Virus record (IMG/VR): IMGVR_UViG_3300027759_006101
Location: 124,001-188,000 of that record
Length of the DNA: 64,000 nucleotides
Strand: one strand, 5' to 3'
The notes under the pieces are model-generated. The model had not been told where the DNA came from and ran no database searches. It saw only the letters and a program-made list of their open reading frames with translations. Each line of letters starts with the position of its first letter. Position 1 is the first letter of the stretch. This document shows, in pieces, positions 1 through 64,000 of the stretch. A program made the position numbers and the translations under genes.

Positions 1-41
1 TTCTTGTGATTGGCTTGCCTTCCATTAAAGAATCTAATACT

Positions 42-266
42 TCAGTGAATTTCATCTACTATCTCCCAATCATCTTCAAGAAAATCACCACTATCAAGAG
101 CATCAAAAATACTAACATAGCTCTCAAATTTAGGATCATTTGGAACATATTCTGGGACTTCTTTGACATCAGAAAAATAAGCCCTGCACTTTATATCAGG
201 CTCCCAAGATTTTCGCCTTAATGTAAAGCCATCTTCTAATTTATCTAATGCTTCTTTACCAGTCAT
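42..266 (-). CDS. DUF2829/Tad2-like small protein
   Basis: Pattern MT.KEAL..L..G..LRRKSW ... DFLEDDWEIV matches the DUF2829 consensus (ALxxLKxGKKVxRxGW...DxLAxDWxIV). Confidence 0.65.
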   Translation of the reverse strand: MTGKEALDKLEDGFTLRRKSWEPDIKCRAYFSDVKEVPEYVPNDPKFESYVSIFDALDSGDFLEDDWEIVDEIH

Positions 267-481
267 TCTTCAATAACTTTCTTAAAAATATATTTTGCTT
301 TCATTGGCAAAATAAGATATTGAACTGTAAGCCATTCTGTGACGCCTGATTTATGTTTTACTTTATTTTGAATTTCGTTATCTTTAACACGCCAAGCTGT
401 AACGTTTGTACCGTCATCAATAGCTAAATAATATCCATCATTTAGTTTTTCAACAACATCAATAGGGATAGGTAGGCTCAT
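263..481 (-). CDS. hypothetical phage protein
   Basis: Overlaps neighbours in a tight minus-strand operon. Confidence 0.6.
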   Translation of the reverse strand: MSLPIPIDVVEKLNDGYYLAIDDGTNVTAWRVKDNEIQNKVKHKSGVTEWLTVQYLILPMKAKYIFKKVIEE

Positions 482-737
482 TTTGTTTCCTGAAAGTTTC
501 TCTTACATTTTTATCCCAAAGTAATTCAGACGCAAAACCAATAGTACCAGAATCAAAATGAACCCAGACAGTTTTACCATCATCAGATAGACTTACTTCA
601 ATAATATCATCTTTATCGTATTGAAATTCTTCACAAAAAATAGATGCTATTTCGTGTAAATATTTTCTGAATCTGACAAAACTATAGATACGACCCTTAA
701 CATATTCTTCACTATAAATTCTTTGATCAGTTTGCAT
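459..737 (-). CDS. hypothetical phage protein
   Basis: 92-aa ORF coupled to neighbours. Confidence 0.65.
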   Translation of the reverse strand: MQTDQRIYSEEYVKGRIYSFVRFRKYLHEIASIFCEEFQYDKDDIIEVSLSDDGKTVWVHFDSGTIGFASELLWDKNVRETFRKQNEPTYPY

Positions 738-915
738 AAGTGTACCTAACCAGTAAACTAACGATAAATAATAACAAAGATATAATAATTAAGAGCTTAG
801 TATTCATTTCAATAAAAGATTTGTCTTTTTCGAAAATAATTTTCCACACTCCAGCCATAAAGTAACCAACTAAAATAAAACATATAAAAGATAATGCTAA
901 TAAAAGAATAGTCAT
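727..915 (-). CDS. small two-TM membrane protein
   Basis: Two hydrophobic segments. Confidence 0.55.
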   Translation of the reverse strand: MTILLLALSFICFILVGYFMAGVWKIIFEKDKSFIEMNTKLLIIISLLLFIVSLLVRYTYAN

Positions 916-972
916 AAAAAAATCCCTATAAACAGTATACTGCCTATAAGGATTTTGTCAAGAAAATATATT

Positions 973-1161
973 TTAGACAAGTTGCCAAGTGTCTACTTTT
1001 ACATCTTCATCATTTAGATTTTTCTGCACCCAATTTGAGTTGCTGTCAAATTTCTTCATAATCTTGTTATCTTCAAACTTTATATAAACAAAATCAGAAT
1101 TTACAGGTCTTTTTGCAACAGAGCCATTCTTCACAGAAACCCACACATCATAAAAAGTCAT
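973..1161 (-). CDS. divergent DUF2829/Tad2-like protein
   Basis: MTF.DV..SVKNG.VAKR ... DVKVDTWQLV. Confidence 0.5.
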   Translation of the reverse strand: MTFYDVWVSVKNGSVAKRPVNSDFVYIKFEDNKIMKKFDSNSNWVQKNLNDEDVKVDTWQLV

Positions 1162-1202
1162 TTGTATCCACCTCTATTAGTATATTTTCAGAACAACACC
1201 TA

Positions 1203-2048
1203 CTAACCTTTCCTGTGTTCTTCTTGTATTTTATTTACTTCAGCTACAACATCCACAACTTCCCAATCATCAGCAATTAAATCTAAATAAATAATTTTAC
1301 CATATCTAGAATATTTACCGACACCCCAATCAGGATGCCAACTTTTACGTCTAATTGTTTTTCCCGCATTTAAATCGTCCAAAACATCTTTGAATGATTT
1401 ACTCTGCACCACCACCCAATCCTCAGCAAAAAGATCTACTGTGGTTATTGTAGATTCAGCATGGTCATATTTTTTAGGAAATAATGTAAGACTAGGATTG
1501 CCTTCTCTTGACATCATTTTGCCGTGCTCCAACATTTTTACAGCCCAATTAATATCTCTTTTAAGTTCTATATTATTTGTCTTAAGAAAACTATCAAAGC
1601 TACTTCCTATATGTTTATTCTCAACAGCATAAGGTAAATAATCTTCACCTAGATCTAAAGTATATGGGAAATTAGTCTTATCCAACTTAGCAGCTTTCCA
1701 AGTTTTGTCTTTATTTTGATGATGTGTAAAGTCTTTAACTTCAGCACCCCATTGTTTGGTTTCATAATAATATTTGTATGTCTTACCATTTACATAAGCA
1801 AAACCATACATTTGCCAGTTTGTACCATTTGAACGAGGATCTTCTTCTGCTAATAAACCATGGTAAATGTAGCATTCATGTTTTTGCATCATATCCATAG
1901 CAGCTGGAGTGTTATATTCACAATTTTCAATATTGCAATCGTAAATTTTACTCACACCCTTGACATTCATACTTTTACCTGTACGCTTCTCAAACTCACG
2001 AATTTTGTTGTGATAATAATCTTTTTGATTTTTAGGCGAGTTATCCAT
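1203..2048 (-). CDS. protein with two C-terminal DUF2829-like domains
   Basis: WAVKMLEHGKMMSREG..DLFAEDWVVV followed by FKDVLDDLNAGKTIRRKSW..DLIADDWEVV. Confidence 0.6.
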   Translation of the reverse strand: MDNSPKNQKDYYHNKIREFEKRTGKSMNVKGVSKIYDCNIENCEYNTPAAMDMMQKHECYIYHGLLAEEDPRSNGTNWQMYGFAYVNGKTYKYYYETKQWGAEVKDFTHHQNKDKTWKAAKLDKTNFPYTLDLGEDYLPYAVENKHIGSSFDSFLKTNNIELKRDINWAVKMLEHGKMMSREGNPSLTLFPKKYDHAESTITTVDLFAEDWVVVQSKSFKDVLDDLNAGKTIRRKSWHPDWGVGKYSRYGKIIYLDLIADDWEVVDVVAEVNKIQEEHRKG

Positions 2049-2121
2049 ATCTTATGATACCATAAAAAAATGAACTTGTAAGAATTTCTTACAAGTTCAT
2101 TAGGATAAAGAAAACTAATAA

Positions 2122-4818
2122 CTAAAACAATTTTACATTAGGAAAGCTTGTCAATACTTCAAATCCCATATTGTCCCAGTGTCTTTCATCAGCAAAAGGT
2201 CTGAAGTTGATCCAATATGCATTGTCTGGATTCCAAGTTCTTTGTTCACCAATTTCGTTCCATGTATGGTAAATCAAGTGAGTATAGTTGACATTGATTT
2301 CTTCAAATGGGAAATCAACTGGCAATGGAGAATCAGCTACTAAATATCCATCTTCAACAACTACTACTCTATTTTTTGAAACATATAAATCAAATTGAAC
2401 TCTTCTGTCCAATCCCTGCCAAGTTCTATTTAGGGGATAATCTCTTCTTTCAACACTTGGTCTAAAGAATATTTCACCCTCGTATTTACCAGAAATAGCA
2501 TTCATAGTAGATCTGTAAATGATTGCTCCTGAACGATTAGAAGAATAAGCATCCATCAATTTATTCAATGATGCTTTTGATGTTTCTTTAATCCACCAAT
2601 TATTAGGATTAAAATCAATGTCATCAATCATCTTGAATGTTCCTGGTGTCCATTCATATTCAGCAGCACCACCAAATTCAGCAAATCTAATCCAGCCAGA
2701 TTTAGGAGAATAATTTGATTCTAAATTGAAAGCTGGAAATTTATTGCTATCAAAAAACTTAGAAGATAATTTGACATTAACATCATTACCATTTTGAACT
2801 ACAGAGTTAGCAACAAATGTACCAACCTTATATTCAGTGAGATGATTAACACTTCTATAAGGAGCTGGGTAAGAATAAATACTTTCTCTATCAGCAAACT
2901 TCACTGGTACTCTAAATGATTTTCTTGAACCATCTGTATTGTAGCCAGTGTCAACATTCATAGAGTGCCCACCAGCGCCAATCGCCCATCTAAATAATTT
3001 ACCTGATTTTGTATTCTGTCCAATTTTATCTGCTGCTTTTCCAGAATATACAATTTCTCCAGCAGGTAATAAAAGAATATCGCACCATCTTCTGCCACTA
3101 AAATGGGGATCAACTTCAAATGTTAGGTGTAACACTTTGTCTCCAGATATATTTGCAGTTTTCTTTGGGCTCATCAACATTACACCATTGCTTACGTGAG
3201 AAGGTGTAGATGACTGTCCTAAAGTTCCACCATCATATATTGTATCCATGAAGTGAGAACCCATTAAGAATACAGTTGAAGCAGATGTATCAAGATCATC
3301 TAAGAAGAATGACCATTTATCATTTTCATACCATCTTAGAATGACATCACTTTTGTTCCAATATTGCCAATTTCTTCCAAATCTTTGTTCAACCACATCC
3401 ATCTTTTGTGGCATTTGAACAATAGGTTTGAAGTCTCTAAAGTTGTCAAAGAAAACTTGTTCACCAGTTAAGGTTTTTTGTATCGTGATTACTTTGTATG
3501 GTGCTGATTTTGCAAGCACTATTGGATTATTAGATGGATCACCGTGTCCATTAACACCAACATGAACTTCGCCACTTGGACCACTTGCACCAGGTCCAAT
3601 GACACCATCAATTTGTTGATATGGTCCAAACTTATCTAATGCTTCAACAATTAGATTATATGATTGATTACTTACCAAACCATTCATCTCAACCATATTG
3701 TAGCCAGAAGAATATTTGACTGAATTTGGATTGTTTTCTACATAAACTTTGTAGTCAACAGCGCCTGGAACTAAATCAAACTTCACAACAACACTGTCAT
3801 CATTAGGAGTATATCCAGTAATATTGACAGGAGTTGAGATTGGTTCAAGTGGACCAAATCTAGTTATAATGTCTGCTGCTGGACCGAATGTTTCTTGTGT
3901 TGTAAAATGATTTCTATTCACAGAAGCAATAACATATCTATAAGTTTTGCCAGAGATAACATCTTTGTCTATGTAATATTGAGACCATAAATTAGATGCA
4001 ATTAGTTTTCCATCTCTATAAATATTATATGCGCCAGGAGCATCTTGGCCATATACTTGTTGATCTTGCCATTTGATGAAGTTTCTTGGCTTGCCATTAT
4101 TCCATTCTGCAGCAGTGACATATTTTCCAGGAGTTGATGGTGGTCTTGTAGTCCATCCAAAATTATAATTAGGAGCAAAGTCACCTCTTGCTAAACTTAA
4201 AGCAGAAGGAAAAGATTCTAATCCATTTTTGTCAACAGCAGTAACTGTATATGTCCAGCCTTCACCAAATATAAGCTGGCTTACTGTAAATGAATTAGTA
4301 TTGGAAGAACCAATCTTTTGACTATATCTATAAATATTATAAGATACAGCATCAGAATTAGCGTCCCAAACCAATTGATCATAAGCACCATAATTCCATA
4401 ATCCAAATGTTCTTAAGTTAGTGGGAGCTTCGGGATTCTTAAGATCTAATAAAGGAATAATCGCAGTAGATTTATTTGATAATTGTAAATATCCTGATGG
4501 GACTACACCACAAACATAGTAATCCCATTTTTCCTGATACTTTACATTTCTGTCAATAAAAATATTCTCGTTATTTGTAAGTTTGGCATAAGGTTTATTG
4601 TAATCAGGCTTCACACCTTGGCCAACTCTATATACAAAATAGCGAGTACATTTGGGTATTAAATCCCAACGCATCTTGACATGATAATTACTAGGAGTAC
4701 CAACGCAATAGCATAATTCTACTTGCGTTGAAAAGTTTTTTACTTGTGGTGGTTTTTGCCCCAGCGCACAAGAAATAAAGGTGTATAAAAACACAAATAA
4801 AACAATAGCTTTCTTCAT
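2122..4818 (-). CDS. large secreted fibronectin type III domain protein
   Basis: N-terminal signal peptide; repeated FN3 motifs (LVWDA..SYNIYR..YTVTAVD..GLES; YNIYRDG..YIDKDV.SGKTYRYVI). Confidence 0.7.
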   Translation of the reverse strand: MKKAIVLFVFLYTFISCALGQKPPQVKNFSTQVELCYCVGTPSNYHVKMRWDLIPKCTRYFVYRVGQGVKPDYNKPYAKLTNNENIFIDRNVKYQEKWDYYVCGVVPSGYLQLSNKSTAIIPLLDLKNPEAPTNLRTFGLWNYGAYDQLVWDANSDAVSYNIYRYSQKIGSSNTNSFTVSQLIFGEGWTYTVTAVDKNGLESFPSALSLARGDFAPNYNFGWTTRPPSTPGKYVTAAEWNNGKPRNFIKWQDQQVYGQDAPGAYNIYRDGKLIASNLWSQYYIDKDVISGKTYRYVIASVNRNHFTTQETFGPAADIITRFGPLEPISTPVNITGYTPNDDSVVVKFDLVPGAVDYKVYVENNPNSVKYSSGYNMVEMNGLVSNQSYNLIVEALDKFGPYQQIDGVIGPGASGPSGEVHVGVNGHGDPSNNPIVLAKSAPYKVITIQKTLTGEQVFFDNFRDFKPIVQMPQKMDVVEQRFGRNWQYWNKSDVILRWYENDKWSFFLDDLDTSASTVFLMGSHFMDTIYDGGTLGQSSTPSHVSNGVMLMSPKKTANISGDKVLHLTFEVDPHFSGRRWCDILLLPAGEIVYSGKAADKIGQNTKSGKLFRWAIGAGGHSMNVDTGYNTDGSRKSFRVPVKFADRESIYSYPAPYRSVNHLTEYKVGTFVANSVVQNGNDVNVKLSSKFFDSNKFPAFNLESNYSPKSGWIRFAEFGGAAEYEWTPGTFKMIDDIDFNPNNWWIKETSKASLNKLMDAYSSNRSGAIIYRSTMNAISGKYEGEIFFRPSVERRDYPLNRTWQGLDRRVQFDLYVSKNRVVVVEDGYLVADSPLPVDFPFEEINVNYTHLIYHTWNEIGEQRTWNPDNAYWINFRPFADERHWDNMGFEVLTSFPNVKLF

Positions 4819-4912
4819 TTTAATACCTCCCCAGGTTTATTTTTTAAGATGAGAGCTATTGTTTTATTCTTTTTTTTACTAACAGCAAACTTGTAGATAT
4901 ATCCTTGATTGA

Positions 4913-5638
4913 CTATCTGTAAGCGATGAATCCAAAGTGTTCAATGTCTTCATACAGATTGTAACCGTGAAATTTAAATTTCTGTGTAAGTTCAGCATAA
5001 TTTTGCTGCATAGATTTGCCATTGATGTGAGCAGTGTGATGACACTCTACCCAGTATCTTCCAACTTTATCCTTGAGTTGTTCTATTAACTCATCAGTAA
5101 AGATGTTGACTTCTTCTCCTTCAATATCCATCTTACAAACGTCTAAGAAATCAATATTGTTTGCTTCAAGGAATGATGGAAGTGTGAATGTTCTAACAAC
5201 TAACTGAATTTTAGTGTTACCTGCTGGAGCTCTGTTGTGAATTGTTGACTGCCCTGTTGCTTCTGGAAAAAAATAAAAATTAGTTGAACCATCTTGTGTT
5301 GAGATAGCACAATTATGAATTTTTACATTGTCAACTTCTTTTGAAAATTCCTTAATTGTTCTGCATAATACTGAACTTGGCTCAATTGCGTGAACAGTTT
5401 TGCATTTAGGGGAACAATAAAGTGAAAAAAGACCACCATTAGAACCAATATCCAAAACTGTAAGATTTTCTGATAAACCATCAAACAGTTGGTCAAAAAT
5501 ATATTTAGATGAACTAATAAATGGTAAATATTTGCTTTCTGGAGAAGCAAATTCATCTAAAATTCTTTTAGTGACATCATTGTATGATAATTCTAAATCA
5601 GAATCATCTATTCTCTTAATTAAATAAAAATCTTCCAT
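4913..5638 (-). CDS. FkbM-family SAM methyltransferase
   Basis: VLDIGSNGGLFS, AIEP and KMDIEGEE motifs. Confidence 0.85.
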   Translation of the reverse strand: MEDFYLIKRIDDSDLELSYNDVTKRILDEFASPESKYLPFISSSKYIFDQLFDGLSENLTVLDIGSNGGLFSLYCSPKCKTVHAIEPSSVLCRTIKEFSKEVDNVKIHNCAISTQDGSTNFYFFPEATGQSTIHNRAPAGNTKIQLVVRTFTLPSFLEANNIDFLDVCKMDIEGEEVNIFTDELIEQLKDKVGRYWVECHHTAHINGKSMQQNYAELTQKFKFHGYNLYEDIEHFGFIAYR

Positions 5639-5658
5639 AAATAAATTATACTCACAAT

Positions 5659-5892
5659 TTAGAGATTATCAAATTCCACTTCTTCGTAAATTTCCCAAAC
5701 AGGCCCAGCATTATCTAAAATATGTGTATGTAGTTTAATGAAATCTTCCCAGGAATAATAAAACAGATTTCCTAAACTGTCCATAAGTATTTCTTCATCC
5801 CTGTAAATGTAATAAGCTTCAGGCCATCTTTTGTATCTAACTTTTAAATTAAGCGCAATTAATGGACGAGTTATTTCACTAAATAATTTCAT
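5659..5892 (-). CDS. hypothetical protein (weak DUF2829-like pattern)
   Basis: KVRYKRWP...WEIYEE; coupled to the exonuclease gene. Confidence 0.5.
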   Translation of the reverse strand: MKLFSEITRPLIALNLKVRYKRWPEAYYIYRDEEILMDSLGNLFYYSWEDFIKLHTHILDNAGPVWEIYEEVEFDNL

Positions 5893-6439
5893 TTCTTGTT
5901 TTCTTTATGAGATTTACCAACACTCTTGCTGCATTGTAAGAGTCCCAATATGGATCATGCTTATCTCCATCAAACTTGCAACCCATTTCAGCCAAAGAAC
6001 GATCCAAACCATTGTTGTGAGATTTTCCAGAGAGCACAGAATACAACAATGATATATTTATGTATTCATTTGAGAATGGATATTTACAATCTTTATCCCT
6101 ACATTCATAATGCATGAACTCATTGTCATTTCCCCAAGCTGCACAAGGAAAAGATTTAGTTTTGAACTTATCCGAAATACTCTTGCACATAAATTCAAAT
6201 TCAACACCATTTTCAGCTTGCTCTTTAGTAATACCTGTAATACGTGTGCAATATTCAGAAATTTCACTTCTTACAGGCTTGCACACCATATGAAACTTAT
6301 CAGAAATTGCTAAAGTCTTGAGGTCTAAAATACAGGCCCCAAGACTTATCACCTCTCTCCACTTATAAGCATTGTCTCTTCCCTCCCAACACGTAGCTTC
6401 AAGGTCAAAAACAATGATTTTCTCACAACTAAACATCAA
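5879..6439 (-). CDS. DEDDh 3'-5' exonuclease (ERI1/KapD-like)
   Basis: VFDLEATCW, CTRITGIT, WGND and H..YWDSYN motifs. Confidence 0.85.
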   Translation of the reverse strand: MMFSCEKIIVFDLEATCWEGRDNAYKWREVISLGACILDLKTLAISDKFHMVCKPVRSEISEYCTRITGITKEQAENGVEFEFMCKSISDKFKTKSFPCAAWGNDNEFMHYECRDKDCKYPFSNEYINISLLYSVLSGKSHNNGLDRSLAEMGCKFDGDKHDPYWDSYNAARVLVNLIKKTRNEII

Positions 6440-6444
6440 AAATC

Positions 6445-7041
6445 CTATCTATGATCTAGTAAAACAAGATCATAATCCACACCAGTACCATTCCAATATT
6501 GATCCCTAAAGTTATCAATAGCCTCATAATATTCCGCTCTGTCATCAAACCTTATTATTATAGGCTCAGCTCCAAGATCAGTCAAGATTTTTTGTATTAG
6601 TAATCTTCCAGTTCTTCCATTGCCATCAATAAAAGGATGCACAACCTCAAAATAATGGTGTGAAAGTAAAGCAGCGTCTAAAGGGCTGATTTTATTATCA
6701 TTAGCAGAATCAATTAGTCTTTTGGTAAAGTCATACCAATTATCCATCAAATTAGGAATGACAACAGGATTCGGACATATGTCGTGACCAATCCACACAT
6801 CCACAGTTCTATATTGTCCAGAATTACCATTTTCAAAAAATGGAATATTCTTTGTCAAAAACCTATGCAAATCGAGAGGAGTGTGTTTCGTCAATTCCCA
6901 GCCTGAGGATAGTGCGAAATTTAAAGCACTCATATGATTATTATATAAGGTACAACCAGAATGAGTTCCCACATAACCAGGCTGAGGATCAATCAAATTA
7001 CTCTCATAAACAAATGTATGTTTCCAAGAATTACAAAACAT
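6445..7041 (-). CDS. Fic-family AMP transferase
   Basis: Canonical HPFIDGNGRTGR motif. Confidence 0.9.
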   Translation of the reverse strand: MFCNSWKHTFVYESNLIDPQPGYVGTHSGCTLYNNHMSALNFALSSGWELTKHTPLDLHRFLTKNIPFFENGNSGQYRTVDVWIGHDICPNPVVIPNLMDNWYDFTKRLIDSANDNKISPLDAALLSHHYFEVVHPFIDGNGRTGRLLIQKILTDLGAEPIIIRFDDRAEYYEAIDNFRDQYWNGTGVDYDLVLLDHR

Positions 7042-7135
7042 TTAAATACCTCATTTCTTAATACTTTTCGAAAGCAATTCTTATTATATCGCAGAATATA
7101 ATTAAGTGACACATTAATGTAAAGGAGAAAAATTT

Positions 7136-7330
7136 ATGTCCTTGTTATCAAAATTATTGAAGAAAACTGTAGGCATTCCAGAAGTTAATATCAACAAACT
7201 TCCTTTCGCAAACAAAATTGTCGGCGATTGGGAGAAAAAGTCTATGGAAGACTTAGTAAAACAATTACCAAAAGAAACTATCACTAGGCTAATAGAAGTT
7301 TGTAACTCAGAATTAAAATCTAGATTGTAA
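7136..7330 (+). CDS. hypothetical protein
   Basis: AAGGAG RBS upstream. Confidence 0.6.
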   Translation: MSLLSKLLKKTVGIPEVNINKLPFANKIVGDWEKKSMEDLVKQLPKETITRLIEVCNSELKSRL

Positions 7331-7480
7331 AAAATCAGTCTATCTCATTGAAGTAGTTTGGAGGGAAATTATGGACAATGACAAAAGACGTAAAGATGCT
7401 GTTTTTGTAATACTGTATAGCGTAGTGGGATATTTGCTTATTCTACTAGTAGCAAGATAAACTTTAAGTATAAGTAATCT

Positions 7481-8260
7481 ATGCACGAGTACTTAAATGA
7501 AGATTGTTTAACTTATATAAAATCATTAAAAGAAAATTCGATTGATCTTATTCTCACCGATCCGCCTTACTTTATTGGGTTTGATGGTGGTAAAGGATGG
7601 GATAAACAATGGAACTCAGATGATTCTTATTTAGATTGGTGCGAAAAATGGTCAAAAGAATGTGCCAGAGTACTCAAACCTAATAAGATGATGTGTGTAT
7701 TTGGAACCTTAAAATACAATACTTTTTTGCGTTATAGATTAGAAGTTTTAGATAAACTTCCAAACTTCTATCAACAACCAGAAATAATCTGGTCCTACAA
7801 TTGGGGCGGAAGAAGTAAAACAAACTTTGCTAGAAAACACGAATTTATTTGGTGCTACTCTAAAGAAAAAACTTTTACTTTTAATGCAGATAGTGTAAGA
7901 ACAGAAAGAAAACAAAAAGTTAATATCAGAACAGGAAAAGAATACGAACAAGGTACTATTCCAACTTGTGTCTGGGAAAAGAATAATCACACAACAAGCA
8001 AAGAATACTGCAATTGGCATCCTACTCAAAAACCAATAAGCATACTAGAAAGATTTATTCTCGCATATACAAATCCAGGAGAAACAGTACTAGACCTATT
8101 TAATGGCGCTGGATCCACTATGATAGCCTGCGAAAATACTGGAAGAAATTTCAAAGGATGCGAAATAGATACTGAGTATTATGAACTGTCAATTGCAAGA
8201 TATACAGAACTTACTGGCAAACAATATAACAATAACTTAATAAAATTACCAGGCAACTAA
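7481..8260 (+). CDS. N4/N6 DNA methyltransferase (beta class), orphan
   Basis: DPPY precedes HPTQKP and LDLFNGAGST. Confidence 0.9.
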   Translation: MHEYLNEDCLTYIKSLKENSIDLILTDPPYFIGFDGGKGWDKQWNSDDSYLDWCEKWSKECARVLKPNKMMCVFGTLKYNTFLRYRLEVLDKLPNFYQQPEIIWSYNWGGRSKTNFARKHEFIWCYSKEKTFTFNADSVRTERKQKVNIRTGKEYEQGTIPTCVWEKNNHTTSKEYCNWHPTQKPISILERFILAYTNPGETVLDLFNGAGSTMIACENTGRNFKGCEIDTEYYELSIARYTELTGKQYNNNLIKLPGN

Positions 8261-8344
8261 AACCAAAGCAAGGTATTATATATATAGAGCATTGAAGCCC
8301 TATCCATTTTCAGGATAGGGCTTTTTTATTTAGAGGAGATTATA

Positions 8345-8575
8345 ATGAAACTAAACTTTGAAAAAATATTTTTTTACTTTATGCTTGTAATTGTTAGTGG
8401 TAGTATTGGATATGCAATTAAACCAGAACCAGTGAAAGAAAATTCAAACTCATCTCAAATTAGAGAATGTGTTCAAGCTATGCATATGATGTCTGACGCA
8501 TCAAAGAAAAATTATTACACTTCAACAGCCAAATCAAAAAAACAAGTAGCTATAGAAAGGATGATGAGTAGATGA
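8345..8575 (+). CDS. small membrane-anchored protein (paralog A)
   Basis: N-terminal TM; C-terminus KKQVAIERMMSR resembles that of 8673..8903. Confidence 0.6.
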   Translation: MKLNFEKIFFYFMLVIVSGSIGYAIKPEPVKENSNSSQIRECVQAMHMMSDASKKNYYTSTAKSKKQVAIERMMSR

Positions 8576-8672
8576 TAAACAATTTTTCTTTATTCTGCTT
8601 CTTATATGCAGAAGAATTTGAACATAATCAATTAAACGAACTTATATCAAGTTTTTTCAGTTTCAAAAACAA

Positions 8673-8903
8673 ATGAAAAATAAACAAGATATGTTAGTAG
8701 GAATAATCACAATCATTGCAACAATAGTAGCAATGATTTTTTCCCTTAACTATACTTCAAAAGTCTTAACCGAAAATGCACACAGAAATACTGTCCCAAT
8801 AATAATAGATAAAAAAGATCCAAAATTCCAAATAAAAAACTGGGGAATGAATAGAACAAGGACAAAAAAAGACGCTGCAATAGAAAGAATGATGAGCAAA
8901 TAA
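8673..8903 (+). CDS. small membrane-anchored protein (paralog B)
   Basis: N-terminal TM; C-terminus KKDAAIERMMSK. Confidence 0.6.
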   Translation: MKNKQDMLVGIITIIATIVAMIFSLNYTSKVLTENAHRNTVPIIIDKKDPKFQIKNWGMNRTRTKKDAAIERMMSK

Positions 8904-8928
8904 ATACTTAATATGGTATTATGAGAAT

Positions 8929-9156
8929 ATGAACGCAAATCAATTCAAAAATCTCAGCTTAGTATGTTTAGTACTAGGCTTCGTCTCAATCGCTGGATCA
9001 ATCGCAATCTGGTACCTTACTGGCGGAAAATCAATGGAAGCACAAGCACACGGAGAAAGATTTGGAATCTTTGTCGGACTCTGGGCTCCAACATTTATGA
9101 TCCTCTCCAACCGATTTGATAGATATTCTGAAAGCAAGAATGATACAACAGCGTAA
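8929..9156 (+). CDS. small two-TM membrane protein
   Basis: Two TMs, ERFGIFVGLWAPTF. Confidence 0.65.
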   Translation: MNANQFKNLSLVCLVLGFVSIAGSIAIWYLTGGKSMEAQAHGERFGIFVGLWAPTFMILSNRFDRYSESKNDTTA

Positions 9157-9254
9157 ACTCGTAGATTTTATATTCGGACTAATCGTAGTAGTATCAACAA
9201 TTATTATCCTAAAAGTTGCTTGCGATTAATTTTTAGGTATAATAGTTTTGATGG

Positions 9255-9329
9255 TCCTCAGTAGCTCAGTGGTAGTTCAGCATTCGCCTGTTAAGCGAAA
9301 GGTCGTTGGTTCGATCCCAACCTGAGGAG
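9255..9329 (+). tRNA. tRNA-Asn(GTT)
   Basis: TCCTCAG/CTGAGGA acceptor, TTCGC-CTGTTAA-GCGAA anticodon arm, GGTTCGATCC T-arm; no encoded CCA. Confidence 0.9.
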
Positions 9330-9404
9330 TTCGATCCCTACTTATAAAGTAGGGATTTTCTTTTTAAAGGAATATATTTTCTTTTTTCAGTATAAACATA
9401 GTGG

Positions 9405-9938
9405 TTGAACAAAAATATAACAACCACTAGGAAAATGAAAATGAGAAAATGTTTGAATTGCGAAAAACAAGTCCCAAGATTGGCTTGGATTGATGGGAAA
9501 AAAAGAAATTTAAATAACAGAAAATATTGTTTTGAATGTTCACCATTTGGTCAACATAATACAAGAAAAATACACGATCCAGCTTCAGCTAGTACTCCAA
9601 TTTATGAATGTAGAATTTGCAGCAAAACTTATCAAGGTGGTCATGGTCAATCCAAAGGAGTTTGTTCATCTTGTAGAGTTTCTGCATCTAGAAGAAATAA
9701 AAAAACTGCTTTAATTGAATATAAAGGTGGGAAGTGTATAGTTTGCAATTATAATAATTGCCAACAAGCTTTGCAGTTCCATCACAAAGATCCAAACGAA
9801 AAAGAATTTGCAGTAGCTAACTCTGGTACATTGGATATTGAAAAATTAAAAGCAGAAGTTGATAAGTGTCTTTTAGTTTGTTCAAATTGCCACGTAGAAA
9901 TTCACGCTGGATTAGTTGACATAAGTAAATTTAGTTAG
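9405..9938 (+). CDS. HNH homing endonuclease with Zn ribbons
   Basis: Several CxxC; ALQFHHKDP...KCLLVCSNCHVEIH; lies between two tRNAs. Confidence 0.8.
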   Translation: MNKNITTTRKMKMRKCLNCEKQVPRLAWIDGKKRNLNNRKYCFECSPFGQHNTRKIHDPASASTPIYECRICSKTYQGGHGQSKGVCSSCRVSASRRNKKTALIEYKGGKCIVCNYNNCQQALQFHHKDPNEKEFAVANSGTLDIEKLKAEVDKCLLVCSNCHVEIHAGLVDISKFS

Positions 9939-9953
9939 TATAATCTTTGTAAT

Positions 9954-10026
9954 GGTCTGTTAGTCGAGTGGTTAAGATGCGTCCCTTTCACGGATGAGAT
10001 CAGGGGTTCGATCCCCCTACAGACTA
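9954..10026 (+). tRNA. tRNA-Glu(TTC)
   Basis: GGTCTGT/ACAGACT acceptor, CGTCC-CTTTCAC-GGATG, AGGGGTTCGATCCCCCT. Confidence 0.9.
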
Positions 10027-10048
10027 TTTTAATTTTTCGAGGCTTAAA

Positions 10049-10654
10049 ATGGATCATAAACAAAAATTAATTACAGATGGCTATACAATAATTGATAATA
10101 TTTTGCCATTAGAGCTTGCAAAATCTATTAATGCTGCATATCAAAATAACACTCAATGGGAATATATGGATCAAGTAAGACCAGATCATTACGGCCATGT
10201 ATTTAAGAGTGAGAATCCTAATTTACCACAAGAGGGAGAAGTTTACACAGCAAAATTTAATAGATCAGATATTTTGAGAAATTCTGATATTGTTAAAGAA
10301 GCTTTTGATAATTATTTTGGTCCATTACTTAAAGAATTATCTCCTTTTCCTGTTGACGATTTTGATACCAGGTGTTATAAATTAGAAGCTGGCGATCATT
10401 ACAGGACTCACTATGATGGTTATGCTGGAAAAATTAATATTATTTATTATGTGAATGATAATTGGAGATGGGACTGGGGTGGAATATTAAATATTTTATC
10501 ATCCCAGGACACAGATTATTGTTATCCGATCTTTCCAAAGTTTAATAGAGTAGTGCTTTTAAATAATCAAAGTTTTTCAGCTCCTCATTTTGTTAGCTCT
10601 GTAGAAAAGTTTGCTCTAAACCCAAGATATTCTATTGTATCTTTTAATAAATAG
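10049..10654 (+). CDS. 2OG-Fe(II) oxygenase (prolyl-hydroxylase-like)
   Basis: HYD...WDWGGIL...PKFNR...HFV...RYS triad pattern. Confidence 0.85.
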   Translation: MDHKQKLITDGYTIIDNILPLELAKSINAAYQNNTQWEYMDQVRPDHYGHVFKSENPNLPQEGEVYTAKFNRSDILRNSDIVKEAFDNYFGPLLKELSPFPVDDFDTRCYKLEAGDHYRTHYDGYAGKINIIYYVNDNWRWDWGGILNILSSQDTDYCYPIFPKFNRVVLLNNQSFSAPHFVSSVEKFALNPRYSIVSFNK

Positions 10655-10679
10655 AATTTCGAGGTATAATATTTTATAA

Positions 10680-10750
10680 TTTCCGGTCGTTCAATGGTAG
10701 GACAGAGGTTTTTGGTGCCTTTAATTGGAGTTCGAATCTCTACCGGAAAA
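10680..10750 (+). tRNA. tRNA-Gln(TTG)
   Basis: TTTCCGG/CCGGAAA acceptor, GAGGT-TTTTGGT-GCCTT, GAGTTCGAATCTC. Confidence 0.85.
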
Positions 10751-10757
10751 TTTACCA

Positions 10758-10828
10758 GCACTATTAGTTTAGGGGTAAAACATCACACTTGTAATGTGAC
10801 TTCAGGCGTTCGATTCGTCTATAGTGCT
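10758..10828 (+). tRNA. tRNA-Thr(TGT)
   Basis: GCACTAT/ATAGTGC acceptor, TCACA-CTTGTAA-TGTGA, GCGTTCGATTCGT. Confidence 0.88.
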
Positions 10829-11206
10829 CCTTCTCCTTTTCTGTGATATAATAAAGATATGAACGAAACAATTTTAATTTCAATTTTATTTGCTTTAGTG
10901 GCAATAATTTTCGTCTTGATATTTGTCGTAATTTTTCAGATTAAAAAAATCTTGAAGTCTTACAATAATAATTTTGAAACATTGAATAAGAAGACAGCGA
11001 AAATAGTGGAGTAGATATGAATTTTATAACTGTAACTTGGATTAACTGTTCTGTTATTTTTGTATCTGTTATGGCATTTTCTCTTTATTTTAATTTTCGA
11101 TTAAATAGATTGATAAAGATGCTTGACTCTATGATTACAGATCGACCAGAATGATTTTTAATCCCATCGAATTCGATGGGATTATTTTTTTAAGGTAAAA
11201 TAAATT

Positions 11207-11527
11207 ATGACTGAACGTGAGTGGGTTGAGAAGATAAAAAAAGAATGTGTCTTGAATGTTGGTAATTTTGACACTAGATATGCGATTCAATTAGTTGGGA
11301 GAAGTGGAAGTAAGTTAGGTATTGTTTCTTTGAATAAGCAGTTTATGAGTGTTGACATAATTGACAAACAAAAGTATGAGCGTTTTTATGATCAATTTTA
11401 CTCTAGAAGAAATAAAGAATCTCGTCCACCATTAGTTATAGATTATCATGTTGAACATAATATAACTAAGAATGGATTTAAGGTACTTTGGGACTTTTAT
11501 TATAAGAAAGTAAAGCTTAAATATTAA
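11207..11527 (+). CDS. hypothetical protein
   Basis: 106-aa ORF ending at a bidirectional terminator (AAAAGGGGAGC..GCTCCCCTTTT, ~11531-11555). Confidence 0.65.
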   Translation: MTEREWVEKIKKECVLNVGNFDTRYAIQLVGRSGSKLGIVSLNKQFMSVDIIDKQKYERFYDQFYSRRNKESRPPLVIDYHVEHNITKNGFKVLWDFYYKKVKLKY

Positions 11528-11554
11528 ATAAAAAGGGGAGCTCTGCTCCCCTTT

Positions 11555-12502
11555 TTATTGATTTCGATAATAGTCTAGAAGAAGTTGAACACTATCTTCT
11601 ATATTGTATTTAGGTTTCCAGTTTGTTTTTTCGTAAAACTTATCTACGCTTGGAATTTGTAATGTAACATCTACAGGTCTAAGTAAGTTAGGATCTTCTT
11701 TAGATATAATCTTGCAGTTAGCTTGTTTCTTCAATTCTTCTAAGAAATCACCAACTCTGACTGGAACTGTAGAGCCAATGTTGTAAGCTTCTCCAATTTC
11801 ACATTTTTCTGCAGCTACCCAATAAGCATCAACAACATCTCTTACATCTAAAAGAGTGCGAACAGAATCAAGATTACCGTGAAATAAAATATCCTGTTTC
11901 CCTCTTTCAATATCTACAATTTGTTTTGCAAAAGCACTTGAAAAAATGTCAGGTCTTCGTGGGTTAATATATCCAAAAGCACGAGTAATGACACAAGGAA
12001 TATCATAAGATCTTAAATATGATTTAACTAATTTCTCTTGTGTTAATTTACTAATTGCATAAACATTGACGGGGTCGATTGATTGAGTTTCTTTGATTGG
12101 AATCTCGTCTTCTTTAACTTGTCCGTATACTTCAGAAGTTCCGCAAAATTGAATCATTGGTTTCTGATTTAATATTCTCAATGCTTCTAGTAAATTTAAA
12201 GTTCCATTTACATTATTATTGAAAATTGAGCTAGGACTACTAAAAGAAAGTTTTACGTTAGCATTAGAAGCTAAGTGAAATATATAATCTGGCTGTGCAA
12301 CTTCAAGAGTTCTAATGACGCTTCCAAGATCATTCAGATCACATTCAAACATTTGTACTTTAGAAAAAACTCCTGACTTATTTTTTCTATCAGTATGCCA
12401 TCTTGAAATGCCTTGAATTTGTATGTTTAAAATGGTTGAAAGGTGCTCAGCTAAATAAGTTGCGCCACTACCATTAATTCCTGTAATAAGTGCTTTTTTC
12501 AT
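11555..12502 (-). CDS. gmd: GDP-mannose 4,6-dehydratase-like NDP-sugar dehydratase
   Basis: KALITGING.G.YLAE, TSEVYG, YAISK and LRPVDV; start placed at MKKAL. Confidence 0.8.
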   Translation of the reverse strand: MKKALITGINGSGATYLAEHLSTILNIQIQGISRWHTDRKNKSGVFSKVQMFECDLNDLGSVIRTLEVAQPDYIFHLASNANVKLSFSSPSSIFNNNVNGTLNLLEALRILNQKPMIQFCGTSEVYGQVKEDEIPIKETQSIDPVNVYAISKLTQEKLVKSYLRSYDIPCVITRAFGYINPRRPDIFSSAFAKQIVDIERGKQDILFHGNLDSVRTLLDVRDVVDAYWVAAEKCEIGEAYNIGSTVPVRVGDFLEELKKQANCKIISKEDPNLLRPVDVTLQIPSVDKFYEKTNWKPKYNIEDSVQLLLDYYRNQ

Positions 12503-12515
12503 AATGTTATTATAC

Positions 12516-12986
12516 TCAATCATCACATTCATTGTAATATCCGTTATCGTTAGGGCATATTACATTATCTTCTTCATTTGCTGCAAAATGACAATAAGAT
12601 AAATCTGAGTGAGCAATTAATAATTTCATCATTACTTCATACAAAATTGGGTCTGTGCAATATGGCGTATATATTTGCATTACTTTATCGTAATTGACAA
12701 GAATAAATTTCTTATCGTTTAAGCTGATAGTGAAAAATTTATTAAGTTCAGTTTCAACAAAAAATGCTTGTAATCCAGGAACATTTTTCTTTAGTGAAGC
12801 CCAATTTATTCCGATATTATTTTGTGCTGGAAAAATACTCTTGCCCCAATCTTTGAGACGTAAAATAAGTTCAACATCGTATGAAGATTGTCTTGGTAGA
12901 TTATAGATATCAATTATTTTCATTTCTATTTGCATTATACCTAATCTATGGTACGCTGTCCGTATGAAGCATACAATTACTATCAT
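12516..12986 (-). CDS. hypothetical protein (true start probably more internal)
   Basis: ORF upstream of gmd. Confidence 0.55.
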   Translation of the reverse strand: MIVIVCFIRTAYHRLGIMQIEMKIIDIYNLPRQSSYDVELILRLKDWGKSIFPAQNNIGINWASLKKNVPGLQAFFVETELNKFFTISLNDKKFILVNYDKVMQIYTPYCTDPILYEVMMKLLIAHSDLSYCHFAANEEDNVICPNDNGYYNECDD

Positions 12987-13146
12987 TGATGAGAACTTTG
13001 AAGAGAAAAGTCTTGAATTGACTTATGCTCAATTACAAGAACTTAATCGTTGGTTAAATATTTATTTAAACACAGGCAGAACGCTTGAATATAAGTTAGA
13101 CAAAAGGACTAAAAAAGTTATTGATGTAAAGCTTGCACAGATGTAA
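12964..13146 (+). CDS. hypothetical protein
   Basis: 60-aa ORF upstream of tRNA-Arg. Confidence 0.5.
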   Translation: MKHTITIIDENFEEKSLELTYAQLQELNRWLNIYLNTGRTLEYKLDKRTKKVIDVKLAQM

Positions 13147-13178
13147 GTTGTGGTATAATTAGAGAGTAAGAGAAATAC

Positions 13179-13250
13179 GGCTCCATAGTTAAATGGATAT
13201 AACACGGACCTTCTAAGTCCATATTTTAAGTTCGATTCTTAATGGAGCTA
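13179..13250 (+). tRNA. tRNA-Arg(TCT)
   Basis: GGCTCCA/TGGAGCT acceptor, GGAC-CTTCTAA-GTCC, TTAAGTTCGATTCTTAA. Confidence 0.88.
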
Positions 13251-13267
13251 CTATTTATACCCCCTAA

Positions 13268-13798
13268 TTATTTAGGGGGTATTTCTATTAATCTACCGTG
13301 AATTTCTCTATGGCAATTAGCACAAACTAAAAGACATTTATCAAGTTCTGACTTTACTTTTTCAAAAGAATACATTTTTGCGTGTCCCAAAGAAAAATCT
13401 TTTATAGAAGGATCTTTGTGATGAAATTCTAATGCACCATTGTATTTATCATAATTGCAAATTTGACAACACCCACCTTTGTAATCTATTGCCTTTTGCT
13501 TTAAATCTCTTTGCCTTTGAATAGATCTGATATTTTCACAAGATTTACAATTTGAAGAATATTGTTTTCGAGCTTCGTCTCTTTTTTTATAAAATTCATC
13601 TTTGTTTTTTTCTAATTTACAAATTGAACATTTTTTTGTTTTGCCTTCTTCAAGAGAATTTACAAGTAGATTTGTAGTATTGTGCGCTCTAAAAGGTGAA
13701 CACTCTAAACAAAATTTTCTATTACATATATTGTGTCTTTTGCCATCAATAACAATAATGTTTGGCAAATCATTATTACATTTTAAACATTTTTTCAT
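13268..13798 (-). CDS. HNH homing endonuclease (paralog of 9405..9938)
   Basis: RKFCLECSPF.HNT...YKGG.C..CNY...ALEFHHKDP...KCLLVCANCHREIH. Confidence 0.8.
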   Translation of the reverse strand: MKKCLKCNNDLPNIIVIDGKRHNICNRKFCLECSPFRAHNTTNLLVNSLEEGKTKKCSICKLEKNKDEFYKKRDEARKQYSSNCKSCENIRSIQRQRDLKQKAIDYKGGCCQICNYDKYNGALEFHHKDPSIKDFSLGHAKMYSFEKVKSELDKCLLVCANCHREIHGRLIEIPPK

Positions 13799-13893
13799 AA
13801 AACTATCTCCTATTAGCTTTATTATACAAAAATTTATTTTTTACCTTTGAGCTAAATATAAGATTTTTCTTGTTTAAAATGGAATAAAAATAT

Positions 13894-14271
13894 ATGTGGT
13901 ATAGGTATTCAATGGTTAGAAGAGTTAGCCTGGTAATATTGTTTGATGATGATAAGGTTTTGCTCGGTAAAAAACCTAGTGGATTTTGGATACCTGGAGG
14001 TCACGCTAACTCTGGCGAATCTTCAAAAGATGCTGCAATAAGAGAACTCAAAGAAGAGACTAATCTTGATTTATCTAATTTAAAATTATTTTATTCTAAG
14101 ATTACTGAAAATAAAATTGTAGATGTTTATGTGTGCAACGAATTTTCTGGAGAATCAAAGGCGGATGATGATTTAGAGGAAGTCCATTGGTTTAGTGTCA
14201 ACGAACTTCCTGAAATGCGATTAGATGGAAATGAATTAATTCAACAAGCTTACAAAGAAATATGTTTGTAA
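13894..14271 (+). CDS. Nudix hydrolase
   Basis: Nudix box PGGHANSGESSKDAAIRELKEETNL. Confidence 0.9.
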   Translation: MWYRYSMVRRVSLVILFDDDKVLLGKKPSGFWIPGGHANSGESSKDAAIRELKEETNLDLSNLKLFYSKITENKIVDVYVCNEFSGESKADDDLEEVHWFSVNELPEMRLDGNELIQQAYKEICL

Positions 14272-15284
14272 CCAACATATTCATAAAATTCTAAAAGCTC
14301 TTGTGCATTAAATCCTCGCATTCTTCCTTCATTTAGTAAGTTATTCTTTAATTCTTCTTTCCAAGTTTTGTAATTTGGACAATCTTGATCAAACCAATAA
14401 TTTTCCAGCAATTTGTAATTTATAGCAGTTATGTCGTGTGACTGGCCATATGGAAATTTATAAAATCTAAATGTATTTTTATAATTTGTAAAGTCTGTAT
14501 TGAAATATAATTGATTTCCCATTGCAGCTTGCGCAAAATTTATTTTATCTAAAACATAATCATCACAAAATAAATAAAAGAATAAAACTTCTGTCACCCA
14601 CCCCAAATAACCATAATTTCTTCCAGGGATTTGACCTAGCATTTTTTCATACTTTTCTTCAAAAGTAAGATTTTTTAACTCAGGATGAAACTTATTTATT
14701 TGACTTACAAAGAAAGGTGGAAATTTTATTGTTTTTTGAAAATTCATAAAATTTTCTGTATTATCAAGAAACAACATTTTTTTAAAAAAATCTTTGCCCT
14801 TCTCTAAAATTTTTTTTCTTGAAATAAAGAAATGGTCTCCAGGAAAAAAATAAAATATTGATTTAGATACGTTGTGTGTATTTATAAAATTGCATCCAAG
14901 CTCATTTGCAACTTCCACCATAGGCAATATCCTAGCCCAATCAAAAGCGTATTGAGTGTAAATAGCTCTTCCAAAACAAAGACTTCCCCAATCTGAAGTA
15001 AAAGTACTATCCATAGCTAAATGAATCTTGTGTACGTGAGCATCAGGATCGGATTGACAAGTTATCAAGTATTCTGGAAGATTATCCCAATTTTCTAAAA
15101 TCCAAGTTGAAAAAATTCCAGGAAAGCCAAAACTTGAATCCATTTTGATATCATCTTTATGCGGATTGTCACCAACACAAATTACAGTTTTTGGATATTT
15201 TATTTTGTCTATAAATTTACTTCTGTCTTCATCTTTGTAATATACTAAAACGTGTTTATCTTGCATTTTTTTCCTCTTGTTCAT
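14250..15284 (-). CDS. DUF3431-like putative glycan-modifying protein
   Basis: WDNLPEY..CQSDP..H and FFPGDHFFISRKKI resemble DUF3431. Confidence 0.5.
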   Translation of the reverse strand: MNKRKKMQDKHVLVYYKDEDRSKFIDKIKYPKTVICVGDNPHKDDIKMDSSFGFPGIFSTWILENWDNLPEYLITCQSDPDAHVHKIHLAMDSTFTSDWGSLCFGRAIYTQYAFDWARILPMVEVANELGCNFINTHNVSKSIFYFFPGDHFFISRKKILEKGKDFFKKMLFLDNTENFMNFQKTIKFPPFFVSQINKFHPELKNLTFEEKYEKMLGQIPGRNYGYLGWVTEVLFFYLFCDDYVLDKINFAQAAMGNQLYFNTDFTNYKNTFRFYKFPYGQSHDITAINYKLLENYWFDQDCPNYKTWKEELKNNLLNEGRMRGFNAQELLEFYEYVGYKHISL

Positions 15285-15447
15285 TATACATTTTACAAAG
15301 ATGTCTGATTGATGATAAAGAACATTACATTTGGAGGGCAGTAATGAAACTTAAATTATCACCAATGGAGTTGATAATTTGCTTAATGGTGATAACAACA
15401 CTATTAGCAATTTTTATTCCAATATTTCTTTTAGCTTGGTCAACATT

Positions 15448-15819
15448 CTAATTATCAACAATAGTATAAGAAATACAAGTTGTAGGAGGACCAAAACCTT
15501 GCAAATATCTTACTTTGACTGATTCAACAAATCTACTTGTGTCATCAGGAATAATTTCAGCTCTAACAAGAAGATCAACAATAGGCTTTACAATATTGTC
15601 TGGGTCGCTTCTCATTTTCCATTGTGTATCAGCAAGAATAAGAATTTCTATTTCTATTGGGTAATTTGTTGCTGGTAATAAATTATCTTTAATGATTAGG
15701 ACATTCTTTTCTATCCAATCATTATATTTTTTGCTTTTCACCATTTTTCCACGAGCAACAGGAGCATACATCTTATTTGCGGAAAATGGTTCTTGGATAG
15801 TACAAGATTTTTTAAGCAT
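15448..15819 (-). CDS. rusA: RusA-family Holliday junction resolvase
   Basis: PFSAN.MY, DPDNIVKPIVDLL..IIPDD. Confidence 0.8.
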   Translation of the reverse strand: MLKKSCTIQEPFSANKMYAPVARGKMVKSKKYNDWIEKNVLIIKDNLLPATNYPIEIEILILADTQWKMRSDPDNIVKPIVDLLVRAEIIPDDTSRFVESVKVRYLQGFGPPTTCISYTIVDN

Positions 15820-15861
15820 ATAAGATTTGTACAGAGATAGTATAGGTAATAAGAAAAAATT

Positions 15862-16947
15862 ATGTGGTATAAATTAGCACAACAATTACAACTTCCTGGG
15901 TTAGATATAGAACAATCCCAGCCAAAAATTAAAGAAAAACCAGAACCAAAAGATAAATCTCCAGAACTTTTAGAAACACAAAAAGAACCTCAAAGTTTAT
16001 TCTTTAGTGATTGGGCTAAAGGTCATTATGTGCCAGAGCAACCTGTCTATCACGGAACAACACACGAATTTGATAGATTCGATATTGACAAAGGTTCAAT
16101 GAGTAATTATTTTGGTCCAGCATTTTATTTTACTAGTGATGAAGAAGATGCTTCAAAAAATTACACTGGTACTGGGCCTGATCAAGAAAGAAACATTGAA
16201 AATCTTCAATATGATTTGCTTGATCAATATGGTGAAGACGAATATTATCTATGGAATTTATATAGCGATGATCCAAGATACAGTAAAGATTTCAATGAAG
16301 ATGGCAAACCATATAACCCAAATTATCTAGCAGAAAAAATTGCCAAAGATACAATTTTAGGACCAAATAAGCCTAGAGTAATTCCTGCTCACGTTAGAAT
16401 GAAAAACCCAATTCATCTGACTAGTTCACAAGATGCAGAACATCCTGAAAAAGTTTTCATTGATGATGTAGAAGGTAGTATGGATTTTTTAGGTAAAAGA
16501 ATCAATCCTTCTGACAACCATAATTTTAGTACAGTTATATCAAAACTTCATAATATTATAGTGGACTATTTGGATTTTGATATTGCTAATGAAATTTGTG
16601 AAGAATTAGTTCAAGAAAATTCTGTTGGGTTTGATGAAGAAATTTCAGCATCTTCAATAATTATGGACTTGATTAAAAAATTAGAGTTTTGGGACCGGGA
16701 TCAAGATACACATTTTAAAGGTGATATTGTCAAAAGATTTGTAAATTCATTAGGATACGATAGCATTGTTATGGATCCTAATGAATTTTTCAGAATGTAC
16801 TCTCAAAAAAGACCAATCAAGCATTTCATCACTTGGAATCCTGAAAACATTAAACACGCCAGAGAAAATATAGAGTTTGACCCAGGGAATCCAGTTATCA
16901 CTGCAATGAGTGGTAAAATTAATTTATGGAAGAATTCTTTGCTGTAG
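15862..16947 (+). CDS. ADP-ribosyltransferase-like protein (ART-PolyVal-like)
   Basis: VYHGT..FDRFD..FGPAFYFT..A..Y, MKNP, GYDSIV and C-terminal PENIK..FDPGNP. Confidence 0.65.
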   Translation: MWYKLAQQLQLPGLDIEQSQPKIKEKPEPKDKSPELLETQKEPQSLFFSDWAKGHYVPEQPVYHGTTHEFDRFDIDKGSMSNYFGPAFYFTSDEEDASKNYTGTGPDQERNIENLQYDLLDQYGEDEYYLWNLYSDDPRYSKDFNEDGKPYNPNYLAEKIAKDTILGPNKPRVIPAHVRMKNPIHLTSSQDAEHPEKVFIDDVEGSMDFLGKRINPSDNHNFSTVISKLHNIIVDYLDFDIANEICEELVQENSVGFDEEISASSIIMDLIKKLEFWDRDQDTHFKGDIVKRFVNSLGYDSIVMDPNEFFRMYSQKRPIKHFITWNPENIKHARENIEFDPGNPVITAMSGKINLWKNSLL

Positions 16948-17288
16948 TTTTCATCGAGTGTATGATGGAAAATAATAGATGTTTTTCAGAAAAAGATTTT
17001 TATAATTTACTCAAAACACAAAGGTTGGATTCTTCAAAAATAAATTTCAATGAAGTAATGAAAGAATTTCTTACAGAATTTGAATTAACATCATATGAAA
17101 AAATTGATAATATTTGGCAGCCTAAAGGAAAATTTATTTCTCACAAAGCAATTTCAAATATAATAGATGAATTAGATTTACATTTAGAAGTTGAAAATTC
17201 ATTAGGTGGATTTTACGAAACAAGTTGTGATGTAGTGCAAAAAATCAATAATTATCTTTGGTTGTGTGAAAAAGAAGCTCTCCAATAA
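16926..17288 (+). CDS. hypothetical protein
   Basis: 120-aa ORF coupled to the previous gene. Confidence 0.55.
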   Translation: MEEFFAVVFIECMMENNRCFSEKDFYNLLKTQRLDSSKINFNEVMKEFLTEFELTSYEKIDNIWQPKGKFISHKAISNIIDELDLHLEVENSLGGFYETSCDVVQKINNYLWLCEKEALQ

Positions 17289-17334
17289 AGGGGGGCTTAT
17301 TTTTTTGATAGAAACATAATGTGAGGAACTAAAA

Positions 17335-17688
17335 ATGAAAAATCATTTGAAATTATTCAAACTTTCACAAAGGCTTGATAAAAATAATTTATATTCACTA
17401 GCTGACAAAATTGATAGATTGGCGCAAAACCAAACTAAAAATTTTGAGAATAAACAGCAAGCTACAGATTATATAAAGAATTTAGGTATGCCAAGCTTTT
17501 CTCAAAATATGGATAAAGCTGCTGATGAAGGCGTTACAATTAATGGTATTTCTATCAAGAACGATCCAGAAATGCAGAAATTATACAAAGATAGTTTATC
17601 ATCAGGAGGCGCAGTTGCAATGCCAGCAATGGCACCAATGCCTATGCCTATGCCAGCACCAATGCCTTCAGTTCCGCCCGTAGTTTAA
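17335..17688 (+). CDS. leader-family protein (divergent) with Met/Pro-rich tail
   Basis: LSQRLDKNNLYSLADKIDRLAQ resembles the shared leader; AMPAMAPMPMPMP tail. Confidence 0.6.
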   Translation: MKNHLKLFKLSQRLDKNNLYSLADKIDRLAQNQTKNFENKQQATDYIKNLGMPSFSQNMDKAADEGVTINGISIKNDPEMQKLYKDSLSSGGAVAMPAMAPMPMPMPAPMPSVPPVV

Positions 17689-17764
17689 TTCGCATCCCAA
17701 ACCAAAAAAAACAGGGGCTACTTTTTCAAAGCCCCTGTTTTTTTTGGTTATTGGTCTGCTTTAA

Positions 17765-18073
17765 TTACTTCGATAGAGGATCGTTTCGACGGCCACCTTC
17801 ACGACGATCATTAGCTGGAAGAGTTGTCTTTGTTACAAGCTTTAACCCGTCAACACTAAATTGATAAAGAGTGTTGCCAGAAAGAACATAAACAAAATTA
17901 CCAGATGCAGCAACAGAAGCAGCACCACCACCTGCTCTCATCCCAACACCCTGACCAAGAGGGAATGGAGTTTGACCTGGGCGTGGAGCTTCTTGAATTC
18001 CACCTGGAACCTGTGCAAATGCTAGCCCGAAAACAGCCAATGAAGCTGCAAGAGAAACCAAAATTTTATTCAT
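17765..18073 (-). CDS. small secreted protein
   Basis: Signal peptide ending AFA-Q; beta-strand motif FVYVLSGNTLYQF. Confidence 0.65.
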   Translation of the reverse strand: MNKILVSLAASLAVFGLAFAQVPGGIQEAPRPGQTPFPLGQGVGMRAGGGAASVAASGNFVYVLSGNTLYQFSVDGLKLVTKTTLPANDRREGGRRNDPLSK

Positions 18074-18189
18074 AATTTTTACCTCTGTTCAATAGACGAA
18101 CAATGTTATTATATGTTCAATAAATGAGTAAAAGATTAAGATAGATCTATAACAAAAAAAAGATCTACTTTCGTAGATCTTTTTTAGAA

Positions 18190-19086
18190 TTATCTTACTT
18201 GAAATCCGTTTTGATCAAGTACTGGAAGATTGCCAGCAGTATATACTTGTTTACCCCAGAGGAAATTATTTGGATTTACTGTGGTTTCAAATCTCATAAA
18301 CTTTGAGTGGCCATCTGCAAAAGTATAATTTGCGCCACCTGTATGTCTGTCAGCTTGAATGTATGCAATTTGTAAAGCACCACCAGCATATCCAGATGAT
18401 TTGCAAGTAGCCCAGGCACTTGCAGCCAAAGATGGAGTGACTGCATAAACTGCTGACAGACTTGGCGCAAACTGTGATAAATCTTCACCCTTCCAAGTTC
18501 CGCCACTCACACTAGTCATAAATGCATTAGTACTTCTGTGGCTCTTGTTTACATAACCACCAGAAGAAGTACCAGCATTAGAAGTGTCATTAATACAAGC
18601 TAATGTATTTGTCATCTCTGCTACTACAATTGTATCTGCTGCAAACTCAATAGCTGAAACAGAAGCAACATTAGCAGGATCAATGCTTCTACGCTTTCTT
18701 GGTAATACGGAAGCATTAGCAACATAAGAAATTCTTGGTGCTTGTAAATCTAAACCTGGGTTAGTAGGAACAATTCCCTTATTTGGATCTGATGGACAAA
18801 CAAATACTGACCAATTCTTTACGTATGGATTAATAAGTCCTGACCATTGATTATATCCATTAGTACCGTTGGAATCATTTGTATACCAGTATGCTTGTGG
18901 ATAAGTTTCATCATAGTCTTGAGCATACATAGTAATACCAAGTCCCATTTGCTTGGTGTTTGAAAGGCAGGATGCAGAACGAGCCTTTTCACGAGCTTGG
19001 GCAAAAACAGGGAAGAGAATTGCAGCCAAAATAGCGATGATTGCAATGACAACGAGTAATTCAATAAGAGTAAACGCTTTTTTCAT
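18190..19086 (-). CDS. prepilin-type N-terminal cleavage/methylation protein with H-X9-DG C-terminus (DUF1559)
   Basis: [39 protein letters not shown]; C-terminal [14 protein letters not shown]. Confidence 0.92.
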
Positions 19087-19208
19087 ATTAGTTTCCTTTT
19101 AGAAATCTTGTTATTATTATTCCGCTTAATAAAAAGACGTATATTAAGGTTTTAGACAAAATTCTTAACATAAAGGAACAGTCTTCTTTTATTCCCTATA
19201 ATAAAAAT

Positions 19209-19694
19209 ATGAATTACAAAATCAAACTCAAACAAAAAAAATATTTGTTCTTAGATATTGATGGAGTATTGAATTCATTTGATGATTATAATATGACAGG
19301 TAATGAATTCATAAAAAACTTAAAGAATATTTCATTTATTACTAGCAAAAAACAAATGTCTATATTGAATAACATAGTAGAAGAATATAATCCCACAATA
19401 ATATTATCATCATACTGGAGAACAAGATATTCTTTAGAAGAATTGAATAATATATTTAGGGAAAATGGTTTTGTGGGCAAGATATCTGGAATTACTAGCA
19501 AAGAGGGCGAAGAACACAAAGATAGGTGGAATCAAATCAAACTATATATAGATAAAAATAAAGTTAAAGATTATATTATATTAGATGATGAAGAAATAAC
19601 CAGAACAGAGAGAAAAATAAATAACTTTGTAAAAACAAATTCTTATGAAGGTTTGACAGAAAAACATTTAAAAGATATAGGAAAAATCTGGTAG
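19209..19694 (+). CDS. HAD-superfamily protein (HAD_SAK_2-like)
   Basis: FLDIDGVLN, ILSSYWR, YIILDDE and GLT motifs. Confidence 0.8.
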   Translation: MNYKIKLKQKKYLFLDIDGVLNSFDDYNMTGNEFIKNLKNISFITSKKQMSILNNIVEEYNPTIILSSYWRTRYSLEELNNIFRENGFVGKISGITSKEGEEHKDRWNQIKLYIDKNKVKDYIILDDEEITRTERKINNFVKTNSYEGLTEKHLKDIGKIW

Positions 19695-19700
19695 GACAAT

Positions 19701-21011
19701 ATGGCAAAATTTATTCGTGCAAGTAAAAAATTTATCAAGATATCTCAGAGTGAAGAAAAATATTATCATGGCACAACTACTGGTGAAAATGATTCAATTC
19801 TTAAAAGTATTATATCTTCAGGCATAGACCCAAAAATTGCACAAGGATTTGGGCAAGGAGCTGGGTTTTATGTTTTCAATAGCATAAATCAAGCTAAAAG
19901 GCAAGCTATGTCACTTAATAGTTTCTTTAGTGGCAGTGAAGTAACATTTGAATATGTGGGAAACCCAGATACTATACCAGGTGGATATCCAATGGTGGTT
20001 TCACTTCCAGTTGATTTAAAATCAGAAACATTTGATTTAGATTATGAGTCATTGCCACGATTTGGATTTTTTATAATAAGAGAAATGTACGACTTGATAA
20101 AAACTTTGCCGCAAGATGCTTTTGCTGAATTGGATCTTTTGGGAAATAGGCCCTCCGCAATACCGGAGCACACTACTATAGATTCTTCTTTATTAGGCGA
20201 TGGTGAAATAATAAGATTGAGGTCAAAACCAAAACCTATTCAAAAACAAAAACGCACACGTAAACAAAAAATAGCATTTTATGTCAAAGACACGCTAAAA
20301 GAATATGAGACTGGAGATGTCGGAACTGGTTATACTTATCATAAAATTTTAGAAGTTCTTAAAAAATATTTTCCAGAGGAATTCAAGAAAGCAGAAGAAA
20401 AAGTTTTTGAAATTTTAAAACCTCTTGAAAATTATGATTATAAATCAGACCATCCCGATGTGGATTGGAAATATGGGACTCAACCTGTAGCTTTTAAATA
20501 TAACGGAAAATACAATATTCATATCGACCCAGCTTTAGACATTATGGTTTACTTTAACAATAATTGGATAAGTGGTCAAGAATATATGCAGCAAAAGGAT
20601 TCTACTAACAATACTGAAAATAGCACATCAGATTCTCAGAACACAAAGACATCAAGGAATAAAAATATGGCAAAATTTATCAAGACAGCATTATTAGAAG
20701 TAAGAGAAAGAACTGAACAGCAAGAAGTTCAATTAGAAGAAGTAAGAACTGGTGAAACATATACTTCTCTTTATGACGCATTACAGAAACAACATAAAAC
20801 TGTAGATGCTCAGACACTTTGTGAACTCTTTACTCCTCTCCATAAAAATACAAACTACAATTCATTAGAAGAAGCTTTAGGTAATAAGGCGGGTTTGTAT
20901 GGTAGAAAAAACGAAGAATTAGCAGAAAAATCATTCTCAGAAATATTAGAAGAAATTGAAAAAGGTTTCCCAGAAGAAATTCTTGAGTTACAATTAAGAA
21001 ATAAGAAATAA
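19701..21011 (+). CDS. ADP-ribosyltransferase-like protein, apparent fusion of two ORFs
   Basis: YYHGTT...GFGQGAGFYV; internal second MAKFIK start near 20667. Confidence 0.5.
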   Translation: MAKFIRASKKFIKISQSEEKYYHGTTTGENDSILKSIISSGIDPKIAQGFGQGAGFYVFNSINQAKRQAMSLNSFFSGSEVTFEYVGNPDTIPGGYPMVVSLPVDLKSETFDLDYESLPRFGFFIIREMYDLIKTLPQDAFAELDLLGNRPSAIPEHTTIDSSLLGDGEIIRLRSKPKPIQKQKRTRKQKIAFYVKDTLKEYETGDVGTGYTYHKILEVLKKYFPEEFKKAEEKVFEILKPLENYDYKSDHPDVDWKYGTQPVAFKYNGKYNIHIDPALDIMVYFNNNWISGQEYMQQKDSTNNTENSTSDSQNTKTSRNKNMAKFIKTALLEVRERTEQQEVQLEEVRTGETYTSLYDALQKQHKTVDAQTLCELFTPLHKNTNYNSLEEALGNKAGLYGRKNEELAEKSFSEILEEIEKGFPEEILELQLRNKK

Positions 21012-21218
21012 TTGGATTTATAGCTAATAGACAAAACTATTAGCTATAATAAATTTAACAGGTGTAATAAGATGAAAAATAAACTTTCAAAAGAACAACT
21101 TGATCTTTTAAATAAATTTAAAAACACAAAAGATAATAAAAGCGCTGCAAACTTAAATGAAAAAACTGAATCAAAAATTAATTCAGTTTCTCATAGACCA
21201 AACTTAAGAAGAAGCGGA

Positions 21219-21482
21219 TCAAGGGGTAAGTGACGGACTCCAATCTGGGCCTGCCAATACTTCCAAGAATTCTTCATAAGTGTAATACTGAGTTTTAGTA
21301 GTTAATGATTCAACACAGTTAGGTACAACTTGCCCCTGCCACTTTACAAATGTCTTTAATCCATCAACACTTAAACGCAAAGTGTCAGCAGATGTTTCAA
21401 GTACTTGTGTAAAATCAATCAAGGGTATTTCTGTAACGTGAAAAATAACAAATGTTCTGTCCATATTTTTATTATAAAACAA
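21219..21482 (-). CDS. conserved small phage protein
   Basis: IDFTQVLETSADTLRLSVDG.KTFVKW is typical of phage hypotheticals. Confidence 0.65.
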   Translation of the reverse strand: MFYNKNMDRTFVIFHVTEIPLIDFTQVLETSADTLRLSVDGLKTFVKWQGQVVPNCVESLTTKTQYYTYEEFLEVLAGPDWSPSLTP

Positions 21483-21535
21483 AAGGTAGGGTTAGTTCCT
21501 TCTTTGAATAAAAAAGAATGTTCGGGGACCAAATT

Positions 21536-22588
21536 ATGCATAAAAAAATAGTACTTAATAAATTGCAGAAAATTGCAAACTTATTTGATCAATGTCAACA
21601 TCACAATCAAGCAGACCAAATAACTCAAATAATGCATAAAATAGCGCAAATTGGTAGCGCTGGAATTTACAAGCCAAAAGGAAGCTCATTCCTAAGCTCA
21701 CAACCTGACTTGGCAATTATTGAAAGCAAAAATAATATTCCAAATGATTTATTATATTACGCCGCATCAGTAACACAAAGAACTAAAACCCCAAAATATG
21801 ATCAAGAAAATTTTGAAAAAACATTAGCAAAATTAAATTCTATTAAAAATAATCCTAAAGTAAAAGATAATTTTCCAAATATTTCAAGCAGTGTAGATTC
21901 TGCTATTGATTTGTTGAATTCAAAATCAAATCAATCTGGTGAAACTAAAACTAAAAGCACATATATAGAAAGATTACCTAGTTCAAAATTAGGAGACTAT
22001 GCTTCTCCAGCTGATACAACTTTTAAAACTCAAGATACTCCATTTGATGATTTAGGACAATTTTTAGATCCATATCAAAATCCGCTTTTGCAAATGGGCG
22101 GTGGTTTTGGCGATATTGTAGGCAATGATCCAGAAGATAAAGCAAAAGACTTTATAAAAAATAAATTTAATCAAGCAAGCTCAAAATCTAAAAGACAAGC
22201 CTCAATACTAATGATGGCTATAAAATTAAAAGAAGATTTAGAAGATGGAGTCAAAGCTTTATTTAATTATTATGATGAAAGAACTTTGATGAAATTATTA
22301 AAAGAATCAAATATTATAGAACAAAATGGTGATATTACAGCAAGACCATTTGATTATTCTGAACTTATTCAAAAATTATCACAGTTAGAACCAACTTCTC
22401 CGCCAGATATGCAAACAACTTCTGGAAATAATAGTTATGGCAGTCTGGAAGAAGTCAAACAAAATTTATTATCTACAGTAGAAACTATCGATAAATTTCA
22501 AGTGTCTATATCACACGCACACGATGTTCAAAGAGAACAACAAAGAGAATTAAATGATTTACAGGGTGATACTATTCCCGACGAATGA
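21536..22588 (+). CDS. leader-family protein
   Basis: MHKKIVLNKLQKIANLFD...ADQITQIMHKIAQ leader plus unique cargo. Confidence 0.75.
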   Translation: MHKKIVLNKLQKIANLFDQCQHHNQADQITQIMHKIAQIGSAGIYKPKGSSFLSSQPDLAIIESKNNIPNDLLYYAASVTQRTKTPKYDQENFEKTLAKLNSIKNNPKVKDNFPNISSSVDSAIDLLNSKSNQSGETKTKSTYIERLPSSKLGDYASPADTTFKTQDTPFDDLGQFLDPYQNPLLQMGGGFGDIVGNDPEDKAKDFIKNKFNQASSKSKRQASILMMAIKLKEDLEDGVKALFNYYDERTLMKLLKESNIIEQNGDITARPFDYSELIQKLSQLEPTSPPDMQTTSGNNSYGSLEEVKQNLLSTVETIDKFQVSISHAHDVQREQQRELNDLQGDTIPDE

Positions 22589-22801
22589 AACAAATCTACA
22601 ACAACTTATTACTAAGAAAATAAATAAACTGTAAAGAGCTATAGCAATCCTATAGCTCTTTCTTTTTTCCCAATTATATTTGTGTAAATAATATCCACTT
22701 GTCCACATCAACATAGCATACAAAAACCACTGGATTATAGTCTCACTATCAAAAGCCCAAAAAAAATAAAAACATAGTTGAATAAAAAATACAATTCTCA
22801 C
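22559..22801 (-). CDS. small membrane protein
   Basis: Three hydrophobic stretches. Confidence 0.45.
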   Translation of the reverse strand: MRIVFFIQLCFYFFWAFDSETIIQWFLYAMLMWTSGYYLHKYNWEKRKSYRIAIALYSLFIFLVISCCRFVSFVGNSITL

Positions 22802-22875
22802 AAGCTTATTATAAAAGGATAATTATCGATATATTTGTAAAAATAAATTAATCACCTTTGATAAGGAAAAAAAAT

Positions 22876-23784
22876 ATGAACAATAAACAAATTGTAGCTT
22901 CACTAAATCAAATTGCTAATGAACTTGATAGCAATGGACTTTATCAAGAAGCTAATGTTGTTACCAATGTTATGGTAAAAATTAGTCAATCTGACTTACA
23001 ATATTCTGGTTCTTCGAAGTATAAGCCGTATGCTAATTTAAGTCCTCAAAGTGTTAATGTCGGCAACGCTGCAGGAAGCACTGCGGGTTCATCAACGACT
23101 GATGAACAAACTTTCAATCAGGCTATTGAACATATAAAAACGCTTTTAAATATGGGCGAAAAAGAAGGAGCAAAAAGTATATTTTTCGATACTCTTGAAA
23201 AACTTACAGAACCTGCTCAACGTGAAAAGTTTAGAAATACGTACTATGAATTAACAGCTCCTTCAGCTTCTCCAAATGCACCAGTCACTAAGCCAAATGC
23301 ACCATCTACTCCAATTGGTACACCTAAGCCATCAGTGCCAGGTAAACCATCCCAGCCAAGTTCCAAACCTGGTATGCCATCCAACCCTGGTAGCTCAAAG
23401 CCTTCAGCACCAAAAAGCGCAGATGGGTTAGACAGATGGGTAAATAAAGCTGAAAATATTTATTCAGCTTGGGTAACAAAAGGGGCAAAGCCAGGTTCAT
23501 CAGCATTTGGATTGATCAAAGATGTTGTAGACTATATGCAAAATGTTAAATCAAGATTGCCATCATCTTTGCATAGCTCTGCAAATGCAAAAATAATCAA
23601 AGTACAAAAAATGATGCAAGATATATTTGATGGAATGCCAGACCCAACTAAGACTGTTGGAGTAATGCCTTATTATGGTGTAAGTGGAGTTAAGGGCAAA
23701 AGTGTTAATCCTTTTGCAGAGGGCGATCGTCTAGAAGGTAAAAAGCTAGATTATCAAGCCGACTACGAAAGTAAAAGATACTAA
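22876..23784 (+). CDS. leader-family protein with Pro/Ser-rich linker
   Basis: MNNKQIVASLNQIANELDSNGLYQEANVVTNVMVKISQ leader. Confidence 0.8.
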   Translation: MNNKQIVASLNQIANELDSNGLYQEANVVTNVMVKISQSDLQYSGSSKYKPYANLSPQSVNVGNAAGSTAGSSTTDEQTFNQAIEHIKTLLNMGEKEGAKSIFFDTLEKLTEPAQREKFRNTYYELTAPSASPNAPVTKPNAPSTPIGTPKPSVPGKPSQPSSKPGMPSNPGSSKPSAPKSADGLDRWVNKAENIYSAWVTKGAKPGSSAFGLIKDVVDYMQNVKSRLPSSLHSSANAKIIKVQKMMQDIFDGMPDPTKTVGVMPYYGVSGVKGKSVNPFAEGDRLEGKKLDYQADYESKRY

Positions 23785-23817
23785 TAAAAAAAGAGGAGCA
23801 AAGCTCCTCTTTTTTTA
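23785..23817. terminator. bidirectional rho-independent terminator (inverse near-copy at ~27653-27681)
   Basis: AAAAAAGAGGAGC-AAA-GCTCCTCTTTTTT between convergent genes. Confidence 0.8.
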
Positions 23818-23829
23818 TTTAAAATCAAA

Positions 23830-24243
23830 TTATAATAAAATTAATTTTTCAGCTCTAATTGTAAAGTATCTACTTAATAATTTTCCATTTTTAATTGAAC
23901 GTACAACTACAAAATCTTTTTCATCTGATACAAAATCATCACAAACTACGCCAAACTCTTCCTCGCCTTTTCCATCAATCCATTTTACTTTGGTGCCAAC
24001 AGTAAATTTTTTCTCTTCAACTAAACTCCAAACTTTGCTCAACTCTTCTACCTGCTCATCTGTCAATAATCTTAACTCGTTCAATTTATCCAACAAGTTT
24101 GATTGACTAACTTTGTAATTTGTTATCTGAGTGTCCAAATTATCATTAAGTTTTATTAACATTTTTCTATCATTATTTTGCTTCCATATGATAAAAAATA
24201 AAACCAAATTTATTAACACAGACAATACTAAAAAATAAATCAT
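23830..24243 (-). CDS. membrane-anchored coiled-coil protein
   Basis: N-terminal TM, heptads, SH3-like C-terminal part. Confidence 0.6.
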   Translation of the reverse strand: MIYFLVLSVLINLVLFFIIWKQNNDRKMLIKLNDNLDTQITNYKVSQSNLLDKLNELRLLTDEQVEELSKVWSLVEEKKFTVGTKVKWIDGKGEEEFGVVCDDFVSDEKDFVVVRSIKNGKLLSRYFTIRAEKLILL

Positions 24244-24482
24244 TTTTTTGCACCTTTTGATTGCTTGAAATTTTTAGCAAACTTTATCATTTCATTTACT
24301 TTTTGCTTACTATAAATTTCAGAGCCATAATTCTTCATCATTACATCAACTGTTTTAGAAAAATCTTTTGCCTTTGTTGATGAAGAATAAAAACTTTTTG
24401 CATCGCCGTGACAAGTCTTGCAATAATTATTATAGTCAATCTTAGAATCTAATAATATCAAAAAATAAATAATATTAATCAT
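24240..24482 (-). CDS. putative monoheme c-type cytochrome
   Basis: Hydrophobic N-terminus, YCKTCHG heme-binding motif, distal Met in TVDVMMKNYG. Confidence 0.55.
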   Translation of the reverse strand: MINIIYFLILLDSKIDYNNYCKTCHGDAKSFYSSSTKAKDFSKTVDVMMKNYGSEIYSKQKVNEMIKFAKNFKQSKGAKK

Positions 24483-25069
24483 ATTACTTCTCTCAAAACC
24501 TCATATATCAATTCCCAATTTTCTTTTCTTGTAGAATCACTCTTTGCATTGTTGAATATCTCTATAACCTTTCCATCATATTTTGCAGTTATATAAGTAT
24601 TGTTGTCAAATAAGCCATCTAACAAATTAAACTTTGTTTCATCATTACAGATAAAACCAACATAACCAATTACTTCGTATCTTCCAGAACAAATATCCCT
24701 AAATTCTTCATACAAAAATGGTAATTCCCAATTTGGGTCATAAAGATAATATTTGTTGCTGTTTTCGCAGTTATTCAACCATAAACCAGTAGTCCTAATT
24801 TTCTTCTGATCAGATAATAAATTTTTCCAAGCTTTCTTGCAAAAATTAAATGTCCTAGTATGACCCTCACAACTAGGTAATGTTTTAAAACCATTTTTAT
24901 TTAAGAAATTCACAATCTTGCTTATTGCCGGATCTAATGTTTCATCGAGTTCAGTAAAATTATAGTCAGAAATTACTCTTTCTTTATAATAGTACCAGTA
25001 ATTATGATCTTCACTGTAAAACCAATCATAATTTTTCAATTTATCAACAGTAATAGGATTTATTCTCAT
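24479..25069 (-). CDS. conserved hypothetical protein (LNKxGxxTxxSCEGH family)
   Basis: LDPAI..IV.FLNKNGFKTLPSCEGH. Confidence 0.6.
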   Translation of the reverse strand: MRINPITVDKLKNYDWFYSEDHNYWYYYKERVISDYNFTELDETLDPAISKIVNFLNKNGFKTLPSCEGHTRTFNFCKKAWKNLLSDQKKIRTTGLWLNNCENSNKYYLYDPNWELPFLYEEFRDICSGRYEVIGYVGFICNDETKFNLLDGLFDNNTYITAKYDGKVIEIFNNAKSDSTRKENWELIYEVLREVI

Positions 25070-25151
25070 AATATATTTTTACTCATAACAAAACAAGATT
25101 CCTAAAAGGACCTTAAGAGAAATAGATAAAATAATAAATATGGAGTAAATT

Positions 25152-25934
25152 ATGAACAAAAGACAAATAGTAACAGCATTAAGTAATATTGCTAACACTC
25201 TTGACAATAATCGCCTTTATCCAGAAGCTAATATTCTTACCAAAGTAATGAATAAATTAGCACAAGAAGATTCAAAACCAGAATATGATTATACTAAAGA
25301 AAGACTATATAATACTTTATCTGATTTTGGTAAAGAGTATGTAGCAGATAGAAATAGGGAAAATCCTATTACATCTTATAAGGAATTTGATGCTGCTATT
25401 TATCATGCTTTTCAATCACCTAATCCAAGAATAAGTGAAATGATGTTCCTAAGCCCATTTGAACAAAGCCAAAATGTTTTCACACAAATAAATCCAGATG
25501 TCTCAGAACTACTAAGAGGTATGTTTATGATTGACAGAGGGATTGACAATGATAAAACATTCCAAAGCTTCAAAGGTTCTATATATCCTGCACTAAAGAA
25601 AAAAATGCAAGAAAGACCAAGCACTGAAACTCTTGATTTGACCACTGGAATTGTACCTTTTGGAAGAAAAACAACTAATAAAAGTAATGAATATCATAAA
25701 CTTTTGAGAAGAGCAAAATCATTACTCAAAAAAGCTGCTGGTGAATATTGGAATCAATCTGGCGCACAATCTTCTATGGACAATTTACTCCGATACATTA
25801 TAGATGATAGTTATAATTCAGAATATAGAGATGAAGCTTATAGTATCATGGAAGAAGCGCAAAGATTACATGATCAATTAAAATCAGATGAAGCTAATAT
25901 GCCAAAATATACAATAGATGTACCAAAATTTTAA
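25152..25934 (+). CDS. leader-family protein
   Basis: MNKRQIVTALSNIANTLDNNRLYPEANILTKVMNKLAQ. Confidence 0.8.
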   Translation: MNKRQIVTALSNIANTLDNNRLYPEANILTKVMNKLAQEDSKPEYDYTKERLYNTLSDFGKEYVADRNRENPITSYKEFDAAIYHAFQSPNPRISEMMFLSPFEQSQNVFTQINPDVSELLRGMFMIDRGIDNDKTFQSFKGSIYPALKKKMQERPSTETLDLTTGIVPFGRKTTNKSNEYHKLLRRAKSLLKKAAGEYWNQSGAQSSMDNLLRYIIDDSYNSEYRDEAYSIMEEAQRLHDQLKSDEANMPKYTIDVPKF

Positions 25935-25944
25935 GGAAAAAATA

Positions 25945-26415
25945 ATGAATAAAAGACAAATTATAGCGTCCCTCAACAAGATTGCTAATGAACTCGACAC
26001 AGCAAAGCTTTACACAGAAGCAAACACAGTAACCAAAGTTATGTCCAAGATCGCTATGGACGGAAACGATGAATATGGCAGTATGGAAGATATGGGTTAT
26101 TGCCCAGAATGCGAAGAATTCACTCTAATAGACGGAAAATGTGAACAATGCGGTCATGGCGAAGATGAAGATTATCCAAACCGTAATCTTACAAATAGAT
26201 TAGATGAAATTAGCAGTATGATGGATATGCATGGAAATCATCCTGCTGACAAACTTCGTGAAGATTACTCCAAAGATTATAATAACCCAACATTTTCAGA
26301 AATGAAAGATGTGTTCAGAGATTTAGATGAATTAGTTGTAGAAAATATGACGATGAATAGAGAACAAAGAAAAAGATACGAAGAAATTAAAAAGCAAATA
26401 ATGAATGCTTTTTGA
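25945..26415 (+). CDS. leader-family protein, acidic Zn-ribbon cargo
   Basis: Leader followed by YCPECEE..CEQCG. Confidence 0.8.
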   Translation: MNKRQIIASLNKIANELDTAKLYTEANTVTKVMSKIAMDGNDEYGSMEDMGYCPECEEFTLIDGKCEQCGHGEDEDYPNRNLTNRLDEISSMMDMHGNHPADKLREDYSKDYNNPTFSEMKDVFRDLDELVVENMTMNREQRKRYEEIKKQIMNAF

Positions 26416-26479
26416 TAATTTGAACTACTAAAATAAGTGGCAATAACATTTTGTCACTTATTTTTTTAAGGAAAATAAA

Positions 26480-26956
26480 ATGAATAAAAAATACATACTT
26501 ACATCACTATATAAAATAGCTAATACACTTGACAATGATGGTCTCTACAAAGAAGCTAACACAGTAACTAAAATTATGTCCAGATTAGCCATCGATGAAA
26601 ATGATGAATATAATACAGAAGATTATTTTCCATATGGCGATCCAGACGAAGATCCAGACGAATTCTTAAACGAAGACGAAGATGAAAGAGACGATTGCTG
26701 TCCAAAATGTGGTAATTGCGACGAAAGAGAAGGCAGCACAATAGTTATGGAAAGATTTAGCAATGGAGAAATTCATTATTGTTCTAAAGGATCCTGTGAC
26801 TATAATTATTGGAGTGATGCAGAAGAAGGCGTAAAACCTCCAATTTGCCCTATCTGCAAAGGAAGAGACTTCTTATTTGACGATTACTCCAACCCTCTCG
26901 CTCAATTTGAATGCGAATCTTGCTCAACAGTATTTGTTGACGGATCTGAGGCTTAG
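26480..26956 (+). CDS. leader-family protein, acidic double Zn-ribbon cargo
   Basis: Leader, D/E-rich tract, CPKC..C/CPIC..CESC. Confidence 0.8.
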   Translation: MNKKYILTSLYKIANTLDNDGLYKEANTVTKIMSRLAIDENDEYNTEDYFPYGDPDEDPDEFLNEDEDERDDCCPKCGNCDEREGSTIVMERFSNGEIHYCSKGSCDYNYWSDAEEGVKPPICPICKGRDFLFDDYSNPLAQFECESCSTVFVDGSEA

Positions 26957-26958
26957 AA

Positions 26959-27291
26959 ATGAACAAGAAACAAATTGTTGCATCATTGAACAATATTGCT
27001 AACGTTTTAGATAATACAGGATTATATAAAGAAGCTAACACAATAACTGAAATTATGTCCAGGTTAGCTATGGACAAAAACGATGAATACAATACAGAAG
27101 ATTATGGTTATTGTCCTGATTGCGGCGATTGGATTGGAGATTATGATTATTGCATAGAATGCGATTGGAACGTTGAAAAAGATGACGATGGACCAGATTT
27201 TGGTGATATAGATTTTTATGATTTTATAGACGAAGATTTTGGTGAAGAAGAAACGCCAACAAAATATACACCTGAAAAACCTGGAAAATAA
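26959..27291 (+). CDS. leader-family protein, acidic Zn-ribbon cargo
   Basis: Leader, YCPDCG..CIEC, D/E-rich tail. Confidence 0.8.
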   Translation: MNKKQIVASLNNIANVLDNTGLYKEANTITEIMSRLAMDKNDEYNTEDYGYCPDCGDWIGDYDYCIECDWNVEKDDDGPDFGDIDFYDFIDEDFGEEETPTKYTPEKPGK

Positions 27292-27293
27292 AA

Positions 27294-27650
27294 ATGAATA
27301 AAAGACAAATTATCGCATCCTTAAATGAAATTGCTAACCAATTAGATATTTCGAATTTGCACTCTGAAGCTAATACTATAACCAAAGTTATGGTAAAATT
27401 AGCCGAAGAGGAAAAAATGAAAACCAAACACTCAGAAGAAGAACTCCAAGAAGCAATGTCCGAACAAGGCATTGAAAAAGCATTCGAAACTTATAAAGAA
27501 AAAGGTGGAAGCGCAAGCAAAGAATCATACTCATCACAATGGAAATCACTCATAGGAAGAATGATTGATGGATTCACAAACAATATGGGCGTTTCAATTG
27601 CTGAAGAAAAATATAAAAGAAAAAATCCATTCTGGGATCCAAGAGACTAA
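27294..27650 (+). CDS. leader-family protein
   Basis: MNKRQIIASLNEIANQLDISNLHSEANTITKVMVKLAE. Confidence 0.8.
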   Translation: MNKRQIIASLNEIANQLDISNLHSEANTITKVMVKLAEEEKMKTKHSEEELQEAMSEQGIEKAFETYKEKGGSASKESYSSQWKSLIGRMIDGFTNNMGVSIAEEKYKRKNPFWDPRD

Positions 27651-27679
27651 TTAAAAAGAGGAGCTTTGCTCCTCTTTTT

Positions 27680-28708
27680 TTATCCCAATTTTTTCCTAGT
27701 TTGATCACTAGCTACCTTTATGTGAGCAAGCCAATCTAACATATGACCTAAAGCTACAGATGCTTTTAAACAATTCATTTGCAAAGTTCCTGAATTACTC
27801 ATCAAATGGTTAAAACTATCATAAAATGTTTTACTTATTCTTCTGCCACGTAATACACCAGAAACATCGTGGGGATCTTCATATACTAAATCAACTAACT
27901 CAACAATATCTTGAGGCTTTATACGCTCTCTATAATACTTAAGAGCATTATCCCTGATTTGTTCATGAGTTAAATCTTCATTCTTTCTCATCAATTCAAT
28001 TACATATTTATGTAAATCTCTAATCTTAGGATTCTTTTCAAATAAGAATTCTAAAGATGGATTTATAACTCTTTTCTTAATAACTTTCAACCCAGACTTA
28101 TCTTCTTCGTCTCCAGATTCCTCAAATAAATACTTGGCAATCGGCGCACCATAAAAATATGCCATAAAAGTCCACTTATTATCTATATCTAAACCTGCAA
28201 ACTCTTTCAATCCCTTTGCTAGAGTATTGAAAATCATTACAGAATTTGCAATAAAACCATACAACCCATCAATTTTTCTAATACCACTAATAAACTCTTC
28301 AACACGCTCACGAGGATCTTCTATAACCTTTACTTTATTGCACAAACTTATAAAATTTTTAGTGTCCTCAATTACCCAATTAGCACTAGTAAAACGCAAT
28401 AAAATAAAATTAATCCACTTCAACGTATGACCCTGCTCAATTGTTCCCAAAATACCCTCAAGAGCAGGTACAACTTCCCCAATAATTAATAACAACTTTT
28501 CAGCATAATCTACTATAAATGGAGAATCAGGATCTAAACCACCAAATTGCAAAACATTATCAATCTCATCTCTATCTTCGTGAAATTTTGTAACCGATTT
28601 ATGAAGAGGGCGATCAGTGAGAGGTTTTGAATCAACGCCCTCCACAGATGTTTCTACCGGACTAAAACCTTTCAAATTAGATAAATCAATAGCTTCTCTA
28701 TACCACAT
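27680..28708 (-). CDS. hypothetical protein (MWY N-terminus)
   Basis: 342-aa ORF; TATATATGT directly before the ATG. Confidence 0.7.
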   Translation of the reverse strand: MWYREAIDLSNLKGFSPVETSVEGVDSKPLTDRPLHKSVTKFHEDRDEIDNVLQFGGLDPDSPFIVDYAEKLLLIIGEVVPALEGILGTIEQGHTLKWINFILLRFTSANWVIEDTKNFISLCNKVKVIEDPRERVEEFISGIRKIDGLYGFIANSVMIFNTLAKGLKEFAGLDIDNKWTFMAYFYGAPIAKYLFEESGDEEDKSGLKVIKKRVINPSLEFLFEKNPKIRDLHKYVIELMRKNEDLTHEQIRDNALKYYRERIKPQDIVELVDLVYEDPHDVSGVLRGRRISKTFYDSFNHLMSNSGTLQMNCLKASVALGHMLDWLAHIKVASDQTRKKLG

Positions 28709-28831
28709 ACATATATAATACTAGAAAACAATCAGTCTCCCCTAAACTCTGATAAAAGTCTGACAAACATAAAAGTAACAGAGATTATAAAACCTTTGTC
28801 AGAAACTTTATCAGAAATAAGGCCCAAAAAC

Positions 28832-29145
28832 TATATACTAATTACAGGGCAAAAAGGATGGTTATTCTCAGGGGAAAACGGAAAAAATTAACCACCCCCC
28901 CCTACTCTTCTGGGCCAAATTTAGGGGAGAAAAATAAATATATATAATAGGGCAAAAAGGATGTCTAATATTTTGGGCAAAGGGATTTCTTTTACCACCC
29001 CCCCCCACACTCCCACCAAAAATTAGGGGTAAGAATATTCCTACAAAAATTTATATATATAATAGGGCAAAAAGGATGGTTATATCTGGGGGAAAACTGT
29101 TTTTCTTACCACCCCCCCTATGTTTCCCAAAATATAGCCCACGAT
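28832..29145. repeat. three imperfect ~105-115-bp direct repeats with poly-C tracts (candidate origin or genome-end region)
   Basis: AGGGCAAAAAGGATG at 28846, 28949 and 29064, each followed 44-45 bp later by ACCACCCCCC (28891, 28994, 29108); non-coding. Confidence 0.8.
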
Positions 29146-29245
29146 TTGTTCGCATATGGCCTTTTTTTTGACGGGGGGAGCGGGAACCCAACGATTATTC
29201 TAACATACCCCCCCCACCAGCTAAATAGTAAAGGAGAGAGTAGTC

Positions 29246-29632
29246 TTATAAACAATAACGAACAAGTGCTTCACTCATACATACTAAACTCAAAGCAGCA
29301 AGACTAGTATACTTATCATCTCTAACTATAGGATGGTCTAAGTAACAGACATCTTCTCTATACTTGGTCTTCCATATGAACAAGGCTACTTCTCTCTCAA
29401 CAATGATAATAGTACCTAATTGTCTATCAGGTAATTCTATTACACTATCATAGCGTATAGGGTTAAACTGTATACCATCTTTGACCACAGGTTCTGATTT
29501 AGTAGCTTTTAGCTTACACGATAAACCATAGGGCATAATAGTTTCCCATTTGCCATCTATCATCAACGCTACAACATGATCCGTCTTATTTATTATCTTT
29601 GCCATTCTTCCAAGCCATATACCAAAATACAA
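29246..29632 (-). CDS. conserved phage hypothetical protein
   Basis: IINKTDH..LPD...GTIIIV pattern. Confidence 0.6.
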   Translation of the reverse strand: MYFGIWLGRMAKIINKTDHVVALMIDGKWETIMPYGLSCKLKATKSEPVVKDGIQFNPIRYDSVIELPDRQLGTIIIVEREVALFIWKTKYREDVCYLDHPIVRDDKYTSLAALSLVCMSEALVRYCL

Positions 29633-29664
29633 ACAGCCACATAATCAAACATACAAATAATACG

Positions 29665-29979
29665 TTAGTTACAATGATTAGTAAAGAGTTCATAGGATCC
29701 ACCTGTTTGCTTGTTCGCTATATCAATCATTTCATCCCAACTGGCTGTATATCCTATCATTCCCGACAACGCTGTAGACACTGTTTCATAACTACGTCCG
29801 ATCTTTTCACTTACAAAAACAGCTAACCGTCCATTATTAGTTGTTTTAGCATGTTTACCAGTTAATGGATTAACATATAACCATACGTCAGAGATCATAT
29901 TATCATAATCTACAGGGTACAATTCTGGATCTGCATTGTTCATATATCTTTTATAAAATATCTTGACATGTATATACAA
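29665..29979 (-). CDS. hypothetical protein (likely start ~29943)
   Basis: ORF divergent from 29997. Confidence 0.5.
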   Translation of the reverse strand: MYIHVKIFYKRYMNNADPELYPVDYDNMISDVWLYVNPLTGKHAKTTNNGRLAVFVSEKIGRSYETVSTALSGMIGYTASWDEMIDIANKQTGGSYELFTNHCN

Positions 29980-29991
29980 TATGATATAATA
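29963..29991 (+). promoter_or_regulatory. sigma70-type promoter, leaderless transcript
   Basis: TTGACA-N17-TATAAT with a TG extension, about 6 nt before ATG 29997; no SD. Confidence 0.8.
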
Positions 29992-29996
29992 CTTGT

Positions 29997-30197
29997 ATGG
30001 AAAACACTACAATCTCCCAATTCGTAAGCGACAACGTAGAAGGCGATCCAGCATTCAAAGGATACGTTGTCAGTGAGTTGAAGGATCTGGTAAAACAGAA
30101 TCCTACAATGTCACTTTCAGAGTTGCTTCAGGATGCAACGGAATCTGCCCTAGAACAATGGGATACAGACCAATATACAGACTACTACCAAGAGTAG
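29997..30197 (+). CDS. small acidic protein (MENTT start)
   Basis: Own promoter and terminator. Confidence 0.7.
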   Translation: MENTTISQFVSDNVEGDPAFKGYVVSELKDLVKQNPTMSLSELLQDATESALEQWDTDQYTDYYQE

Positions 30198-30342
30198 TCT
30201 GTACACAGCCCTTGACATTTGTCAAGGGCTTTATTATTTATTTTTTTATGCAAAGTGTTTATAGGAATGGTAAATACCATTCCTGAAAAAATTTGTCAAA
30301 TAAATTTTTTTACTTGACAAGATATTGGATATGTGGTAAGAC

Positions 30343-30537
30343 CTACATCTCCATTGCTTTTGCTTTTGCTCTTTCTTTGGCAGTTTGTGATTCTGCAAGT
30401 ATACGGTCTGCTTCAGCAAGGGTAAACTGATTCTTGACGCTGTTTTTAAGCATCCTATGCAGAATCTCCACATATGCTTTCTGCATTCCAACTTCCATGG
30501 CGAGTTCTGTGATGTGTTTCATTTCGTTCATGTACAT
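30343..30537 (-). CDS. hypothetical cassette protein
   Basis: Own minus-strand promoter. Confidence 0.6.
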   Translation of the reverse strand: MYMNEMKHITELAMEVGMQKAYVEILHRMLKNSVKNQFTLAEADRILAESQTAKERAKAKAMEM

Positions 30538-30637
30538 AATATATCACTTTGTATATATTATTGCAAGGCTTATTTAGTTAATAGATCATACATAAATAAG
30601 TATTGCAAAAGTGCATATTGTGCTGTAATATATAGAC

Positions 30638-30832
30638 ATGAACAAAGATACAAAAGTAGAACTAGAGTTTTCCACCAATCGTTTCTGGGAACTCTCCATG
30701 TCCGACCTTGGTTATACCGAAGGTATGACAGAAGAAGAATTCAATGCAAAGATTGCAGACTTCATCAACTCTGACGACTTTGAAACCAGGTACATACCTG
30801 AAACCAATGAACTGAAAGTCTACGCAGAGTAG
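30638..30832 (+). CDS. small acidic cassette protein
   Basis: Leaderless promoter, family A terminator. Confidence 0.7.
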   Translation: MNKDTKVELEFSTNRFWELSMSDLGYTEGMTEEEFNAKIADFINSDDFETRYIPETNELKVYAE

Positions 30833-31043
30833 ACTTATCATATCTCTTGACGAAAGTCAAGAGATATTTATTTAATTTATTTTTTGTTGTTTATCTTTAG
30901 GCACGGTAAATACCGTGCCTATAAAATTTTGTCAAATTTATTTTTACTACCACAGTCCAGACCCGTTGTCAAGAAAATAATTGTTTTTAGTTAATAACTA
31001 AATAAGTATTGCAATGTGATATAACTTGCTGTAATATATAGAC

Positions 31044-31511
31044 ATGGAAAACACTACTATGCAACTCTGGGAAGTCAAGGGCTTCGAGTCTTCTGCTGTC
31101 AAGGCTCTGCTCATCGGTAAGACCGCCAACGGTCAGGATTGTATTGGATGCGCTTGGGACGCAAACACTCTCTACGTTTACGCCTATGAAGGTATCGTAG
31201 ACACCTTCATGTACTACATGGAAAGATTCAATTCTGTAGGCAAGGCTATGGCATTCACCAAGTTGAAGGATGGTATGGAAGAAGGATTGTACTTTTCCCC
31301 TTACGCTTCCGGTAGAAAACTGCAAAACCATAACCAACTGTATGTCTTGCGCCGTTATGAGATGAAAAGTGCTATGACGGCTCACATTGTAGTACATCAA
31401 AACGTGTGCTTTGATACACCTGAGAATGCTATCAAAAACCTCATCTCATCTGGTGACCTTGAGGCAGAGCGTAGTTACTTTGTAGACTGTATGGCAAGAC
31501 GGGTAGTCTAA
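31044..31511 (+). CDS. cassette protein (MENTT start)
   Basis: Upstream sequence nearly the same as that of 30638. Confidence 0.75.
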   Translation: MENTTMQLWEVKGFESSAVKALLIGKTANGQDCIGCAWDANTLYVYAYEGIVDTFMYYMERFNSVGKAMAFTKLKDGMEEGLYFSPYASGRKLQNHNQLYVLRRYEMKSAMTAHIVVHQNVCFDTPENAIKNLISSGDLEAERSYFVDCMARRVV

Positions 31512-31664
31512 CCACTACCATATCCCTTGGCAAATGTCAAGGGATATTTATTTAAATATTTTTTTTGCAATCTATCTTAAGGTACGGTATTTACCGTACC
31601 TGAAAAATCTTGTCAAATAAATTTATTTTCTTGCATAGTATATACAATATGATATACTAACCCT

Positions 31665-31919
31665 ATGAGCAAAGTATACAGAATGATTCTTGGTCAAGAC
31701 CCTAACAGCACTAGACCTATTGGCACTGAGAAAACGCTTAAGGAAGCCAAAGAATATATCCTATCAAGGGCTTATAATAATGACTATTGTGCTATTTACG
31801 TAGCAGACAATGAGAATCCGGCTGGTGAATTGGTAGGACGTTGGATTATAAAGAATAAGAAACTTACATCGTTTGAAAAAAAATCAAAGCCAATTGATTA
31901 TAAAAAACAAATCTTTTGA
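31665..31919 (+). CDS. hypothetical cassette protein
   Basis: TTGCAT-N17-TATACT leaderless promoter. Confidence 0.7.
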   Translation: MSKVYRMILGQDPNSTRPIGTEKTLKEAKEYILSRAYNNDYCAIYVADNENPAGELVGRWIIKNKKLTSFEKKSKPIDYKKQIF

Positions 31920-31949
31920 CAGTTATATAAAAGGTGATATAATAACAGT

Positions 31950-32210
31950 ATGAACGATTACAACGGTTGGAAAAATGAAACTACTTGGACTGTCAATATC
32001 TTATTTATGGAAACTATTGAACAGCTGATAAAAGATGGATACGAGCTTGATGAAGTAGCCACACATATTTATCGTAAACTTGGCGCAGATGAAATGAATT
32101 GGTACGGTAGTCAGATTTTTGCAAGTGCGTGGAAGCAAATTGACTGGTGGACGCTTGTTGCCAGAGCAAAAGAAAATGTAGAAAAAGATGCTGTAAGTAT
32201 TGCAGAGTGA
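31950..32210 (+). CDS. conserved phage protein (YNGWxNxxTW motif)
   Basis: YNGWKNETTWTV...IDW. Confidence 0.75.
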   Translation: MNDYNGWKNETTWTVNILFMETIEQLIKDGYELDEVATHIYRKLGADEMNWYGSQIFASAWKQIDWWTLVARAKENVEKDAVSIAE

Positions 32211-32234
32211 TATAAATAAGGATACTATATAGAC

Positions 32235-32333
32235 ATGAACAATTTAGTACATTCTCTTCTCGTAGGTGCTGGTCTTTTGGTTCTTATGCTGGGTTTGCTT
32301 TCAACCCTAACATTGAACAAGCCAGCTGAATAA
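32235..32333 (+). CDS. 32-aa single-TM peptide (below ORF track cutoff)
   Basis: MNNLVHSLLVGAGLLVLMLGLLSTLTLNKPAE; TATATAGAC-ATG context as at 30638 and 31044. Confidence 0.6.
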   Translation: MNNLVHSLLVGAGLLVLMLGLLSTLTLNKPAE

Positions 32334-32467
32334 ATAAATCCCAAGAATTTTTCTTGGGATTTATCTTTAGGTCTGGTAGAGACCAGACCTTTAAAATATT
32401 GTCAAATTTATTTATTTTCTTGACAGGTATATACTTTATGATATACTGACTGAGTAAGGAAAAAGAT

Positions 32468-32758
32468 ATGGAAATTAAAACTACTGACTACGGTGTTTGC
32501 AAAGTGTCTAAAGGTTATTACCCTAGCAATGGTAATATGTGGTTAATTCTCACTGATGCTGATGGACAGCAAGTGACAGTTATTACCTCTAACATCATTC
32601 CTATGGCAGATGGTGAATTCTGTGGAAACATTACCAACATTGGCAAAATTCTGTGGAATGATATTCTTGCTTCTGGTCTTATCGAAGAGACTGGTGAGTT
32701 GGTTCAGTCAGGATTTGTCCAATTTCCTGTATGCAAGCTGGTCAAAGAACTAGCATAA
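32468..32758 (+). CDS. DUF4313-like protein
   Basis: GLIEETG..VQSGFVQFPV motif. Confidence 0.6.
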   Translation: MEIKTTDYGVCKVSKGYYPSNGNMWLILTDADGQQVTVITSNIIPMADGEFCGNITNIGKILWNDILASGLIEETGELVQSGFVQFPVCKLVKELA

Positions 32759-32909
32759 CTTCTACAACAAAGATAAATCTCAAGAAAAATTCTTGAGATT
32801 TATCTTTAGGTCTGGTATTTACCAGACCTTTATTTTTTTGTCAAATTTATTTATTTTCTTGACAGGTATATACAGTGTGATATACTATTCTTGTAAGGGA
32901 GTTAGACAG

Positions 32910-33131
32910 ATGACATATTCAGAATACATTGCGAAGTGTGAAGTCGCAAAGACAGCGTTTCAGTGCAATGTTACATCTTCACTTATAGTTGATAATGCAA
33001 CACCAGAAAAACGGTTGGAGTGGATTGCCGAAGACCTTGCAAAACTTAATGCAGAGTTGGAAGTGATTGGTAAGGCGTTTGATGAACAGGATGAGGTTGG
33101 TGACCCGTTTGTAGGCTTGGAGGCAAAGTAA
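32910..33131 (+). CDS. cassette protein A1
   Basis: GGGAG SD; paralog of 33533..33745 (WIAED/WIADD, GDPFV). Confidence 0.7.
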   Translation: MTYSEYIAKCEVAKTAFQCNVTSSLIVDNATPEKRLEWIAEDLAKLNAELEVIGKAFDEQDEVGDPFVGLEAK

Positions 33132-33391
33132 TGGCTGTTGAGACTATTGGTTATTGGAACGCTTCTTACATCTTTGAAAGTATTGAGTTGAAAGATGATG
33201 AGCAGGAGCAGTTTTTGGAAAAGTTCACTACAGGTGATGATCACACTTCATTGACATTGGTAAGCAGATACAAGTTTTTTACAATGTTGAAAGACTTTGT
33301 GAAGAATCTTGATGATCAGGAGCCACAAGAAGCAGTACTGGCAGTTCAACACTGGTATCCTGAAGCCAAGTATGTTAACGTAGAAGCATAA
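33131..33391 (+). CDS. cassette protein B1
   Basis: Paralog of 33745..34014. Confidence 0.7.
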   Translation: MAVETIGYWNASYIFESIELKDDEQEQFLEKFTTGDDHTSLTLVSRYKFFTMLKDFVKNLDDQEPQEAVLAVQHWYPEAKYVNVEA

Positions 33392-33532
33392 AAAGAAGAT
33401 AAATCCCAAGAAAAAATCTTGGGATTTATCTTTAGGTATGTGAATTACATACCTAAATTTTTTTGTCAAATATATTTATTTTCTTGACAGGTATATACAA
33501 TGTGATATACTATTCTTGTAAGGGAGTTAGAT

Positions 33533-33745
33533 ATGAACATTCAAGATTACGACAAAGTGAGAGCCACAGTTCTCAACGCATTGTACTGTAGCGTACAGTC
33601 TGCATTGGAGATGAACTATGTATCGGAAACCTGCAAGTTACACTGGATTGCAGATGACTTCAAAGTTGCAAAAGACAAGTTGCAAAAGATTGAAGAAGAG
33701 ATGCGAGTTTTGCTTGGAGACCCGTTTGTAGAAGAGGTAAAGTAA
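33533..33745 (+). CDS. cassette protein A2
   Basis: Paralog of 32910..33131. Confidence 0.7.
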   Translation: MNIQDYDKVRATVLNALYCSVQSALEMNYVSETCKLHWIADDFKVAKDKLQKIEEEMRVLLGDPFVEEVK

Positions 33746-34014
33746 TGGAAACAGTAGACTTTGTAAACGCAACGGAATTTTTTGATGGAATGGAACTTGG
33801 TCATGGTGAATCAGACGAGTTCCTTAGCAAGTTCACATATGGTGATATCCGCACTACATTCACCTTGGTAAGCCGTGGAACATTCCTTTCATATCTTAAG
33901 ACCTTCATTACTGATTGTGAAGACATCTATGAGAAAGATGTTGTGATGGAAGCATTGAGAGATTACAATCTTTCAGTTGATGTTCGCATTAAGTATGTAA
34001 ACATCGAAGCGTAA
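33745..34014 (+). CDS. cassette protein B2
   Basis: FL.KFT.GD..TLVSR..F...KYVN.EA shared with B1. Confidence 0.7.
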   Translation: METVDFVNATEFFDGMELGHGESDEFLSKFTYGDIRTTFTLVSRGTFLSYLKTFITDCEDIYEKDVVMEALRDYNLSVDVRIKYVNIEA

Positions 34015-34108
34015 TAAATAAATCCCAAGAAAAATTCTTGGGATTTATCTTTAGTTATGGTATAACCATAACTGAAAAAATTTGCAAGAAAAAAATCTTG
34101 CAATCTTT

Positions 34109-34327
34109 TCAGAAAGTTAATGGTCTTGTTTTAATAACCAATTCCATATCTTCAATATCACCTTGAGGAACGAATGTGCAAAAATTCTCAAAACACTCGC
34201 AATAAGGTGCCCAACCATTCCACCCTTTACATGATGGTTTACAATTGGTGCTTTCAAACTTATGCCATCTCTCTTCAGCCAGCAAAGCCGACCAAAGAGA
34301 GAGAGCCTTTTGCCTGTAATTGTTCAT
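34109..34327 (-). CDS. small Cys-containing protein
   Basis: Last gene of a 3-gene coupled operon. Confidence 0.6.
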   Translation of the reverse strand: MNNYRQKALSLWSALLAEERWHKFESTNCKPSCKGWNGWAPYCECFENFCTFVPQGDIEDMELVIKTRPLTF

Positions 34328-34563
34328 TTAAGTCTGTAACTCTTGTCTAGTCTTAATTCTATCACACCATTGTTGTCTTCGGTAGCACCACGGTAAACAT
34401 TATCGCCAACACGAACATAACAACGTACAAAGTTTCCAAATTGTTCCCAGAATAATGGTTTGCGCATCTTGCTGTATCGTTTACCATTATGAATTCCAAC
34501 GACTTGAATCTTGCTGTCAGTTACCCAACGTGTACCACCATTGTTCAAGTAATAATGCGCCAT
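34324..34563 (-). CDS. hypothetical protein
   Basis: Coupled ORF. Confidence 0.6.
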   Translation of the reverse strand: MAHYYLNNGGTRWVTDSKIQVVGIHNGKRYSKMRKPLFWEQFGNFVRCYVRVGDNVYRGATEDNNGVIELRLDKSYRLK

Positions 34564-34763
34564 TACTTATTAACTCCTCTTTGCGTGTAAAAGTTATTGC
34601 CATCGCACAGAATCCATTCTGTGCAGTACTTGGATGCATAGTACTCGCCCAAGTCGATTGGGTCACGTCCTGATGCAAGAAGGATTCCATTGTAGTGTGC
34701 AGTGTAGAGCATCTTTGGCACACGGCTCTTGAATTTTACGATTACCTTGTCTGTAGTGTTCAT
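34563..34763 (-). CDS. hypothetical protein
   Basis: Leaderless promoter upstream. Confidence 0.6.
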   Translation of the reverse strand: MNTTDKVIVKFKSRVPKMLYTAHYNGILLASGRDPIDLGEYYASKYCTEWILCDGNNFYTQRGVNK

Positions 34764-34871
34764 AGCAATAGTATATCATCTTGTGTATAGGATGCAAGAT
34801 ATATCTTTTAAAAATAGTTCTTGACACCCTATATAATAAGTGTTATACTTAAGCAGTAAGGAGTTAGAACA

Positions 34872-35075
34872 ATGGATTATATTGAAGCGGAGTTGGAAGC
34901 AAGAATTTTTCCTAGCGTTGATGTTGACCCAATGGATTATATGACGGATGAGGAACTGGATGAACAGTTCGACAATGAACCAGATTGTGATGACCAATGG
35001 GCTGATGCAAACGCTTTGGCATCAGCAGGCTGGGGAACTGATGAAGACTACGGTGGAGGCGATATCGAATGGTGA
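34872..35075 (+). CDS. very acidic small phage protein
   Basis: ALASAGWGTDEDYG; TTGACA promoter, AAGGAG SD. Confidence 0.75.
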   Translation: MDYIEAELEARIFPSVDVDPMDYMTDEELDEQFDNEPDCDDQWADANALASAGWGTDEDYGGGDIEW

Positions 35076-35219
35076 TATCATATCCCTTGACAAAAGTCAA
35101 GGGATATTTTTATTTAACAATATTCGTAAGGAATGGTATTTACCATTCCTATAAAAAAACCTCAAGAAAAATTCCTGAGGTTTTTTTTGGAAGTAATGCA
35201 AGCCCAAGTTTATTATACG

Positions 35220-35597
35220 TTAATAAACCCTTGATGTATGGCAAATTACAACATCACCAAACAAATGCACATTATCTCTCTTACAAAGTTTTTGGTAAAT
35301 TGCACTTGCTATCATGTTATAGTTACCAATCTCTACATCATCCTTGAACTTTGTTTTAAGCTGTCCTTCTTCATCACAAATGAAAATCACGGATTCATCA
35401 CCTGTGTATGCGATTTCAAAGTAATCGTAGTTAGCATCTGACTTGATTTTGTCAATATCAAAGTACTGGTTGCCATCTATAACTTTGTCAAATTCACGTT
35501 CCTTGATATCACCCTCTATAGAAATATAAAAGCCTCTGATGTTGTTGCGTACTTCTTCAAGAATACGCTCAATGTTTACCAATGCTACAATGTTCAT
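35220..35597 (-). CDS. DUF3846-like protein
   Basis: ICDEEGQLK..N.IAS..LFGDVVI. Confidence 0.6.
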   Translation of the reverse strand: MNIVALVNIERILEEVRNNIRGFYISIEGDIKEREFDKVIDGNQYFDIDKIKSDANYDYFEIAYTGDESVIFICDEEGQLKTKFKDDVEIGNYNMIASAIYQKLCKRDNVHLFGDVVICHTSRVY

Positions 35598-35743
35598 AAC
35601 TAACTCCTTACACTATGATTATATCAGGCTGTATATATTGTGCAATATATTTTAAATATTTGACAAAATTTTATAGGTACGGTATTTACCGTACCTTAAG
35701 ATAGTTCACAATAAAAAAATTCCCCATTTCTGGGGAACTTTTT

Positions 35744-36088
35744 TTACTTTGCGTAGTCAGTGCTTTGTCTGGTAGTGCTTCGGAACATTTCAGCTACTTT
35801 GAACGCTTCAGACAAGTATGCATGAATTGCACTAGTCAAAGCCAAAGATGATATGTTATTATCAGTGAGGGTTTTGATTGGCATAGAATATTTCAATTCT
35901 GTGTCATCATTGAGAAAATGGTATACATCTGCTTCTATAGCATCCATTGTTGGACTTATGACTATATCAATAACACCATTGCCATGTGCTACACTTAAGA
36001 CTATGTCTTTTTGACCAAATTCTATCGCTTGCTTTACAAACTCTTCGGTAGTGTCAACGCTCTTAAAACCGTTCTTAGAGAACAACAT
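35744..36088 (-). CDS. hypothetical protein
   Basis: Likely start MLFSK. Confidence 0.55.
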   Translation of the reverse strand: MLFSKNGFKSVDTTEEFVKQAIEFGQKDIVLSVAHGNGVIDIVISPTMDAIEADVYHFLNDDTELKYSMPIKTLTDNNISSLALTSAIHAYLSEAFKVAEMFRSTTRQSTDYAK

Positions 36089-36410
36089 ATTTGTATTGCT
36101 TCTTTCCTTGTAACTCTCTTGATGATTGTACCATAACCATCCACATAGTAGACAACAAACTAACTGTAGCAAGACCTGCTACAAACATCATTGTGGTGTC
36201 AATGTTGCCACCCAAGATGTATTCAATAATCATAGAAAATGGCGTGAGCAACAAAACGCTACACGTCATAACTGTTATACACTCAAGCAATGTATATAGT
36301 GCTTTAGGCATATGCTTTGTAATCTGCCAAAAAGCAACAATGCCACCAGTGTAAAGAAAAACCTGTATTGTTCTATTAATAATCTCTTCTGTCATCCTGC
36401 TACCTCCCAA
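36075..36410 (-). CDS. three-TM membrane protein
   Basis: Hydrophobic segments. Confidence 0.6.
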   Translation of the reverse strand: MGGSRMTEEIINRTIQVFLYTGGIVAFWQITKHMPKALYTLLECITVMTCSVLLLTPFSMIIEYILGGNIDTTMMFVAGLATVSLLSTMWMVMVQSSRELQGKKQYKYVVL

Positions 36411-36613
36411 TCTTCTGCCAATACATCTTCAGTCTTTAAAGTATAACAAGCCCAAAAACTCATTTCTTCACCAGTAGACCAAACACATTTAAATTTAAGT
36501 TCTGATTCTTCTAGTTTTACCAAGATAACATTAGTAGAATTAGGATTCCACTTTTTGCTTCTTGTGATAGTCTTACCATCACGGAGCATTGGCAATACCT
36601 GTTCAAGTTTCAT
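36392..36613 (-). CDS. DUF2829/Tad2-like protein
   Basis: LEQVLPMLRDGKTITRSKKW...EDVLAEDWEV. Confidence 0.65.
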   Translation of the reverse strand: MKLEQVLPMLRDGKTITRSKKWNPNSTNVILVKLEESELKFKCVWSTGEEMSFWACYTLKTEDVLAEDWEVAG

Positions 36614-36682
36614 AGAGTAAGTATATCATCTATCATATACTTGTCAATAAGAATTTTTGCCCCATTTTTACTGGGGCATTAT

Positions 36683-36964
36683 TCAAAAATTATTCTCTTG
36701 CTTAATAACTTCTAATTTATTTAATAATTCTTCAGGGTATTCTTCTAATATATCTGCTAACTTAACTAAATTAGATGCTGTAGGAATTCTCTTACCATTA
36801 AGCCAGTTACTTACTTGTGGCTGTTTGACTCCCATCATCTCTGCAATTTCTACCTGTGTAAATTTAGTCATTATAACACTTTTTTTCTTCAATGTGTCTT
36901 GAATAATATTTACCTCTTCATTGGTATAGTTGGTATAGTTGGTGTTAAAAAGAATTTTTTTCAT
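36683..36964 (-). CDS. XRE-family HTH regulator
   Basis: TQVEIAEMMGVKQPQVSNWLNGKRIP..NLVKLADIL. Confidence 0.88.
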   Translation of the reverse strand: MKKILFNTNYTNYTNEEVNIIQDTLKKKSVIMTKFTQVEIAEMMGVKQPQVSNWLNGKRIPTASNLVKLADILEEYPEELLNKLEVIKQENNF

Positions 36965-37117
36965 AGAGAAACCTTTCTGTTGTTGTTACATCCTGTAGTA
37001 TATCACATCGTACATATGATTAATTTTGAGTAAAAATTTTTTTTGATAAAATTTTGAAGTTATGGTAATACCATAACTAAAGATAAATCCCAAGATTTTT
37101 CTTGGGATTCTTTTAGT

Positions 37118-37450
37118 TTATTCGCCAGCAGTTACATATTCAGCTGACCAGTCAATTTTTGCATCGTCACTCCAATGTGCTGGTAAGTTTGATTCTACAA
37201 AGAATGCAAACGTTTGGGAATCAGTGTCTTCAGTATCCCAATAAACAGCCGCTTCAAAGTAAGTACCGAAGTCATGGCTTTCACGCTTGATACCAAAATA
37301 AGCGTTTTCAGGGATGTTAACAAACCGTTCTTTTAAAAGGTTGACAAACTTGAAAACTTCATTACGCATTTCAGTGTAGTCAACTTCTGGGCTAACTTGG
37401 ATGCATTCTTCTTCAAATGGAACTGGTCCAAGGGTCATAAAATCTCTCAT
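37118..37450 (-). CDS. conserved acidic phage protein
   Basis: LGPVP.EE.C.QV...HDFGTY.E; AAGGAG SD. Confidence 0.7.
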   Translation of the reverse strand: MRDFMTLGPVPFEEECIQVSPEVDYTEMRNEVFKFVNLLKERFVNIPENAYFGIKRESHDFGTYFEAAVYWDTEDTDSQTFAFFVESNLPAHWSDDAKIDWSAEYVTAGE

Positions 37451-37802
37451 ATCAAACTCCTTACACCAATAGTATAACACAAATTATATAAGATGCAAAT
37501 TTAAAAAATATATTTGACAAAAATTTATAGGCACGGTAAATACCGTGCCTTAAGTAAAATGTCAAAAAAATAGGAGGCCTAAGCCTCCTTGTCTTCATCT
37601 TTGAACTTATCATCCAAACAACTCTGGCATCCAACCCACCATTTATCATTGTAGCTCCAGCACTTACCTTGACCTGGCTGAACCACTACTTTGCACCAAC
37701 AGCACTTCTTAGCATACAAGTTCTTCATAACAACCTCCACAGTAAATATACCAGATTGTATATATAATGTCAAGAAAAATACCCCATCTCTGGGGTATTT
37801 AT

Positions 37803-38075
37803 TTAATCCATGATGTTGGCTAATCGGTCTTCTTTGGTTTTGAAGTGACCAGAAAGCCAACCTTCACGCTTTGGCTCTACATTCTCTGCCTGTGTGACAA
37901 GCGATAGTTGGTGCTTGTAAACTTCCTCAAGAGCAGATATTTGTGTTGCGATTTGATTTGCCACTTTACTGTCGATACGCATCATATCCATCTGAATGTC
38001 CTTGAGAGAAACAATCTGATTGCGTGTACAAAACAAAATCTCACGAAGCCTATCCGAATTCCTTGTAGTTCTCAT
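37803..38075 (-). CDS. hypothetical protein
   Basis: AAGGAGG SD. Confidence 0.65.
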   Translation of the reverse strand: MRTTRNSDRLREILFCTRNQIVSLKDIQMDMMRIDSKVANQIATQISALEEVYKHQLSLVTQAENVEPKREGWLSGHFKTKEDRLANIMD

Positions 38076-38196
38076 AACTACCTCCTTACTTACAAAGAGA
38101 GTATATCAAGTAGTATATGACGTGTCAAGTATTATTTAATTTGAATACTCAGGTGTCACACGATATAATACCTTATCAATTGAAGGGTATAGGACG

Positions 38197-38574
38197 ATGG
38201 TTTGCTACAACACAGAATGGGAAAACCCACTTTATTGGTTTGACAAGTTACTAACTTACACGGAACACGCTGAATTACGTACGATTGAAAGAGATTTGCC
38301 TTTAGTAGATTTTCTTCCACTAGAATCAAAGTTTCTGTATCGCACCCTTAAGAGGGATGTCTATTCAATGACATTTGAGACTGTAGTGAATCACAAAAGA
38401 ATGGAAATTGCAATCAATTCGTTAGGTTACGTTATGACTGTGTATCCTGTGCTAATCACCAAAGCTGACAAGTTTCAATATAAGTATAAGCAATATCTTG
38501 GTGCATTCAAGCAACCTGATGATTATTGCCCGCCAGTCATCAGCGATTTCAATTTCTTGGAAGGAACAATATGA
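38197..38574 (+). CDS. hypothetical protein
   Basis: 125-aa ORF with promoter. Confidence 0.6.
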   Translation: MVCYNTEWENPLYWFDKLLTYTEHAELRTIERDLPLVDFLPLESKFLYRTLKRDVYSMTFETVVNHKRMEIAINSLGYVMTVYPVLITKADKFQYKYKQYLGAFKQPDDYCPPVISDFNFLEGTI

Positions 38575-38816
38575 TAGGTATAATTAAGTTAGAGTTTGGT
38601 ATGTTCAATCTTTATATAAGAGATGTTTGTGTAGTTTCAACAACTACTATGGCAGGCATCAAACACGCAATCAAAAAACACGGATTGCAAGGATATACAT
38701 ATGCAACAGGGTGAAAACCCTGTTTTTTTATTTGACAAATTTTTTAAGGTATGGCATTTACCATACCTTAAATTTTATGCAAGAAAAATCCCAAGAATTC
38801 TCTTGGGATTTATTAT

Positions 38817-39125
38817 TTATTCAGATTCCTCTAGCAACTTTCTCTCTTTTGCTTTGTGTCTGAAGAATGTAGACCTTGATACATTTAATTTTTTCATTGC
38901 TTCACCAGAGGTAGAACCATTATAGATGCATTCTTTGATATCAGATTTTTCAGCTCTATTAGGTGATTTTTTTGCAAGGGGAATTTTTTTTGCGATGTTA
39001 AATTCTCTTTCAATTAAGAATTTAACTGTTTCCTCAGATGTTAAATCTTTGTTTAATTGAAAAGATAACTTTCGTCTTACAACATCAAGTTCTTCTACAT
39101 TTACTTGCACTTCAATACTACTCAT
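38817..39125 (-). CDS. HTH protein (resolvase-type C-terminal HTH)
   Basis: GEAMKKLNVSRSTFFRH. Confidence 0.7.
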   Translation of the reverse strand: MSSIEVQVNVEELDVVRRKLSFQLNKDLTSEETVKFLIEREFNIAKKIPLAKKSPNRAEKSDIKECIYNGSTSGEAMKKLNVSRSTFFRHKAKERKLLEESE

Positions 39126-39266
39126 TTTCGGAACCTTTCTTGTGCTTCTGCTTTCTGGAGTACTTTGACTTGTCCTTGAAAGTACTTGGACGCATCTGAC
39201 TTGCTCGCATCATTTCTGTGCCTGATGCGATAGCCAGTTCTTCAATAAACTTCTTGAATTTTTTCA

Positions 39267-39527
39267 TCATGCTACCTCTATCTTTCCGTTATTGTCTGCT
39301 TGATTGTTGAATTTTTCAACAAGTGCATTGTATTCATTTTCGTAAATGGTATACAATGTCTTAAACCGTCTTTGATATTTAGTCTCTGATAATCTTTTTG
39401 CCATATACTTGACAGATTGTTCACACAGGCTTTTCTTCAGGTCAAAACCAGTGACATCCTCTATCAATAGTTCATAATGGTGATGATTGAACCATCGCTC
39501 TGTATTGTTCCAAAGTACTGTTCTCAT
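39267..39527 (-). CDS. hypothetical protein
   Basis: Leaderless cassette ORF. Confidence 0.6.
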   Translation of the reverse strand: MRTVLWNNTERWFNHHHYELLIEDVTGFDLKKSLCEQSVKYMAKRLSETKYQRRFKTLYTIYENEYNALVEKFNNQADNNGKIEVA

Positions 39528-39589
39528 AGCACTAATATACCAAAGATTATATACGTGTGCAAGTATTATTTTTCTGATATAATAACGGC

Positions 39590-39832
39590 ATGGGAATATT
39601 TAGCATACTCGGTTTGATGGAAGAGACAAAGAATACAGTCCTTTCTCGTGGGCATAATGTGAAAAATTGGCTTATTCTGGGAAATGATTGTTATGCCTTG
39701 GAATGTGCTGATTGTAAGAAATCTGTGATGATTAAAGAAAATCCACTACCAAACGAAATCAAAGTAGGTGGAGAAGCTGCAACAGTAAATTGTGTCAAGC
39801 CAGTGAAAGAAAAAAAGTTGAGGAAAAAATAA
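39590..39832 (+). CDS. small Zn-binding protein
   Basis: RGH..W...CADC...C. Confidence 0.6.
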   Translation: MGIFSILGLMEETKNTVLSRGHNVKNWLILGNDCYALECADCKKSVMIKENPLPNEIKVGGEAATVNCVKPVKEKKLRKK

Positions 39833-40073
39833 AGGGATGGTAAGTACCATCCCTGAAAATAAATCCCAAGAAAATTCTTGGGATTTATTTATTTAAGAAT
39901 GTTTTTGTCTTACGTACTTTTCAATAGTACAAGCGATTGTAAAGAAGCCACAAGCCATAAAAGCAAAAGGCAAAATAAATAGAGTTAGCATTAGATATAT
40001 CCACTTCATTGTCGTTACCTAATTATACCATTATAATATAAATAATCAAGCCCCTTTTTACAGGGGCTTTGCT

Positions 40074-40328
40074 TTAGTTTACTTCCAGCAGTTCATTGCC
40101 AACAGGAATGATATGCTTTACACCATTACGGTCTAATTCAGCCTTGTATAGAGTGTCATAAAGAGGAGTATTTTCCTTACGAGCATTACGATACGCAACT
40201 TGATAAGCGGCTTGTTTGCAAGTGCCATTCCAAATGATGCTTGAAGAATTCTTGCTCTTCTCAAGAACATAGTAAGTGCTTGTGCCATCTACTGTAAGAT
40301 GGCGGGTGATTTCGATATGCTTGTTCAT
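40074..40328 (-). CDS. hypothetical protein
   Basis: Leaderless cassette ORF. Confidence 0.65.
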   Translation of the reverse strand: MNKHIEITRHLTVDGTSTYYVLEKSKNSSSIIWNGTCKQAAYQVAYRNARKENTPLYDTLYKAELDRNGVKHIIPVGNELLEVN

Positions 40329-40451
40329 AGCAATATATTACCTCAGTTATAAAGACAATGCAAGAAAATAAATTTATTTGCGAAATAACTTTAGTTATGG
40401 TATTACCATAACTAGAATAAACCCTCAAGAAAATTCTTAGAGGATTTATTT

Positions 40452-40720
40452 GGATTTGTGGCTAGCTGGATTTCAACCAGTACGTAACACAAGGGCAGTT
40501 CTTTCGATGGTCTCTGCCTACGATGATGCCCGTGTCCTAAAAGGAGCATAGCACCCAACCACAAATCATTACACTTGGATAGATTGTTTGCGTCAACCAT
40601 CTCCAAGGTTTCAGTAAAAGATTGTGGACTTAACCACTCCAAGGTTGCTACCCTTATTTGAATCTCGCAATAGATTCTAGCCGTTCTGGTCTTTTACTGT
40701 AATGCGGATACTGACCCACA
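40452..40720 (-). ncRNA. candidate structured non-coding RNA with a tRNA-like 3' domain
   Basis: Own promoter (TTGTGC-N17-TATTAT) and terminator; nested helices whose G-U pairs work only on the minus strand; T-arm-like CTGG-TTGAAAT-CCAG. Confidence 0.6.
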
Positions 40721-40823
40721 CCAATATAATACACTATCTATGGGTAAAGCACAAGAACTATTTAAACTATTTTTAGATGAGAATTTTCTTGCAATCATAT
40801 AATACAGATGATATATTACAGGT

Positions 40824-41189
40824 ATGGAAAACACTACTGCAAAACGAATGGTAATGAGAGTTCGACTTGAGGATGTTAGCGATAGGTCATCCTGTATTGC
40901 ATATGTAGGTCAAGGTACTTGGTTTGATGGCAAGCACTTTATCGTAACACAATACAAAGCAAACCCATCAGTCTATTATTTCTTTGTTTACAATGACCAG
41001 ATTCCTTATAATTACTTTGGAGATTTCAAAGGCTCCTATGGTAAAGAAATCTGGACTGCAAATCCTGACAATGGTGAAATGGCTGGAACCACTTATATTT
41101 ACAGCCCAAGTTTAGACCGCTTGTATAAGCCTTTTAGCCCAAATCCAAATTGGGATAATTCACCAGCATTCATTTTTGAAATGAAGTAG
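40824..41189 (+). CDS. cassette protein (MENTT start)
   Basis: Leaderless promoter, family A terminator. Confidence 0.7.
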   Translation: MENTTAKRMVMRVRLEDVSDRSSCIAYVGQGTWFDGKHFIVTQYKANPSVYYFFVYNDQIPYNYFGDFKGSYGKEIWTANPDNGEMAGTTYIYSPSLDRLYKPFSPNPNWDNSPAFIFEMK

Positions 41190-41513
41190 CCTATATCATA
41201 TCCCTTGACGAAAGTCAAGGGATATATTTTTATTTGACAAATTTTTACAGGTGTGTGATTTACACACCTAAAGATAAATCCCAAGATTTTTCTTGGGATT
41301 TATTTTAAAACTCTTCTTGAACTTCTATACCATTATCATCACAATATTGGTATATTTCTTTCTTTCTTTTTTCATCTCTTCTCATTACGAGCTGATTTGC
41401 AGAGTCAAATAATAAGTAACTGTTTCTACTTTTGCGTACAAACCAGATGACAATAGGGTAATCATCTAATAACATAATCAAGCTTGGAGGGACATAGTCC
41501 CTCCATTCCTTTC

Positions 41514-41825
41514 CTACAAAATTTCTACAGAACCTGTCTTACGGTTTTCTTCATAGTAAACAGTGGTCATCTGGTCACTGTCATCAATAGTCAAAGTATC
41601 AGCATAAACTGTACTTTCTTCGTGGATTTCATTGTAGTCAATATCTGCTTCGTTGTCAATCACAGCCTGAACAAAATGAGGATTGAGTTCATCCCACTGG
41701 GCTTTGGTGAACTTCTTAAAGTTTGCTGGGTCAAGACCAGCCTCTTCACAGCACTCATTGAACACGTCTTCGTCAATCACCAAATGATAATTAACTTCGA
41801 AAGAACCTTCGATTGAAATTTCCAT
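41514..41825 (-). CDS. acidic hypothetical protein
   Basis: AAGGAG SD, TTGACA promoter. Confidence 0.7.
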   Translation of the reverse strand: MEISIEGSFEVNYHLVIDEDVFNECCEEAGLDPANFKKFTKAQWDELNPHFVQAVIDNEADIDYNEIHEESTVYADTLTIDDSDQMTTVYYEENRKTGSVEIL

Positions 41826-41977
41826 ATCCTAACTCCTTACACGAATAGTATAACACATATTGTATAGATGTCAAGAAAATAAATATATTTGACAAGTTTT
41901 TTAAGGAATGGTATTTACCATTCCTTAAGTTTATTTTCAACAAAAAAAAGAGGGCTTTTTAGCCCTCTTTTGCACAA

Positions 41978-42319
41978 TTATGCTTCTTCTTTCGCTTCCA
42001 AAGCACGAATGATATACTTCATCTGGTCTACTTCTGCTTTGATACGAGATTCATTGGCACGAGCTGTCTCTAATAGATATTCTGCTTCACGCTTTGCAAC
42101 AATCAGGTCTTGGGTCTTTTCAGAAACCTTAGCATTTCGTGCTTCTGCATTGCTTCCAAGTTCTTTTGCATCAACATTACGATAGATGAGATTTACTGCA
42201 TCTTCAAGAGCATAAACGCTCTTCTTAAACTGAATGTTCGATTCTGCTGTCTTGTCGATTGCAGAGGTGTATTGACCAACAGCACTCATGAATAGATTGA
42301 TAACTTCTTTTTTCGTCAT
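41978..42319 (-). CDS. coiled-coil protein
   Basis: GSNAEARNA motif, heptads; start MTKKE after AAGGAG. Confidence 0.7.
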   Translation of the reverse strand: MTKKEVINLFMSAVGQYTSAIDKTAESNIQFKKSVYALEDAVNLIYRNVDAKELGSNAEARNAKVSEKTQDLIVAKREAEYLLETARANESRIKAEVDQMKYIIRALEAKEEA

Positions 42320-42422
42320 TTCAGACTCCTTGGTTTGATGACTTATTATATCATCATGTATATGGTGTGCAAGTAAAATAAAAATATTTGACAAAAAAAA
42401 TTAGGGATGATATTTATCATCC

Positions 42423-42776
42423 CTAGAATGGTTTGTAAGAATAATTTCCTTCATAGTATGTTTTAAATCTATCCCAAATGTCATCACCTATGTTACGTGG
42501 AATATTAATAGTGAAGACTGTTCCAAACGCTTCGCAAACTGCATAGTATTTCTTCCCGTTAGTCCATAAGATACATCCAGCGCCTTCGGGAAACTTCATT
42601 CTAATTCCAATTCTATCTGTCAAATGAGGTTTTAAGATATTATTATCTGTAAACTCTCCATTTTGATAAATTGCTGTTACTATTTCTTTCATTGTATGGG
42701 AGGGCTCAAAAATGGCATTTTTCAGTATCATAGGTACTCTAGTTTGTTTTGGCCTATCAATTCTATTTATACTCAA
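42423..42776 (-). CDS. hypothetical protein
   Basis: Operon member. Confidence 0.55.
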   Translation of the reverse strand: MSINRIDRPKQTRVPMILKNAIFEPSHTMKEIVTAIYQNGEFTDNNILKPHLTDRIGIRMKFPEGAGCILWTNGKKYYAVCEAFGTVFTINIPRNIGDDIWDRFKTYYEGNYSYKPF

Positions 42777-42794
42777 AAAAGAAGATGACCAAGC

Positions 42795-43307
42795 CTAAAG
42801 CTTGGTCAATACTTCCAATTTACTTTTAGTGTAAGGGTCATTGGGGAAACGTGCAAGAGTCATTTTGCAATATCCAATGGCTCTTATTTTATCACCAGAT
42901 TTTTCACACACACTAATAAGAGAATGATGAGTGCTTTTCGGAGCATCTTTCCATCTAATTGCAGATTCATAATATCTAATTGCCAACTTCAAATCTACAT
43001 ACATAATACGATAGAACTGACCAAGGTATTCATAAGCACGATAACCATTTGGATTAAGAGAAAGATAGCGTTTTGCGAACTTTTCTGCTTGGAATAGCCA
43101 CACTGTATCTTGCTTGTTGATTGCCATACTCCACATAAGCCAAATCATATTTTCCCAAGAATCAGCATCGTGGTAATCATGCATCAACACTTCTTTATAA
43201 AGTGAAATTATACGTGGGTAATCGCCTTCCTTAGTTTCAGAAACACCATGCCATAATGTTTCAATTGTCTTTTTCAGATACTTTATTTTCTGTTCAAGAG
43301 TTTGCAT
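42795..43307 (-). CDS. TPR-repeat protein
   Basis: AYEYLGQFY..AIRYYESAI; helical repeats ending ..PND. Confidence 0.75.
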   Translation of the reverse strand: MQTLEQKIKYLKKTIETLWHGVSETKEGDYPRIISLYKEVLMHDYHDADSWENMIWLMWSMAINKQDTVWLFQAEKFAKRYLSLNPNGYRAYEYLGQFYRIMYVDLKLAIRYYESAIRWKDAPKSTHHSLISVCEKSGDKIRAIGYCKMTLARFPNDPYTKSKLEVLTKL

Positions 43308-43635
43308 TTTTCTCTAACTCCAATTCTTCATTATCCATCAGGTATTCTTTGTAAATTGCTTGTCTAACTAAATGACATATATCAACATTCTTTGCAAAGT
43401 TCACCAAAATATTTTCTCTCTGGTATCCTTCAAAAATTGTTCTGCGCTTCTTCTGTGAATTGTCCCACTCATATATAAAGAAGTGCATCGAATTCTTCAT
43501 ATCAGAGAAGGCATACTCTACCATATAAGTGCCATCAACATTAATAAATGCATCAAAGCCTGAAATTACATCAGAACCTTTAAGTTCGTATCCTGTACCT
43601 GTTTTTGAAAAGTAAATCCACACTGTAGGTTCCAT
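43294..43635 (-). CDS. hypothetical protein
   Basis: Coupled ORF. Confidence 0.6.
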   Translation of the reverse strand: MEPTVWIYFSKTGTGYELKGSDVISGFDAFINVDGTYMVEYAFSDMKNSMHFFIYEWDNSQKKRRTIFEGYQRENILVNFAKNVDICHLVRQAIYKEYLMDNEELELEKNANS

Positions 43636-43638
43636 AGT

Positions 43639-44094
43639 TTAGTTTACCATGTTTTCTTGGTGCTTGATAAATTGATTTTGAATAGTGTCGATAAAACGTA
43701 CATCAAAATTTAATGATTGAAATTCTACTGGCTTTGTTCCATCTAAATTTTCGTGATGCCCAGTAAAGTAAAAGTAATCTTTGTCTATGTGTAATTTAGC
43801 ATACTTAAATTTCTTTGCTGTTCCTGATTTAAAATTGTGCTTAAATACATAAGTGAATTTTTGCTGTTCAATATCTGGGACGCAGATGATTCTACGGATA
43901 GTGTGAAATGCGCCTTGTAGTAATTTCACATTATCAGTATCAAGTTTAAAGGCAAGTGGTTTGTTTTTGGGTATATCTGTGAGGTTCTCTTTAATATCAG
44001 AGAAGAATTCTGGGTCATACTCCATAGAGAAATAGCCAAATAAAGTTGTGTCTTCACTTGCTGACGCTTCGAAGGAAATAATCATAACAGACAT
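43639..44094 (-). CDS. hypothetical protein
   Basis: Likely start MSVMII; the longer call would run through the 44151 element. Confidence 0.55.
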   Translation of the reverse strand: MSVMIISFEASASEDTTLFGYFSMEYDPEFFSDIKENLTDIPKNKPLAFKLDTDNVKLLQGAFHTIRRIICVPDIEQQKFTYVFKHNFKSGTAKKFKYAKLHIDKDYFYFTGHHENLDGTKPVEFQSLNFDVRFIDTIQNQFIKHQENMVN

Positions 44095-44251
44095 ATTATA
44101 TCTGTTATATGATGAAATTTCAAGAGAAAAAAATATTGCAAAGATTTTACAGGTATGGTGGTCACCATACCTTCGATAAAGTTGCAAAAATAATTTGACA
44201 GCTTGACTTGACAAAAAAAAAGCCCCCTCCCGAAGGAGGGGGCTTGGTGGT

Positions 44252-45676
44252 CTATTCGACCACCTCGCCGAGGCTCTCAGTGAACTTGCTCAGTACCAGT
44301 TTGGCAATTTTCAACTCTTCAGGTCGAAAGGTTGCAAGAACGTGCTTCCTTGCCTTGAGGACATCACTGCGGTATCCCTTTGTAAGGCTACGCCATTTGT
44401 CCACATAGGTGTACGATGCATTCTTATTGCGATACTGGTCGTATTCCTTGGGCATCTGGTAACACCATAGTGCGATGTCGGCAACTGAATCATTGGTCAA
44501 GTCTATCTCTGTCTTGATTTGGTTTACATTGAAATCCTTGTCAAGGTTAGAGGAAACCTCAATGGTGATTCGCACTCTTGAAGCACGACCATGGCTGTCG
44601 GCAAACACTACCCAAGAACGGCTCTCTCTCGAAATAGTGGTCTTTCGCTTGCCAATTGTACCGTTGGCATAACCATCAATGTACGCTTCGATTGCCTTGT
44701 TACCAATTGCAGGGTGCATAGGACGGCACTTGCTGTCTAGGTGCAATCGACCATCACGGTAGAAATACACACCAGAGTTTTGGTTATTCACAGGGCGATT
44801 GTACACATCCTTGGGCAATAGTTTGCACTCGGAACGCTCTGGCAAAAGGAACACAGACACCTTCACATCCTCATTGCCAACGTGGAACACCTTGGATTGA
44901 ACAGGAGTTTGTCGTAGCATTGGGTCTAAAGGCTTGACTACCTGAAGAGTTGCATAAGTCAGACCGACCTTAAGAGATGCACCCTTTTCGATACGCTTTT
45001 GGTATACCTCACCAAGTTGCGCCCCGATGCTAGTAAGGTTCTTTAAACCATTCGGGTTAAAGTTCAGTCCATTCTTAAGGAATGAGGAGGCTTCGTCTTT
45101 CAGGTTATGAACCACAACGATAGTACCGTGGTTCATAAAGTTGCCATTCTCATCTGTGACCTCTTTCCAAATTGAAAGGGCTGGGTCATCAGGATTGATG
45201 CGAGAGTGGCACTTGCGTACGGACACGTTCCAATCGTCCATTGCTTTCATATTGCTCTGGTTGTATTCCATTGCGTGAATGCACTCATCTTCGCATTTCA
45301 TGATGACGGTAGAATGACCAGTGGTTGAGAACTTGGATACAAAGTTCTTCCATCCCGAACCATTCTTGCCAAGGTTAGGTGATACAATGGTGCTTACCTT
45401 TTTGGTAGTCCAGCCTTCGCTTGCCATCATATGCATAATGGATGGTGTCAAAGCCTTCTTGCCATTGTCTGCAACAACGAGAACCTTCTTGCCATTATAG
45501 GTTGAAAGATATACACTGATTTGTGTAGCACCGCTATCGAATGAGTTGTCGATAGGCTCTAGAAGAGCGGAATTAAGTGTGTGACCAGAGTTCTGGTTAC
45601 GGGTGAATGAAACGGTTGGTTCCACTGAACGAATCTCGTTCAAGGGTGTAAGGTCTTCAAACATTGTCTTCTCCAA
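44252..45676 (-). CDS. GHKL (MORC/HATPase_c_3-like) ATPase domain protein
   Basis: ALLEPIDNSFDSGA, VADNG, LGKNGSGWK, HGTIVVV; GVYFYRDGRL. Confidence 0.75.
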   Translation of the reverse strand: MEKTMFEDLTPLNEIRSVEPTVSFTRNQNSGHTLNSALLEPIDNSFDSGATQISVYLSTYNGKKVLVVADNGKKALTPSIMHMMASEGWTTKKVSTIVSPNLGKNGSGWKNFVSKFSTTGHSTVIMKCEDECIHAMEYNQSNMKAMDDWNVSVRKCHSRINPDDPALSIWKEVTDENGNFMNHGTIVVVHNLKDEASSFLKNGLNFNPNGLKNLTSIGAQLGEVYQKRIEKGASLKVGLTYATLQVVKPLDPMLRQTPVQSKVFHVGNEDVKVSVFLLPERSECKLLPKDVYNRPVNNQNSGVYFYRDGRLHLDSKCRPMHPAIGNKAIEAYIDGYANGTIGKRKTTISRESRSWVVFADSHGRASRVRITIEVSSNLDKDFNVNQIKTEIDLTNDSVADIALWCYQMPKEYDQYRNKNASYTYVDKWRSLTKGYRSDVLKARKHVLATFRPEELKIAKLVLSKFTESLGEVVE

Positions 45677-45948
45677 ACAACAGTTAAGGGCTTTTCCTTA
45701 CTGACAAAGATAGTATAAGGCATACTTTAAAAGTGTGCAATAGAAATCGGGAGATATGTAACAAAAAAAGTTACCTATTTTAGAGCTGAAAAAAATATTT
45801 TGACAAATTTATAAAGGTGTGGTCTTTACCACACCTTAAGATAATTGTTAAATAAAAAACAGGCAAGTGGAGGGGTCTTGCCTGTTTTTTATTGCCTTAT
45901 TTGACTAAGGTCTGATAATATTATACATAATATTCAACGCAGATGCAC

Positions 45949-46203
45949 TTAGATTAAGAACTCTGTATTTGTTTTTTCTGAAATAATTTTGAATGTTTCA
46001 ATAAATCCATGATATTCAGGATTGCAGCAATAAAATTCCCTATTATTAGAATTACTAAATTTCAATAGATTCACTACCAGCTCCTGAAATTCATTTTCAG
46101 TTAGGTCTAGTTCTTTGAGAATTTTTGCACGGCTTTCTACATTTGTTGTTTGGTCAATAATGTAGATAAACCGTGCTATGTTTTTACGTAGATTGATAGT
46201 CAT
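45949..46203 (-). CDS. hypothetical protein
   Basis: Coupled to 46203..46550. Confidence 0.55.
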   Translation of the reverse strand: MTINLRKNIARFIYIIDQTTNVESRAKILKELDLTENEFQELVVNLLKFSNSNNREFYCCNPEYHGFIETFKIISEKTNTEFLI

Positions 46204-46550
46204 TAATAAAAAGCAACCAAGTAATGACCAGCATCAGCGTGAAGTCTAAACATCCTAGCAAGGTCTTTAAACTCTTGCTCTTCAATATCATAGTTTTGGA
46301 TGTAAGAATCTCGCCATTCAGTTTCTTCCAAGTCAGTTGCCATCTGCTTTACAGTTTCGTTTGAAATTTTGGAAGTTTTTGGGTCGCCATACAAACAAAC
46401 ACCAGTGACATCTTCTACAAAACGAGCATAAACTTTACCACGAAATGAAGAGTTTCCATTGTCAGAACATAGACCGCCACAGATGCAAAAATCGCCTTCT
46501 ACCATAGCGTCTTCGTTGTCATTTTTTTTCCAAAGGTTATCAAGTCCCAT
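46203..46550 (-). CDS. conserved phage protein (MGLD start)
   Basis: MGLD...SFRGKVY; AAGGAG SD. Confidence 0.65.
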   Translation of the reverse strand: MGLDNLWKKNDNEDAMVEGDFCICGGLCSDNGNSSFRGKVYARFVEDVTGVCLYGDPKTSKISNETVKQMATDLEETEWRDSYIQNYDIEEQEFKDLARMFRLHADAGHYLVAFY

Positions 46551-47121
46551 ATCGCTCTCCTTATGTGTATATAATAACGCATATATTGGGAGTTGTCAAA
46601 TAAAAATATCCCTCTTACTGAAAAGAGGGATATTTGTTGGCCTGCTAGATTATTGACTTAAGGGCAATATACCTATCAACATCTGGATGGTAAAAACAGA
46701 AATTTTTCTTTTTTTACTCCGTGAGAACCAAACTAGTTTCTTATTACTAAAAATGTTAAGAGTAAACCTTTTTAATTAAGAATTGCAAAATCATAACCAT
46801 CAGACCACTTGACAAAATTCTTCTTAATGACTGGGTCTGTAATACTATCAATAATCTTATTGATATTGATTTCATTAGCTAAAAAAGCATTCTTACCAAT
46901 AGCATCCTTGACAGCCTGGTAAGACTTGTCATCAAACTTCTTACGGAAATTAGAGAGGTGAATTTTCTTCAATTCATTTACCTTGAAACTTTATTTTGCA
47001 TTTTCATGCATAAGTATTTTATGAAAAAATTTGACAATTGTCAATAGGCATTGTACTACAATGCCTTAAGTATTTTGTCAAGATTATTCTCCCCTCCACT
47101 TCTGGAGGGGAGATAGTCAGG

Positions 47122-47607
47122 TTAGACTGTGACTGCGGATGGAAGGCTTTGCTTCAACAAGTCAATCAAAACCGCAACAGCATACTCACTGTTGACCTTG
47201 TGCGTCTTGATAAAGTCCGCAATGTATTCACTGCTTGCATTAGACTTTACTAGAATGTCAACAACCTCTTCAGGTGTAAAAGCCTTCAACTGGCTAGGCT
47301 TTGGCAAAGGTAGTTGACCAGCCGTTTCTTGACGTGATACCCGGTTCTTTGCCCAAGTTGCCCTAATCTTAGCATTGACCGCAGATTGGTTTCGGTTAGA
47401 CACCATTACGGAACACTTGACTTTGGTGTATTCCTCTTTGGTGTAACCCAAGAACTCATGGGCTGAGGTATACTCGGAGTAACGCTTAGGGTCAGCGTGA
47501 AAACTGAGACCTTCTGCCTTGACAGCATCGGAGTACTGTTTAATCGTCTTGAACTTACTGCCCATTGCATAGGACTTTGCATAACTGTACGGGTAAATAT
47601 CTTCCAT
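47122..47607 (-). CDS. protein with integrase-repeat-like N-terminal unit
   Basis: YSYAK...FKTIKQY...DP..Y.EY....EFLG. Confidence 0.5.
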   Translation of the reverse strand: MEDIYPYSYAKSYAMGSKFKTIKQYSDAVKAEGLSFHADPKRYSEYTSAHEFLGYTKEEYTKVKCSVMVSNRNQSAVNAKIRATWAKNRVSRQETAGQLPLPKPSQLKAFTPEEVVDILVKSNASSEYIADFIKTHKVNSEYAVAVLIDLLKQSLPSAVTV

Positions 47608-47808
47608 TTGGCTTCTCTCAACTAAGAACTAACTATGTTGTTCTTACACCAGTAGTATAACCTAACTACTATATGTTGTCAACAAACTATGCTATATATT
47701 TTAGAATATATTTTTTATTTGCATAAAAATTTCAGGAATGGTAATTACCATTCCTAGAGCTTATTGACAAAAAATTTTAGGATACACTTCATTGTGTATC
47801 CTAATTGT

Positions 47809-48141
47809 TTATTGACCAAGACCGAATATCTGTTTGATTATGTTACTAATCTTCCAGAATTTAACGGGCTTTTCTTCGTGGACGTTCTGGTCTTCTTGGA
47901 CAATTGAATCAATTTTACCAAGATAGTGAGCAGTACCAACCCACTCACCACGACGAGTATATACTTGATATGGATTGGTAGATAAACCATATGGCTTCTC
48001 TTCTCTCACCCATTCAGTATATTCTCTCATTGATTTGAATTTATACTTTTTGACAATAAGTCTGGCTTCATTATATGGAAGAACAAAATTCCATTCAGGA
48101 TTGCCAACCTTACGCTTATCCGAATCAACTGTTACACTCAT
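47809..48141 (-). CDS. stand-alone integrase-repeat-unit-like protein
   Basis: LPYNEAR..VKKYKFKS.REY.EW...P.QVY..RGEWVG..HYLG. Confidence 0.55.
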   Translation of the reverse strand: MSVTVDSDKRKVGNPEWNFVLPYNEARLIVKKYKFKSMREYTEWVREEKPYGLSTNPYQVYTRRGEWVGTAHYLGKIDSIVQEDQNVHEEKPVKFWKISNIIKQIFGLGQ

Positions 48142-48342
48142 TGTATGGCTTCCTTTCATTGATAGTATACTCGGATAATATATACATTGTCAACGTATTG
48201 GGAACACCAAAACAAATATTTTTAATAATAAAATCAGGCATTGTATACTCAATGCCTGAAAATAAAATGCAAATAAAAAATCCCTTCCAGAAAACACTAC
48301 TAAACTGGAAGGGATGAGACTCAATCTGTTTTATTATTTATC

Positions 48343-48633
48343 CTACCCCAAAGGCAAGTCAGATTGAGAAAACTTTAAATTGCCATACTCTTCTTGATAT
48401 GCTTGTATTGCTTCCAAGGCAAACTGATATCCATTAAGCTTATCCATAACTTGAGCATAAATATGATTGATACCGTAAAATTCCATCCACTCATTTTCAG
48501 TGTAATTAAAAGTGATGGTGACAGCAAAATTATTAAGACTTGTGCAAATCATCTGGTAACGCAGTTTGATTGGATATAATTTATTTAATTCATCCACTCT
48601 GTCTCTAATTTTATTTGCTTGTTCTAGTGTCAT
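48343..48633 (-). CDS. hypothetical protein
   Basis: Downstream of tRNA-Ser. Confidence 0.55.
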   Translation of the reverse strand: MTLEQANKIRDRVDELNKLYPIKLRYQMICTSLNNFAVTITFNYTENEWMEFYGINHIYAQVMDKLNGYQFALEAIQAYQEEYGNLKFSQSDLPLG

Positions 48634-48657
48634 AGTGTTTTATTTATTTATGGAATA

Positions 48658-48744
48658 AGGAAGAGACAGGATTCGAACCCGCACACCCCGTCAAGGGTGA
48701 GACCGCTTTCAAGGCGGTTGCAATACCATTCTGCTCACTCTTCC
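48658..48744 (-). tRNA. tRNA-Ser(TGA)
   Basis: GGAAGAG/CTCTTCC, ACCGC-CTTGAAA-GCGGT, long variable arm, GGGTTCGAATCC. Confidence 0.9.
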
Positions 48745-48754
48745 AATAGGTAAA

Positions 48755-48946
48755 TTATACCTCGTCTGCCATAAACTTGCTAATATCTTCACGGATTTCA
48801 ACAAGAACATCGTCAGATATATCTAACTTTTCAGCAAGCATATCAAATAATTCTGCATCAGCCAAGAGTAGTTTAAATCCCTCAAGAATGACCAGCAAAT
48901 CGTGTTCTGATTTGTCTGATAAATAGTTTAATGTATCGTTTGGCAT
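48755..48946 (-). CDS. small acidic protein
   Basis: 63-aa ORF with promoter. Confidence 0.55.
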   Translation of the reverse strand: MPNDTLNYLSDKSEHDLLVILEGFKLLLADAELFDMLAEKLDISDDVLVEIREDISKFMADEV

Positions 48947-49062
48947 AATATTTCTCTACAAACAATATATCATAAAGTTATAGCAGTGTCAAAAAAAATC
49001 CCCTCATATATTTCAATGAGGGGAGGAGTAGGACATGCAAAACACCAACCAACCAGAAACAA

Positions 49063-49135
49063 TGGGCGATGAGGGACTCGAACCCCCACTCAAGGGATTA
49101 TGAGTCCCCTGCTTTAACCATTAAGCTAATCGCCC
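49063..49135 (-). tRNA. tRNA(CAT), probably Ile2 (lysidine type)
   Basis: GGGCGAT/ATCGCCC; AGCAGGGGACTCATAATCCCTTG closely resembles enterobacterial Ile2 (AGCAGGCGACTCATAATCGCTTG). Confidence 0.85.
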
Positions 49136-49140
49136 CAAAA

Positions 49141-49203
49141 GGTGGAATGGGACTTACACCCATATCAAAGGTTTATTCCTCTGCTTTATTTAAGCTATCC
49201 ACC
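49141..49203 (-). pseudogene. degenerate tRNA-like cloverleaf
   Basis: GGTGGA/TCCACC, GCTT-AAATA-AAGC, AGAGG-AATAAA-CCTTT, ATGGG-TGTAAGT-CCCAT; non-canonical loops. Confidence 0.55.
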
Positions 49204-49452
49204 ATCAATAATTTCAAACCATTCGCCCTCAAAGAATCTTGATTTACATTTTTCGGTTTCTATTTCATAATGGTACTGAAAACCTGGATGCCATATAGAA
49301 GTATAACTGAAATAACCTTCGGAGCATTTATAAGTTCTAATGACATTCACTCCTTCTAAAAATTCATCTTTAATAACCTTATATTTACCCTTATATAGAT
49401 AAAGGGTTTGTGGTTTTACTGGAAAATCTACTTTTAGAAGAATGTCGTTCAT
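49195..49452 (-). CDS. hypothetical protein
   Basis: Likely start MNDILL. Confidence 0.5.
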   Translation of the reverse strand: MNDILLKVDFPVKPQTLYLYKGKYKVIKDEFLEGVNVIRTYKCSEGYFSYTSIWHPGFQYHYEIETEKCKSRFFEGEWFEIIDGG

Positions 49453-49590
49453 AATATTACCCAAGATGTGAGAAGAATGTAACGGGCATACGAACCATGT
49501 TATTTCCACTCTTCTCACATTTTTCCAGAATCACCACATTCTGAGTTTGTTCTTGATGCTGTAATCACCTTGAACAAATATAGCATATCA

Positions 49591-49827
49591 TTAATCTATG
49601 TAGTCCACAACAAGTTTTTTGGAAACTTCTTTGGTTCCATTATATGTTCTAATGAAATCAATATCACCCTCATCATTAATTTCAAGAACTAGAAATTTTG
49701 GCTCATACTTTTTTTCTTTAGTATGTTGTTCGATAAAGGCATTGAGATAACTGTAATTTTCAAAAGTCAATTTGATGATAATGTCAAAATCATCTGTGAC
49801 TTCATATAATACGTGTTTCATATACAA
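49591..49827 (-). CDS. hypothetical protein
   Basis: 78-aa ORF. Confidence 0.55.
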   Translation of the reverse strand: MYMKHVLYEVTDDFDIIIKLTFENYSYLNAFIEQHTKEKKYEPKFLVLEINDEGDIDFIRTYNGTKEVSKKLVVDYID

Positions 49828-49851
49828 GTGTACATTAAGAAAACACTATTG

Positions 49852-50448
49852 TCAAGGTTTATAATCTTTGGAGATTACTTTATTAAATTGCCTAGGGTCA
49901 TACCAATAGCATCCAACACAAGTGCCTGCATAATTAGACTCTCCAACAATCCATCCAAATGAATAACCAAGCCTTTTTGCATCGTATCTTTCATTTGTTT
50001 CCTCACACGTCTTACAATGAGTTCTCTTTGATAAATTTACGTTCCTCAATAATGGCTGAAAATCATCTTCATTTTGATTTTCTACGCTATTATAAGTATC
50101 AGAACTATATCGTCCGTCTTTATGGTCACACTCGATATTTTCTCCACCAACATCAACAACACGGCATCTTTGTTTTCTTATTGATTTGAAAATATCAGTT
50201 CGTATACGTTTTTCAATTGATGTTTCTCTATAACCATCAAGACGAATTCCTATAGTGCGATTTTTATCTTTTTCTCTATGAACAATGAAATCTTTTAATT
50301 GTCCATCAGAGCGGTTCCAATCTCCACCATTTTTAGTTTGGAATTCTACGCCGGGATATAAAGTTTCCAATTCACTATATAGCCAAAGACGAGTTTTACC
50401 ATCACTATCTGGTTGTGACGCTTGAAGAAACATTTGTACTTTTGTCAT
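49852..50448 (-). CDS. NlaIII/IceA1-like HNH restriction endonuclease
   Basis: FL...PD.DG.TR, NGG.W.R, IE.DHKDGR, DFQPL, KR..CK.C..T..R.DA and CVGCY.YDP match the IceA1/NlaIII pattern. Confidence 0.75.
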   Translation of the reverse strand: MTKVQMFLQASQPDSDGKTRLWLYSELETLYPGVEFQTKNGGDWNRSDGQLKDFIVHREKDKNRTIGIRLDGYRETSIEKRIRTDIFKSIRKQRCRVVDVGGENIECDHKDGRYSSDTYNSVENQNEDDFQPLLRNVNLSKRTHCKTCEETNERYDAKRLGYSFGWIVGESNYAGTCVGCYWYDPRQFNKVISKDYKP

Positions 50449-51139
50449 TTAATTTAGCGATTCTCTCTGTTGCTTTTGTGTAATAAGTTTCATCCAATTC
50501 ACAACCCATAAAGTTTCGTCCAGTGTTATAGCAAGCCACTGCACAAGAAGCAGAGCCAGCAAAACAATCCAAAACAGTATCGCCTTCATTGGAGTGTTTG
50601 GTAATTAAAGCTTGCAGTAAATTGAGAGGCTTTTGAGTAGGATGGAAACGGTCTCTCTCATGACAGATTGCAAACTCATAAATTCCCTTATCATATTGAG
50701 AATGAAATGTTGGTTTACTTCCTTTGATAGCAGTAAGGGCTATCTCTCTTGAATTGGTGAGATAATTAATCTTCGAATTGATAGGAACAGGATTTGTCTT
50801 TACCCATTCAATAAACCGGAGTTGCTTAAACTTGGCACTCTCAATCCAATTCTTAAGAGTCTCGATTTTCCACAAGTCATAGAAACAAATTAATGTTCCA
50901 CCTGGCTTGAGGATACGATAAGATTCTTCCATAACCTTATCAAGAACAAAGATTTCATTATCCCACTCTCCAAATTCATAGGACATCTTAAATCTTTCAA
51001 CACCCTTCTCTCCACAACTCTCGAATCCTGTTGCTCGTGAAATTGTATATGGTGGGTCAATCAAAACAAGATTTACTGATTTATCTGCAACACGAGGCAA
51101 AAAATCAAGACAAGATTCATTATTTAAAACGATAGACAT
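50405..51139 (-). CDS. N4/N6 DNA methyltransferase (beta class), likely cognate of the adjacent nuclease
   Basis: IDPPY, HPTQKP, VLDCFAGSAS; overlaps the nuclease start. Confidence 0.9.
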   Translation of the reverse strand: MSIVLNNESCLDFLPRVADKSVNLVLIDPPYTISRATGFESCGEKGVERFKMSYEFGEWDNEIFVLDKVMEESYRILKPGGTLICFYDLWKIETLKNWIESAKFKQLRFIEWVKTNPVPINSKINYLTNSREIALTAIKGSKPTFHSQYDKGIYEFAICHERDRFHPTQKPLNLLQALITKHSNEGDTVLDCFAGSASCAVACYNTGRNFMGCELDETYYTKATERIAKLNDKSTNVSSSVTTR

Positions 51140-51319
51140 TTGGCTTCCTCTTATTCATAATACGATATATCTTTAGGGTATGCAAGTTTAAAAAATTATT
51201 TGATCAATATTTTTAGGAATGGTATTTACCATTCCTTAAGAATAATTGCAAAAAAATCCCTCTTCCTATGAGCGAAGAAGAGGGATAGAACACAGAATTA
51301 TGAGCGGATTCTGTGTACT

Positions 51320-51814
51320 CTATTCTATCACAAGAAATTCAGTTGACAAGTCTTCTTTTTGGACAGGCTTTTCAGTGACAAAATAACTTTCTCGATTTAC
51401 CCAATGGCATCCAGAGATTACAACAAAGCAATCATCAGAATCAACCATTGTCCAAATGTTTTCTGGATTCTGCTTCTTTACAAATTCCCATTGGTCATCT
51501 TCAGAGTAATCGAAAGAACATCCCTCGAAACTAGTTTCCTCGAATTGATTCTTTAATGGTTTGTATTTCTCAACCCATTCATCATAGGTAAATACTCTCC
51601 TAAGAGAAAGAATATTCATCTCTGTCACTTCACAAATACCAACCTCATAATTGCCAATAAATGAATTAATATATTCTTCAGCAATCAATTTATCTTCGGT
51701 ATTGGTTGTTTGGATATACCCTTGCTTTTCAACATTTATAATTGGCTTACCGGGATATTTCCAACTAAACTTAACATTGACTTCGTAGGTTGGGGTAATA
51801 ATAGTGTTTTCCAT
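51320..51814 (-). CDS. phage protein (MENT start)
   Basis: IWTMVD...SG.HWVNR.YFVTEKP is typical of phage hypotheticals. Confidence 0.7.
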   Translation of the reverse strand: MENTIITPTYEVNVKFSWKYPGKPIINVEKQGYIQTTNTEDKLIAEEYINSFIGNYEVGICEVTEMNILSLRRVFTYDEWVEKYKPLKNQFEETSFEGCSFDYSEDDQWEFVKKQNPENIWTMVDSDDCFVVISGCHWVNRESYFVTEKPVQKEDLSTEFLVIE

Positions 51815-51914
51815 ACCTGTATTATATCATATGTTGTATGTACTGCAATAGGAAATCCCCTTCTTGTCGGAGAAGGGGATTGGTTTCACTTGTGGAGATA
51901 AGACAAGTGAAAAG

Positions 51915-51986
51915 TGGCTCCAGCAGAAGTCGAATCTGCACTCAAAATCTTAAAAGGATTCTGCTTTACCGTTAAGCTATGGAACC
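51915..51986 (-). tRNA. tRNA-Lys(TTT)
   Basis: GGTTCCA/TGGAGCC, GAATC-CTTTTAA-GATTT, GCAGATTCGACTTCTGC. Confidence 0.85.
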
Positions 51987-52116
51987 AAACTAAAAGAAAG
52001 AGGTTATGTGTTGCCTGTGATGGAGACTAGTTATCCAGAGCACAATTCCCACTTCACATTAAAAATTTCTTTCACGACAAGACTCAGATTACTCTTTTGT
52101 CTAACCTCTCTCAAAA

Positions 52117-52197
52117 TCCTCCAGACGAGATTCGAACTCGTAAGGCTTGCGCCAACGGATTTTAAGTCCGTCGTGTATACCGTTCCACCACCGGAGG
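52117..52197 (-). tRNA. tRNA-Leu(TAA)
   Basis: CCTCCGG/CTGGAGG, ACGGA-CTTAAAA-TCCGT, variable arm GGCGCAAGCC, GAGTTCGAATCTC. Confidence 0.9.
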
Positions 52198-52317
52198 ATA
52201 CGCTAATATTATACCATTAGGGTTAGCCGATTCAAGAACTATCTATACATTTATTTTTCTTTGACAAAAAAATAAAGGGATGGTATTCACCATCCCTTTT
52301 AAAATATACTAAATATT

Positions 52318-53067
52318 TTATCTAGTCCAAACCTCGAAACTGGCTCCAGAACCAGACATTCCAGTTATAGCAACACCTGAAACATATAAGTATCGTCTGT
52401 CAAGTGTTGTTAATTTTGCAGCATTTGTGTATGTGACAAGAATACCAGCAGTGTATGATAAAACAATAGCATCACTTCCGCCATCATTTGCTCTAACACA
52501 ACTTAAGCTAATTGTTCCAGTACTATTTGCTGCCCCGTATTTTCTTACTTCTAAAAGAGCACCAGCATTATCATATGTACCTGATGTTCCTGAAAATGTT
52601 CCAGCAGTATTTCTCTCGTGCAGCTTGTAAATCAATTCGTTATTGTAAGTTCTTCTATATATGTCTCTAAAGCTTGATAAGCCAGTGCCAGTTGATGTTG
52701 GTGTAGTTTGTACGAAATTTACTGTTCTACTAGTTGTTTTTGAATTAAAGTAATCTCTGAATGATTCTCCGACTACAGCATTGAAATATGAATTCAAAGC
52801 TCCTAAAGTCCCAGAATATACAGGATCAATGGTTGATGGCAAAGAAATTTCAGCACTTCTTAAAGCTTGTGAAAGTGTTAATGTAGAATCAGTATTTGCG
52901 TCAGTGCTGCTATTATCCCAAGAATCAATAATTAAGTCACGAGTTGTCTTGGTATATGAAGCAGCAGTCCCAGCTAAAAGCAACAATTCATCTTGAAATT
53001 GCTTATCAGCTAATCCCAAATTAATTGCAATACTTGTAAACACACCAGCTTGATAAACATACGGCAT
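52318..53067 (-). CDS. Thr/Ser/Gly-rich protein, possibly virion structural
   Basis: Low charge, beta-rich C-terminus. Confidence 0.55.
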   Translation of the reverse strand: MPYVYQAGVFTSIAINLGLADKQFQDELLLLAGTAASYTKTTRDLIIDSWDNSSTDANTDSTLTLSQALRSAEISLPSTIDPVYSGTLGALNSYFNAVVGESFRDYFNSKTTSRTVNFVQTTPTSTGTGLSSFRDIYRRTYNNELIYKLHERNTAGTFSGTSGTYDNAGALLEVRKYGAANSTGTISLSCVRANDGGSDAIVLSYTAGILVTYTNAAKLTTLDRRYLYVSGVAITGMSGSGASFEVWTR

Positions 53068-53229
53068 AAGTTTTTCCTCTATATGGATTTTCTTTTTTCT
53101 CTACCTCTAATCCTGTTTAAAAATATTTCTGATAAGTTTTTTTAGGAATGGTAAAGACCATTCCTCCAATAAAATGACAAAAAAATATCCCCCAAATTTC
53201 TTCGGGGGATTTTCTTGACAAAACCGAAA

Positions 53230-54375
53230 CTATGGGTTCAGTTCGTTGTAGATGCGCTTGACATCATCTTGGGTAGTATGATGAAGGAGTGTCTCAAAGG
53301 CAATCCGGGTCTGGTCATCATAGAAATCAAACTCACGTCTGATTGACATAGCCAAAGCCGGACGACGAGATGAGAACAGATGACCAACCAATTGGATAAG
53401 ATTGACCGTTTGCTTCGTCCAATCTACACTCTGAATCTTGTTGTCAAGAGGAAGAGTCAATTGGATTTCAGTCTTAGATTCCTCATCCTCATTCTCACAG
53501 TCGCAACAGTTTCCGCACTGTTCACACTCACAACACCAAGAATTGTATTCTGAATCGCAACCAGAGCAGAGGTCTTCTTCATCATCATCGTTCCAGATAT
53601 CAACATCATCATCTTGGTCAGTCTGGAAGCGTGAAGCATACAATGGGTCAGTGAGGTCGATTTCATACTCCCCAACTACCTTATACTTACAGGTGCGGAG
53701 TTTCTGGAATTCACAGTCGGTTGGAATGGATACAACGTCAGATGGATTGATTTCCACCAACATAATGTGACCATACCCACCTGAAAATTGCTTTGCATAT
53801 TCAATGGTTCCAGCGTGAAAGCCATATGAACATCCAATATTCTTATCATCGTCCACCTTGTTGCGTGGCATCTCAAGAACTGCATCTACAGTGTTGAGGA
53901 ACTTGCCAGAGTGCTTGTCGGTGTAATCTTCACGGACTGCTTTGTAAGCACAGAAATTGCCATTATCTGTGATAGGCAATGCACGATGCTCAAGGAAGGT
54001 GTACAATTCATCGACTGCACGTTTTGATGGATTGAGGTTTAACTTCAAGATAAACTTGAAGAGGTGTACACAATCCAACCCTGCCTCAAGGAACGAAAGC
54101 ACACGGGTTGCAAGAGTGGAGTGAACTGGCTCATCAAAGACGTAGAGGTTGCCATCCTTAACTTCAATGCCCTCATACTTGGCATAGAGGCTCTTAAGGC
54201 GCAATTCTGGATTGACAAAAGAGATGAATGCATCCCAGTCATTTACCTTATATGCTTCTAAAGCATTCGTGAACAATTTGTTTCCTGCGTTGATTGAATG
54301 GGACTTGCCATCCAATACTACAGTAATGAAACCTGATTGAGGGTCAGGATTTACAATACGGGCTGTAACGGTCAT
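53230..54375 (-). CDS. rIIB: rIIB-like protein
   Basis: ELY.FL...LPIT.NG.F.AYKAV..DY.D.HSG, MPR.KVDDD..CS.GFH, V.I.P.DVVSIP.D..K.R.C.Y.VV; downstream of rIIA. Confidence 0.85.
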   Translation of the reverse strand: MTVTARIVNPDPQSGFITVVLDGKSHSINAGNKLFTNALEAYKVNDWDAFISFVNPELRLKSLYAKYEGIEVKDGNLYVFDEPVHSTLATRVLSFLEAGLDCVHLFKFILKLNLNPSKRAVDELYTFLEHRALPITDNGNFCAYKAVREDYTDKHSGKFLNTVDAVLEMPRNKVDDDKNIGCSYGFHAGTIEYAKQFSGGYGHIMLVEINPSDVVSIPTDCEFQKLRTCKYKVVGEYEIDLTDPLYASRFQTDQDDDVDIWNDDDEEDLCSGCDSEYNSWCCECEQCGNCCDCENEDEESKTEIQLTLPLDNKIQSVDWTKQTVNLIQLVGHLFSSRRPALAMSIRREFDFYDDQTRIAFETLLHHTTQDDVKRIYNELNP

Positions 54376-54599
54376 AGTGTTTCTTTTTACCTTTATAACT
54401 GGAACGATATACCAGTTTACCATATCTACAATCATCTGCAAGCCAAACTCGAAAAATAAATAGTGCAAGCTCGAAAAAAATATTTTCTTGCATATATTTT
54501 TTAGGGATGGTAATTACCATCCCTTCGAAATTCTATCAAAAAAAAAGGAGGCTCGAAAGCCTCCTTTTCCTATTGGACTATTTGTTTTGAGGAAACCTA

Positions 54600-56708
54600 T
54601 TAGTCCAATAAGCCCTCACTTTTCAGATAATCTTGCGACTTAAGGTACTCATTGACAATATACCAGTACTTTTCGGTCGGAGATTCACTATAATGTGATG
54701 ATTTTTGTGAATATCCGAACAAATTACGCAAAATTGGGTATTTAATTAGGGTTTTATCTACTAATTCTATGCATTCATTGTAAATGTCAAGATACAAACC
54801 ATAACCTTGCTTCTTAAGGAATGAAACTCTTTCACCTTGGTTTGAAATGGACAAACCAGAACTGTAATACTCTGATATGATTTCCTTTAGACGGGTTAAG
54901 TCTCTGTCAGTGTCTACCATATTTTTTCTGAAGGCATATTGCCATTCATCAGACACATCAAGCGATATCAGATACTGATTGAATTTCATAATTTCTTCAT
55001 CGGTTTGATTGTAAAGCGACTGCTGGATGTAATCAGTTATCTCAATCCATCCAGAACCCAATTTTTCAATGTCGCAATACTTGACACCGTAAATGTTGTC
55101 ACATCTGATTCCTAATGTATGAGCATTGGACAGCAATTCTTTGAATGCTTCCATTGTCTTAATATTTGTACCATTAGGGTGTTTGGCTACAGGGAGGAAT
55201 CGCTTAATCTCAACATAGATTCCTTCGGATTGTTGGAGAGAAAGCGTGGTCGATTTCCAAGTGTTTCGCAAGGTGCTTTGATGGGGACAATAACTGTAGA
55301 CTTCGCTTGTGGCAAACGACCCAGCAGATTTGCCTGTGACCTTGCTGTATTGCAATGTTGATACATCGACAAAATTTGCACCCTGCCATTCTGGGTGGTT
55401 AACAATTGAATCGCAATCAGCCTTTGACGCAAAACGCAAAAGGAATCCCGACAACTTTGAATAACCAGAATTCATAATTCTCTGGCGAATCGAATTTTGA
55501 GGGACATTGCCATAGTAGGCAAATAAGGTTTGTCCCTCTACTATGTTCAGAGATGATGAATTTTTGAATGACGAACGTGCATCATTTCGGATTTCTTCTA
55601 TCTCCTTAATGGCAGGGTAATCTTTCCTGTAAAGAAGCATATTGGAATTTGTTCTATATGCTTTGCCACCATAGATTGAAATGAGATTAAAAACATCTCT
55701 TATCTGATTAGTGTTTTCAAATTCAAGAGCAAATTGATAGAAACTCTTGCATTCAGATAGTCTCTCATCAATTTGACCCTTGACTGTGGAATGAATTCCT
55801 TTCAGTGCCTCAAAGATATATTGTTTGGTCTTTGTATTCATTTCCAAAGATTCACGGGAGGCAGATGGAACAACACTACCTATCGGGGCATAGAGCTTAA
55901 CCTTTAGATTGCGGAAGCACTCTACAGTCTTGAATTCATCACTCGTCAAACCCAAATCATCAATGTGAAATGGATAGTTAACATTCCCCATTCTGACACA
56001 AGACTTTTGATTGAATCCCCAAGTGTGAATAGCATAGTCTTCAGTACTGACAACGAAAGATTTTTCGACCTGACGTTGCAACAAATTTACAACCCGGTCA
56101 TCATTCTTAACTATTGGCTGTGGGTTGAATTCTGCAAGGAACGAACCTGCTACCTCACGGAATTGGGACAGGTCGATTGTCTTAACAACGATATCAATTG
56201 CCAATCCAGTTTCAGATGTTGCTTCCTCAGATATCTTGGAAATCTTACCGATGTTGGTTTCATCAATATATGCGAGGTAAACTGACTTTACACCATTGTG
56301 ATATGACGTGATGGTGAAATCGTTTACATAACAGAATGCAGACTTGCTACCAAGACCCAACATTCCAACCTGCTCATTTGTTCCACGTTTGGTTGATTCG
56401 CCATACGAAACAAAGATATTGTAAACTTCAGACTCTGACAGACCCTTGCCAAAATCACGGATAGTCAAAGAATTCTTGAATGCTGTTGGGAATGATACCT
56501 CAATCGGTCGGCTTGGAATACCTGCATCAATGTGTGCGTCAAATGCATTTGTGCAGTATTCACGAATGATGGCAAGAGGCTTGTTGCTATACAACTGGTT
56601 GCGGAGAATGCCAAAGATATGACCAATGTTAGACTGCTTGACAGTAAAGAATGCTTCGGACTGGATGCCAGATGACTGGACTTGAATTGTCGATTCAGCG
56701 ATTTTCAT
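54600..56708 (-). CDS. rIIA: rIIA-like protein (N-terminal GHKL domain)
   Basis: LYSN..A.IREY.TNA.DAH, IRDFGKGLS, STKR..N..VG.LGLGSKSAF, PSASRESL. Confidence 0.88.
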   Translation of the reverse strand: MKIAESTIQVQSSGIQSEAFFTVKQSNIGHIFGILRNQLYSNKPLAIIREYCTNAFDAHIDAGIPSRPIEVSFPTAFKNSLTIRDFGKGLSESEVYNIFVSYGESTKRGTNEQVGMLGLGSKSAFCYVNDFTITSYHNGVKSVYLAYIDETNIGKISKISEEATSETGLAIDIVVKTIDLSQFREVAGSFLAEFNPQPIVKNDDRVVNLLQRQVEKSFVVSTEDYAIHTWGFNQKSCVRMGNVNYPFHIDDLGLTSDEFKTVECFRNLKVKLYAPIGSVVPSASRESLEMNTKTKQYIFEALKGIHSTVKGQIDERLSECKSFYQFALEFENTNQIRDVFNLISIYGGKAYRTNSNMLLYRKDYPAIKEIEEIRNDARSSFKNSSSLNIVEGQTLFAYYGNVPQNSIRQRIMNSGYSKLSGFLLRFASKADCDSIVNHPEWQGANFVDVSTLQYSKVTGKSAGSFATSEVYSYCPHQSTLRNTWKSTTLSLQQSEGIYVEIKRFLPVAKHPNGTNIKTMEAFKELLSNAHTLGIRCDNIYGVKYCDIEKLGSGWIEITDYIQQSLYNQTDEEIMKFNQYLISLDVSDEWQYAFRKNMVDTDRDLTRLKEIISEYYSSGLSISNQGERVSFLKKQGYGLYLDIYNECIELVDKTLIKYPILRNLFGYSQKSSHYSESPTEKYWYIVNEYLKSQDYLKSEGLLD

Positions 56709-56921
56709 AATAGGTTTCCTCACTAGAATATTACCATCTGTGTATATGGTGTGCAAGTACTATATTTGAAATAAAAAAAATTGACAAATTTTTTTAGGTC
56801 TGGTGTCTACCAGACCTGTCATAGAATGTCAAATTATTTTTTTAGCTGCATTTAAGCACAAATAAGGACGCTATAAGAGCATTTAGTGCAATTATAACGT
56901 CCTTATTGGAAGATTTGTGGG

Positions 56922-58238
56922 CTAAACGCCCACAAACTGGTATTGTCGTGAGACCTTTTCTTCCATTTGGTTTGCTCTAGCGTCAATTAGACCCCATCGC
57001 TTGGAAATCTCTTCCAATGAAGAATCAATGGATGGTGCAAGTATCTTGCTTGCTAAGGTTTCCATCTCTTCACGGGTTGCCCCGGTGTAATCTTGGGCAG
57101 AGCGGGTCAAGCCATTGATGATACCAAAGGCAGACTTTTCGTGAACATCGCCGTGGCGTTCGTGCAAGGAATCCAAGTAGCCCTTGTGCCAGAGTTTACC
57201 CTGTTCGATGGTCATCTTTTCATCCCTAGCCAACTGAGCAATTACAGCAACAGGGTTCTTAACCTTGACTTGCTTTGCATATCCTAACAAGGTCAACATA
57301 TCATTGCCTTGTGTCAATGCAACCTTGATTGCTTGGGTAACTTGCAATTGAAGGTCTCCAAGGTCAATCTTACCCATATGGCGTTGGTTGACGTTGATTT
57401 CTGAATTCATACGTCCCCATATCATACCATTGAGGCAGATTGCTCTAAACAGGAAAGGCGAAATCTTGAATGTTGAATTACGAATCTCACTGTTCTTGAA
57501 TGCAATGCCCACGCCATAGTCAGAGTCTGGTTCACTCTTCATATAGTCTGGCAAGAGGATGTTCCCATAGATATCATCACCATCATTGAAGAGGTGTGAA
57601 GCAAGAGCATCATTCAAAGATGGCAGAGCATTGGCTACCATTTCCATTGCTTCGTGATTGTCAATCACGCCGTATCGTTCTGATACAATAGCCCGGATAA
57701 CATCGTTACCATCATCATCGTGACGGATGCGGACATTAAAGGAACGCTTTTCCTTACCCTTGTTATTCCAGTCAGTTTCACGGCGGTCTAAGTCTGCATT
57801 GACAAACTTGACCAAGTCATCGTTGTATTCCCTTTCCTTGAGAAAGTTAACCATTGACGATGGAATGTCTGTGAACATACGTAAGGAATTGATACCTGAA
57901 TCGGTAAGAGGTGTACCGTCAATCAAGGTTTCAACATCCTTGAGGCGAATTTCTGATTCTGGCTTGATTACATCTACCTTGTTGGTCGATTGTGACTTAA
58001 TTGTTTCGATGAAATCGGCAAGCGGTGTACATTTAGCCTGCCATTGCTTGGCAACGTGGCGGTGTGATGCAGAGGACTGAAGCCCAATGGCATTCACCCA
58101 ATTACCACTAGCATCTTGCTTGGCTACAGCACCTTCACGGGGTTGAAGGGACTGGGCATTGGTGAAAACAGAGGTGTTTGGTGTGACCTTGACTGGTGCA
58201 TCGTCCAGTTCAAGGAACGATTTAGGTGTATTCGACAT
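56922..58238 (-). CDS. DUF932/DUF945-like protein
   Basis: IRAIVSERY..IDN, NSE, FR.ICLNGMI, H.G, INGLT. Confidence 0.7.
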   Translation of the reverse strand: MSNTPKSFLELDDAPVKVTPNTSVFTNAQSLQPREGAVAKQDASGNWVNAIGLQSSASHRHVAKQWQAKCTPLADFIETIKSQSTNKVDVIKPESEIRLKDVETLIDGTPLTDSGINSLRMFTDIPSSMVNFLKEREYNDDLVKFVNADLDRRETDWNNKGKEKRSFNVRIRHDDDGNDVIRAIVSERYGVIDNHEAMEMVANALPSLNDALASHLFNDGDDIYGNILLPDYMKSEPDSDYGVGIAFKNSEIRNSTFKISPFLFRAICLNGMIWGRMNSEINVNQRHMGKIDLGDLQLQVTQAIKVALTQGNDMLTLLGYAKQVKVKNPVAVIAQLARDEKMTIEQGKLWHKGYLDSLHERHGDVHEKSAFGIINGLTRSAQDYTGATREEMETLASKILAPSIDSSLEEISKRWGLIDARANQMEEKVSRQYQFVGV

Positions 58239-58435
58239 AACGGGTTGGCTTCCTTATCAAACAATGTGATACTGAATATTACCATCTGTGTATACTAGTT
58301 GCCACAAGTATTTTAAATATATTTTTGAATGCCAGGACTATCACAAAAGCTTGTTTTTGTCAAGAAAATAAAAAACTTGACAACTTTCTTAAGCCGGGGA
58401 AATCCCCGGCTTAAGAAAGTTCTTATATTTTAAAT

Positions 58436-59092
58436 TTACCATCCATCTGGAAAGTCTTCTACTTTGCAATAATAGTTTTGATACATATTGACGGGAGTAA
58501 CACCTGATAGCGGATATACTTTATCTGTCTGTGAAAGAATCCAAAATTCTCCCCTATTATAATTTTCAATATTATCTGGTGTAAGTTTTGGAAGATTCTT
58601 TATGTAATCTGAATTAGCCCACCAGAAATTTCCTTGGAAGTGTTTTGGTTCTTCCACGTAAAATCCGCCAGCTGAATCATTATCTTTTAAAGACTCTACG
58701 CATTCTTTCCATTTATTAATTACATATAAATCTAAATATCTAACCCAGGCCTCTACATTCTTTTTTACATCAGGGTTTGTGTAAGATAAACCTTTAGTGT
58801 GCAGATAGAGCATAGGAGTATTAGATTCATATTCATTTGCTTTTTTTAACATTAAGTTGAGAGTATCAGGTTCATTATTAAAAACAGCATTAGAGACAAT
58901 TCCGTATTCTATTTTTGAATACATATCTTTTAATTCATTTAAGAATTCAGAGTTAAATTCAATGTCTCCATATAATGTAAGATAAATCTTATTAGCACTA
59001 TCATAGAGGCCAGAAGATTTGAACTTTTTAAATTTATCAATAAGGATACGAGAATATCCAGATTTTAAATATACGTGAAAGAAAATGTCCAT
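58436..59092 (-). CDS. putative glycosyltransferase-like protein (LYLHTKG family)
   Basis: E..TL, MLYLHTKG, HFQGNFWWANSDYI, R..E.WI. Confidence 0.55.
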   Translation of the reverse strand: MDIFFHVYLKSGYSRILIDKFKKFKSSGLYDSANKIYLTLYGDIEFNSEFLNELKDMYSKIEYGIVSNAVFNNEPDTLNLMLKKANEYESNTPMLYLHTKGLSYTNPDVKKNVEAWVRYLDLYVINKWKECVESLKDNDSAGGFYVEEPKHFQGNFWWANSDYIKNLPKLTPDNIENYNRGEFWILSQTDKVYPLSGVTPVNMYQNYYCKVEDFPDGW

Positions 59093-59106
59093 ATATTTTT
59101 TTTACA

Positions 59107-59406
59107 TTATTCGGTGGAGATTATCATAGGAGTTCTAATTCCAAGATATCCACCTGCAATATTAAAATCTACCCATTCGAAAGCGTCCTCTTCTGCTTCG
59201 TCTTCAGAGATTGGATTTTCAGAGTCAGAGAGATATTCGTTTTTAAAATGTTCAACAAGTCTTTCATATGAGTAGATTGCAATTTCCACCCATTGTTCTT
59301 CTCTAATTACTTTAGCAGTACCGACGAGAGCTGAATCACAACCATCGTATGTAATTGCTCCATCAAGTGTTTCAATATATTCCCGGATAGTTTGTGTTTC
59401 AGTCAT
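59107..59406 (-). CDS. conserved phage protein
   Basis: DG.D.ALVG..AIYSY...EDA.EW.DFNI.G.YLG..TP. Confidence 0.7.
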   Translation of the reverse strand: MTETQTIREYIETLDGAITYDGCDSALVGTAKVIREEQWVEIAIYSYERLVEHFKNEYLSDSENPISEDEAEEDAFEWVDFNIAGGYLGIRTPMIISTE

Positions 59407-59959
59407 TGTATTCTTCCAAGTCTTTCGTATCAATAGCGATGGGCTCAAAGCCTAGTTTCTTTGCCTGATGTGCCTTGAGTGGTTTTCCGTCAACATACAC
59501 TGTAGGATATATCTTGATTTGTTTGCCATCTTTAGTCTCAAAGATACCATCTCTAACGTGTTTGATGCTGTCTGTTTTTGAGAAGATGCATTGGAAGGAT
59601 AATGTCCAATCGCTTTTGAATCCATCAAATTGTTCGCCAGTCCAAGAGTAATCGTCGTGATTTATCATATTATCAAAACGATATTGTGGTAATGAGAAAT
59701 CTTCTTCTAATATAACATTGATGCCGTCTACTCTATGTCGCTTTAAGAATAGTCTCAAATCACCGTCTTCTTCAATGAATACTTTATTGCGGTCTCTACG
59801 GGAAAACTTGCTGATGAGTTTTGAAATCTTTAGTTTACGCAGATAGGGCAATGTAGTTTGAACATAACCGTGACGTTCTGTAATGAAGTAAGTAAATTTC
59901 TTTTCTCCCTTAGGCACGTCATTATCAAGTATTAAGGTTGGGGTATTCTCTTCGGACAT
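59399..59959 (-). CDS. hypothetical protein
   Basis: Leaderless promoter upstream. Confidence 0.65.
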   Translation of the reverse strand: MSEENTPTLILDNDVPKGEKKFTYFITERHGYVQTTLPYLRKLKISKLISKFSRRDRNKVFIEEDGDLRLFLKRHRVDGINVILEEDFSLPQYRFDNMINHDDYSWTGEQFDGFKSDWTLSFQCIFSKTDSIKHVRDGIFETKDGKQIKIYPTVYVDGKPLKAHQAKKLGFEPIAIDTKDLEEYND

Positions 59960-60075
59960 AACGTATTATATCATATTGTCATAAAGGTGCAAAATATATT
60001 TTTTGTTTTTTAAATGAGTAATATCAAAGATATTACTAAAAAATATCCCAAAGAAAATTCTTTGGGATATTAGGT

Positions 60076-60387
60076 TCAATCAAGATTATCAGACCAGACA
60101 AAAGTGTGATAGATTTTAATACTAAATTCTTCACCCTCTTTATATTTCTTCTTGTCTCTTAGGTAAACAACAAACCAACCAGCAGTTCCAACAGAGAAGT
60201 AAGTTGACTTGCATTGTTTGCGGTTCTCTAGTACTGACTTATAAAGACTTTCAATTGTCTCTACTTCATTGAGAAATGTTTTATGTGGATGAATTCCAGT
60301 GTATTCTCTGATTGCCTTAACTCGGTCTTGGTAATCGCAAAGATATTGGAGTTCTTTATCCAATATCTTTCTTTCTTTATTTGTCAT
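60076..60387 (-). CDS. hypothetical protein
   Basis: Coupled operon. Confidence 0.6.
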   Translation of the reverse strand: MTNKERKILDKELQYLCDYQDRVKAIREYTGIHPHKTFLNEVETIESLYKSVLENRKQCKSTYFSVGTAGWFVVYLRDKKKYKEGEEFSIKIYHTFVWSDNLD

Positions 60388-60638
60388 TTTGGCTTCCTGT
60401 TAAAGAAATAGTAACTTCCTACTTTAGAATGTTCTATGCCTATTGTATCAAGATATGCGAAGAAATCAAATTTATTTTTCTCAATTATATTAACTCTTGG
60501 AAAGTCTGGGATATCTTCATTAATAAAATAAACATAACAGTGAGCTTTTGCATTCTCTGATATGTAAGTTTTTAAAGATACAAAATTCTTTATTGGGTCC
60601 AGTGCGGTTAAGAGAAAAATACTAATTAGAGCTATCAT
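60384..60638 (-). CDS. hypothetical protein
   Basis: Coupled operon. Confidence 0.55.
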   Translation of the reverse strand: MIALISIFLLTALDPIKNFVSLKTYISENAKAHCYVYFINEDIPDFPRVNIIEKNKFDFFAYLDTIGIEHSKVGSYYFFNRKPK

Positions 60639-61023
60639 AAAATTCCCTGTGCCTTTAGTGTATTAATATTTTCTAGAATCATCTGGTTGCGTCGGTTTCT
60701 TTCTTCTGCTAATTTTATTTGACAGAAGCTTGTGCAGAGATGTTGATGTTTTGTTCTATAAACTTCAACACTATCTAATTCAGCCACATAAGAATCATCT
60801 ATTTGATATATCTTATACGGCTCTACTTTGATTCTTGTCTTGATTAATCTTTTCAATTGCGTATCTTTCTGCTGCACGTCTTGTTTGTAATTGGAGCTGG
60901 ACATAGTTTTCGCAAGTCTTAACTGTCTTAGCTGTTTTTAAAGTATATCCAAATTGGTCTTTGACAGCATATCCCTCTTCCATTTTGTAAACATAGAATC
61001 CATCAGCCATATAGATAAATTTT

Positions 61024-61251
61024 TCAATCTTCAAAGTAGGCATCCTCATACTCGAAAATTCCAAGCTCATGAGATTTAAAATTTTCATCTGTTACAATTA
61101 TTTCTTTATCATCTGCTTCTAAACCAGCGATTAAGGAATATGTCTTATCATTGATTTTAAAAGAGTAGATTTGATTCTCGAAATCGTACTCATACTCTAC
61201 ATTGTCAGGAACAAAGATAGTGCCTGTGATTGAAAATTTAAATTCTTTCAT
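61024..61251 (-). CDS. small acidic protein (paralog of 62551 and 62787)
   Basis: F.ITGT..VPD...YEDA.FED. Confidence 0.6.
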   Translation of the reverse strand: MKEFKFSITGTIFVPDNVEYEYDFENQIYSFKINDKTYSLIAGLEADDKEIIVTDENFKSHELGIFEYEDAYFED

Positions 61252-61442
61252 TACTCTGCATCCTCAAAATAATCAGATTCAATAAGAGAGCTCGATTTTA
61301 GTTCTTCTACTATAGATGGGTCTTGATATAACCCTCGCATAAAAGCTCGAATAATTAAATCTTTTGTTTCATCATCATACTCGCTCGAAAGTTCATCTCT
61401 CAAACGGTCACTCATTGCTCGAATCCACTTAATGTTTTCCAT
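61251..61442 (-). CDS. small acidic protein
   Basis: Leaderless start. Confidence 0.6.
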   Translation of the reverse strand: MENIKWIRAMSDRLRDELSSEYDDETKDLIIRAFMRGLYQDPSIVEELKSSSLIESDYFEDAE

Positions 61443-61507
61443 AGCTGTATTATATCATCTCTAACATATAAGAAAGGGGAGACTCGAAAATCTCCCCTCG
61501 AAATAGT

Positions 61508-61729
61508 TTAGTCTTCTCCCTCGATTTCTCCACATAAGACAATCCGGCAAATATAACCAGAGAATGTATCTAGAGCGGGATGTACTACTTCATCAATATA
61601 ATCTAAAGATACTTCTGGGTTGAATTCATTTTTAGAATGTACAGCAATTACAACTTCAGTGTCTTGGCTATACTGTTCATATTTCTTTTCTAATTCTTGA
61701 AGTTTTAAAATTAGTTCTCTGAGTGTCAT
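61508..61729 (-). CDS. small phage protein (MTLRELI..LQ)
   Basis: Common phage N-terminus. Confidence 0.6.
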   Translation of the reverse strand: MTLRELILKLQELEKKYEQYSQDTEVVIAVHSKNEFNPEVSLDYIDEVVHPALDTFSGYICRIVLCGEIEGED

Positions 61730-62361
61730 TATATGCTTTCCTCAAACATATCAGACCATTCATCCCATCCGCCCCATTTACCATCTGCTACTGCTTCCTT
61801 AAATGTTTCATAGGAGCAGGTTTCCTCGAATTTACCATCTTCACAGGTAAACTCGTAATGGGTATCGTTTTCAATGGAGCCAGAAACCATCTCAAATGTA
61901 GCGTTAGGGTACAGTTTAGACAACTCTCTGACAAAGTGTTCAGGACAACCCCAAGGAGAGTCAAAACTAAAGGTAATTGTAAGAAGGTCATACTTAGCAG
62001 TTGGTCTTACAGCATCCCACTTAACACCCCAATTATTAAGGTTCCAAGAATACCAGTCATGATAACCTGTTTCCTCGAACGCTTTGATGTTTTGAATAAT
62101 CTCTTTAGCACGATGAACAACCCACTCATCATCACAAGTAGCAACTTCCTCTAATGTAAGAAAATTAGTATTCTTGTGCTTATTCACTTCATTGATATAA
62201 TCACCTGGAGCAAGATGAGGAGATGATGTTCCCTTTAAAACTTCAGGCATAGGGATGAAGGAGTTGAACAATCCTTCAAGATTGACTTTCTCTTTAAAAA
62301 CATTATACTCTTCCTGTGTTTGGAAAATACAGGTGAGTTCGTTCATTACCCAGTTAGGCAT
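61729..62361 (-). CDS. DUF1281/YubB ferredoxin-like protein
   Basis: MPNW..N.L, PMPE.L, DWY.W...NWG.KWD, FDSPW..P. Confidence 0.75.
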   Translation of the reverse strand: MPNWVMNELTCIFQTQEEYNVFKEKVNLEGLFNSFIPMPEVLKGTSSPHLAPGDYINEVNKHKNTNFLTLEEVATCDDEWVVHRAKEIIQNIKAFEETGYHDWYSWNLNNWGVKWDAVRPTAKYDLLTITFSFDSPWGCPEHFVRELSKLYPNATFEMVSGSIENDTHYEFTCEDGKFEETCSYETFKEAVADGKWGGWDEWSDMFEESI

Positions 62362-62550
62362 CTTTTGGCTTCTTTCTCGTACATCATAAATGTACAGGAT
62401 GTTATATCATCTACAACAGTGTATTGCCAGTAATTAAGGGATATATTTCTCTTGTAGAAATTATATCCCTTAAAGCTCTTATGATAGAAATTAAATGTTA
62501 CTTGGTCCCACTCTAAGTATTTAATTTCTGCAGCAAGTTGTTTTGCTGCA

Positions 62551-62790
62551 CTAGTCTTCAAAAAATTCTGCATCATCATAGCGCACATTAGTTATGCTAT
62601 GATTTTCCATTTCCTCGAATTGATGAACAATATCATATCCACCAGCACCAGCTTCAGCAACAATACACATTTGCAGCATATACATTATGTCATTGAATTC
62701 TAATGCATATAATTTACCAGCAACATCATAGTGCTTTATTACGTCATCAGGTATTTCCATTGTACCTGTAATTTTAAAATTGATTTTCAT
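62551..62790 (-). CDS. small acidic protein (paralog)
   Basis: FKITGTMEIPD...YDDAEFFED. Confidence 0.6.
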   Translation of the reverse strand: MKINFKITGTMEIPDDVIKHYDVAGKLYALEFNDIMYMLQMCIVAEAGAGGYDIVHQFEEMENHSITNVRYDDAEFFED

Positions 62791-63041
62791 TTGGCTTCCT
62801 CAAAATCAATATACTCTACATTTGATTCCATACTAATATTTTTTATCTCGAATTCCTCAATGCTAGAAATATCATTAGGAAATCTTAATAAGTCTTCTGG
62901 AAAGGATGGGTCAATTTCTATGCAATCAAAAGAAATTTCTGGATGAAAGAATACACCCTCTGCCTCGAAAACTGTATCGTGCAAAATAACACCATCAGGA
63001 ACAGTGAATTCTGCGACAACTGTAACACGCATCTTTTTCAT
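62787..63041 (-). CDS. small acidic protein (paralog)
   Basis: VTVVAEFTVPD...YIDFEE. Confidence 0.55.
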   Translation of the reverse strand: MKKMRVTVVAEFTVPDGVILHDTVFEAEGVFFHPEISFDCIEIDPSFPEDLLRFPNDISSIEEFEIKNISMESNVEYIDFEEAK

Positions 63042-63182
63042 ATTGGCTCTCTCTAATGTAATATATCATAAGAGACATAATAACGCAAACAATAAAAGCT
63101 TCTTTATTGGGAGGGAGAACGACATTGTTCTCCCTCTAATCGCTACAGGACAAGAAGCCAAAATCATCCTGTAGCAATCTTT

Positions 63183-63857
63183 TTAAAAATCAAAGTGCAA
63201 TTGATTCTCTAAACAAGAAGACCAATACCTCGAATTTTTATAACCTTGTTTGACATCCCAATAAATACATCTGGCTATATAATTGGGTGCTTTCATTTTC
63301 TCTGCTCGATAATGCCATTTTCTTTCGCCTTGTTCATACTCGGCAACATCTTTAGAGTTATCTTTCTTATATCCCTGTTCATTCATTCCAAGTAAACGGA
63401 GCATATGAACATCAAGACATACCGCTTGACATTTTTCTGGATAACATAATTCAAGAGCAAAACTTGTTTTTGCTAATCCAATTCCCCACAATTCAAGAGA
63501 GAGACGATTGCGAAACTTAAACCAGTTCTCTCTATTAGTCTTTTTAAACTTTTCTGGATTCGCCCAAAACTTACTCGAAAAGTCCCAAATATACTTTGTG
63601 CGCTGATTATGACAACCTGCTCTACCTATATATAATAAATGAGCAAGTTGGTCTTTATCACTAATCCAAGACTCGAAATTCTTGATATGATTGTATGCAC
63701 GAACATTACTTTCCCACGTAGTATGAATTGATGTATATGCGAACAACCATCTTTGGAAAAATTCTCCATCTGTCTGTGGAGCAATGTTATTCCAATACTC
63801 TTTATATCCATTCACCTTATGGCTATCAACACTCTCTAAAACACTCTGGAAGGTCAT
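63183..63857 (-). CDS. HhH-superfamily DNA glycosylase/lyase-like protein
   Basis: HhH LWGIGLAKTSFAL followed by VCLDVHMLR; Y...E. Confidence 0.7.
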   Translation of the reverse strand: MTFQSVLESVDSHKVNGYKEYWNNIAPQTDGEFFQRWLFAYTSIHTTWESNVRAYNHIKNFESWISDKDQLAHLLYIGRAGCHNQRTKYIWDFSSKFWANPEKFKKTNRENWFKFRNRLSLELWGIGLAKTSFALELCYPEKCQAVCLDVHMLRLLGMNEQGYKKDNSKDVAEYEQGERKWHYRAEKMKAPNYIARCIYWDVKQGYKNSRYWSSCLENQLHFDF

Positions 63858-64000
63858 TTTGGCTTCGACCCTTTCGTTTGATGTCTTATAGTATCAGATG
63901 TTTAAGGGTGTGTCAAAAGATTTTTTTCTTAATCTCGAAATAATGGTCATGAATTTTATTATATAATCGTTTTGAGATTGTTCTTGCATCGATACAAGAT

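Follow-up and report, generated by a model that had tools for sequence, protein, structure and literature searches.

Results

Genes at the locus

The window analysed here is a stretch of 64,000 nucleotides (64 kb) contained in the 358-kb genome of a freshwater phage. Three of its genes, at 13894 and 15862 on the plus strand and at 28708 on the minus strand, encode proteins that start with Met-Trp-Tyr (MWY), just where a sequence-only reading of this DNA had placed them. They lie together with a fusion gene at 19701 and a series of genes carrying a helix-turn-helix leader, here also called the hairpin module (Table 1). In all three cases the MWY codons begin at the first start codon past a stop. 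The three proteins are unrelated, as had been claimed: by Pfam the first belongs to NUDIX, the second to ART-PolyVal and the third to no family, and a PHROG search with the third was likewise negative.

Table 1. Features of the locus, with positions given in the coordinates of the window
Feature	Position	Strand	Remarks
Nudix hydrolase, 125 aa, MWY start	13894..14271	+	Pfam NUDIX (PF00293) 1.5e-17, 64.3 bits
ART-PolyVal protein, 361 aa, starts MWYKLAQ	15862..16947	+	Pfam ART-PolyVal (PF18760) 2.7e-10
Leader module ending RLAQ	17347..17445	+	on 117-aa ORF 17335-17688; iterated HMM 3.5e-11
Fusion protein, 436 aa	19701..21011	+	tag-like N-terminus 19701-19748; C-terminal module 20667-21011
Leader module ending KIAQ	21542..21661	+	on ORF 21518-22588; iterated HMM 5.6e-17
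Leader module ending KISQ	22882..23001	+	on ORF 22858-23784; HMM 4.1e-19
Leader module ending KLAQ	25158..25277	+	on ORF 25152-25934; HMM 1.6e-18
Tandem array of four small genes (25918, 26480, 26959, 27294)	25951..27419	+	leader HMM 3e-19 to 4e-20
All-helical protein, 342 aa, extended MWY tag	27680..28708	-	tag first 22 residues, 28643-28708

The 13894 protein is a member of the NUDIX family by its Pfam match (residues 9-112) and by a Nudix box starting at residue 36. Its tag core, codons 1-7 (13894-13914), abuts the fold without a linker, which counts against a role of the tag in packaging. Orthologues in L005-L012 retain MWYR, with residues 5-10 variable. The ART-PolyVal match of the 15862 protein scores 41.6 bits against a curated cut-off of 31.2 and spans only profile positions 8-45 of 140; the H..Y core of this family is present. 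Here a 15-residue tag (15862-15906) is followed by a variable Lys/Glu/Pro-rich linker and then by the core with YHGTT (residue 63) and FYFT (residue 88). The ART orthologues are 62-92% identical and keep the first 15 residues, and fourteen orthologues retain the tag through synonymous codon changes though the upstream DNA differs. In the family of the 28708 protein the first 20 residues are 90% identical, compared with 34% overall, and no other part of the protein is as conserved as the tag; the AF2 model of this protein is poor (pLDDT 52.6).

The N-terminus of the 19701 protein consists of two copies of a tag-like F-I-[KR]-x-[AS] and ends in KISQ. A domain spanning residues 17-310 contains HGT, GFY and Glu-116, all three invariant in the family, and distant homologues (P0040-42) retain W-I-K-[VI]-S-A right before YHGTTTG. 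Residues 323-436 make up a module with its own Met and a tag-like F-I-K-T-A, which stands alone as a gene in L007 and L060 and forms a domain of the portal-adjacent 1379-aa protein g43855. The protein had been read as an ADP-ribosyltransferase; it is ART-like by motif, but the profile comparison does not support this assignment, since no Pfam match was found and profile-profile comparison with the ART-PolyVal family gave no link (hhalign probability 3%). Foldseek searches with the poor AF2 model of the N-domain (pLDDT 53) returned only matches with E > 1, and many of these non-significant matches were PARP/toxin-type ARTs (tankyrase, cholera/diphtheria toxin, Tpt1). No link between the 19701 protein and a leader-bearing protein of L060 was found by BLASTP.

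The MWY start in the genome

Counted over the whole genome, both MWY and [KR][LI][AS]Q are far above chance. ATGTGGTAY occurs at 17 sites on the two strands, of which 16 are ORF starts, and MWY is the commonest N-terminal tripeptide of the genome, found in 15 of 415 genes (plus one remnant) where 0.21 are expected, the genes having been called crudely by greedy choice of the longest ORFs. The MWY observation is confirmed and is larger than had been reported. Chance, an artefact of ORF calling or paralogy of one gene family might be invoked to explain such a count, and the crude gene calls would speak for an artefact. However, 16 of 17 sites are first start codons, the excess over expectation is 70-fold, the proteins have different Pfam folds and the negative control genome is without comparable starts; we regard this explanation as refuted.

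The MWY proteins have 74-914 aa and a single domain, rather than the 2-15 effector domains per polypeptide of polyvalent proteins. For most of them, searches against Pfam, PHROG and PDB sequences gave no match, and a literature search for MWY in connection with phages found nothing relevant. Polar or charged residues follow the tags in place of the hydrophobic core of at least 10 residues after a basic N-region that marks Sec, Tat and lipoprotein signal peptides.

Conservation in related phages

The tag core has the consensus M-W-Y-[KR]-x-[AS]-[Q/I/K], with M-W-Y invariant. In related phages it stands on at least 22 body families unrelated by BLASTP, and it is kept down to 35% body identity. 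ATGTGGTAY is found 3-13 times in each of five related contigs, compared with 0-2 times for a reversed-pattern control. The distant huge phage LR745208.1, taken as negative control, contains no ORF starts with ATGTGGTAY, a megablast of the region against cultured phages gave no match, and the terminase is at most 26% identical to that of any deposited phage. The MWY tag is confined to a single group of huge freshwater phages.

The cargo, which had been taken for NAD-related enzymes, includes NUDIX, ART-PolyVal, PcfJ, Fic, GNAT, J-domain (DnaJ) and HExxH proteins. A connection with NAD holds for the ART-PolyVal protein and is only possible for the Nudix protein, but it does not hold for the set as a whole. 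What the sequence-only reading had proposed in more general terms, a modular N-terminal tag on unrelated enzymes, is borne out far above chance.

Codon use within the tag varies (Tyr TAT/TAC; Arg AGA/CGA/AGG; Ala all four codons), and the 12 nt 5' of the tag ATG carry less than 0.8 bit each. Since synonymous codons vary within the tag, selection acts on the peptide and not on the DNA. A nucleotide-level signal, ATGTGGTAYAGA, serving translation initiation, an operator or recombination, would turn the shared peptide into a by-product. Indeed, Met and Trp are single-codon amino acids, so that six of the nine core bases cannot vary, and AATAA[AG]AA is found upstream of five MWY genes and three hairpin genes. 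However, synonymous sites are free at Tyr3, Arg/Lys4 and Ala6, and the upstream flank is almost without information. The exchanges between Lys and Arg and between Ala and Ser are conservative in the protein, synonymous changes leave tags of 15-22 residues intact, and the variants F-I-K and W-I-K preserve chemistry, not bases. Such a signal appears highly improbable. These data establish the existence of the tag, its modularity and selection on its amino-acid sequence.

The hairpin module

KLAQ at 15862 and KISQ at 19701 are present, and the leaders end in KIAQ, KISQ, KLAQ or RLAQ as stated before. The proteome contains [KR][LI][AS]Q 33 times, compared with 8.8 expected, and the first 50 residues of its proteins contain it 15 times, compared with 1.6 (maximum of shuffles 6). 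On about 21 further genes this motif ends a helix-turn-helix module of approximately 35 residues, which occurs at either protein end. A [KR]x[AS]Q junction is indeed common to the MWY tag and the end of the long leader; among the 16 MWY proteins of this genome it is present in four, and the strict [KR][LI][AS]Q in only one. The sequence-only reading had regarded the MWY start as a short variant of the 38-aa leader. This view is not sustained, as MWY is a motif of its own with an invariant M-W-Y and shares with the leader only the four residues of [KR]x[AS]Q. An origin of the tag as a truncated last helix of the hairpin was likewise rejected, the leader having no counterpart of M-W-Y.

Each gene of the tandem array begins with a leader module, ending in KIAM, RLAI, RLAM or KLAE, and continues with an acidic or Cys-rich variable part. 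The array is convergent with the MWY gene 28708, and in the distant relative L060 such an arrangement also adjoins two MWY genes. Genes of the two tag classes are grouped in the genome: 13 of 15 MWY genes lie at most five genes from a hairpin gene (circular-shift p about 0.01).

This clustering, which is kept in L060, might mean that the tag docks proteins, with no cleavage, to a phage-made hub other than the capsid. Candidates for such a hub are the hairpin-module proteins, whose helical hairpin would form a small bundle with the tag helix, the Hsp70/J-protein system of the phage or an intracellular compartment. The phage encodes Hsp70, DnaJ and Hsp90-like ATPases, and one relative has an MWY-tagged J-domain protein. 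However, clustering is equally expected if MWY and the hairpin are cargo tags of one system, and signals in the head module would be left unexplained; we consider docking to such a hub rather unlikely.

The head module

In four genomes (G000-G003) the gene immediately upstream of the portal gene is an MWY gene, g50528. All 49 full-length homologues of its product start with MWY, and most run on to A-Q and then to a Gly run. A second head-module protein, g56811, starts with R-I-A-Q followed by a Gly run, and the hairpin-tag gene g56369 also sits in the head module. Between the major head protein and the terminase, [KR]xAQ, a putative cleavage motif partly defined after the sites had been seen, occurs 13 times compared with 2.5 expected, the highest-ranking interval genome-wide. 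Ten of these 13 sites are conserved in orthologues, and permutations of the same composition show no head-module enrichment. The strict a-priori motif [KR][LI][AS]Q has only four matches in the head module. Tag and head module are genetically linked, and the motif is enriched in the latter; this link of the tag system to head assembly, new here, is indirect.

Since Gln occupies position 7 in just 28% of the tag families, and since Ser and Asn also follow [KR]xA in the head module more often than expected, the reading of the motif as a cleavage site is a loose one. Searches of the genome for Peptidase_S77, as a prohead protease, and for Phage_Mu_F were negative. Head-module proteins of no assigned function had no match in PDB, PHROG or Pfam, and an ESM Atlas search with one of them (g51045) gave none either. 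Two further observations count against a role in the head: the major head protein is without a long propeptide, and most MWY genes lie outside the head module, amid metabolic and small-ORF regions.

Discussion

The tag as a possible capsid address

We consider it quite possible, at somewhat less than an even chance, that the MWY tag is a capsid-targeting and cleavage tag comparable to the capsid targeting sequence (CTS) of T4 or to the first 30 residues of P1 DarB. It would be a portable N-terminal address shared by numerous small, mutually unrelated enzymes modifying host proteins or nucleotides. Docking to some component of the prohead during assembly might be the task of the free Met-Trp-Tyr end, helped in some families by another 8-15 conserved residues that would form a short amphipathic helix. 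The docked protein would then be enclosed in the head and later ejected with the DNA. The downstream [KR]-x-A/S-Q, which seems to recur in scaffold-like and internal head proteins, could be where a protease of head maturation cuts off the tag, and the helix-turn-helix module of about 35 residues ending in [KR][LI][AS]Q could serve this system as another, longer tag.

The main rival to capsid targeting is that the tag marks proteins for the ClpX-ClpP protease of the phage, either as an N-terminal degron or by binding an adaptor. Takeover enzymes such as ART, Fic, GNAT and zincins, which may be toxic and may have to act for a limited period, would then be produced early and degraded at a set time, with the hairpin as a second recognition tag. 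The genome encodes a true ClpP (226 bits) and a ClpX-like AAA_2 ATPase with an N-terminal CxxC...CxxC zinc ribbon, and both genes neighbour tagged genes; however, about one tenth of the genes are tagged, and a tagged neighbour is fairly likely by chance. A search of the genome found no ClpS. Flynn et al. reportedly described in 2003 ClpX signals at either terminus, one class being hydrophobic-hydrophobic-basic-hydrophobic near the N-terminus, a pattern that W-Y-[KR]-L/Y/F in some families would fit. Degrons, however, are usually loosely conserved, whereas M-W-Y never varies and some families have 15-22 nearly fixed residues. Head-module evidence aside, a degron accounts for the tag roughly as well as packaging, but it gives no reason for the MWY gene beside the portal gene, for the presence of a hairpin gene in the head module or for the enrichment of [KR]xAQ there; on balance it seems an unlikely explanation.

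Comparison with known systems

Returning to capsid targeting, the closest comparison is T4, in which, according to PMC5694885, Mullaney and Black described the CTS of IPI-III and Alt in 1996. Like the CTS, the MWY tag is a short peptide at the extreme N-terminus common to unrelated proteins of one phage (16 ORFs, 22 families), and the cargo includes an ADP-ribosyltransferase in both. The T4 tag ends in a prohead-protease motif found also in scaffold and core proteins, and [KR]xAQ recurs in the head module here. The targeting sequences of Alt and the internal proteins of T4 have 10-20 residues and are removed by gp21 (PMC5694885). In contrast, the MWY core has seven residues and no sequence similarity to the T4 tag, and cargo comprises at least 22 families in the group and 16 scattered genes in the genome, with helix-turn-helix tags as an additional class. 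The T4 site is L/I-x-E, whereas the putative MWY cleavage motif has a small residue or Gln and no Glu at the expected position; with no such Glu in the tag profile and no Peptidase_S77 gene in the genome, the MWY tag does not belong to the CTS sequence family.

In giant phages such as phiKZ and SPN3US, many head-internal proteins, near-identical N-termini of paralogues and a cleavage motif repeated in head proteins resemble the present case (PMC5694885, PMC10052503); the SPN3US paralogues gp53 and gp54, for example, have identical N-termini at 34% overall identity (PMC5694885). However, their propeptides mostly have 80-160 residues, the motif is A/S/G-x-E and the protease is identified (gp245/gp175) (PMC5694885, PMC10052503), with no detectable homologue in the phage studied here. 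In P1 DarB, the first 30 residues are enough to load the anti-defence enzyme, and also reporters, into the capsid, and the cargo is ejected with the DNA (PMC9024508). The MWY tag is likewise N-terminal, and loading is proposed for it here; the DarB signal differs in serving one 250-kDa protein, in needing more than 9 residues and in not being a motif across many genes (PMC9024508).

Terminal peptides or hairpins also direct cargo inside shells of the HK97 fold, as in the cargo-loading peptides of encapsulins and the C-terminal helix-turn-helix of the P22 scaffolding protein. Neither is homologous to the MWY or hairpin tags, and shell binding is only proposed here.

PcfJ also occurs in polyvalent proteins. 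Domains of the ART-PolyVal type were predicted to be packaged effectors by Iyer et al. (2017, PMC5512222), whose text is without PcfJ. ART-PolyVal domains, zincin-like peptidases and a HAD_SAK neighbour are common to polyvalent proteins (PMC5512222) and to the present set, and delivery with the DNA is predicted for both. Polyvalent proteins join 2-15 domains (PMC5512222), whereas here each domain has one gene and its own tag, in the manner of a disassembled polyvalent protein.

Implications

It is conceivable, though doubtful, that the MWY and helix-turn-helix tags together define an arsenal of some 35-40 proteins per virion genome, loaded into the capsid and injected, which would span more than 20 enzyme families and be cut by a head protease with an undescribed [KR]-x-A|Q specificity. 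With similar reserve, ADP-ribosylation, AMPylation, acetylation, Nudix, PcfJ, zincins and the J-domain might be counted among its families. If so, no cargo system addressed by tags that has been seen in a phage would come near it in size, and the very short tag would be ready for use in packaging foreign proteins into capsids. Should MWY be an address label, its occurrences in genomes would list the effectors that abundant lake phages deliver into their hosts, a list that homology searches could not give because most MWY proteins are orphans. It would also mean that large phages can split a polyvalent effector into many separately tagged genes and that head maturation uses a new protease specificity. 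Even if the tag served ClpXP, an invariant N-terminal sorting signal used genome-wide would be unusual for a phage.

With regard to expression, neither GTATAAT nor TGATATAAT, both start-proximal promoter motifs, precedes the MWY genes, and because both are absent upstream no temporal class can be assigned. The A-rich AATAA[AG]AA, which stands 9-17 nt 5' of the five MWY and three hairpin genes mentioned above, suggests shared control.

MWY starts and the proteins bearing them

Three genes of the window, encoding a Nudix protein (start 13894), an ART-PolyVal protein (15862) and a 342-aa protein on the minus strand (28708), begin with M-W-Y at the positions given in the sequence-only reading, and each start is the first start codon after a stop. 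The observation extends to the whole genome, where more genes start with MWY than with any other tripeptide (15 in a crude set of 415, with 0.21 expected). The pattern ATGTGGTAY occurs at 17 sites over both strands, 16 of which are ORF starts; the sixteenth such start belongs to a 29-codon remnant (MWYSRIK...) outside the window, whose counterpart is an intact MWY gene of 278-281 aa in related contigs (L015, L049 and L056).

The tagged proteins of this genome include the NUDIX and ART-PolyVal proteins, a PcfJ protein and two HExxH-motif proteins, and those of its relatives GNAT, Fic and J-domain proteins and, by a weak match, an SprT-like zincin. BLASTP sorted the group's 69 distinct MWY ORFs into 22 families once the first 25 residues had been removed; as far as sequence comparison reaches, the tagged proteins are mutually unrelated. 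That chance or paralogy gave rise to the shared starts can be dismissed with near certainty. The enzymes had been described as NAD-related, which is secure for the ART-PolyVal protein and no more than possible for the Nudix protein.

In a profile of 32 non-redundant tags, M, W and Y are invariant, position 4 is R/K in 28 and position 6 is A/S in 25, while position 7 is Q in nine and K or I in six each; little is shared beyond it, and a minority class reads MWY-[SNY]-[RK]. In some families the conserved part reaches 15-22 residues, often as a short, helix-like segment that closes with Gly and leads into a charged or Pro-rich linker. Tag-like variants away from residue 2 keep the chemistry. One gene starts with MSPWYKTA. 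The family of the 436-aa protein at 19701 carries [FW]-I-K-[IV]-S-[QA] directly ahead of its catalytic domain, with I12, K13 and S15 invariant down to 41-44% identity, and the detachable C-terminal module of this protein begins M-x-K-F-I-K-T-A. The ORF results from a gene fusion. Its residues 323-436 start with a Met of their own and the tag-like motif, form a separate 114-aa gene in contigs L007 and L060, and recur as a domain of a 1379-aa protein encoded beside the portal. For the N-terminal domain, the resemblance to ARTs goes no further than three invariant motifs and fold-search matches below significance.

Conservation of the tag

Relatives of the ART gene were found on 20 IMG/VR contigs; the first 15 residues are retained in orthologues of 62-92% identity, whose codons there vary synonymously and whose upstream DNA differs. 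In the 28708 protein the first 20 residues are the best-conserved window, 90% identical in homologues that share only 34% identity overall. Each of five related records holds ATGTGGTAY 3-13 times, against 0-2 times for a reversed control, and in a distant huge phage (LR745208.1) none of the ten copies of the 9-mer is a start of the MWY-tag kind. Across 67 distinct contexts, both Tyr3 codons, three Arg4 codons or Lys, and all four Ala6 codons are used, and the 12 bases upstream of the start carry almost no information, which implies that the constraint lies on the peptide. The same codon variation contradicts a nucleotide-level signal as the reason for MWY conservation, a reading that we regard as highly improbable.

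The junction motif and the hairpin module

The second motif of the sequence-only reading, [KR][LI][AS]Q, likewise exceeds chance genome-wide (33 occurrences against 8.8 expected; 15 against 1.6 within the first 50 residues), and the leaders of the window end as had been described. Its N-terminal cases mostly close a helix-turn-helix (hairpin) module of about 35 residues. An iterated HMM places this module on 21 genes, mostly at the N-terminus; three proteins, two of them about 1000 residues long, have it at the C-terminus, and weaker copies lie inside one protein. Thirteen of the 15 MWY genes have a hairpin gene no more than five genes away (circular-shift p about 0.01) and the arrangement is found again in L060, a more distant relative, so that the two tag classes belong together. 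The proposal that MWY is a short variant of the long leader was not retained, since only [KR]x[AS]Q is common to both. An alternative in which the MWY tag docks onto some other hub, for example the hairpin proteins or the chaperones of the phage, is rather unlikely in our estimation.

A 60-aa ORF ends in ...KLAQM, with the junction motif at the C-terminus. Elsewhere four small genes, each with the leader, stand in tandem; the variable parts of three are acidic and rich in Cys (zinc-ribbon-like). Their layout is reminiscent of a variable core behind a conserved leader, but the cores span 70-130 residues.

Link to the head module

The source record is a single virus contig of 358,269 bp with 33.7% G+C, classed in IMG/VR as linear and about 89% complete. 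It is the genome of a huge tailed phage, with terminase, portal and major head protein genes, a replication module and tail-fibre genes. It has no close cultured phage, its terminase being at most 26% identical to that of any deposited phage. Besides gyrase, the genome encodes a phage-owned proteostasis set of ClpP, a zinc-ribbon ClpX-like ATPase, Hsp70, DnaJ, an S8 subtilase and two HATPase_c_3 proteins.

Coordinates of the features discussed (window positions, or genome positions in the whole record)
Feature	Position	Strand	Remark
Terminase large subunit	genome 57846-59957		
Portal	genome 48118-50499		
Major head protein	genome 40446-41300		
MWY gene of the head module	genome 50528-51055		175 aa; 11-base overlap with preceding gene
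Scaffold-like proteins	genome 42020-43708, 54374-55408		
Hairpin-tagged gene of the head module	genome 56369-56836		
MWY remnant	genome 119056	-	intact counterpart at L015:7291
Fusion ORF	window 19701-21011	+	
Separate gene for its C-terminal module	L007 20224-20568; L060 10995-11339		
ORF ending in KLAQM	window 12964-13146	+	
Tandem leader array	window 25918-27650	+	
Proteostasis set	window 44252-45676, 54600-56756	-	
Proteostasis set, continued	genome 206392-206925, 286277-287632, 289885-290877, 308567-310261, 315577-316578		
phrog_1211 match	genome 66973-67968	-	outside window
Prepilin-type protein	window 18190-19086	-	
Small secreted-looking ORF	window 17765-18073	-	
Genes preceded by AATAA[AG]AA	window 13894, 15862, 19209, 21518; genome 56811, 61590, 77485, 231009, 235909, 289367		

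In this genome and three relatives, an MWY gene occupies the place immediately upstream of the portal gene, on the stretch from terminase to portal. All 49 full-length homologues of its product in a large protein collection start with MWY, and most run on to L-A-Q and then a Gly run; another head-module protein starts with a different peptide, which likewise closes with R-I-A-Q ahead of a Gly run, and a hairpin-tagged gene of the module has a conserved K-[IF]-A-Q. A further tie to the head is the C-terminal module of the 19701 protein, shared with the 1379-aa protein encoded beside the portal. Over the 15 genes from major head protein to terminase (6302 residues, crude gene calls), [KR]xAQ, a motif relaxed after the sites had been seen, occurs 13 times against 2.5 expected from within-protein shuffles (maximum 10 in 3000), the strict a-priori motif having only four matches there. 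Its density is the highest among all 14-gene windows of the genome: per 1000 residues the head module has 2.55 matches, as compared with 1.5 for hairpin genes, 0.98 for MWY genes and 0.31 for the rest. Seven same-composition permutations match 0-3 times there, and ten of the 13 sites are retained in orthologues of 45-80% identity. [KR]xA alone is enriched 1.8-fold in the head module, and Ser and Asn also come next more than expected. A search of the genome for a prohead protease found none, and neither a receptor for the tag nor an expression timing emerged from the analysis. Candidate enzymes for cutting the tag are ClpP, the S8 subtilase, the two MWY-tagged HExxH proteins and two head-module proteins without an assigned function (genome 52631-54306 and 55867-56400).

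In T4, the capsid targeting sequence serves to load Alt and the internal proteins, after which gp21 cleaves it off (PMC5694885). Like it, the MWY tag is a brief peptide at the N-terminus of unrelated proteins, and its presumed cargo consists of host-modifying enzymes including an ART; a relaxed form of its putative end motif recurs in head-assembly proteins. The tag also resembles the N-terminal signal of P1 DarB (PMC9024508) and the identical N-termini on diverged head paralogues of SPN3US (PMC5694885). ART-PolyVal-type domains have previously been predicted to be packaged effectors (PMC5512222); here they occur as separate, individually tagged genes. The MWY tag is best read as a tag of the capsid-targeting type. 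Its sequence had not been described before, its set of cargo proteins would be uncommonly large and varied, and a hairpin tag accompanies it. This partly supports the inference of the sequence-only reading that such tags load ARTs and a Nudix hydrolase into the virion. Such a signal would load host-modifying enzymes, among them an ART, into the phage head; loading into the capsid, with or without cleavage, we consider a real possibility, slightly short of an even chance. Alternatively, the tag might serve the phage-encoded ClpXP as a degron or adaptor tag, which would fit the enzyme set and tags at either protein terminus; the invariance of the tag and the head-module signals do not fit, and this reading is unlikely.

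Further observations

The window stretch was found in freshwater and lake metagenomes of at least 14 studies, and none of the RNA runs checked contains it. One protein combines a prepilin-type N-terminus with a DUF1559/SBP_bac_10-like body and is paired with a small secreted-looking ORF. The pair adjoins the tag-gene cluster in L007 and L060 as well, which hints at a host of the Planctomycetota/Verrucomicrobiota group. A further protein strongly matches phrog_1211 (3e-68), an adenylosuccinate-synthetase-like family. Going by the family name, we read it as a PurZ-type enzyme, and in that case it would point to 2-aminoadenine DNA.

Three DNA motifs recur close to start codons. GTATAAT is placed ahead of the ATG by 13-15 nt in at least 15 genes, portal and Hsp70 among them, and by 23 nt in the ClpX-like gene, a spacing that implies leaderless or near-leaderless mRNAs. 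[AG]TGATATA(AT) is found 15-16 nt ahead of some 20 small ORFs; these are concentrated between 30 and 63 kb of the window and may form a block of early genes. AATAA[AG]AA precedes the ATG of ten genes by 9-17 nt, including five MWY and three hairpin-tag genes, and is a possible common element for initiation or control.

What the first reader, a model, noticed from the sequence alone, without database searches (positions are those of the whole stretch)
17335..27650. Eight proteins share a ~38-aa N-terminal leader fused to unrelated cargo
Seen: consensus MNKxQIxxSLNxIANxLDxxxLYxEANxxTKxMxKLA at 21536, 22876, 25152, 25945, 26480, 26959 and 27294, with a divergent copy at 17335. Similarity largely stops after the leader. 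Cargos range from ~70 to ~310 aa (helical, Pro/Ser-rich, acidic Zn ribbons). Known: T4 internal proteins use a short capsid-targeting sequence that is removed proteolytically. Inference: a portable packaging/ejection tag defining a modular virion effector-delivery system that gains cargo by leader duplication.
Basis: partly seen in the sequence, partly recalled or inferred. Interest (0 to 1): 0.8.

Follow-up and report, generated by a model that had tools for sequence, protein, structure and literature searches.

The report
Portable helical-hairpin tag on phage proteins
A huge uncultivated freshwater phage puts the same 38-residue helix-turn-helix tag, which looks like one TPR repeat, on many unrelated small proteins. 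The tag behaves as a swappable address or docking label, but where it sends its cargo, the virus particle or somewhere else, is not yet shown.

Summary
Seven + strand genes (starts 21536, 22876, 25152, 25945, 26480, 26959, 27294) share a 37-38 aa N-terminal module (HMM E 1e-21 to 1e-24). The gene at 17335 is a divergent member (E about 1e-3).

The window is part of a 358-kb IMG/VR contig from freshwater. The module is on at least 687 protein clusters in public data. It appeared in none of the deposited phage records searched with two module-bearing proteins, and in none of 185,579 reference genomes.

It is a basic, amphipathic helix-turn-helix that matches a single TPR_10-type repeat (hhalign 97%). 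It is constrained as protein, not as DNA.

It is truly portable:
- 39 cargo families carry it in 29 related loci.
- One cargo occurs both with and without it.
- One enzyme family carries either it or a second, 6-residue tag (MWY[KR]x[AS]) at the same junction.
- Homology blocks between phages end inside leaders.
- About 1000-aa neighbour proteins end in a related hairpin.

Best reading: a terminal docking or address module. Virion loading of the T4 capsid-targeting kind is the most likely destination but is untested. No invariant protease site follows the tag, the cargos lean acidic, and the neighbourhood is not structural.

Verdict: a new variant of a known kind, interest 0.65.

The parts
21536..22588 (+). 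Leader protein, 350 aa. Leader at 21536-21649 is the most divergent of the seven (MHKKIVLNKLQKIANLFDQ...). The C-terminal half of the cargo is homologous to a 152-aa family that has its own short leader in other phages.
22876..23784 (+). Leader protein, 302 aa. Leader at 22876-22989. Pro/Ser-rich basic cargo (pI 9.3). Followed by a hairpin terminator at 23783-23819.
25152..25934 (+). Leader protein, 260 aa. Leader at 25152-25265. First gene of a five-gene same-strand array. In L027 its cargo sits behind a g26480-type leader.
   Evidence: contigs from RNA libraries lie on it
25945..26415 (+). Leader protein, 156 aa. Order of parts: leader hairpin, acidic linker, zinc ribbon (CPEC...CEQC), then a four-helix C-terminal domain.
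   Evidence: contigs from RNA libraries lie on it
26480..26956 (+). Leader protein, 158 aa. Very acidic cargo (net charge -27) with 10 Cys in zinc-ribbon-like pairs.
26959..27291 (+). Leader protein, 110 aa. Acidic cargo with a zinc ribbon. Its leader gives the one weak Pfam TPR_10 hit.
27294..27650 (+). Leader protein, 118 aa. Its 80-aa helical cargo also exists without any leader in L013, L024/L025, L016/L029 and L010/L011.
17335..17688 (+). Divergent member, 117 aa. Subfamily-B hairpin (LSQRLDKNNLYSLADKIDRLA) with a Pro/Met/Ala-rich tail.
15862..16947 (+). Protein with the second N-terminal tag (MWYKLAQ). Its cargo is an ADP-ribosyltransferase of the polyvalent-protein type (ART-PolyVal, E 2.7e-10).
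13894..14271 (+). Protein with the second tag (MWYRYS). Its cargo is a Nudix hydrolase (PHROG E 1e-17).
27680..28708 (-). Protein with the second tag (MWYREA), 342 aa, function unknown. Convergent with the end of the array and conserved in L008/L009.

Best explanation
The shared 37-38 residues are a self-contained, basic, amphipathic helix-turn-helix that resembles one TPR_10/TPR_12 repeat. The module sits at a protein terminus, joined to its cargo by a flexible and usually acidic linker. It acts as a portable docking or address module: it packs its exposed hydrophobic face against a common partner and so brings many unrelated small accessory proteins to one place.

The partner may be another hairpin, for example the related C-terminal hairpin on the ~1000-aa proteins encoded next to the arrays in sister phages, in a head-to-tail arrangement.

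The most likely destination is the assembling head, so that the cargos travel in the virion and enter the next host with the DNA, as T4 internal proteins and Alt do by way of their capsid-targeting sequence.

Shown: the module exists, is under protein-level constraint, is TPR-like, is portable and is terminal. Inferred: that it docks. Not tested: that the destination is the virion, or that the tag is cut off.

My confidence is about 0.8 that it is a portable docking or address module and about 0.35-0.4 that the destination is the virion. The figure given for this field is for the whole statement.
For: Family. 687 cluster representatives carry the module, and it is at residues 1-12 in 143 of the 148 strong hits.

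Conservation. Both core residues (L10, I13, A14, L17, A26, M33) and surface residues (N2, S9, N15, D18, E25, T30) are 90-98% conserved, and conservation ends abruptly at position 37.

Protein-level constraint. Pairwise identity at codon positions 1/2/3 is 0.68/0.82/0.50. Codon reuse for identical residues is 0.53 against 0.42 expected.

TPR likeness. hhalign of the leader profile against TPR_10 repeats gives 97% probability and E 7e-11. A TPR profile picks five of the leaders as its only hits in the window.

Structure. AlphaFold predicts helices 3-19 and 23-38, followed by a low-confidence linker. Both helices are amphipathic, and helix B has a hydrophobic arc of about 180 degrees, wider than the hairpin itself needs.

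Portability. There are 39 cargo clusters in 29 loci. Leaderless orthologues of the g27294 cargo exist. A zincin-like (HExxH motif) family carries either the hairpin or MWYK at the same junction. Homology blocks end inside leaders.

Other positions. C-terminal and double-ended copies occur, including on all complete ~1000-aa family-18 proteins (hhalign 94.5%).

Virion lean. T-even internal proteins are diverse defence proteins that share only a capsid-targeting sequence, and Alt, an ADP-ribosyltransferase, is packaged with propeptides at both ends (PMC3012670, PMC9026906). Here the interchangeable MWY tag sits on an ART-PolyVal enzyme, a GH108 lysozyme, a Nudix hydrolase and J-domain proteins. 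[AGS]-x-E, the site type cut by giant-phage prohead proteases (PMC10052503), is enriched 2.5-fold at the boundary. Contigs from four RNA libraries lie on leader genes and not on the opposite-strand genes between them.
Against: No virion data exist, and no cultured relative was found. No Glu is invariant at the boundary: A-x-E occurs in 55 of 150 leaders, and Asp is as enriched as Glu. The cargos lean acidic (57% with pI below 5.5), unlike the basic T4 internal proteins. The island lies among methyltransferases, HNH nucleases, a Nudix hydrolase and ADP-ribosyltransferases, not head genes. A 38-aa folded hairpin that also works at C-termini, and on a protein with a hydrophobic, membrane-helix-like segment (L110 7587-8984), is unlike a 10-aa linear targeting sequence. 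The candidate partner, family 18, is absent from this 64-kb window. The TPR proteins used in the hhalign test were themselves found with the leader profile, so that test is partly circular. The independent Pfam TPR_10 hit is far below threshold (14.6 against 27.5 bits).
Confidence: 0.42

Rival explanations
1. The hairpin docks its cargo onto a hub that works inside the infected cell and not in the virion. The hub could be a phage complex built by hairpin-to-hairpin stacking, such as the ~1000-aa family-18 proteins, or a host machine. The tagged proteins would then be made after infection as host-takeover or anti-defence factors.
For: The island lies among DNA-modification, nuclease, Nudix, ADP-ribosyltransferase and J-domain genes. 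The cargos are small, acidic, often zinc-ribbon proteins, and one is an FHA domain; these look like inhibitors or adaptors. There is no conserved cleavage site. C-terminal and internal copies fit a general docking domain. Each leader gene or operon is its own unit between terminators, as morons are.
Against: No partner has been identified. Family 18 is seen in only 6 of 29 loci and not in the window. The arrangement of tandem genes that share only a terminal tag, in a hypervariable island with homing nucleases, is the one known from T-even internal-protein loci (PMC3012670).
Confidence: 0.3
2. The hairpin has no common partner. It is a self-association module (dimer or four-helix bundle) or a folding and solubility cap that small, partly disordered proteins reuse.
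For: Lone helical hairpins with wide hydrophobic faces commonly self-associate (general knowledge). The only structural look-alikes are designed hairpin dimers and mini-binders, at non-significant scores. Natural proteins with two or three copies exist.
Against: Surface polar positions (N2, N15, D18, E25, T30) are 90-98% conserved across hundreds of clusters, more than a generic bundle needs. The hairpin can be replaced by a 6-residue MWY tag on the same enzyme, and six residues cannot supply oligomerisation. Cargo orthologues live without it.
Confidence: 0.15
3. This is an ordinary paralogous gene family whose N-termini evolve slowly and whose C-termini evolve fast, with no modular tag.
For: 25945, 26480 and 26959 are true paralogues beyond the leader.
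Against: Cargos differ in length (72-312 aa), composition and predicted fold, and one is a recognisable FHA domain. The same cargo occurs with the leader, without it, or with another tag. Cargo modules are themselves shuffled.
Confidence: 0.04
4. The conserved stretch is kept for a nucleic-acid function, such as a shared translational operator, a recombination site or an expression-enhancing start region, and not for the peptide.
For: The A-rich codons after the ATG (AAT AAA AGA CAA) could favour initiation. Homology blocks between phages do end in leaders.
Against: Third codon positions are only 50% identical, against 82% at second positions. Codon reuse is near the level expected from codon usage. 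The amino-acid pattern is kept across 687 clusters.
Confidence: 0.03

Closest known systems
T4 capsid-targeting sequence (CTS) on internal proteins IPI-III and Alt
   Same: A short N-terminal sequence is the only thing shared by otherwise unrelated, fast-evolving accessory proteins. The genes lie in variable loci. An ADP-ribosyltransferase is among the tagged proteins, here through the sister MWY tag. Alt has propeptides at both ends, and some proteins here carry the hairpin at both ends (PMC3012670, PMC9026906).
   Different: The T4 CTS is 10 residues, linear, and ends at an obligatory L/I-x-E site. Here the tag is a 38-residue folded hairpin with no invariant Glu. T4-type internal proteins are basic, whereas these cargos lean acidic. 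Packaging is shown for T4 and untested here.
Propeptide-bearing ejection and inner-body protein paralogues of giant phages (phiKZ, 201phi2-1, SPN3US)
   Same: Both are large phages with multi-gene families of head-internal proteins whose N-terminal parts are removed after A/S/G-x-E (PMC10052503, PMC9026906). The [AGS]-x-E motif is enriched just after the leader.
   Different: Those propeptides are 20-254 aa and belong to true paralogues, not to a short tag on unrelated cargo. No sequence relationship was found to any deposited phage.
TPR_10 / TPR_12 repeats (Pfam PF13374, PF13424)
   Same: The same helix-turn-helix pattern, SLNxhANxLxxxGxYxEA, over 27 columns (hhalign 97%). A TPR profile retrieves the leaders.
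   Different: TPRs work as tandem arrays that form a solenoid. Here there is one repeat per protein, at a terminus. The Pfam score is far below threshold. Positions N15, D18, T30 and M33 are leader-specific.
Encapsulin cargo-loading peptides (from general knowledge)
   Same: A short terminal peptide on a flexible linker addresses unrelated cargo to the inside of an HK97-fold shell.
   Different: Those peptides are extended and usually C-terminal, not helical hairpins. No shell interaction has been tested here.
Head-to-tail docking domains of modular synthases, and MuF-domain polymorphic toxins / polyvalent proteins of phages (from general knowledge)
   Same: Small helical modules at opposite termini pair proteins, as in docking domains. 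A conserved head-associated N-terminal part carries variable C-terminal effectors, as in MuF toxins. ART-PolyVal (significant) and LPD domains (weak hits) occur among the tagged cargos here.
   Different: There is no sequence similarity to either. Here each effector is a separate small protein and not a domain of a giant polyprotein.

Membership tests
T4-type capsid-targeting sequence | A short conserved N-terminal sequence shared by otherwise unrelated phage proteins | tested here: met
   Seven plus one genes in the window. 143 of 148 strong database hits have it at residues 1-12. There are 39 cargo clusters.
T4-type capsid-targeting sequence | The tag ends at an obligatory prohead-protease site (L/I-x-E in T4, A/S/G-x-E in giant phages) | tested here: inconclusive
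   A-x-E occurs in 55 of 150 leaders and A-x-D in 39 of 150. [AGS]-x-E is at the boundary in 36% against 14% of interior windows. No residue after position 37 exceeds 39%.
T4-type capsid-targeting sequence | About 10 residues, linear, and required at the N-terminus | tested here: not met
   The module is a 37-38 residue helix-turn-helix. It also occurs at C-termini, at both ends and internally.
T4-type capsid-targeting sequence | Tagged proteins are in the prohead core or virion and are ejected into the host | not testable with these tools
   No isolate or virion proteome exists, and no relative was found among deposited phages.
T4-type capsid-targeting sequence | Cargo proteins are basic, DNA-associated internal proteins | tested here: not met
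   Cargo median pI is 5.2. 57% are below 5.5, against 40% of neighbouring genes. 82% of linkers are net negative.
TPR_10 / TPR_12 repeat | Helix-turn-helix with the family's residue pattern | tested here: met
   hhalign gives 97% probability and E 6.8e-11 over 27 columns. A TPR profile hits five leaders at E 3e-7 to 8e-3.
TPR_10 / TPR_12 repeat | Reaches the curated Pfam score | tested here: not met
   The best hit scores 14.6 bits against a gathering score of 27.5, and only one of the eight proteins hits at all.
TPR_10 / TPR_12 repeat | Tandem array of three or more repeats forming a solenoid | tested here: not met
   There is one copy per protein. No multi-repeat TPR protein is present in the window.
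Polyvalent-protein effector repertoire | Cargo domains belong to families defined from polyvalent proteins | tested here: inconclusive
   ART-PolyVal is significant on MWY-tagged proteins (E 2.7e-10 and 2e-11). LPD26 (0.0018) and LPD23 (0.063) are weak. 53 of 55 hairpin cargos scanned have no significant Pfam family.

The most novel reading that the evidence does not exclude
A clade of huge freshwater phages, probably infecting Armatimonadota, uses a small 'address code' of interchangeable terminal tags: a 38-residue single-TPR hairpin in at least two subfamilies, and a 6-residue MWY[KR]x[AS] tag. These tags load dozens of shufflable effector cassettes onto carrier proteins by head-to-tail hairpin docking, for delivery with the genome. 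This would be a cargo-loading system mechanistically distinct from the T4 capsid-targeting sequence.
Probability: 0.2. Interest if true: 0.85.

Novelty: new variant of a known kind. Interest (0 to 1): 0.65.

Why it matters
How large phages choose which accessory proteins to carry or deploy is known in detail only for T4 and a few phiKZ-like phages. This module is a widespread address or docking label (at least 687 protein clusters) that matches no curated family tested here (Pfam, PHROGs, NCBIfam). It has clear module boundaries, natural gain, loss and swap variants, and a second, interchangeable 6-residue tag. Together these give a direct handle on the question. They mark out, by sequence alone, a large set of candidate effectors in uncultivated huge phages. 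They also offer a minimal peptide whose binding partner can be sought by co-folding, pull-down or virome proteomics. If the destination is the capsid, the tag would be a second, structurally different way of loading phage heads with protein.

Tried and rejected
- Pfam, PHROGs and NCBIfam on the eight proteins gave nothing significant for the leader or the cargos.
- Pfam on 55 database members gave only FHA, in 2 of them.
- blastn and tblastn against 50,697 deposited phage records found no match for the region, a leader protein, a subfamily-B protein or family 18.
- A pattern scan of 185,579 reference genomes for the leader found no relative, so there is no prophage or host clue from the leader itself. 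The first attempt failed because the alignment was too loose.
- The word-index protein search with residues 1-40 returned only 8 close copies.
- The ESM Atlas search on the leader and on family 18 returned only unnamed viral clusters.
- AlphaFold without an alignment gave a poor model (pLDDT 46). With 15 sequences it gave pLDDT 62, and Foldseek against BFVD and PDB then found nothing below E 0.3, only trivial hairpin matches.
- A PDB profile search with family 18 found nothing.
- The sigma-70 promoter scan showed no excess of sites (86 against 74 expected) and no shared motif upstream of leader genes, so early or late timing could not be assigned.
- Gene conversion as the cause of leader identity is rejected, because synonymous sites are scrambled.
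- Walking 11 kb upstream of the window found glycosyltransferase-like and unknown genes plus one more weak hairpin protein, but no head genes.


Full report
**What is there.**
Aligned, the seven close copies share MNK(R/K)QIxASLNKIANxLDxxGLYxEANxxTKVMxKLA, with nine invariant positions in 40 columns. A profile of these seven, run on all 1364 six-frame ORFs of the window, recovers exactly the seven at E 5e-24 to 3e-21. The 17335 ORF is the best of the rest at E 0.11. A broader profile lifts 17335 to E 0.0011. A profile of a related C-terminal hairpin makes it the top hit in the window at E 8e-4. It is a real but divergent member of a second subfamily (AQKLDxxxxYxxADK). Beyond position 37-38 the window's cargos are unrelated, with two exceptions: 25945 and 26959 share 29 aa, and 26480 and 26959 share 9 aa.

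**Where it comes from.**
The window is bases 124,001-188,000 of IMGVR_UViG_3300027759_006101, a 358-kb viral contig. The window has about 33% G+C, nine tRNA genes, rIIA and rIIB, and no DNA or protein relative closer than 24-28% among 50,697 deposited phage records. Many freshwater metagenomes hold the phage. A conserved phage-encoded prepilin-like gene (18190-19086, minus strand) has its best full-length homologues, up to 49% identity, almost only in Armatimonadota genomes. That points to the host phylum.

**How widespread the module is.**
- A 40-column profile finds 687 representatives of 50%-identity clusters at E <= 1e-3, and 291 at E <= 1e-10.
- In 143 of the 148 strong hits the module starts within the first 12 residues.
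- IMG/VR gave 29 loci with 1-9 profile matches each, usually several per locus (some ORFs match more than once). Many lie on contigs of 165-358 kb.
- No relative was found in 185,579 reference bacterial and archaeal genomes.
- Pfam, PHROGs and NCBIfam have no model for it.

**What the module is.**
Conservation across 156 leaders is 90-98% at M1, N2, S9, L10, I13, A14, N15, L17, D18, E25, A26, T30 and M33. It collapses after [AS]37. The constraint acts on the protein. Among the six close copies, pairwise identity is 0.68/0.82/0.50 at codon positions 1/2/3. Identical residues reuse the same codon 53% of the time, against 42% expected from codon usage. These are old duplicates under purifying selection, not products of gene conversion.

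The multi-stretch database hits turned out to be cellular TPR_10/TPR_12 proteins. Profile-profile comparison of the leader with 27 such repeats gives 97% probability and E 6.8e-11 over 27 columns. A profile of those repeats retrieves five leaders as its only hits in the window. One leader gives a weak independent Pfam TPR_10 hit (E 0.035). The hhalign test is partly circular, because the leader profile found those TPR proteins in the first place.

AlphaFold predicts helices 3-19 and 23-38, then a low-confidence linker (pLDDT 39), then the cargo modules. Both helices are strongly amphipathic. Helix B has a hydrophobic arc of about 180 degrees, more than the hairpin needs for itself. The leader is basic (pI 8-10 in six of the eight). 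The 20 residues after it are net negative in 82% of family members. The leader is therefore one TPR-like hairpin on a flexible acidic tether.

**Evidence that it is portable.**
1. One hundred leader proteins in the 29 loci fall into 39 cargo clusters. Of 55 longer database members, only two carry a significant Pfam domain (FHA).
2. The 80-aa cargo of g27294 occurs with the leader in the window and in L015, L018-L021 and L002. It occurs as a 77-82-aa leaderless gene in L013, L024/L025, L016/L029 and L010/L011, with no leader in any upstream frame.
3. A 300-aa family with an HExxH motif carries a hairpin in L005. Its 47-58% identical orthologues in L008 and L017 carry only MWYK, joined at the same AAQGII junction.
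4. blastn blocks between the window and sister loci are leader-plus-cargo cassettes whose ends fall inside leaders. In L027 the g25152 cargo sits behind a g26480-type leader and upstream region. In L013 the g25945 leader is 93% identical over 158 nt while its cargo diverges.
5. Cargos are themselves modular: the acidic spacer, zinc ribbon and helical C-terminal domain are present or absent in different members.
6. Homing-type HNH nucleases are frequent neighbours. Leader genes form separate units between terminators.

**It is not strictly an N-terminal leader.**
- Some proteins carry the hairpin at both ends (P0065, P0069, P0016, P0052, L022, L026). Others have two or three copies (P0001, P0020). 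In more divergent lineages it is internal (P0061, P0130).
- All eight complete members of a ~1000-aa family (family 18, tandem pairs next to the arrays in L002, L004, L007, L015 and L024/L025) end in ...VKSMVKIAQKLDxxxxYKLADKFTNILRK. This matches the leader profile at 94.5% probability and E 8e-8.
- Family 18 has no match in Pfam, PHROGs, PDB sequences or deposited phages. It is not in this window.

**A second tag.**
In the same island, unrelated proteins begin with MWY[KR]x[AS]. There are 22 such genes in 9 families and 13 loci, against 0.05 expected. Tagged cargos include:
- an ART-PolyVal ADP-ribosyltransferase (window 15862, E 2.7e-10);
- a Nudix hydrolase (window 13894);
- J-domain proteins;
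- a GH108 lysozyme with a peptidoglycan-binding domain;
- SprT-like and LPD26 domains, as weak hits.

Because this tag replaces the hairpin on one orthologous family, the two tags probably serve the same end. Both end in [KR]-x-[AS]. I cannot tell whether that means anything.

**How it most likely works.**
The terminal position at either end, the flexible tether, the conserved surface residues, the surplus hydrophobic face, and the ability to be swapped or lost without destroying the cargo all point to a docking or address module that binds a common partner. I put this at about 0.8.

The most likely destination is the assembling head, at about 0.35-0.4. [quoted passage not shown] In T4 the 10-residue sequence is sufficient for encapsidation, and Alt, an ADP-ribosyltransferase, is packaged with propeptides at both ends (PMC9026906). 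Giant-phage prohead proteases cut after A-x-E (PMC10052503), and [AGS]-x-E is enriched at the leader boundary (36% against 14%).

Against this reading:
- no Glu is invariant, and Asp is equally enriched;
- the cargos lean acidic, unlike T4's basic internal proteins;
- the neighbours are methyltransferases, nucleases and other non-structural genes;
- a weak subfamily-B copy sits on a protein with a hydrophobic, membrane-helix-like segment 11 kb upstream of the window;
- there are no virion data.

An intracellular hub (0.3) or plain self-association (0.15) remain open. An ordinary divergent paralogue family and a nucleic-acid-level element are effectively excluded.

**Expression.**
Contigs from four river and lake RNA libraries lie on g25152, g25945 and g27294, and in single libraries on g22876 and the MWY gene. 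None lie on the opposite-strand genes at 23.8-25.0 kb. This suggests transcription in nature. It is weak evidence: the runs were chosen by these very sequences, contigs carry no strand, and DNA carry-over was not excluded. Two of those contigs join one leader to another (25169 to 26008). That is what a relative with a different cassette order would give, but the flanks are short.

**Comparison and novelty.**
The system works like a T4 capsid-targeting sequence or a docking domain, but it is not a member of either family. The length, fold, position and cleavage-site features of the T4 sequence are not met or are inconclusive. It has the sequence pattern of a TPR_10 repeat, but it fails that family's score threshold and its defining tandem architecture. 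I file it as a new variant of a known kind: portable terminal tags on variable phage accessory proteins.

Noticed in passing
window 13894-14271 (+), 15862-16947 (+), 27680-28708 (-); L005, L008, L013, L017, L022-L028: A second, 6-residue N-terminal tag, MWY[KR]x[AS], sits on unrelated proteins (ART-PolyVal, Nudix, J-domain, GH108 lysozyme, 780-aa unknowns). There are 22 genes in 9 families against 0.05 expected. On one enzyme family it replaces the hairpin at the same junction.
   Followed up: partly
window 19701-21011 (+): The 436-aa ORF starts with MAKFIR and has a second MAKFIK at residue 324. Its last 113 aa form a separate gene (MAKFIKTALL...) in about 10 sister loci. This is either a gene fusion or a third shared N-terminal motif. 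The first part has a YHGTT motif like the ADP-ribosyltransferase at 15862 but gives no Pfam hit.
   Followed up: partly
window 18190-19086 (-), 17765-18073 (-): The phage encodes a prepilin-type (N-methylation motif plus DUF1559) protein, conserved in 11 sister loci, next to a small protein with a hydrophobic, signal-peptide-like N-terminus. Its best homologues, up to 49% identity over the full length, are almost all in Armatimonadota genomes, which suggests the host phylum.
   Followed up: yes
L002 315-3302 (-), L004 1476-7185 (-), L007 1967-4978 (-), L015 233-6050 (-), L024 1460-4468 (-): Tandem pairs of ~1000-aa proteins of unknown function lie next to the arrays. Every complete member ends in a hairpin related to the leader. 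They are candidate docking partners or carriers and are absent from this window.
   Followed up: partly
window 29963-30230 (+): A perfect sigma-70 consensus promoter (TTGACA, 16 nt, TG-n-TATAAT) is followed by a 66-codon ORF (29998-30197) and a strong terminator (30207-30230). It looks like an immediate-early unit read by the host polymerase. Leader genes have no comparable promoter.
   Followed up: no
window 9405-9938 (+), 13268-13798 (-); about 300-aa HNH genes in 19 of 29 loci: Homing-type HNH endonuclease genes are scattered through and beside the tag island, in line with its cassette turnover.
   Followed up: no
window 9255-13251 (+) and 48658-52198 (-): Nine tRNA genes lie in two clusters (Asn, Glu, Gln, Thr, Arg; Ser, Met, Lys, Leu). 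All read A/T-rich codons, which suits a 33% G+C phage whose probable hosts may be richer in G+C.
   Followed up: no
window 53230-56756 (-), 44252-45676 (-): Divergent rIIB and rIIA homologues (rIIA 24-28% identical to any deposited phage), plus a second GHKL-ATPase protein (HATPase_c_3).
   Followed up: no
L003, L005, L010, L011, L013, L015, L017, L024, L025: Leader arrays often lie at the very end of their contigs. This suggests that assemblies break there, because of repeated leaders or strain-level cassette variation.
   Followed up: no
L002, L027: Two short leader-bearing contigs are labelled in IMG/VR as part of a giant-virus MAG (GVMAG-M-3300009181-40). Their genes match the phage loci, so they are probably mis-binned phage fragments.
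   Followed up: no
L110 7587-8984 (+), contig about 4-5 kb upstream of the window start: A 465-aa protein has a weak subfamily-B hairpin at its N-terminus (E 6.5e-4), a Pro/Lys-rich repeat and a hydrophobic, membrane-helix-like segment. Hairpin-bearing proteins are therefore not confined to the island in the window.
   Followed up: partly

What the first reader, a model, noticed from the sequence alone, without database searches (positions are those of the whole stretch)
29963..51845. Self-contained, largely leaderless cassettes with reused promoter+start modules (MENTT)
Seen: many ORFs start about 5-8 nt after a TATAAT/TATACT/TAATAT box with no SD (29997, 30638, 31044, 31665, 31950, 39590, 40824, 51814). 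Unrelated proteins begin with the same DNA, ATGGAAAACACTA (29997, 31044, 40824, 51814). AAATAAGTATTGCAA...TGCTGTAATATATAGACATG is shared by 30638 and 31044. Other genes share AGGAGTT or GGGAGTT. Inference: new coding sequence is captured behind a recycled expression head, so recombination joins extend into the first codons.
Basis: partly seen in the sequence, partly recalled or inferred. Interest (0 to 1): 0.6.

Follow-up and report, generated by a model that had tools for sequence, protein, structure and literature searches.

The report
Reused leaderless start modules in phage
A freshwater giant phage keeps about 50 small early genes as separate promoter-to-terminator cassettes; about half of the first genes appear to start translation at the very first base of the mRNA, and unrelated genes share the same 14-base promoter-linked start, which has been swapped between genes by recombination.

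Summary
The window is part of a 358-kb freshwater jumbo-phage record. Window 29.9-52.3 kb is a hyperplastic block of about 50 small, mostly orphan ORFs in self-contained cassettes.

Fourteen ORFs start with ATG exactly 6 nt after a sigma-70-type -10 box, never GTG or TTG. That predicts a transcription start at the A of AUG. Twelve other promoter-proximal ORFs use the same promoters plus a conserved 15-nt leader, GTAAGGAGTTAGnn.

ATGGAAAACACTA occurs four times in the whole genome, each time at a leaderless head. Across IMG/VR this head precedes 64 distinct ORFs in 21 unrelated families.

Codons 2-4 (GAA AAC ACT) never change synonymously among orthologues, although AAC is the minor Asn codon. 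Heads and ORF bodies have separate histories: 95-97% identical orthologues sit behind unrelated promoters, with identity switching on at the ATG, and one promoter (96% identical) fronts unrelated ORFs.

Cassettes are separated by a terminator, a covarying hairpin (AGGnnnGGTAnnTACCnnnCCT, 20 copies) and TTGTCAAAT.

The closest known system is the PeSL regulatory cassettes of T4-type phages. I class this as a new variant: leaderless, with a coding start that belongs to the head. Transcription starts are predicted, not measured.

The parts
29943..52340 (.). Hyperplastic early-gene block: about 50 small ORFs in mono- or bicistronic cassettes on both strands, with 4 tRNA genes interspersed
   Evidence: ORF map and upstream contexts. 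Only a handful of the 50 ORFs match Pfam at or above the curated cut-offs. Terminator-like sites 47 versus 10.9 expected. tRNAs.
29963..30197 (+). Leaderless cassette: -35 TTGACA 29963, TGn TATAAT 29985-29990, 6 nt, ATG 29997; 66 aa, MENTTI
   Evidence: orthologues lie behind at least 4 different promoter types
30603..30832 (+). Leaderless cassette: TTGCAA-17-TAATAT-atagac-ATG 30638; 64 aa, MNKDTK
   Evidence: the G003 orthologue is 97% identical in protein and 56% in promoter, with the break at the ATG
31009..31511 (+). Leaderless cassette: TTGCAA-17-TAATAT-atagac-ATG 31044; 155 aa, MENTTM
   Evidence: first 18 nt invariant in 8 orthologues of 54-97% identity
31631..31919 (+). Leaderless cassette: TTGCAT-16-TATACT-aaccct-ATG 31665; 84 aa
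31916..32210 (+). Leaderless cassette: TTGACA-16-TATAAT-aacagt-ATG 31950; 86 aa
32200..32333 (+). Leaderless cassette: TTGCAG-17-TACTAT-atagac-ATG 32235; 32 aa, hydrophobic; its promoter lies inside the end of the preceding ORF
   Evidence: (D16)
39556..39832 (+). Leaderless cassette: extended -10 TGaTATAAT 39578-39583, 6 nt, ATG 39590; 80 aa. It is divergent from 39527(-), and the two share one palindromic -35 region
40789..41189 (+). Leaderless cassette: TTGCAA-17-TATATT-acaggt-ATG 40824; 121 aa, MENTTA
   Evidence: the G005 orthologue carries the same ATGGAAAAC start behind an SD leader
30343..30566 (-). Leaderless cassette: TTGCAA-17-TATATT-atgtac-ATG 30531; 62 aa
34563..34797 (-). Leaderless cassette heading a three-gene unit: TTGCAT-16-TATACT-attgct-ATG 34763; 66 aa, MNTTD (ATGAACACTAC, the head without GAA)
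36392..36647 (-). Leaderless cassette: TTGACA-16-TATACT-tactct-ATG 36613; 73 aa, Tad2-like (Thoeris anti-defence) protein; first gene of a polycistronic unit
   Evidence: Pfam PF11195, E 4e-9, full length
39267..39562 (-). Leaderless cassette: TTGCAC-17-TATATT-agtgct-ATG 39527; 86 aa
40074..40363 (-). Leaderless cassette: TTGCAT-17-TAATAT-attgct-ATG 40328; 84 aa
51320..51848 (-). Leaderless cassette: TTGCAG-16-TATAAT-acaggt-ATG 51814; 164 aa, MENTII
32420..32758 (+). SD-led cassette: TTGACA-16-TATACT, 6-nt discriminator, leader GTAAGGAAAAAGAT, ATG 32468
32859..33391 (+). SD-led two-gene cassette (ATG 32910 and 33131), leader GTAAGGGAGTTAGACAG; paralogue of the next cassette
33484..34014 (+). 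SD-led two-gene cassette (ATG 33533 and 33745); tandem paralogue of 32859-33391
   Evidence: (E 1.5e-5 and 8e-18)
34821..35075 (+). SD-led cassette, leader GTAAGGAGTTAGAACA, ATG 34872; divergent from 34763(-)
35220..35646 (-). SD-led cassette, TTGCAC-16-TATAAT, leader GTAAGGAGTTAGTT, ATG 35597
37118..37498 (-). SD-led cassette, TTGCAT-16-TATACT, leader GTAAGGAGTTTGAT, ATG 37450
   Evidence: (D17)
37803..38128 (-). SD-led cassette, TTGACA-17-TATACT, ATG 38075
41514..41874 (-). SD-led cassette, TTGACA-16-TATACT, leader GTAAGGAGTTAGGAT, ATG 41825
46203..46599 (-). SD-led cassette, TTGACA-17-TATTAT, ATG 46550
30207..30310 (+). Inter-cassette module, copy 1: intrinsic terminator hairpin 30207-30230 with T-run, hairpin H2 30263-30284, TTGTCAAAT 30293-30301. 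One boundary of a two-cassette deletion variant seen in run X8
30840..30946 (+). Inter-cassette module, copy 2: terminator 30840-30867, H2 30899-30920, TTGTCAAAT. It is duplicated on both sides of an extra cassette in relative L009
31520..31630 (+). Inter-cassette module, copy 3: terminator 31520-31547, H2 31580-31601, TTGTCAAAT, AT-rich stretch, then the -35
32369..32390 (+). H2 hairpin copy
32808..32829 (+). H2 hairpin copy
35129..35150 (+). H2 hairpin copy
35675..35696 (-). H2 hairpin copy
37529..37550 (-). H2 hairpin copy
38747..38768 (-). H2 hairpin copy
39833..39854 (+). H2 hairpin copy
41904..41925 (-). H2 hairpin copy
42403..42424 (-). H2 hairpin copy (GATA/TATC variant)
44151..44172 (-). 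H2 hairpin copy
45815..45836 (-). H2 hairpin copy
47734..47755 (-). H2 hairpin copy
51215..51236 (-). H2 hairpin copy
52276..52297 (-). H2 hairpin copy
53144..53165 (-).
54503..54524 (-). H2 hairpin copy, between rIIA and rIIB
56796..56817 (-). H2 hairpin copy, upstream of rIIA
61251..61454 (-). Outlying leaderless head: TGaTATAAT-acagct-ATGGAAAACATT at 61442; 63 aa, MENIKW

Best explanation
This is the hyperplastic early-gene region of a freshwater jumbo phage that uses the host RNA polymerase. It is built from about 30 autonomous transcription units.

Each unit is bounded by a composite module of roughly 130 nt. In order, the module holds an intrinsic terminator, a second structure-conserved hairpin (H2), TTGTCAAAT, an AT-rich stretch and a sigma-70-type promoter, usually with an extended -10.

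After a 6-nt discriminator the promoter runs into one of two things. One is the ATG itself, giving an mRNA whose first base is the A of AUG, which is translated without a Shine-Dalgarno sequence. The other is a fixed 15-nt leader, GUAAGGAGUUAGnn, followed by AUG.

Because the modules are repeated, the phage's own recombination system (it encodes a RecA/UvsX homologue) can exchange, delete and insert cassettes, and can swap promoter heads between ORF bodies.

One head type includes the first 14 transcribed and translated bases, AUGGAAAACACUAC. This segment is kept at the nucleotide level as an unstructured, A-rich 5' end that suits leaderless initiation. It also supplies the only homology available for a crossover between a promoter and a foreign ORF. 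That is how unrelated proteins come to start with MENTT.

Shown from sequence: the architecture, its enrichment over chance, its conservation in relatives, the incongruence between heads and bodies, and the covariation in the hairpin. Inferred: the transcription start at the ATG, early timing, leaderless translation, and the position of the crossovers.
For: Architecture and statistics:
- Exact 6-nt spacing at 14 heads.
- The d=6 peak has 22 cases against about 8 elsewhere, with 13 of them in 6% of the genome.
- These starts are only ATG, never GTG or TTG.
- Ten of the 14 have a TGn extended -10.

Conservation:
- Orthologues of 54-97% identity keep the leaderless spacing even where the promoter has been replaced.
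- Substitutions fall preferentially on third codon positions, which shows the ORFs are coding.

The shared head:
- It occurs 4 of 4 times at leaderless heads in the genome.
- IMG/VR holds 79 such heads, 64 distinct ORFs and 21 unrelated families.
- ATGGAAAAC starts 28 of 66 leaderless ORFs against 1 of 102 SD-led ORFs.
- Synonymous changes in codons 2-5 are 0 of 112, against 33% elsewhere, in the 155-aa family.
- AAC is the minor Asn codon at 23%.
- The first 36 nt fold at -1.3 kcal/mol, against -4.05 for internal windows, p about 1e-5.

Recombination:
- Heads 96% identical sit before unrelated ORFs.
- Orthologues 95-97% identical sit behind unrelated promoters, with a sharp switch in identity at the ATG.
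- Paralogues differ only in their heads.
- An extra cassette in L009 is flanked by duplicated modules.
- A two-cassette deletion variant in lake run X8 is bounded by two modules.
- Promoter spacers and H2 stems are homogenised within genomes: G003 promoters, and the G004/G005 hairpins.
- A RecA/UvsX gene is present in the genome, E 2e-43.

Host RNA polymerase:
- No RNAP beta homologue was found, and there are three sigma-70-family genes elsewhere in the genome.

H2 hairpin:
- 20 copies, 100% of cells paired, 21 compensatory cells, 0 of 500 shuffles as high.
Against: - There are no 5'-end data. The only RNA run is held as contigs.
- The host is unknown, so the rule that the transcription start lies 7 nt after the -10 is borrowed from E. 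coli-type polymerases.
- The 14-mer is not strictly linked to one promoter or discriminator type. For example, 'atagac' precedes both MENTT and MN... starts, and the 66-aa family keeps MENTT behind five promoter types. The 14-mer could therefore be maintained, or even arise, by selection alone rather than travelling with the head.
- Fourteen nt is short for homologous recombination.
- One orthologue has the same MENTT start behind an SD leader, so the start is not obligatorily leaderless.
- Conserved promoter spacers contain palindromes: TGTATATACA here and TGACATATGTCA in G003. Regulator binding, rather than gene conversion, could explain their within-genome uniformity.
Confidence: 0.62

Rival explanations
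1. Convergent or purifying selection only. AUGGAAAACACUAC, and the related AUGAAC... starts, are an optimal 5' end for leaderless transcripts, favouring promoter escape and 70S binding with no secondary structure. Each ORF acquired or kept the sequence independently. Recombination moves whole cassettes or promoters, but the first codons are not part of a mobile head.
For: - Synonymous invariance of codons 2-4 among orthologues.
- Use of the rare AAC codon at all leaderless N codons.
- An unstructured, 50% A start region.
- A graded series of related starts: ATGGAAAACACTAC, ATGAACACTAC, ATGAACAAA, ATGGAAAACCTT.
- MENTT is retained behind five different promoters in one family, and behind an SD leader in G005.
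- The discriminator type is not linked to MENTT.
Against: - Identity of all 14 nt in 21 unrelated families is far more than known leaderless determinants require. By established knowledge these are a 5'-terminal AUG and low structure.
- Many other leaderless heads in the same genomes work with different starts, such as MSKVY, MKLEQ, MRTVL and MGIF.
- Paralogues differ exactly by a head swap.
- Identity blocks run uninterrupted from -45 to +17 between unrelated genes.
Confidence: 0.25
2. MENTT is a functional N-terminal peptide tag shared by a set of early proteins, for example for targeting, stability or packaging. This would resemble the shared N-terminal capsid-targeting sequence of the T4 internal proteins.
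For: - The same five residues begin 21 unrelated families.
- The start is conserved even when the promoter, or the leader type, changes.
- The analogy to the T4 internal-protein loci rests on my own knowledge and was not tested here.
Against: - A constraint acting only on the peptide would allow synonymous codons, yet GAA AAC ACT is invariant although AAC is used for only 23% of Asn and ACT for 46% of Thr.
- The motif is tied to the leaderless architecture, 28 of 66 against 1 of 102.
- Family members tolerate MENTI, MENII, MEKTT and MNTT.
- Five residues is very short for a targeting signal.
Confidence: 0.07
3. The promoter-like boxes next to the ATGs are an annotation coincidence in AT-rich DNA. 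On this view the genes are transcribed from upstream promoters and translated in the conventional way.
For: - The genome is 33-36% GC, so TAnnnT hexamers are common. The loose consensus scan finds 111 promoter-like sites against 73 in shuffles.
- There is no direct RNA evidence.
Against: - The peak at exactly d=6 is concentrated in this block.
- Only ATG occurs at that distance.
- No SD lies upstream.
- A terminator and the H2 module lie immediately upstream of most heads.
- The spacing is conserved in relatives despite promoter turnover.
Confidence: 0.05

Closest known systems
PeSL (promoter-early stem-loop) regulatory cassettes in the hyperplastic regions of T4-type phages (Arbiol et al. 2010, PMC2839356; Comeau et al. 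2014, PMC4122927)
   Same: - Repeated composite motifs confined to a hyperplastic region.
- Each motif combines an AT-rich stretch, a strong sigma-70-like early promoter, a stem-loop that acts as a terminator, and the start of the downstream small orphan ORF.
- Related phages differ by insertions, deletions and replacements of cassettes bounded by the motifs.
- Crossovers were mapped between the -10 and the ATG in that system, matching the breaks at the ATG seen here.
   Different: - About half of the heads have no Shine-Dalgarno sequence and put the ATG at the predicted +1. PeSLs end in an SD plus a start codon.
- One head type extends 14 nt into the coding sequence and is shared by 21 unrelated families.
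- The stem-loops lie upstream of the -35, not within the promoter, and come as a pair: a variable terminator plus a conserved, covarying H2.
- A TTGTCAAAT box is present.
- The phage is a 358-kb freshwater jumbo phage with no close cultured relative.
- Mini-circles were not tested.
Leaderless mRNAs, such as lambda cI from PRM; ribosomes recognise the 5'-terminal AUG (Brock et al. 2008, cited in PMC5312081)
   Same: - The ATG lies at the predicted transcription start.
- Only ATG is used.
- There is no SD.
- The downstream region is A/C-rich and unstructured.
   Different: - Known phage cases are single genes. Here 14 genes in one block, and 79 heads across relatives, use the design.
- TSS maps of the jumbo phages AR9 and phiKZ reported no leaderless transcripts.
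- The 5' ends here are predicted, not measured.
T4 internal-protein loci, where unrelated genes share a promoter and an N-terminal capsid-targeting sequence and are shuffled (own knowledge; the IP loci are mentioned in PMC2839356 and PMC4122927)
   Same: Unrelated proteins begin with the same short sequence, which is contiguous with a conserved early promoter. The shared 5' segment is thought to support shuffling.
   Different: The T4 sequence is a roughly 10-residue peptide signal cleaved by the prohead protease. Here the constraint acts on nucleotides over 5 codons and is tied to the leaderless architecture.
Integron gene cassettes with attC hairpins, and REP-type extragenic palindromes (working analogies only)
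   Same: Small cassettes are each accompanied by an imperfectly conserved palindrome. Its stem is kept by compensatory change, while the outer and inner boxes stay constant.
   Different: - No integrase was identified.
- The cassettes carry their own promoters.
- H2 is 22 nt, far shorter than attC.
- No evidence of site-specific recombination.

Membership tests
PeSL regulatory cassettes (T4-type phages) | Repeated composite motif confined to hyperplastic regions rich in small orphan ORFs | tested here: met
   All 20 H2 copies lie in genome 154.2-180.8 kb of 358 kb. Strong promoters cluster at window 29.9-49 kb. Only a handful of the 50 ORFs match Pfam at or above the curated cut-offs.
PeSL regulatory cassettes (T4-type phages) | Sigma-70-like early promoter with an AT-rich upstream region | tested here: met
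   TTGACA/TTGCAA, 16-17 nt, (TGn)TATAAT/TATACT, preceded by AAATTTATTTTC-type tracts. This is met by sequence only; promoter activity was not assayed.
PeSL regulatory cassettes (T4-type phages) | Stem-loop acting as terminator or attenuator, usually between the -35 and -10 or overlapping the -10 | tested here: not met
   Stem-loops are present (47 terminator-like sites against 10.9 expected; H2). They lie 35-100 nt upstream of the -35, not inside the promoter.
PeSL regulatory cassettes (T4-type phages) | Shine-Dalgarno sequence and start codon at the 3' end of the motif | tested here: inconclusive
   Twelve heads have the SD leader. Fourteen have no SD and no leader.
PeSL regulatory cassettes (T4-type phages) | Indels and replacements between related phages bounded by the motifs | tested here: met
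   The L009 insertion is flanked by a duplicated module. The X8 variant skips from 30310 to 30966. Promoter replacement shows a break at the ATG.
PeSL regulatory cassettes (T4-type phages) | Formation of cassette mini-circles by recombination between flanking motifs | not testable with these tools
   This needs inverse PCR or raw long reads. Only contigs were available.
Leaderless mRNA | Transcript 5' end at, or within a few nt of, the start codon | not testable with these tools
   It is predicted from the invariant 6-nt discriminator. The RNA run X24 is held as contigs, which cannot show starts.
Leaderless mRNA | The start codon is AUG, since leaderless initiation depends on a 5'-terminal AUG | tested here: met
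   At d=6 in the block: ATG 13, GTG 0, TTG 0.
Leaderless mRNA | No Shine-Dalgarno sequence upstream and an unstructured start region | tested here: met
   Only the promoter lies upstream. Mean MFE of the first 36 nt is -1.3 kcal/mol, against -4.05 for internal windows.

The most novel reading that the evidence does not exclude
The 14-nt 5'-terminal AUGGAAAACACUAC is a portable cis-element with two roles. As RNA, it is a specific recognition site at the very 5' end of leaderless early mRNAs, either for the ribosome or for a phage-encoded translational regulator or RNase. That would put some 20 or more unrelated early genes under one post-transcriptional switch. As DNA, together with the covarying H2 hairpin, it is the joining site of a phage gene-capture system that places foreign ORFs in frame behind a ready-made promoter. 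This would amount to a promoter-bearing, integron-like cassette system in jumbo phages.
Probability: 0.15. Interest if true: 0.85.

Novelty: new variant of a known kind. Interest (0 to 1): 0.6.

Why it matters
Small early phage genes are where anti-defence and host-takeover functions are found. One of these leaderless cassettes encodes a Tad2-like anti-Thoeris protein.

This locus suggests how a giant phage can test new genes quickly. Any ORF recombined behind a standard head is transcribed and translated without needing its own ribosome-binding site.

It also offers a natural data set for an open question, namely what makes a leaderless mRNA translate well in bacteria. There are 79 heads and 21 protein families, with matched SD-led versions of the same promoters and even of the same ORF.

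The compact parts could also serve as expression elements: a promoter with a 6-nt discriminator followed by ATG, a 15-nt leader, and a double-hairpin insulator.

Tried and rejected
- Megablast of 6.1 kb against cultured phages found no match. tblastn with rIIA found only distant hits below 30% identity. There is therefore no annotated relative to lean on.
- Rfam at gathering threshold found only the 9 tRNAs.
- I used the single run search and the single read-laying run on 6,000 bases. All four runs were contigs, so no 5' ends could be read.
- Most 'joints' and 'loose ends' are contigs from other copies of the repeated modules mapping across. For example, the X7 loose end after 30009 is simply the 51814 gene. 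I did not count these as variants. I kept only the X8 skip from 30310 to 30966, which has 90 nt on its shorter side.
- BLAST blocks between the window and L005/L009 end at 31667, right at an ATG. I first read this as the same head carrying different ORFs. The alignment shows those promoters are only about 75% alike, like any two modules. It is a whole-cassette replacement, and I rejected it as evidence for a join at the ATG.
- H2 as an ordinary intrinsic terminator is rejected: no U-run follows it on either strand.
- The search for a RegA-type translational repressor (PF01818) found nothing, but the control genomes did not match either, so it is uninformative.
- No claim here rests on the absence of relatives.
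- I made no attempt to identify the host. The sigma-70-type boxes and the strong AAGGAG leader argue, from general knowledge, against a Bacteroidota-type expression system.

Full report
**Context.** The window is bases 124,001-188,000 of a 358,269-bp IMG/VR virus record estimated 89% complete.
- It has 33-36% GC and 9 tRNA genes in the window.
- rIIA and rIIB lie at 53.2-56.8 kb.
- The genome carries a RecA/UvsX homologue, three sigma-70-family genes and no detectable RNAP beta subunit.
- No cultured phage is close.
- Near-identical DNA is held by many freshwater and lake metagenome runs.

The phage therefore looks like a jumbo phage that depends on the host RNA polymerase, at least early in infection.

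**The observation.** Reading the sequence and every candidate ORF with its upstream 70 nt shows a regular layout between about 29.9 and 52.3 kb. Two kinds of promoter-proximal start occur.

1. *Leaderless starts.*
   - The ATG lies exactly 6 nt after the -10 hexamer.
   - There are 14 firm cases: 29997, 30638, 31044, 31665, 31950, 32235, 39590 and 40824 on +, and 30531, 34763, 36613, 39527, 40328 and 51814 on -.
   - There is one weak case at 29943 (-).
   - Ten of the 14 have a TGn extended -10.

2. *SD-led starts.*
   - The same kind of promoter and 6-nt discriminator is followed by a conserved leader, GTAAGGAGTTAGnn, and then ATG.
   - There are 12 cases.

With the usual transcription start 7 nt after the -10, the first class gives mRNAs that begin with AUG. 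The second class gives mRNAs with a 14-17-nt leader that begins with GUAAGGAG.

The statistics show the spacing is not chance:
- The genome-wide distribution of -10-to-ATG distance peaks at 6, with 22 cases against about 8 at other distances.
- Thirteen of those 22 fall in this 6% of the genome.
- At that distance only ATG is found in the block, with no GTG or TTG.

**The shared coding start.**
- ATGGAAAACACTA occurs four times in the genome, against about 0.03 expected. All four are at leaderless heads.
- The four proteins (66, 155, 121 and 164 aa) are unrelated by BLASTP. They are also unrelated by profile-profile comparison using orthologue alignments, beyond the first 4-10 residues.
- Relatives recovered from IMG/VR keep both the 6-nt spacing and the start.
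- A collection-wide scan for '-10, 6 nt, ATGGAAAACACTAC' found 79 heads on 40 stretches. They precede 64 distinct ORFs falling into 21 BLAST-unrelated families.
- In an unbiased set of 66 leaderless heads defined by the promoter alone, 28 start with ATGGAAAAC and 21 with ATGAAC. Among 102 SD-led starts, 1 starts with ATGGAAAAC.

**The constraint acts on nucleotides.**
- Among orthologues of the 155-aa family (51-97% protein identity), codons 2-5 show 0 synonymous differences in 112 comparisons, against 33% for the rest of the gene.
- Across three families, GAA AAC ACT never changes synonymously.
- AAC is the minor Asn codon (23%), and ACT accounts for 46% of Thr.
- The first 36 nt of the leaderless mRNAs are predicted to be almost unstructured: -1.3 against -4.05 kcal/mol for internal windows, p about 1e-5. 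They are also 50% A.
- The ORFs are real genes, because substitutions between orthologues fall mostly on third codon positions.

**Heads and bodies have separate histories.**
- The head of the window's 155-aa gene is 96% identical over -45..-1, and identical for the first 17 coding nt, to the head of the unrelated 66-aa family in L005/L011.
- The 66-aa family itself sits behind at least four promoter types in different phages.
- Orthologues 95-97% identical in protein have upstream regions 44-56% identical. In pairwise alignments the identity switches on at the ATG.
- Two paralogues are 57% identical from residue 7/11 onward but begin MENTTA... and MNTQQAQAAT....
- The 121-aa ORF is leaderless in the window. 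In G005 the 15-nt SD leader sits between the discriminator and the same ATGGAAAAC.
- Promoter spacers are uniform within a genome and differ between genomes. Many G003 promoters contain TGACATATGTCA, while many here contain TGTATATACA. This points either to gene conversion or to co-evolution with a genome-specific regulator.

**The inter-cassette module.**
- Downstream of most cassettes lies an intrinsic terminator (47 terminator-like sites against 10.9 expected).
- Next comes a second hairpin, AGGnnnGGTAnnTACCnnnCCT, then about 8 nt, TTGTCAAAT, an AT-rich stretch and the next -35.
- Twenty copies of this hairpin exist, all between genome 154.2 and 180.8 kb.
- All 180 stem cells pair. Four stem positions show compensatory changes in 21 cells, and 0 of 500 shuffles reach that level.
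- The hairpin is not followed by a U-run on either strand, so it is not a standard terminator.
- In G004/G005 every copy carries the same GAT/ATC stem, which again indicates concerted evolution.
- The module marks the boundaries of cassette gain and loss. L009 has an extra cassette flanked by two copies of the module. A lake-metagenome contig lacks the two cassettes between the modules at 30.26-30.31 and 30.90-30.95 kb.

**Gene content.**
- Of 50 ORFs scanned, only a few have known domains.
- These are a Tad2-like anti-Thoeris protein (a leaderless cassette at 36613), an IceA-like endonuclease overlapping an N6/N4 DNA methylase, a Cro/C1-type HTH, a GHKL-type ATPase in a GC-richer segment, and a TPR protein.
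- This fits an accessory, anti-defence and host-takeover block.

**Comparison with known systems.**
- The layout and the evolutionary behaviour match the PeSL cassettes of T4-type phages. Those are composite terminator-promoter motifs in hyperplastic regions that flank orphan ORFs and mediate modular shuffling, with crossovers mapped between the -10 and the ATG.
- The differences are the leaderless design of half the heads, the 14-nt coding extension shared by many families, the position and pairing of the stem-loops, the TTGTCAAAT box, and the phage lineage.
- TSS maps of the jumbo phages AR9 and phiKZ found no leaderless transcripts.
- A full-text search linking leaderless starts to hyperplastic early promoters found nothing relevant.

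**Verdict.**
Selection on the 5' end of a leaderless mRNA explains the same invariance, and both probably act together.
- The transcription starts remain predictions.

Noticed in passing
window 28827-29118: Three direct copies of a roughly 74-nt element, spaced 103 and 115 nt apart. Each starts with an AT-rich TATATATAAT-like box and AGGGCAAAAAGGATG and ends in ACCACCCCCC(C). Further C/G runs follow to about 29230. It lies just outside the cassette block, and Rfam has no match.
   Followed up: no
window 36392-36613 (-): A leaderless cassette encodes a 73-aa protein that matches the Thoeris anti-defence Tad2-like domain over its full length (PF11195, E 4e-9). It is conserved in relative G003.
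   Followed up: partly
window 49852-51139 (-): Overlapping genes for an N6/N4 DNA methylase (244 aa, E 4.5e-32) and an IceA-family endonuclease-like protein (198 aa, E 2.8e-30). This looks like a restriction-modification-like pair carried inside the phage's accessory block.
   Followed up: no
window 36683-36964 (-): A 93-aa ORF with a Cro/C1-type helix-turn-helix. I assigned it by eye to the HTH_3 match. It is a candidate regulator for the palindromes in the promoter spacers: TGTATATACA in this genome and TGACATATGTCA in relative G003.
   Followed up: no
window 39527-39590: Two divergent leaderless genes lie only 62 bp apart. Their promoters share one palindromic -35 region, TTGCACA / TGTGCAA at 39556-39562. 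Similar back-to-back pairs occur at 29943/29997, 30531/30638 and 34763/34872.
   Followed up: partly
window 44252-45676 (-): A 470-aa protein with a GHKL-type ATPase domain (HATPase_c_3, E 1e-8) sits in a segment of 42% GC, against about 35% around it. It has low codon-usage fit (score 0.013 per codon) and may be a recent acquisition.
   Followed up: no
window 32859-34014 (+): A tandem duplication of a two-gene SD-led cassette. The pairs 32910/33131 and 33533/33745 are 28% and 38% identical, and their promoters and leaders are almost identical (D7, 17).
   Followed up: partly
window 48658-52198 (-): Four tRNA genes (Ser-tga, Met-cat, Lys-ttt, Leu-taa) are interspersed among the cassettes of the hyperplastic block. 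Five more lie at 9.2-13.3 kb.
   Followed up: no
G000:C1:69060-69236, 203693-203887, 220003-220200 (outside the window): There are three sigma-70-family region-2 matches in the phage genome and no RNA polymerase beta homologue. This suggests stepwise redirection of the host polymerase.
   Followed up: no
G004 and G005 (L031-L033): Every H2 hairpin copy in these two contigs, which come from one metagenome, carries the same variable stem (AGGGATGGTAnnTACCATCCCT). The window's genome has seven stem variants. This indicates within-genome homogenisation of the element.
   Followed up: partly
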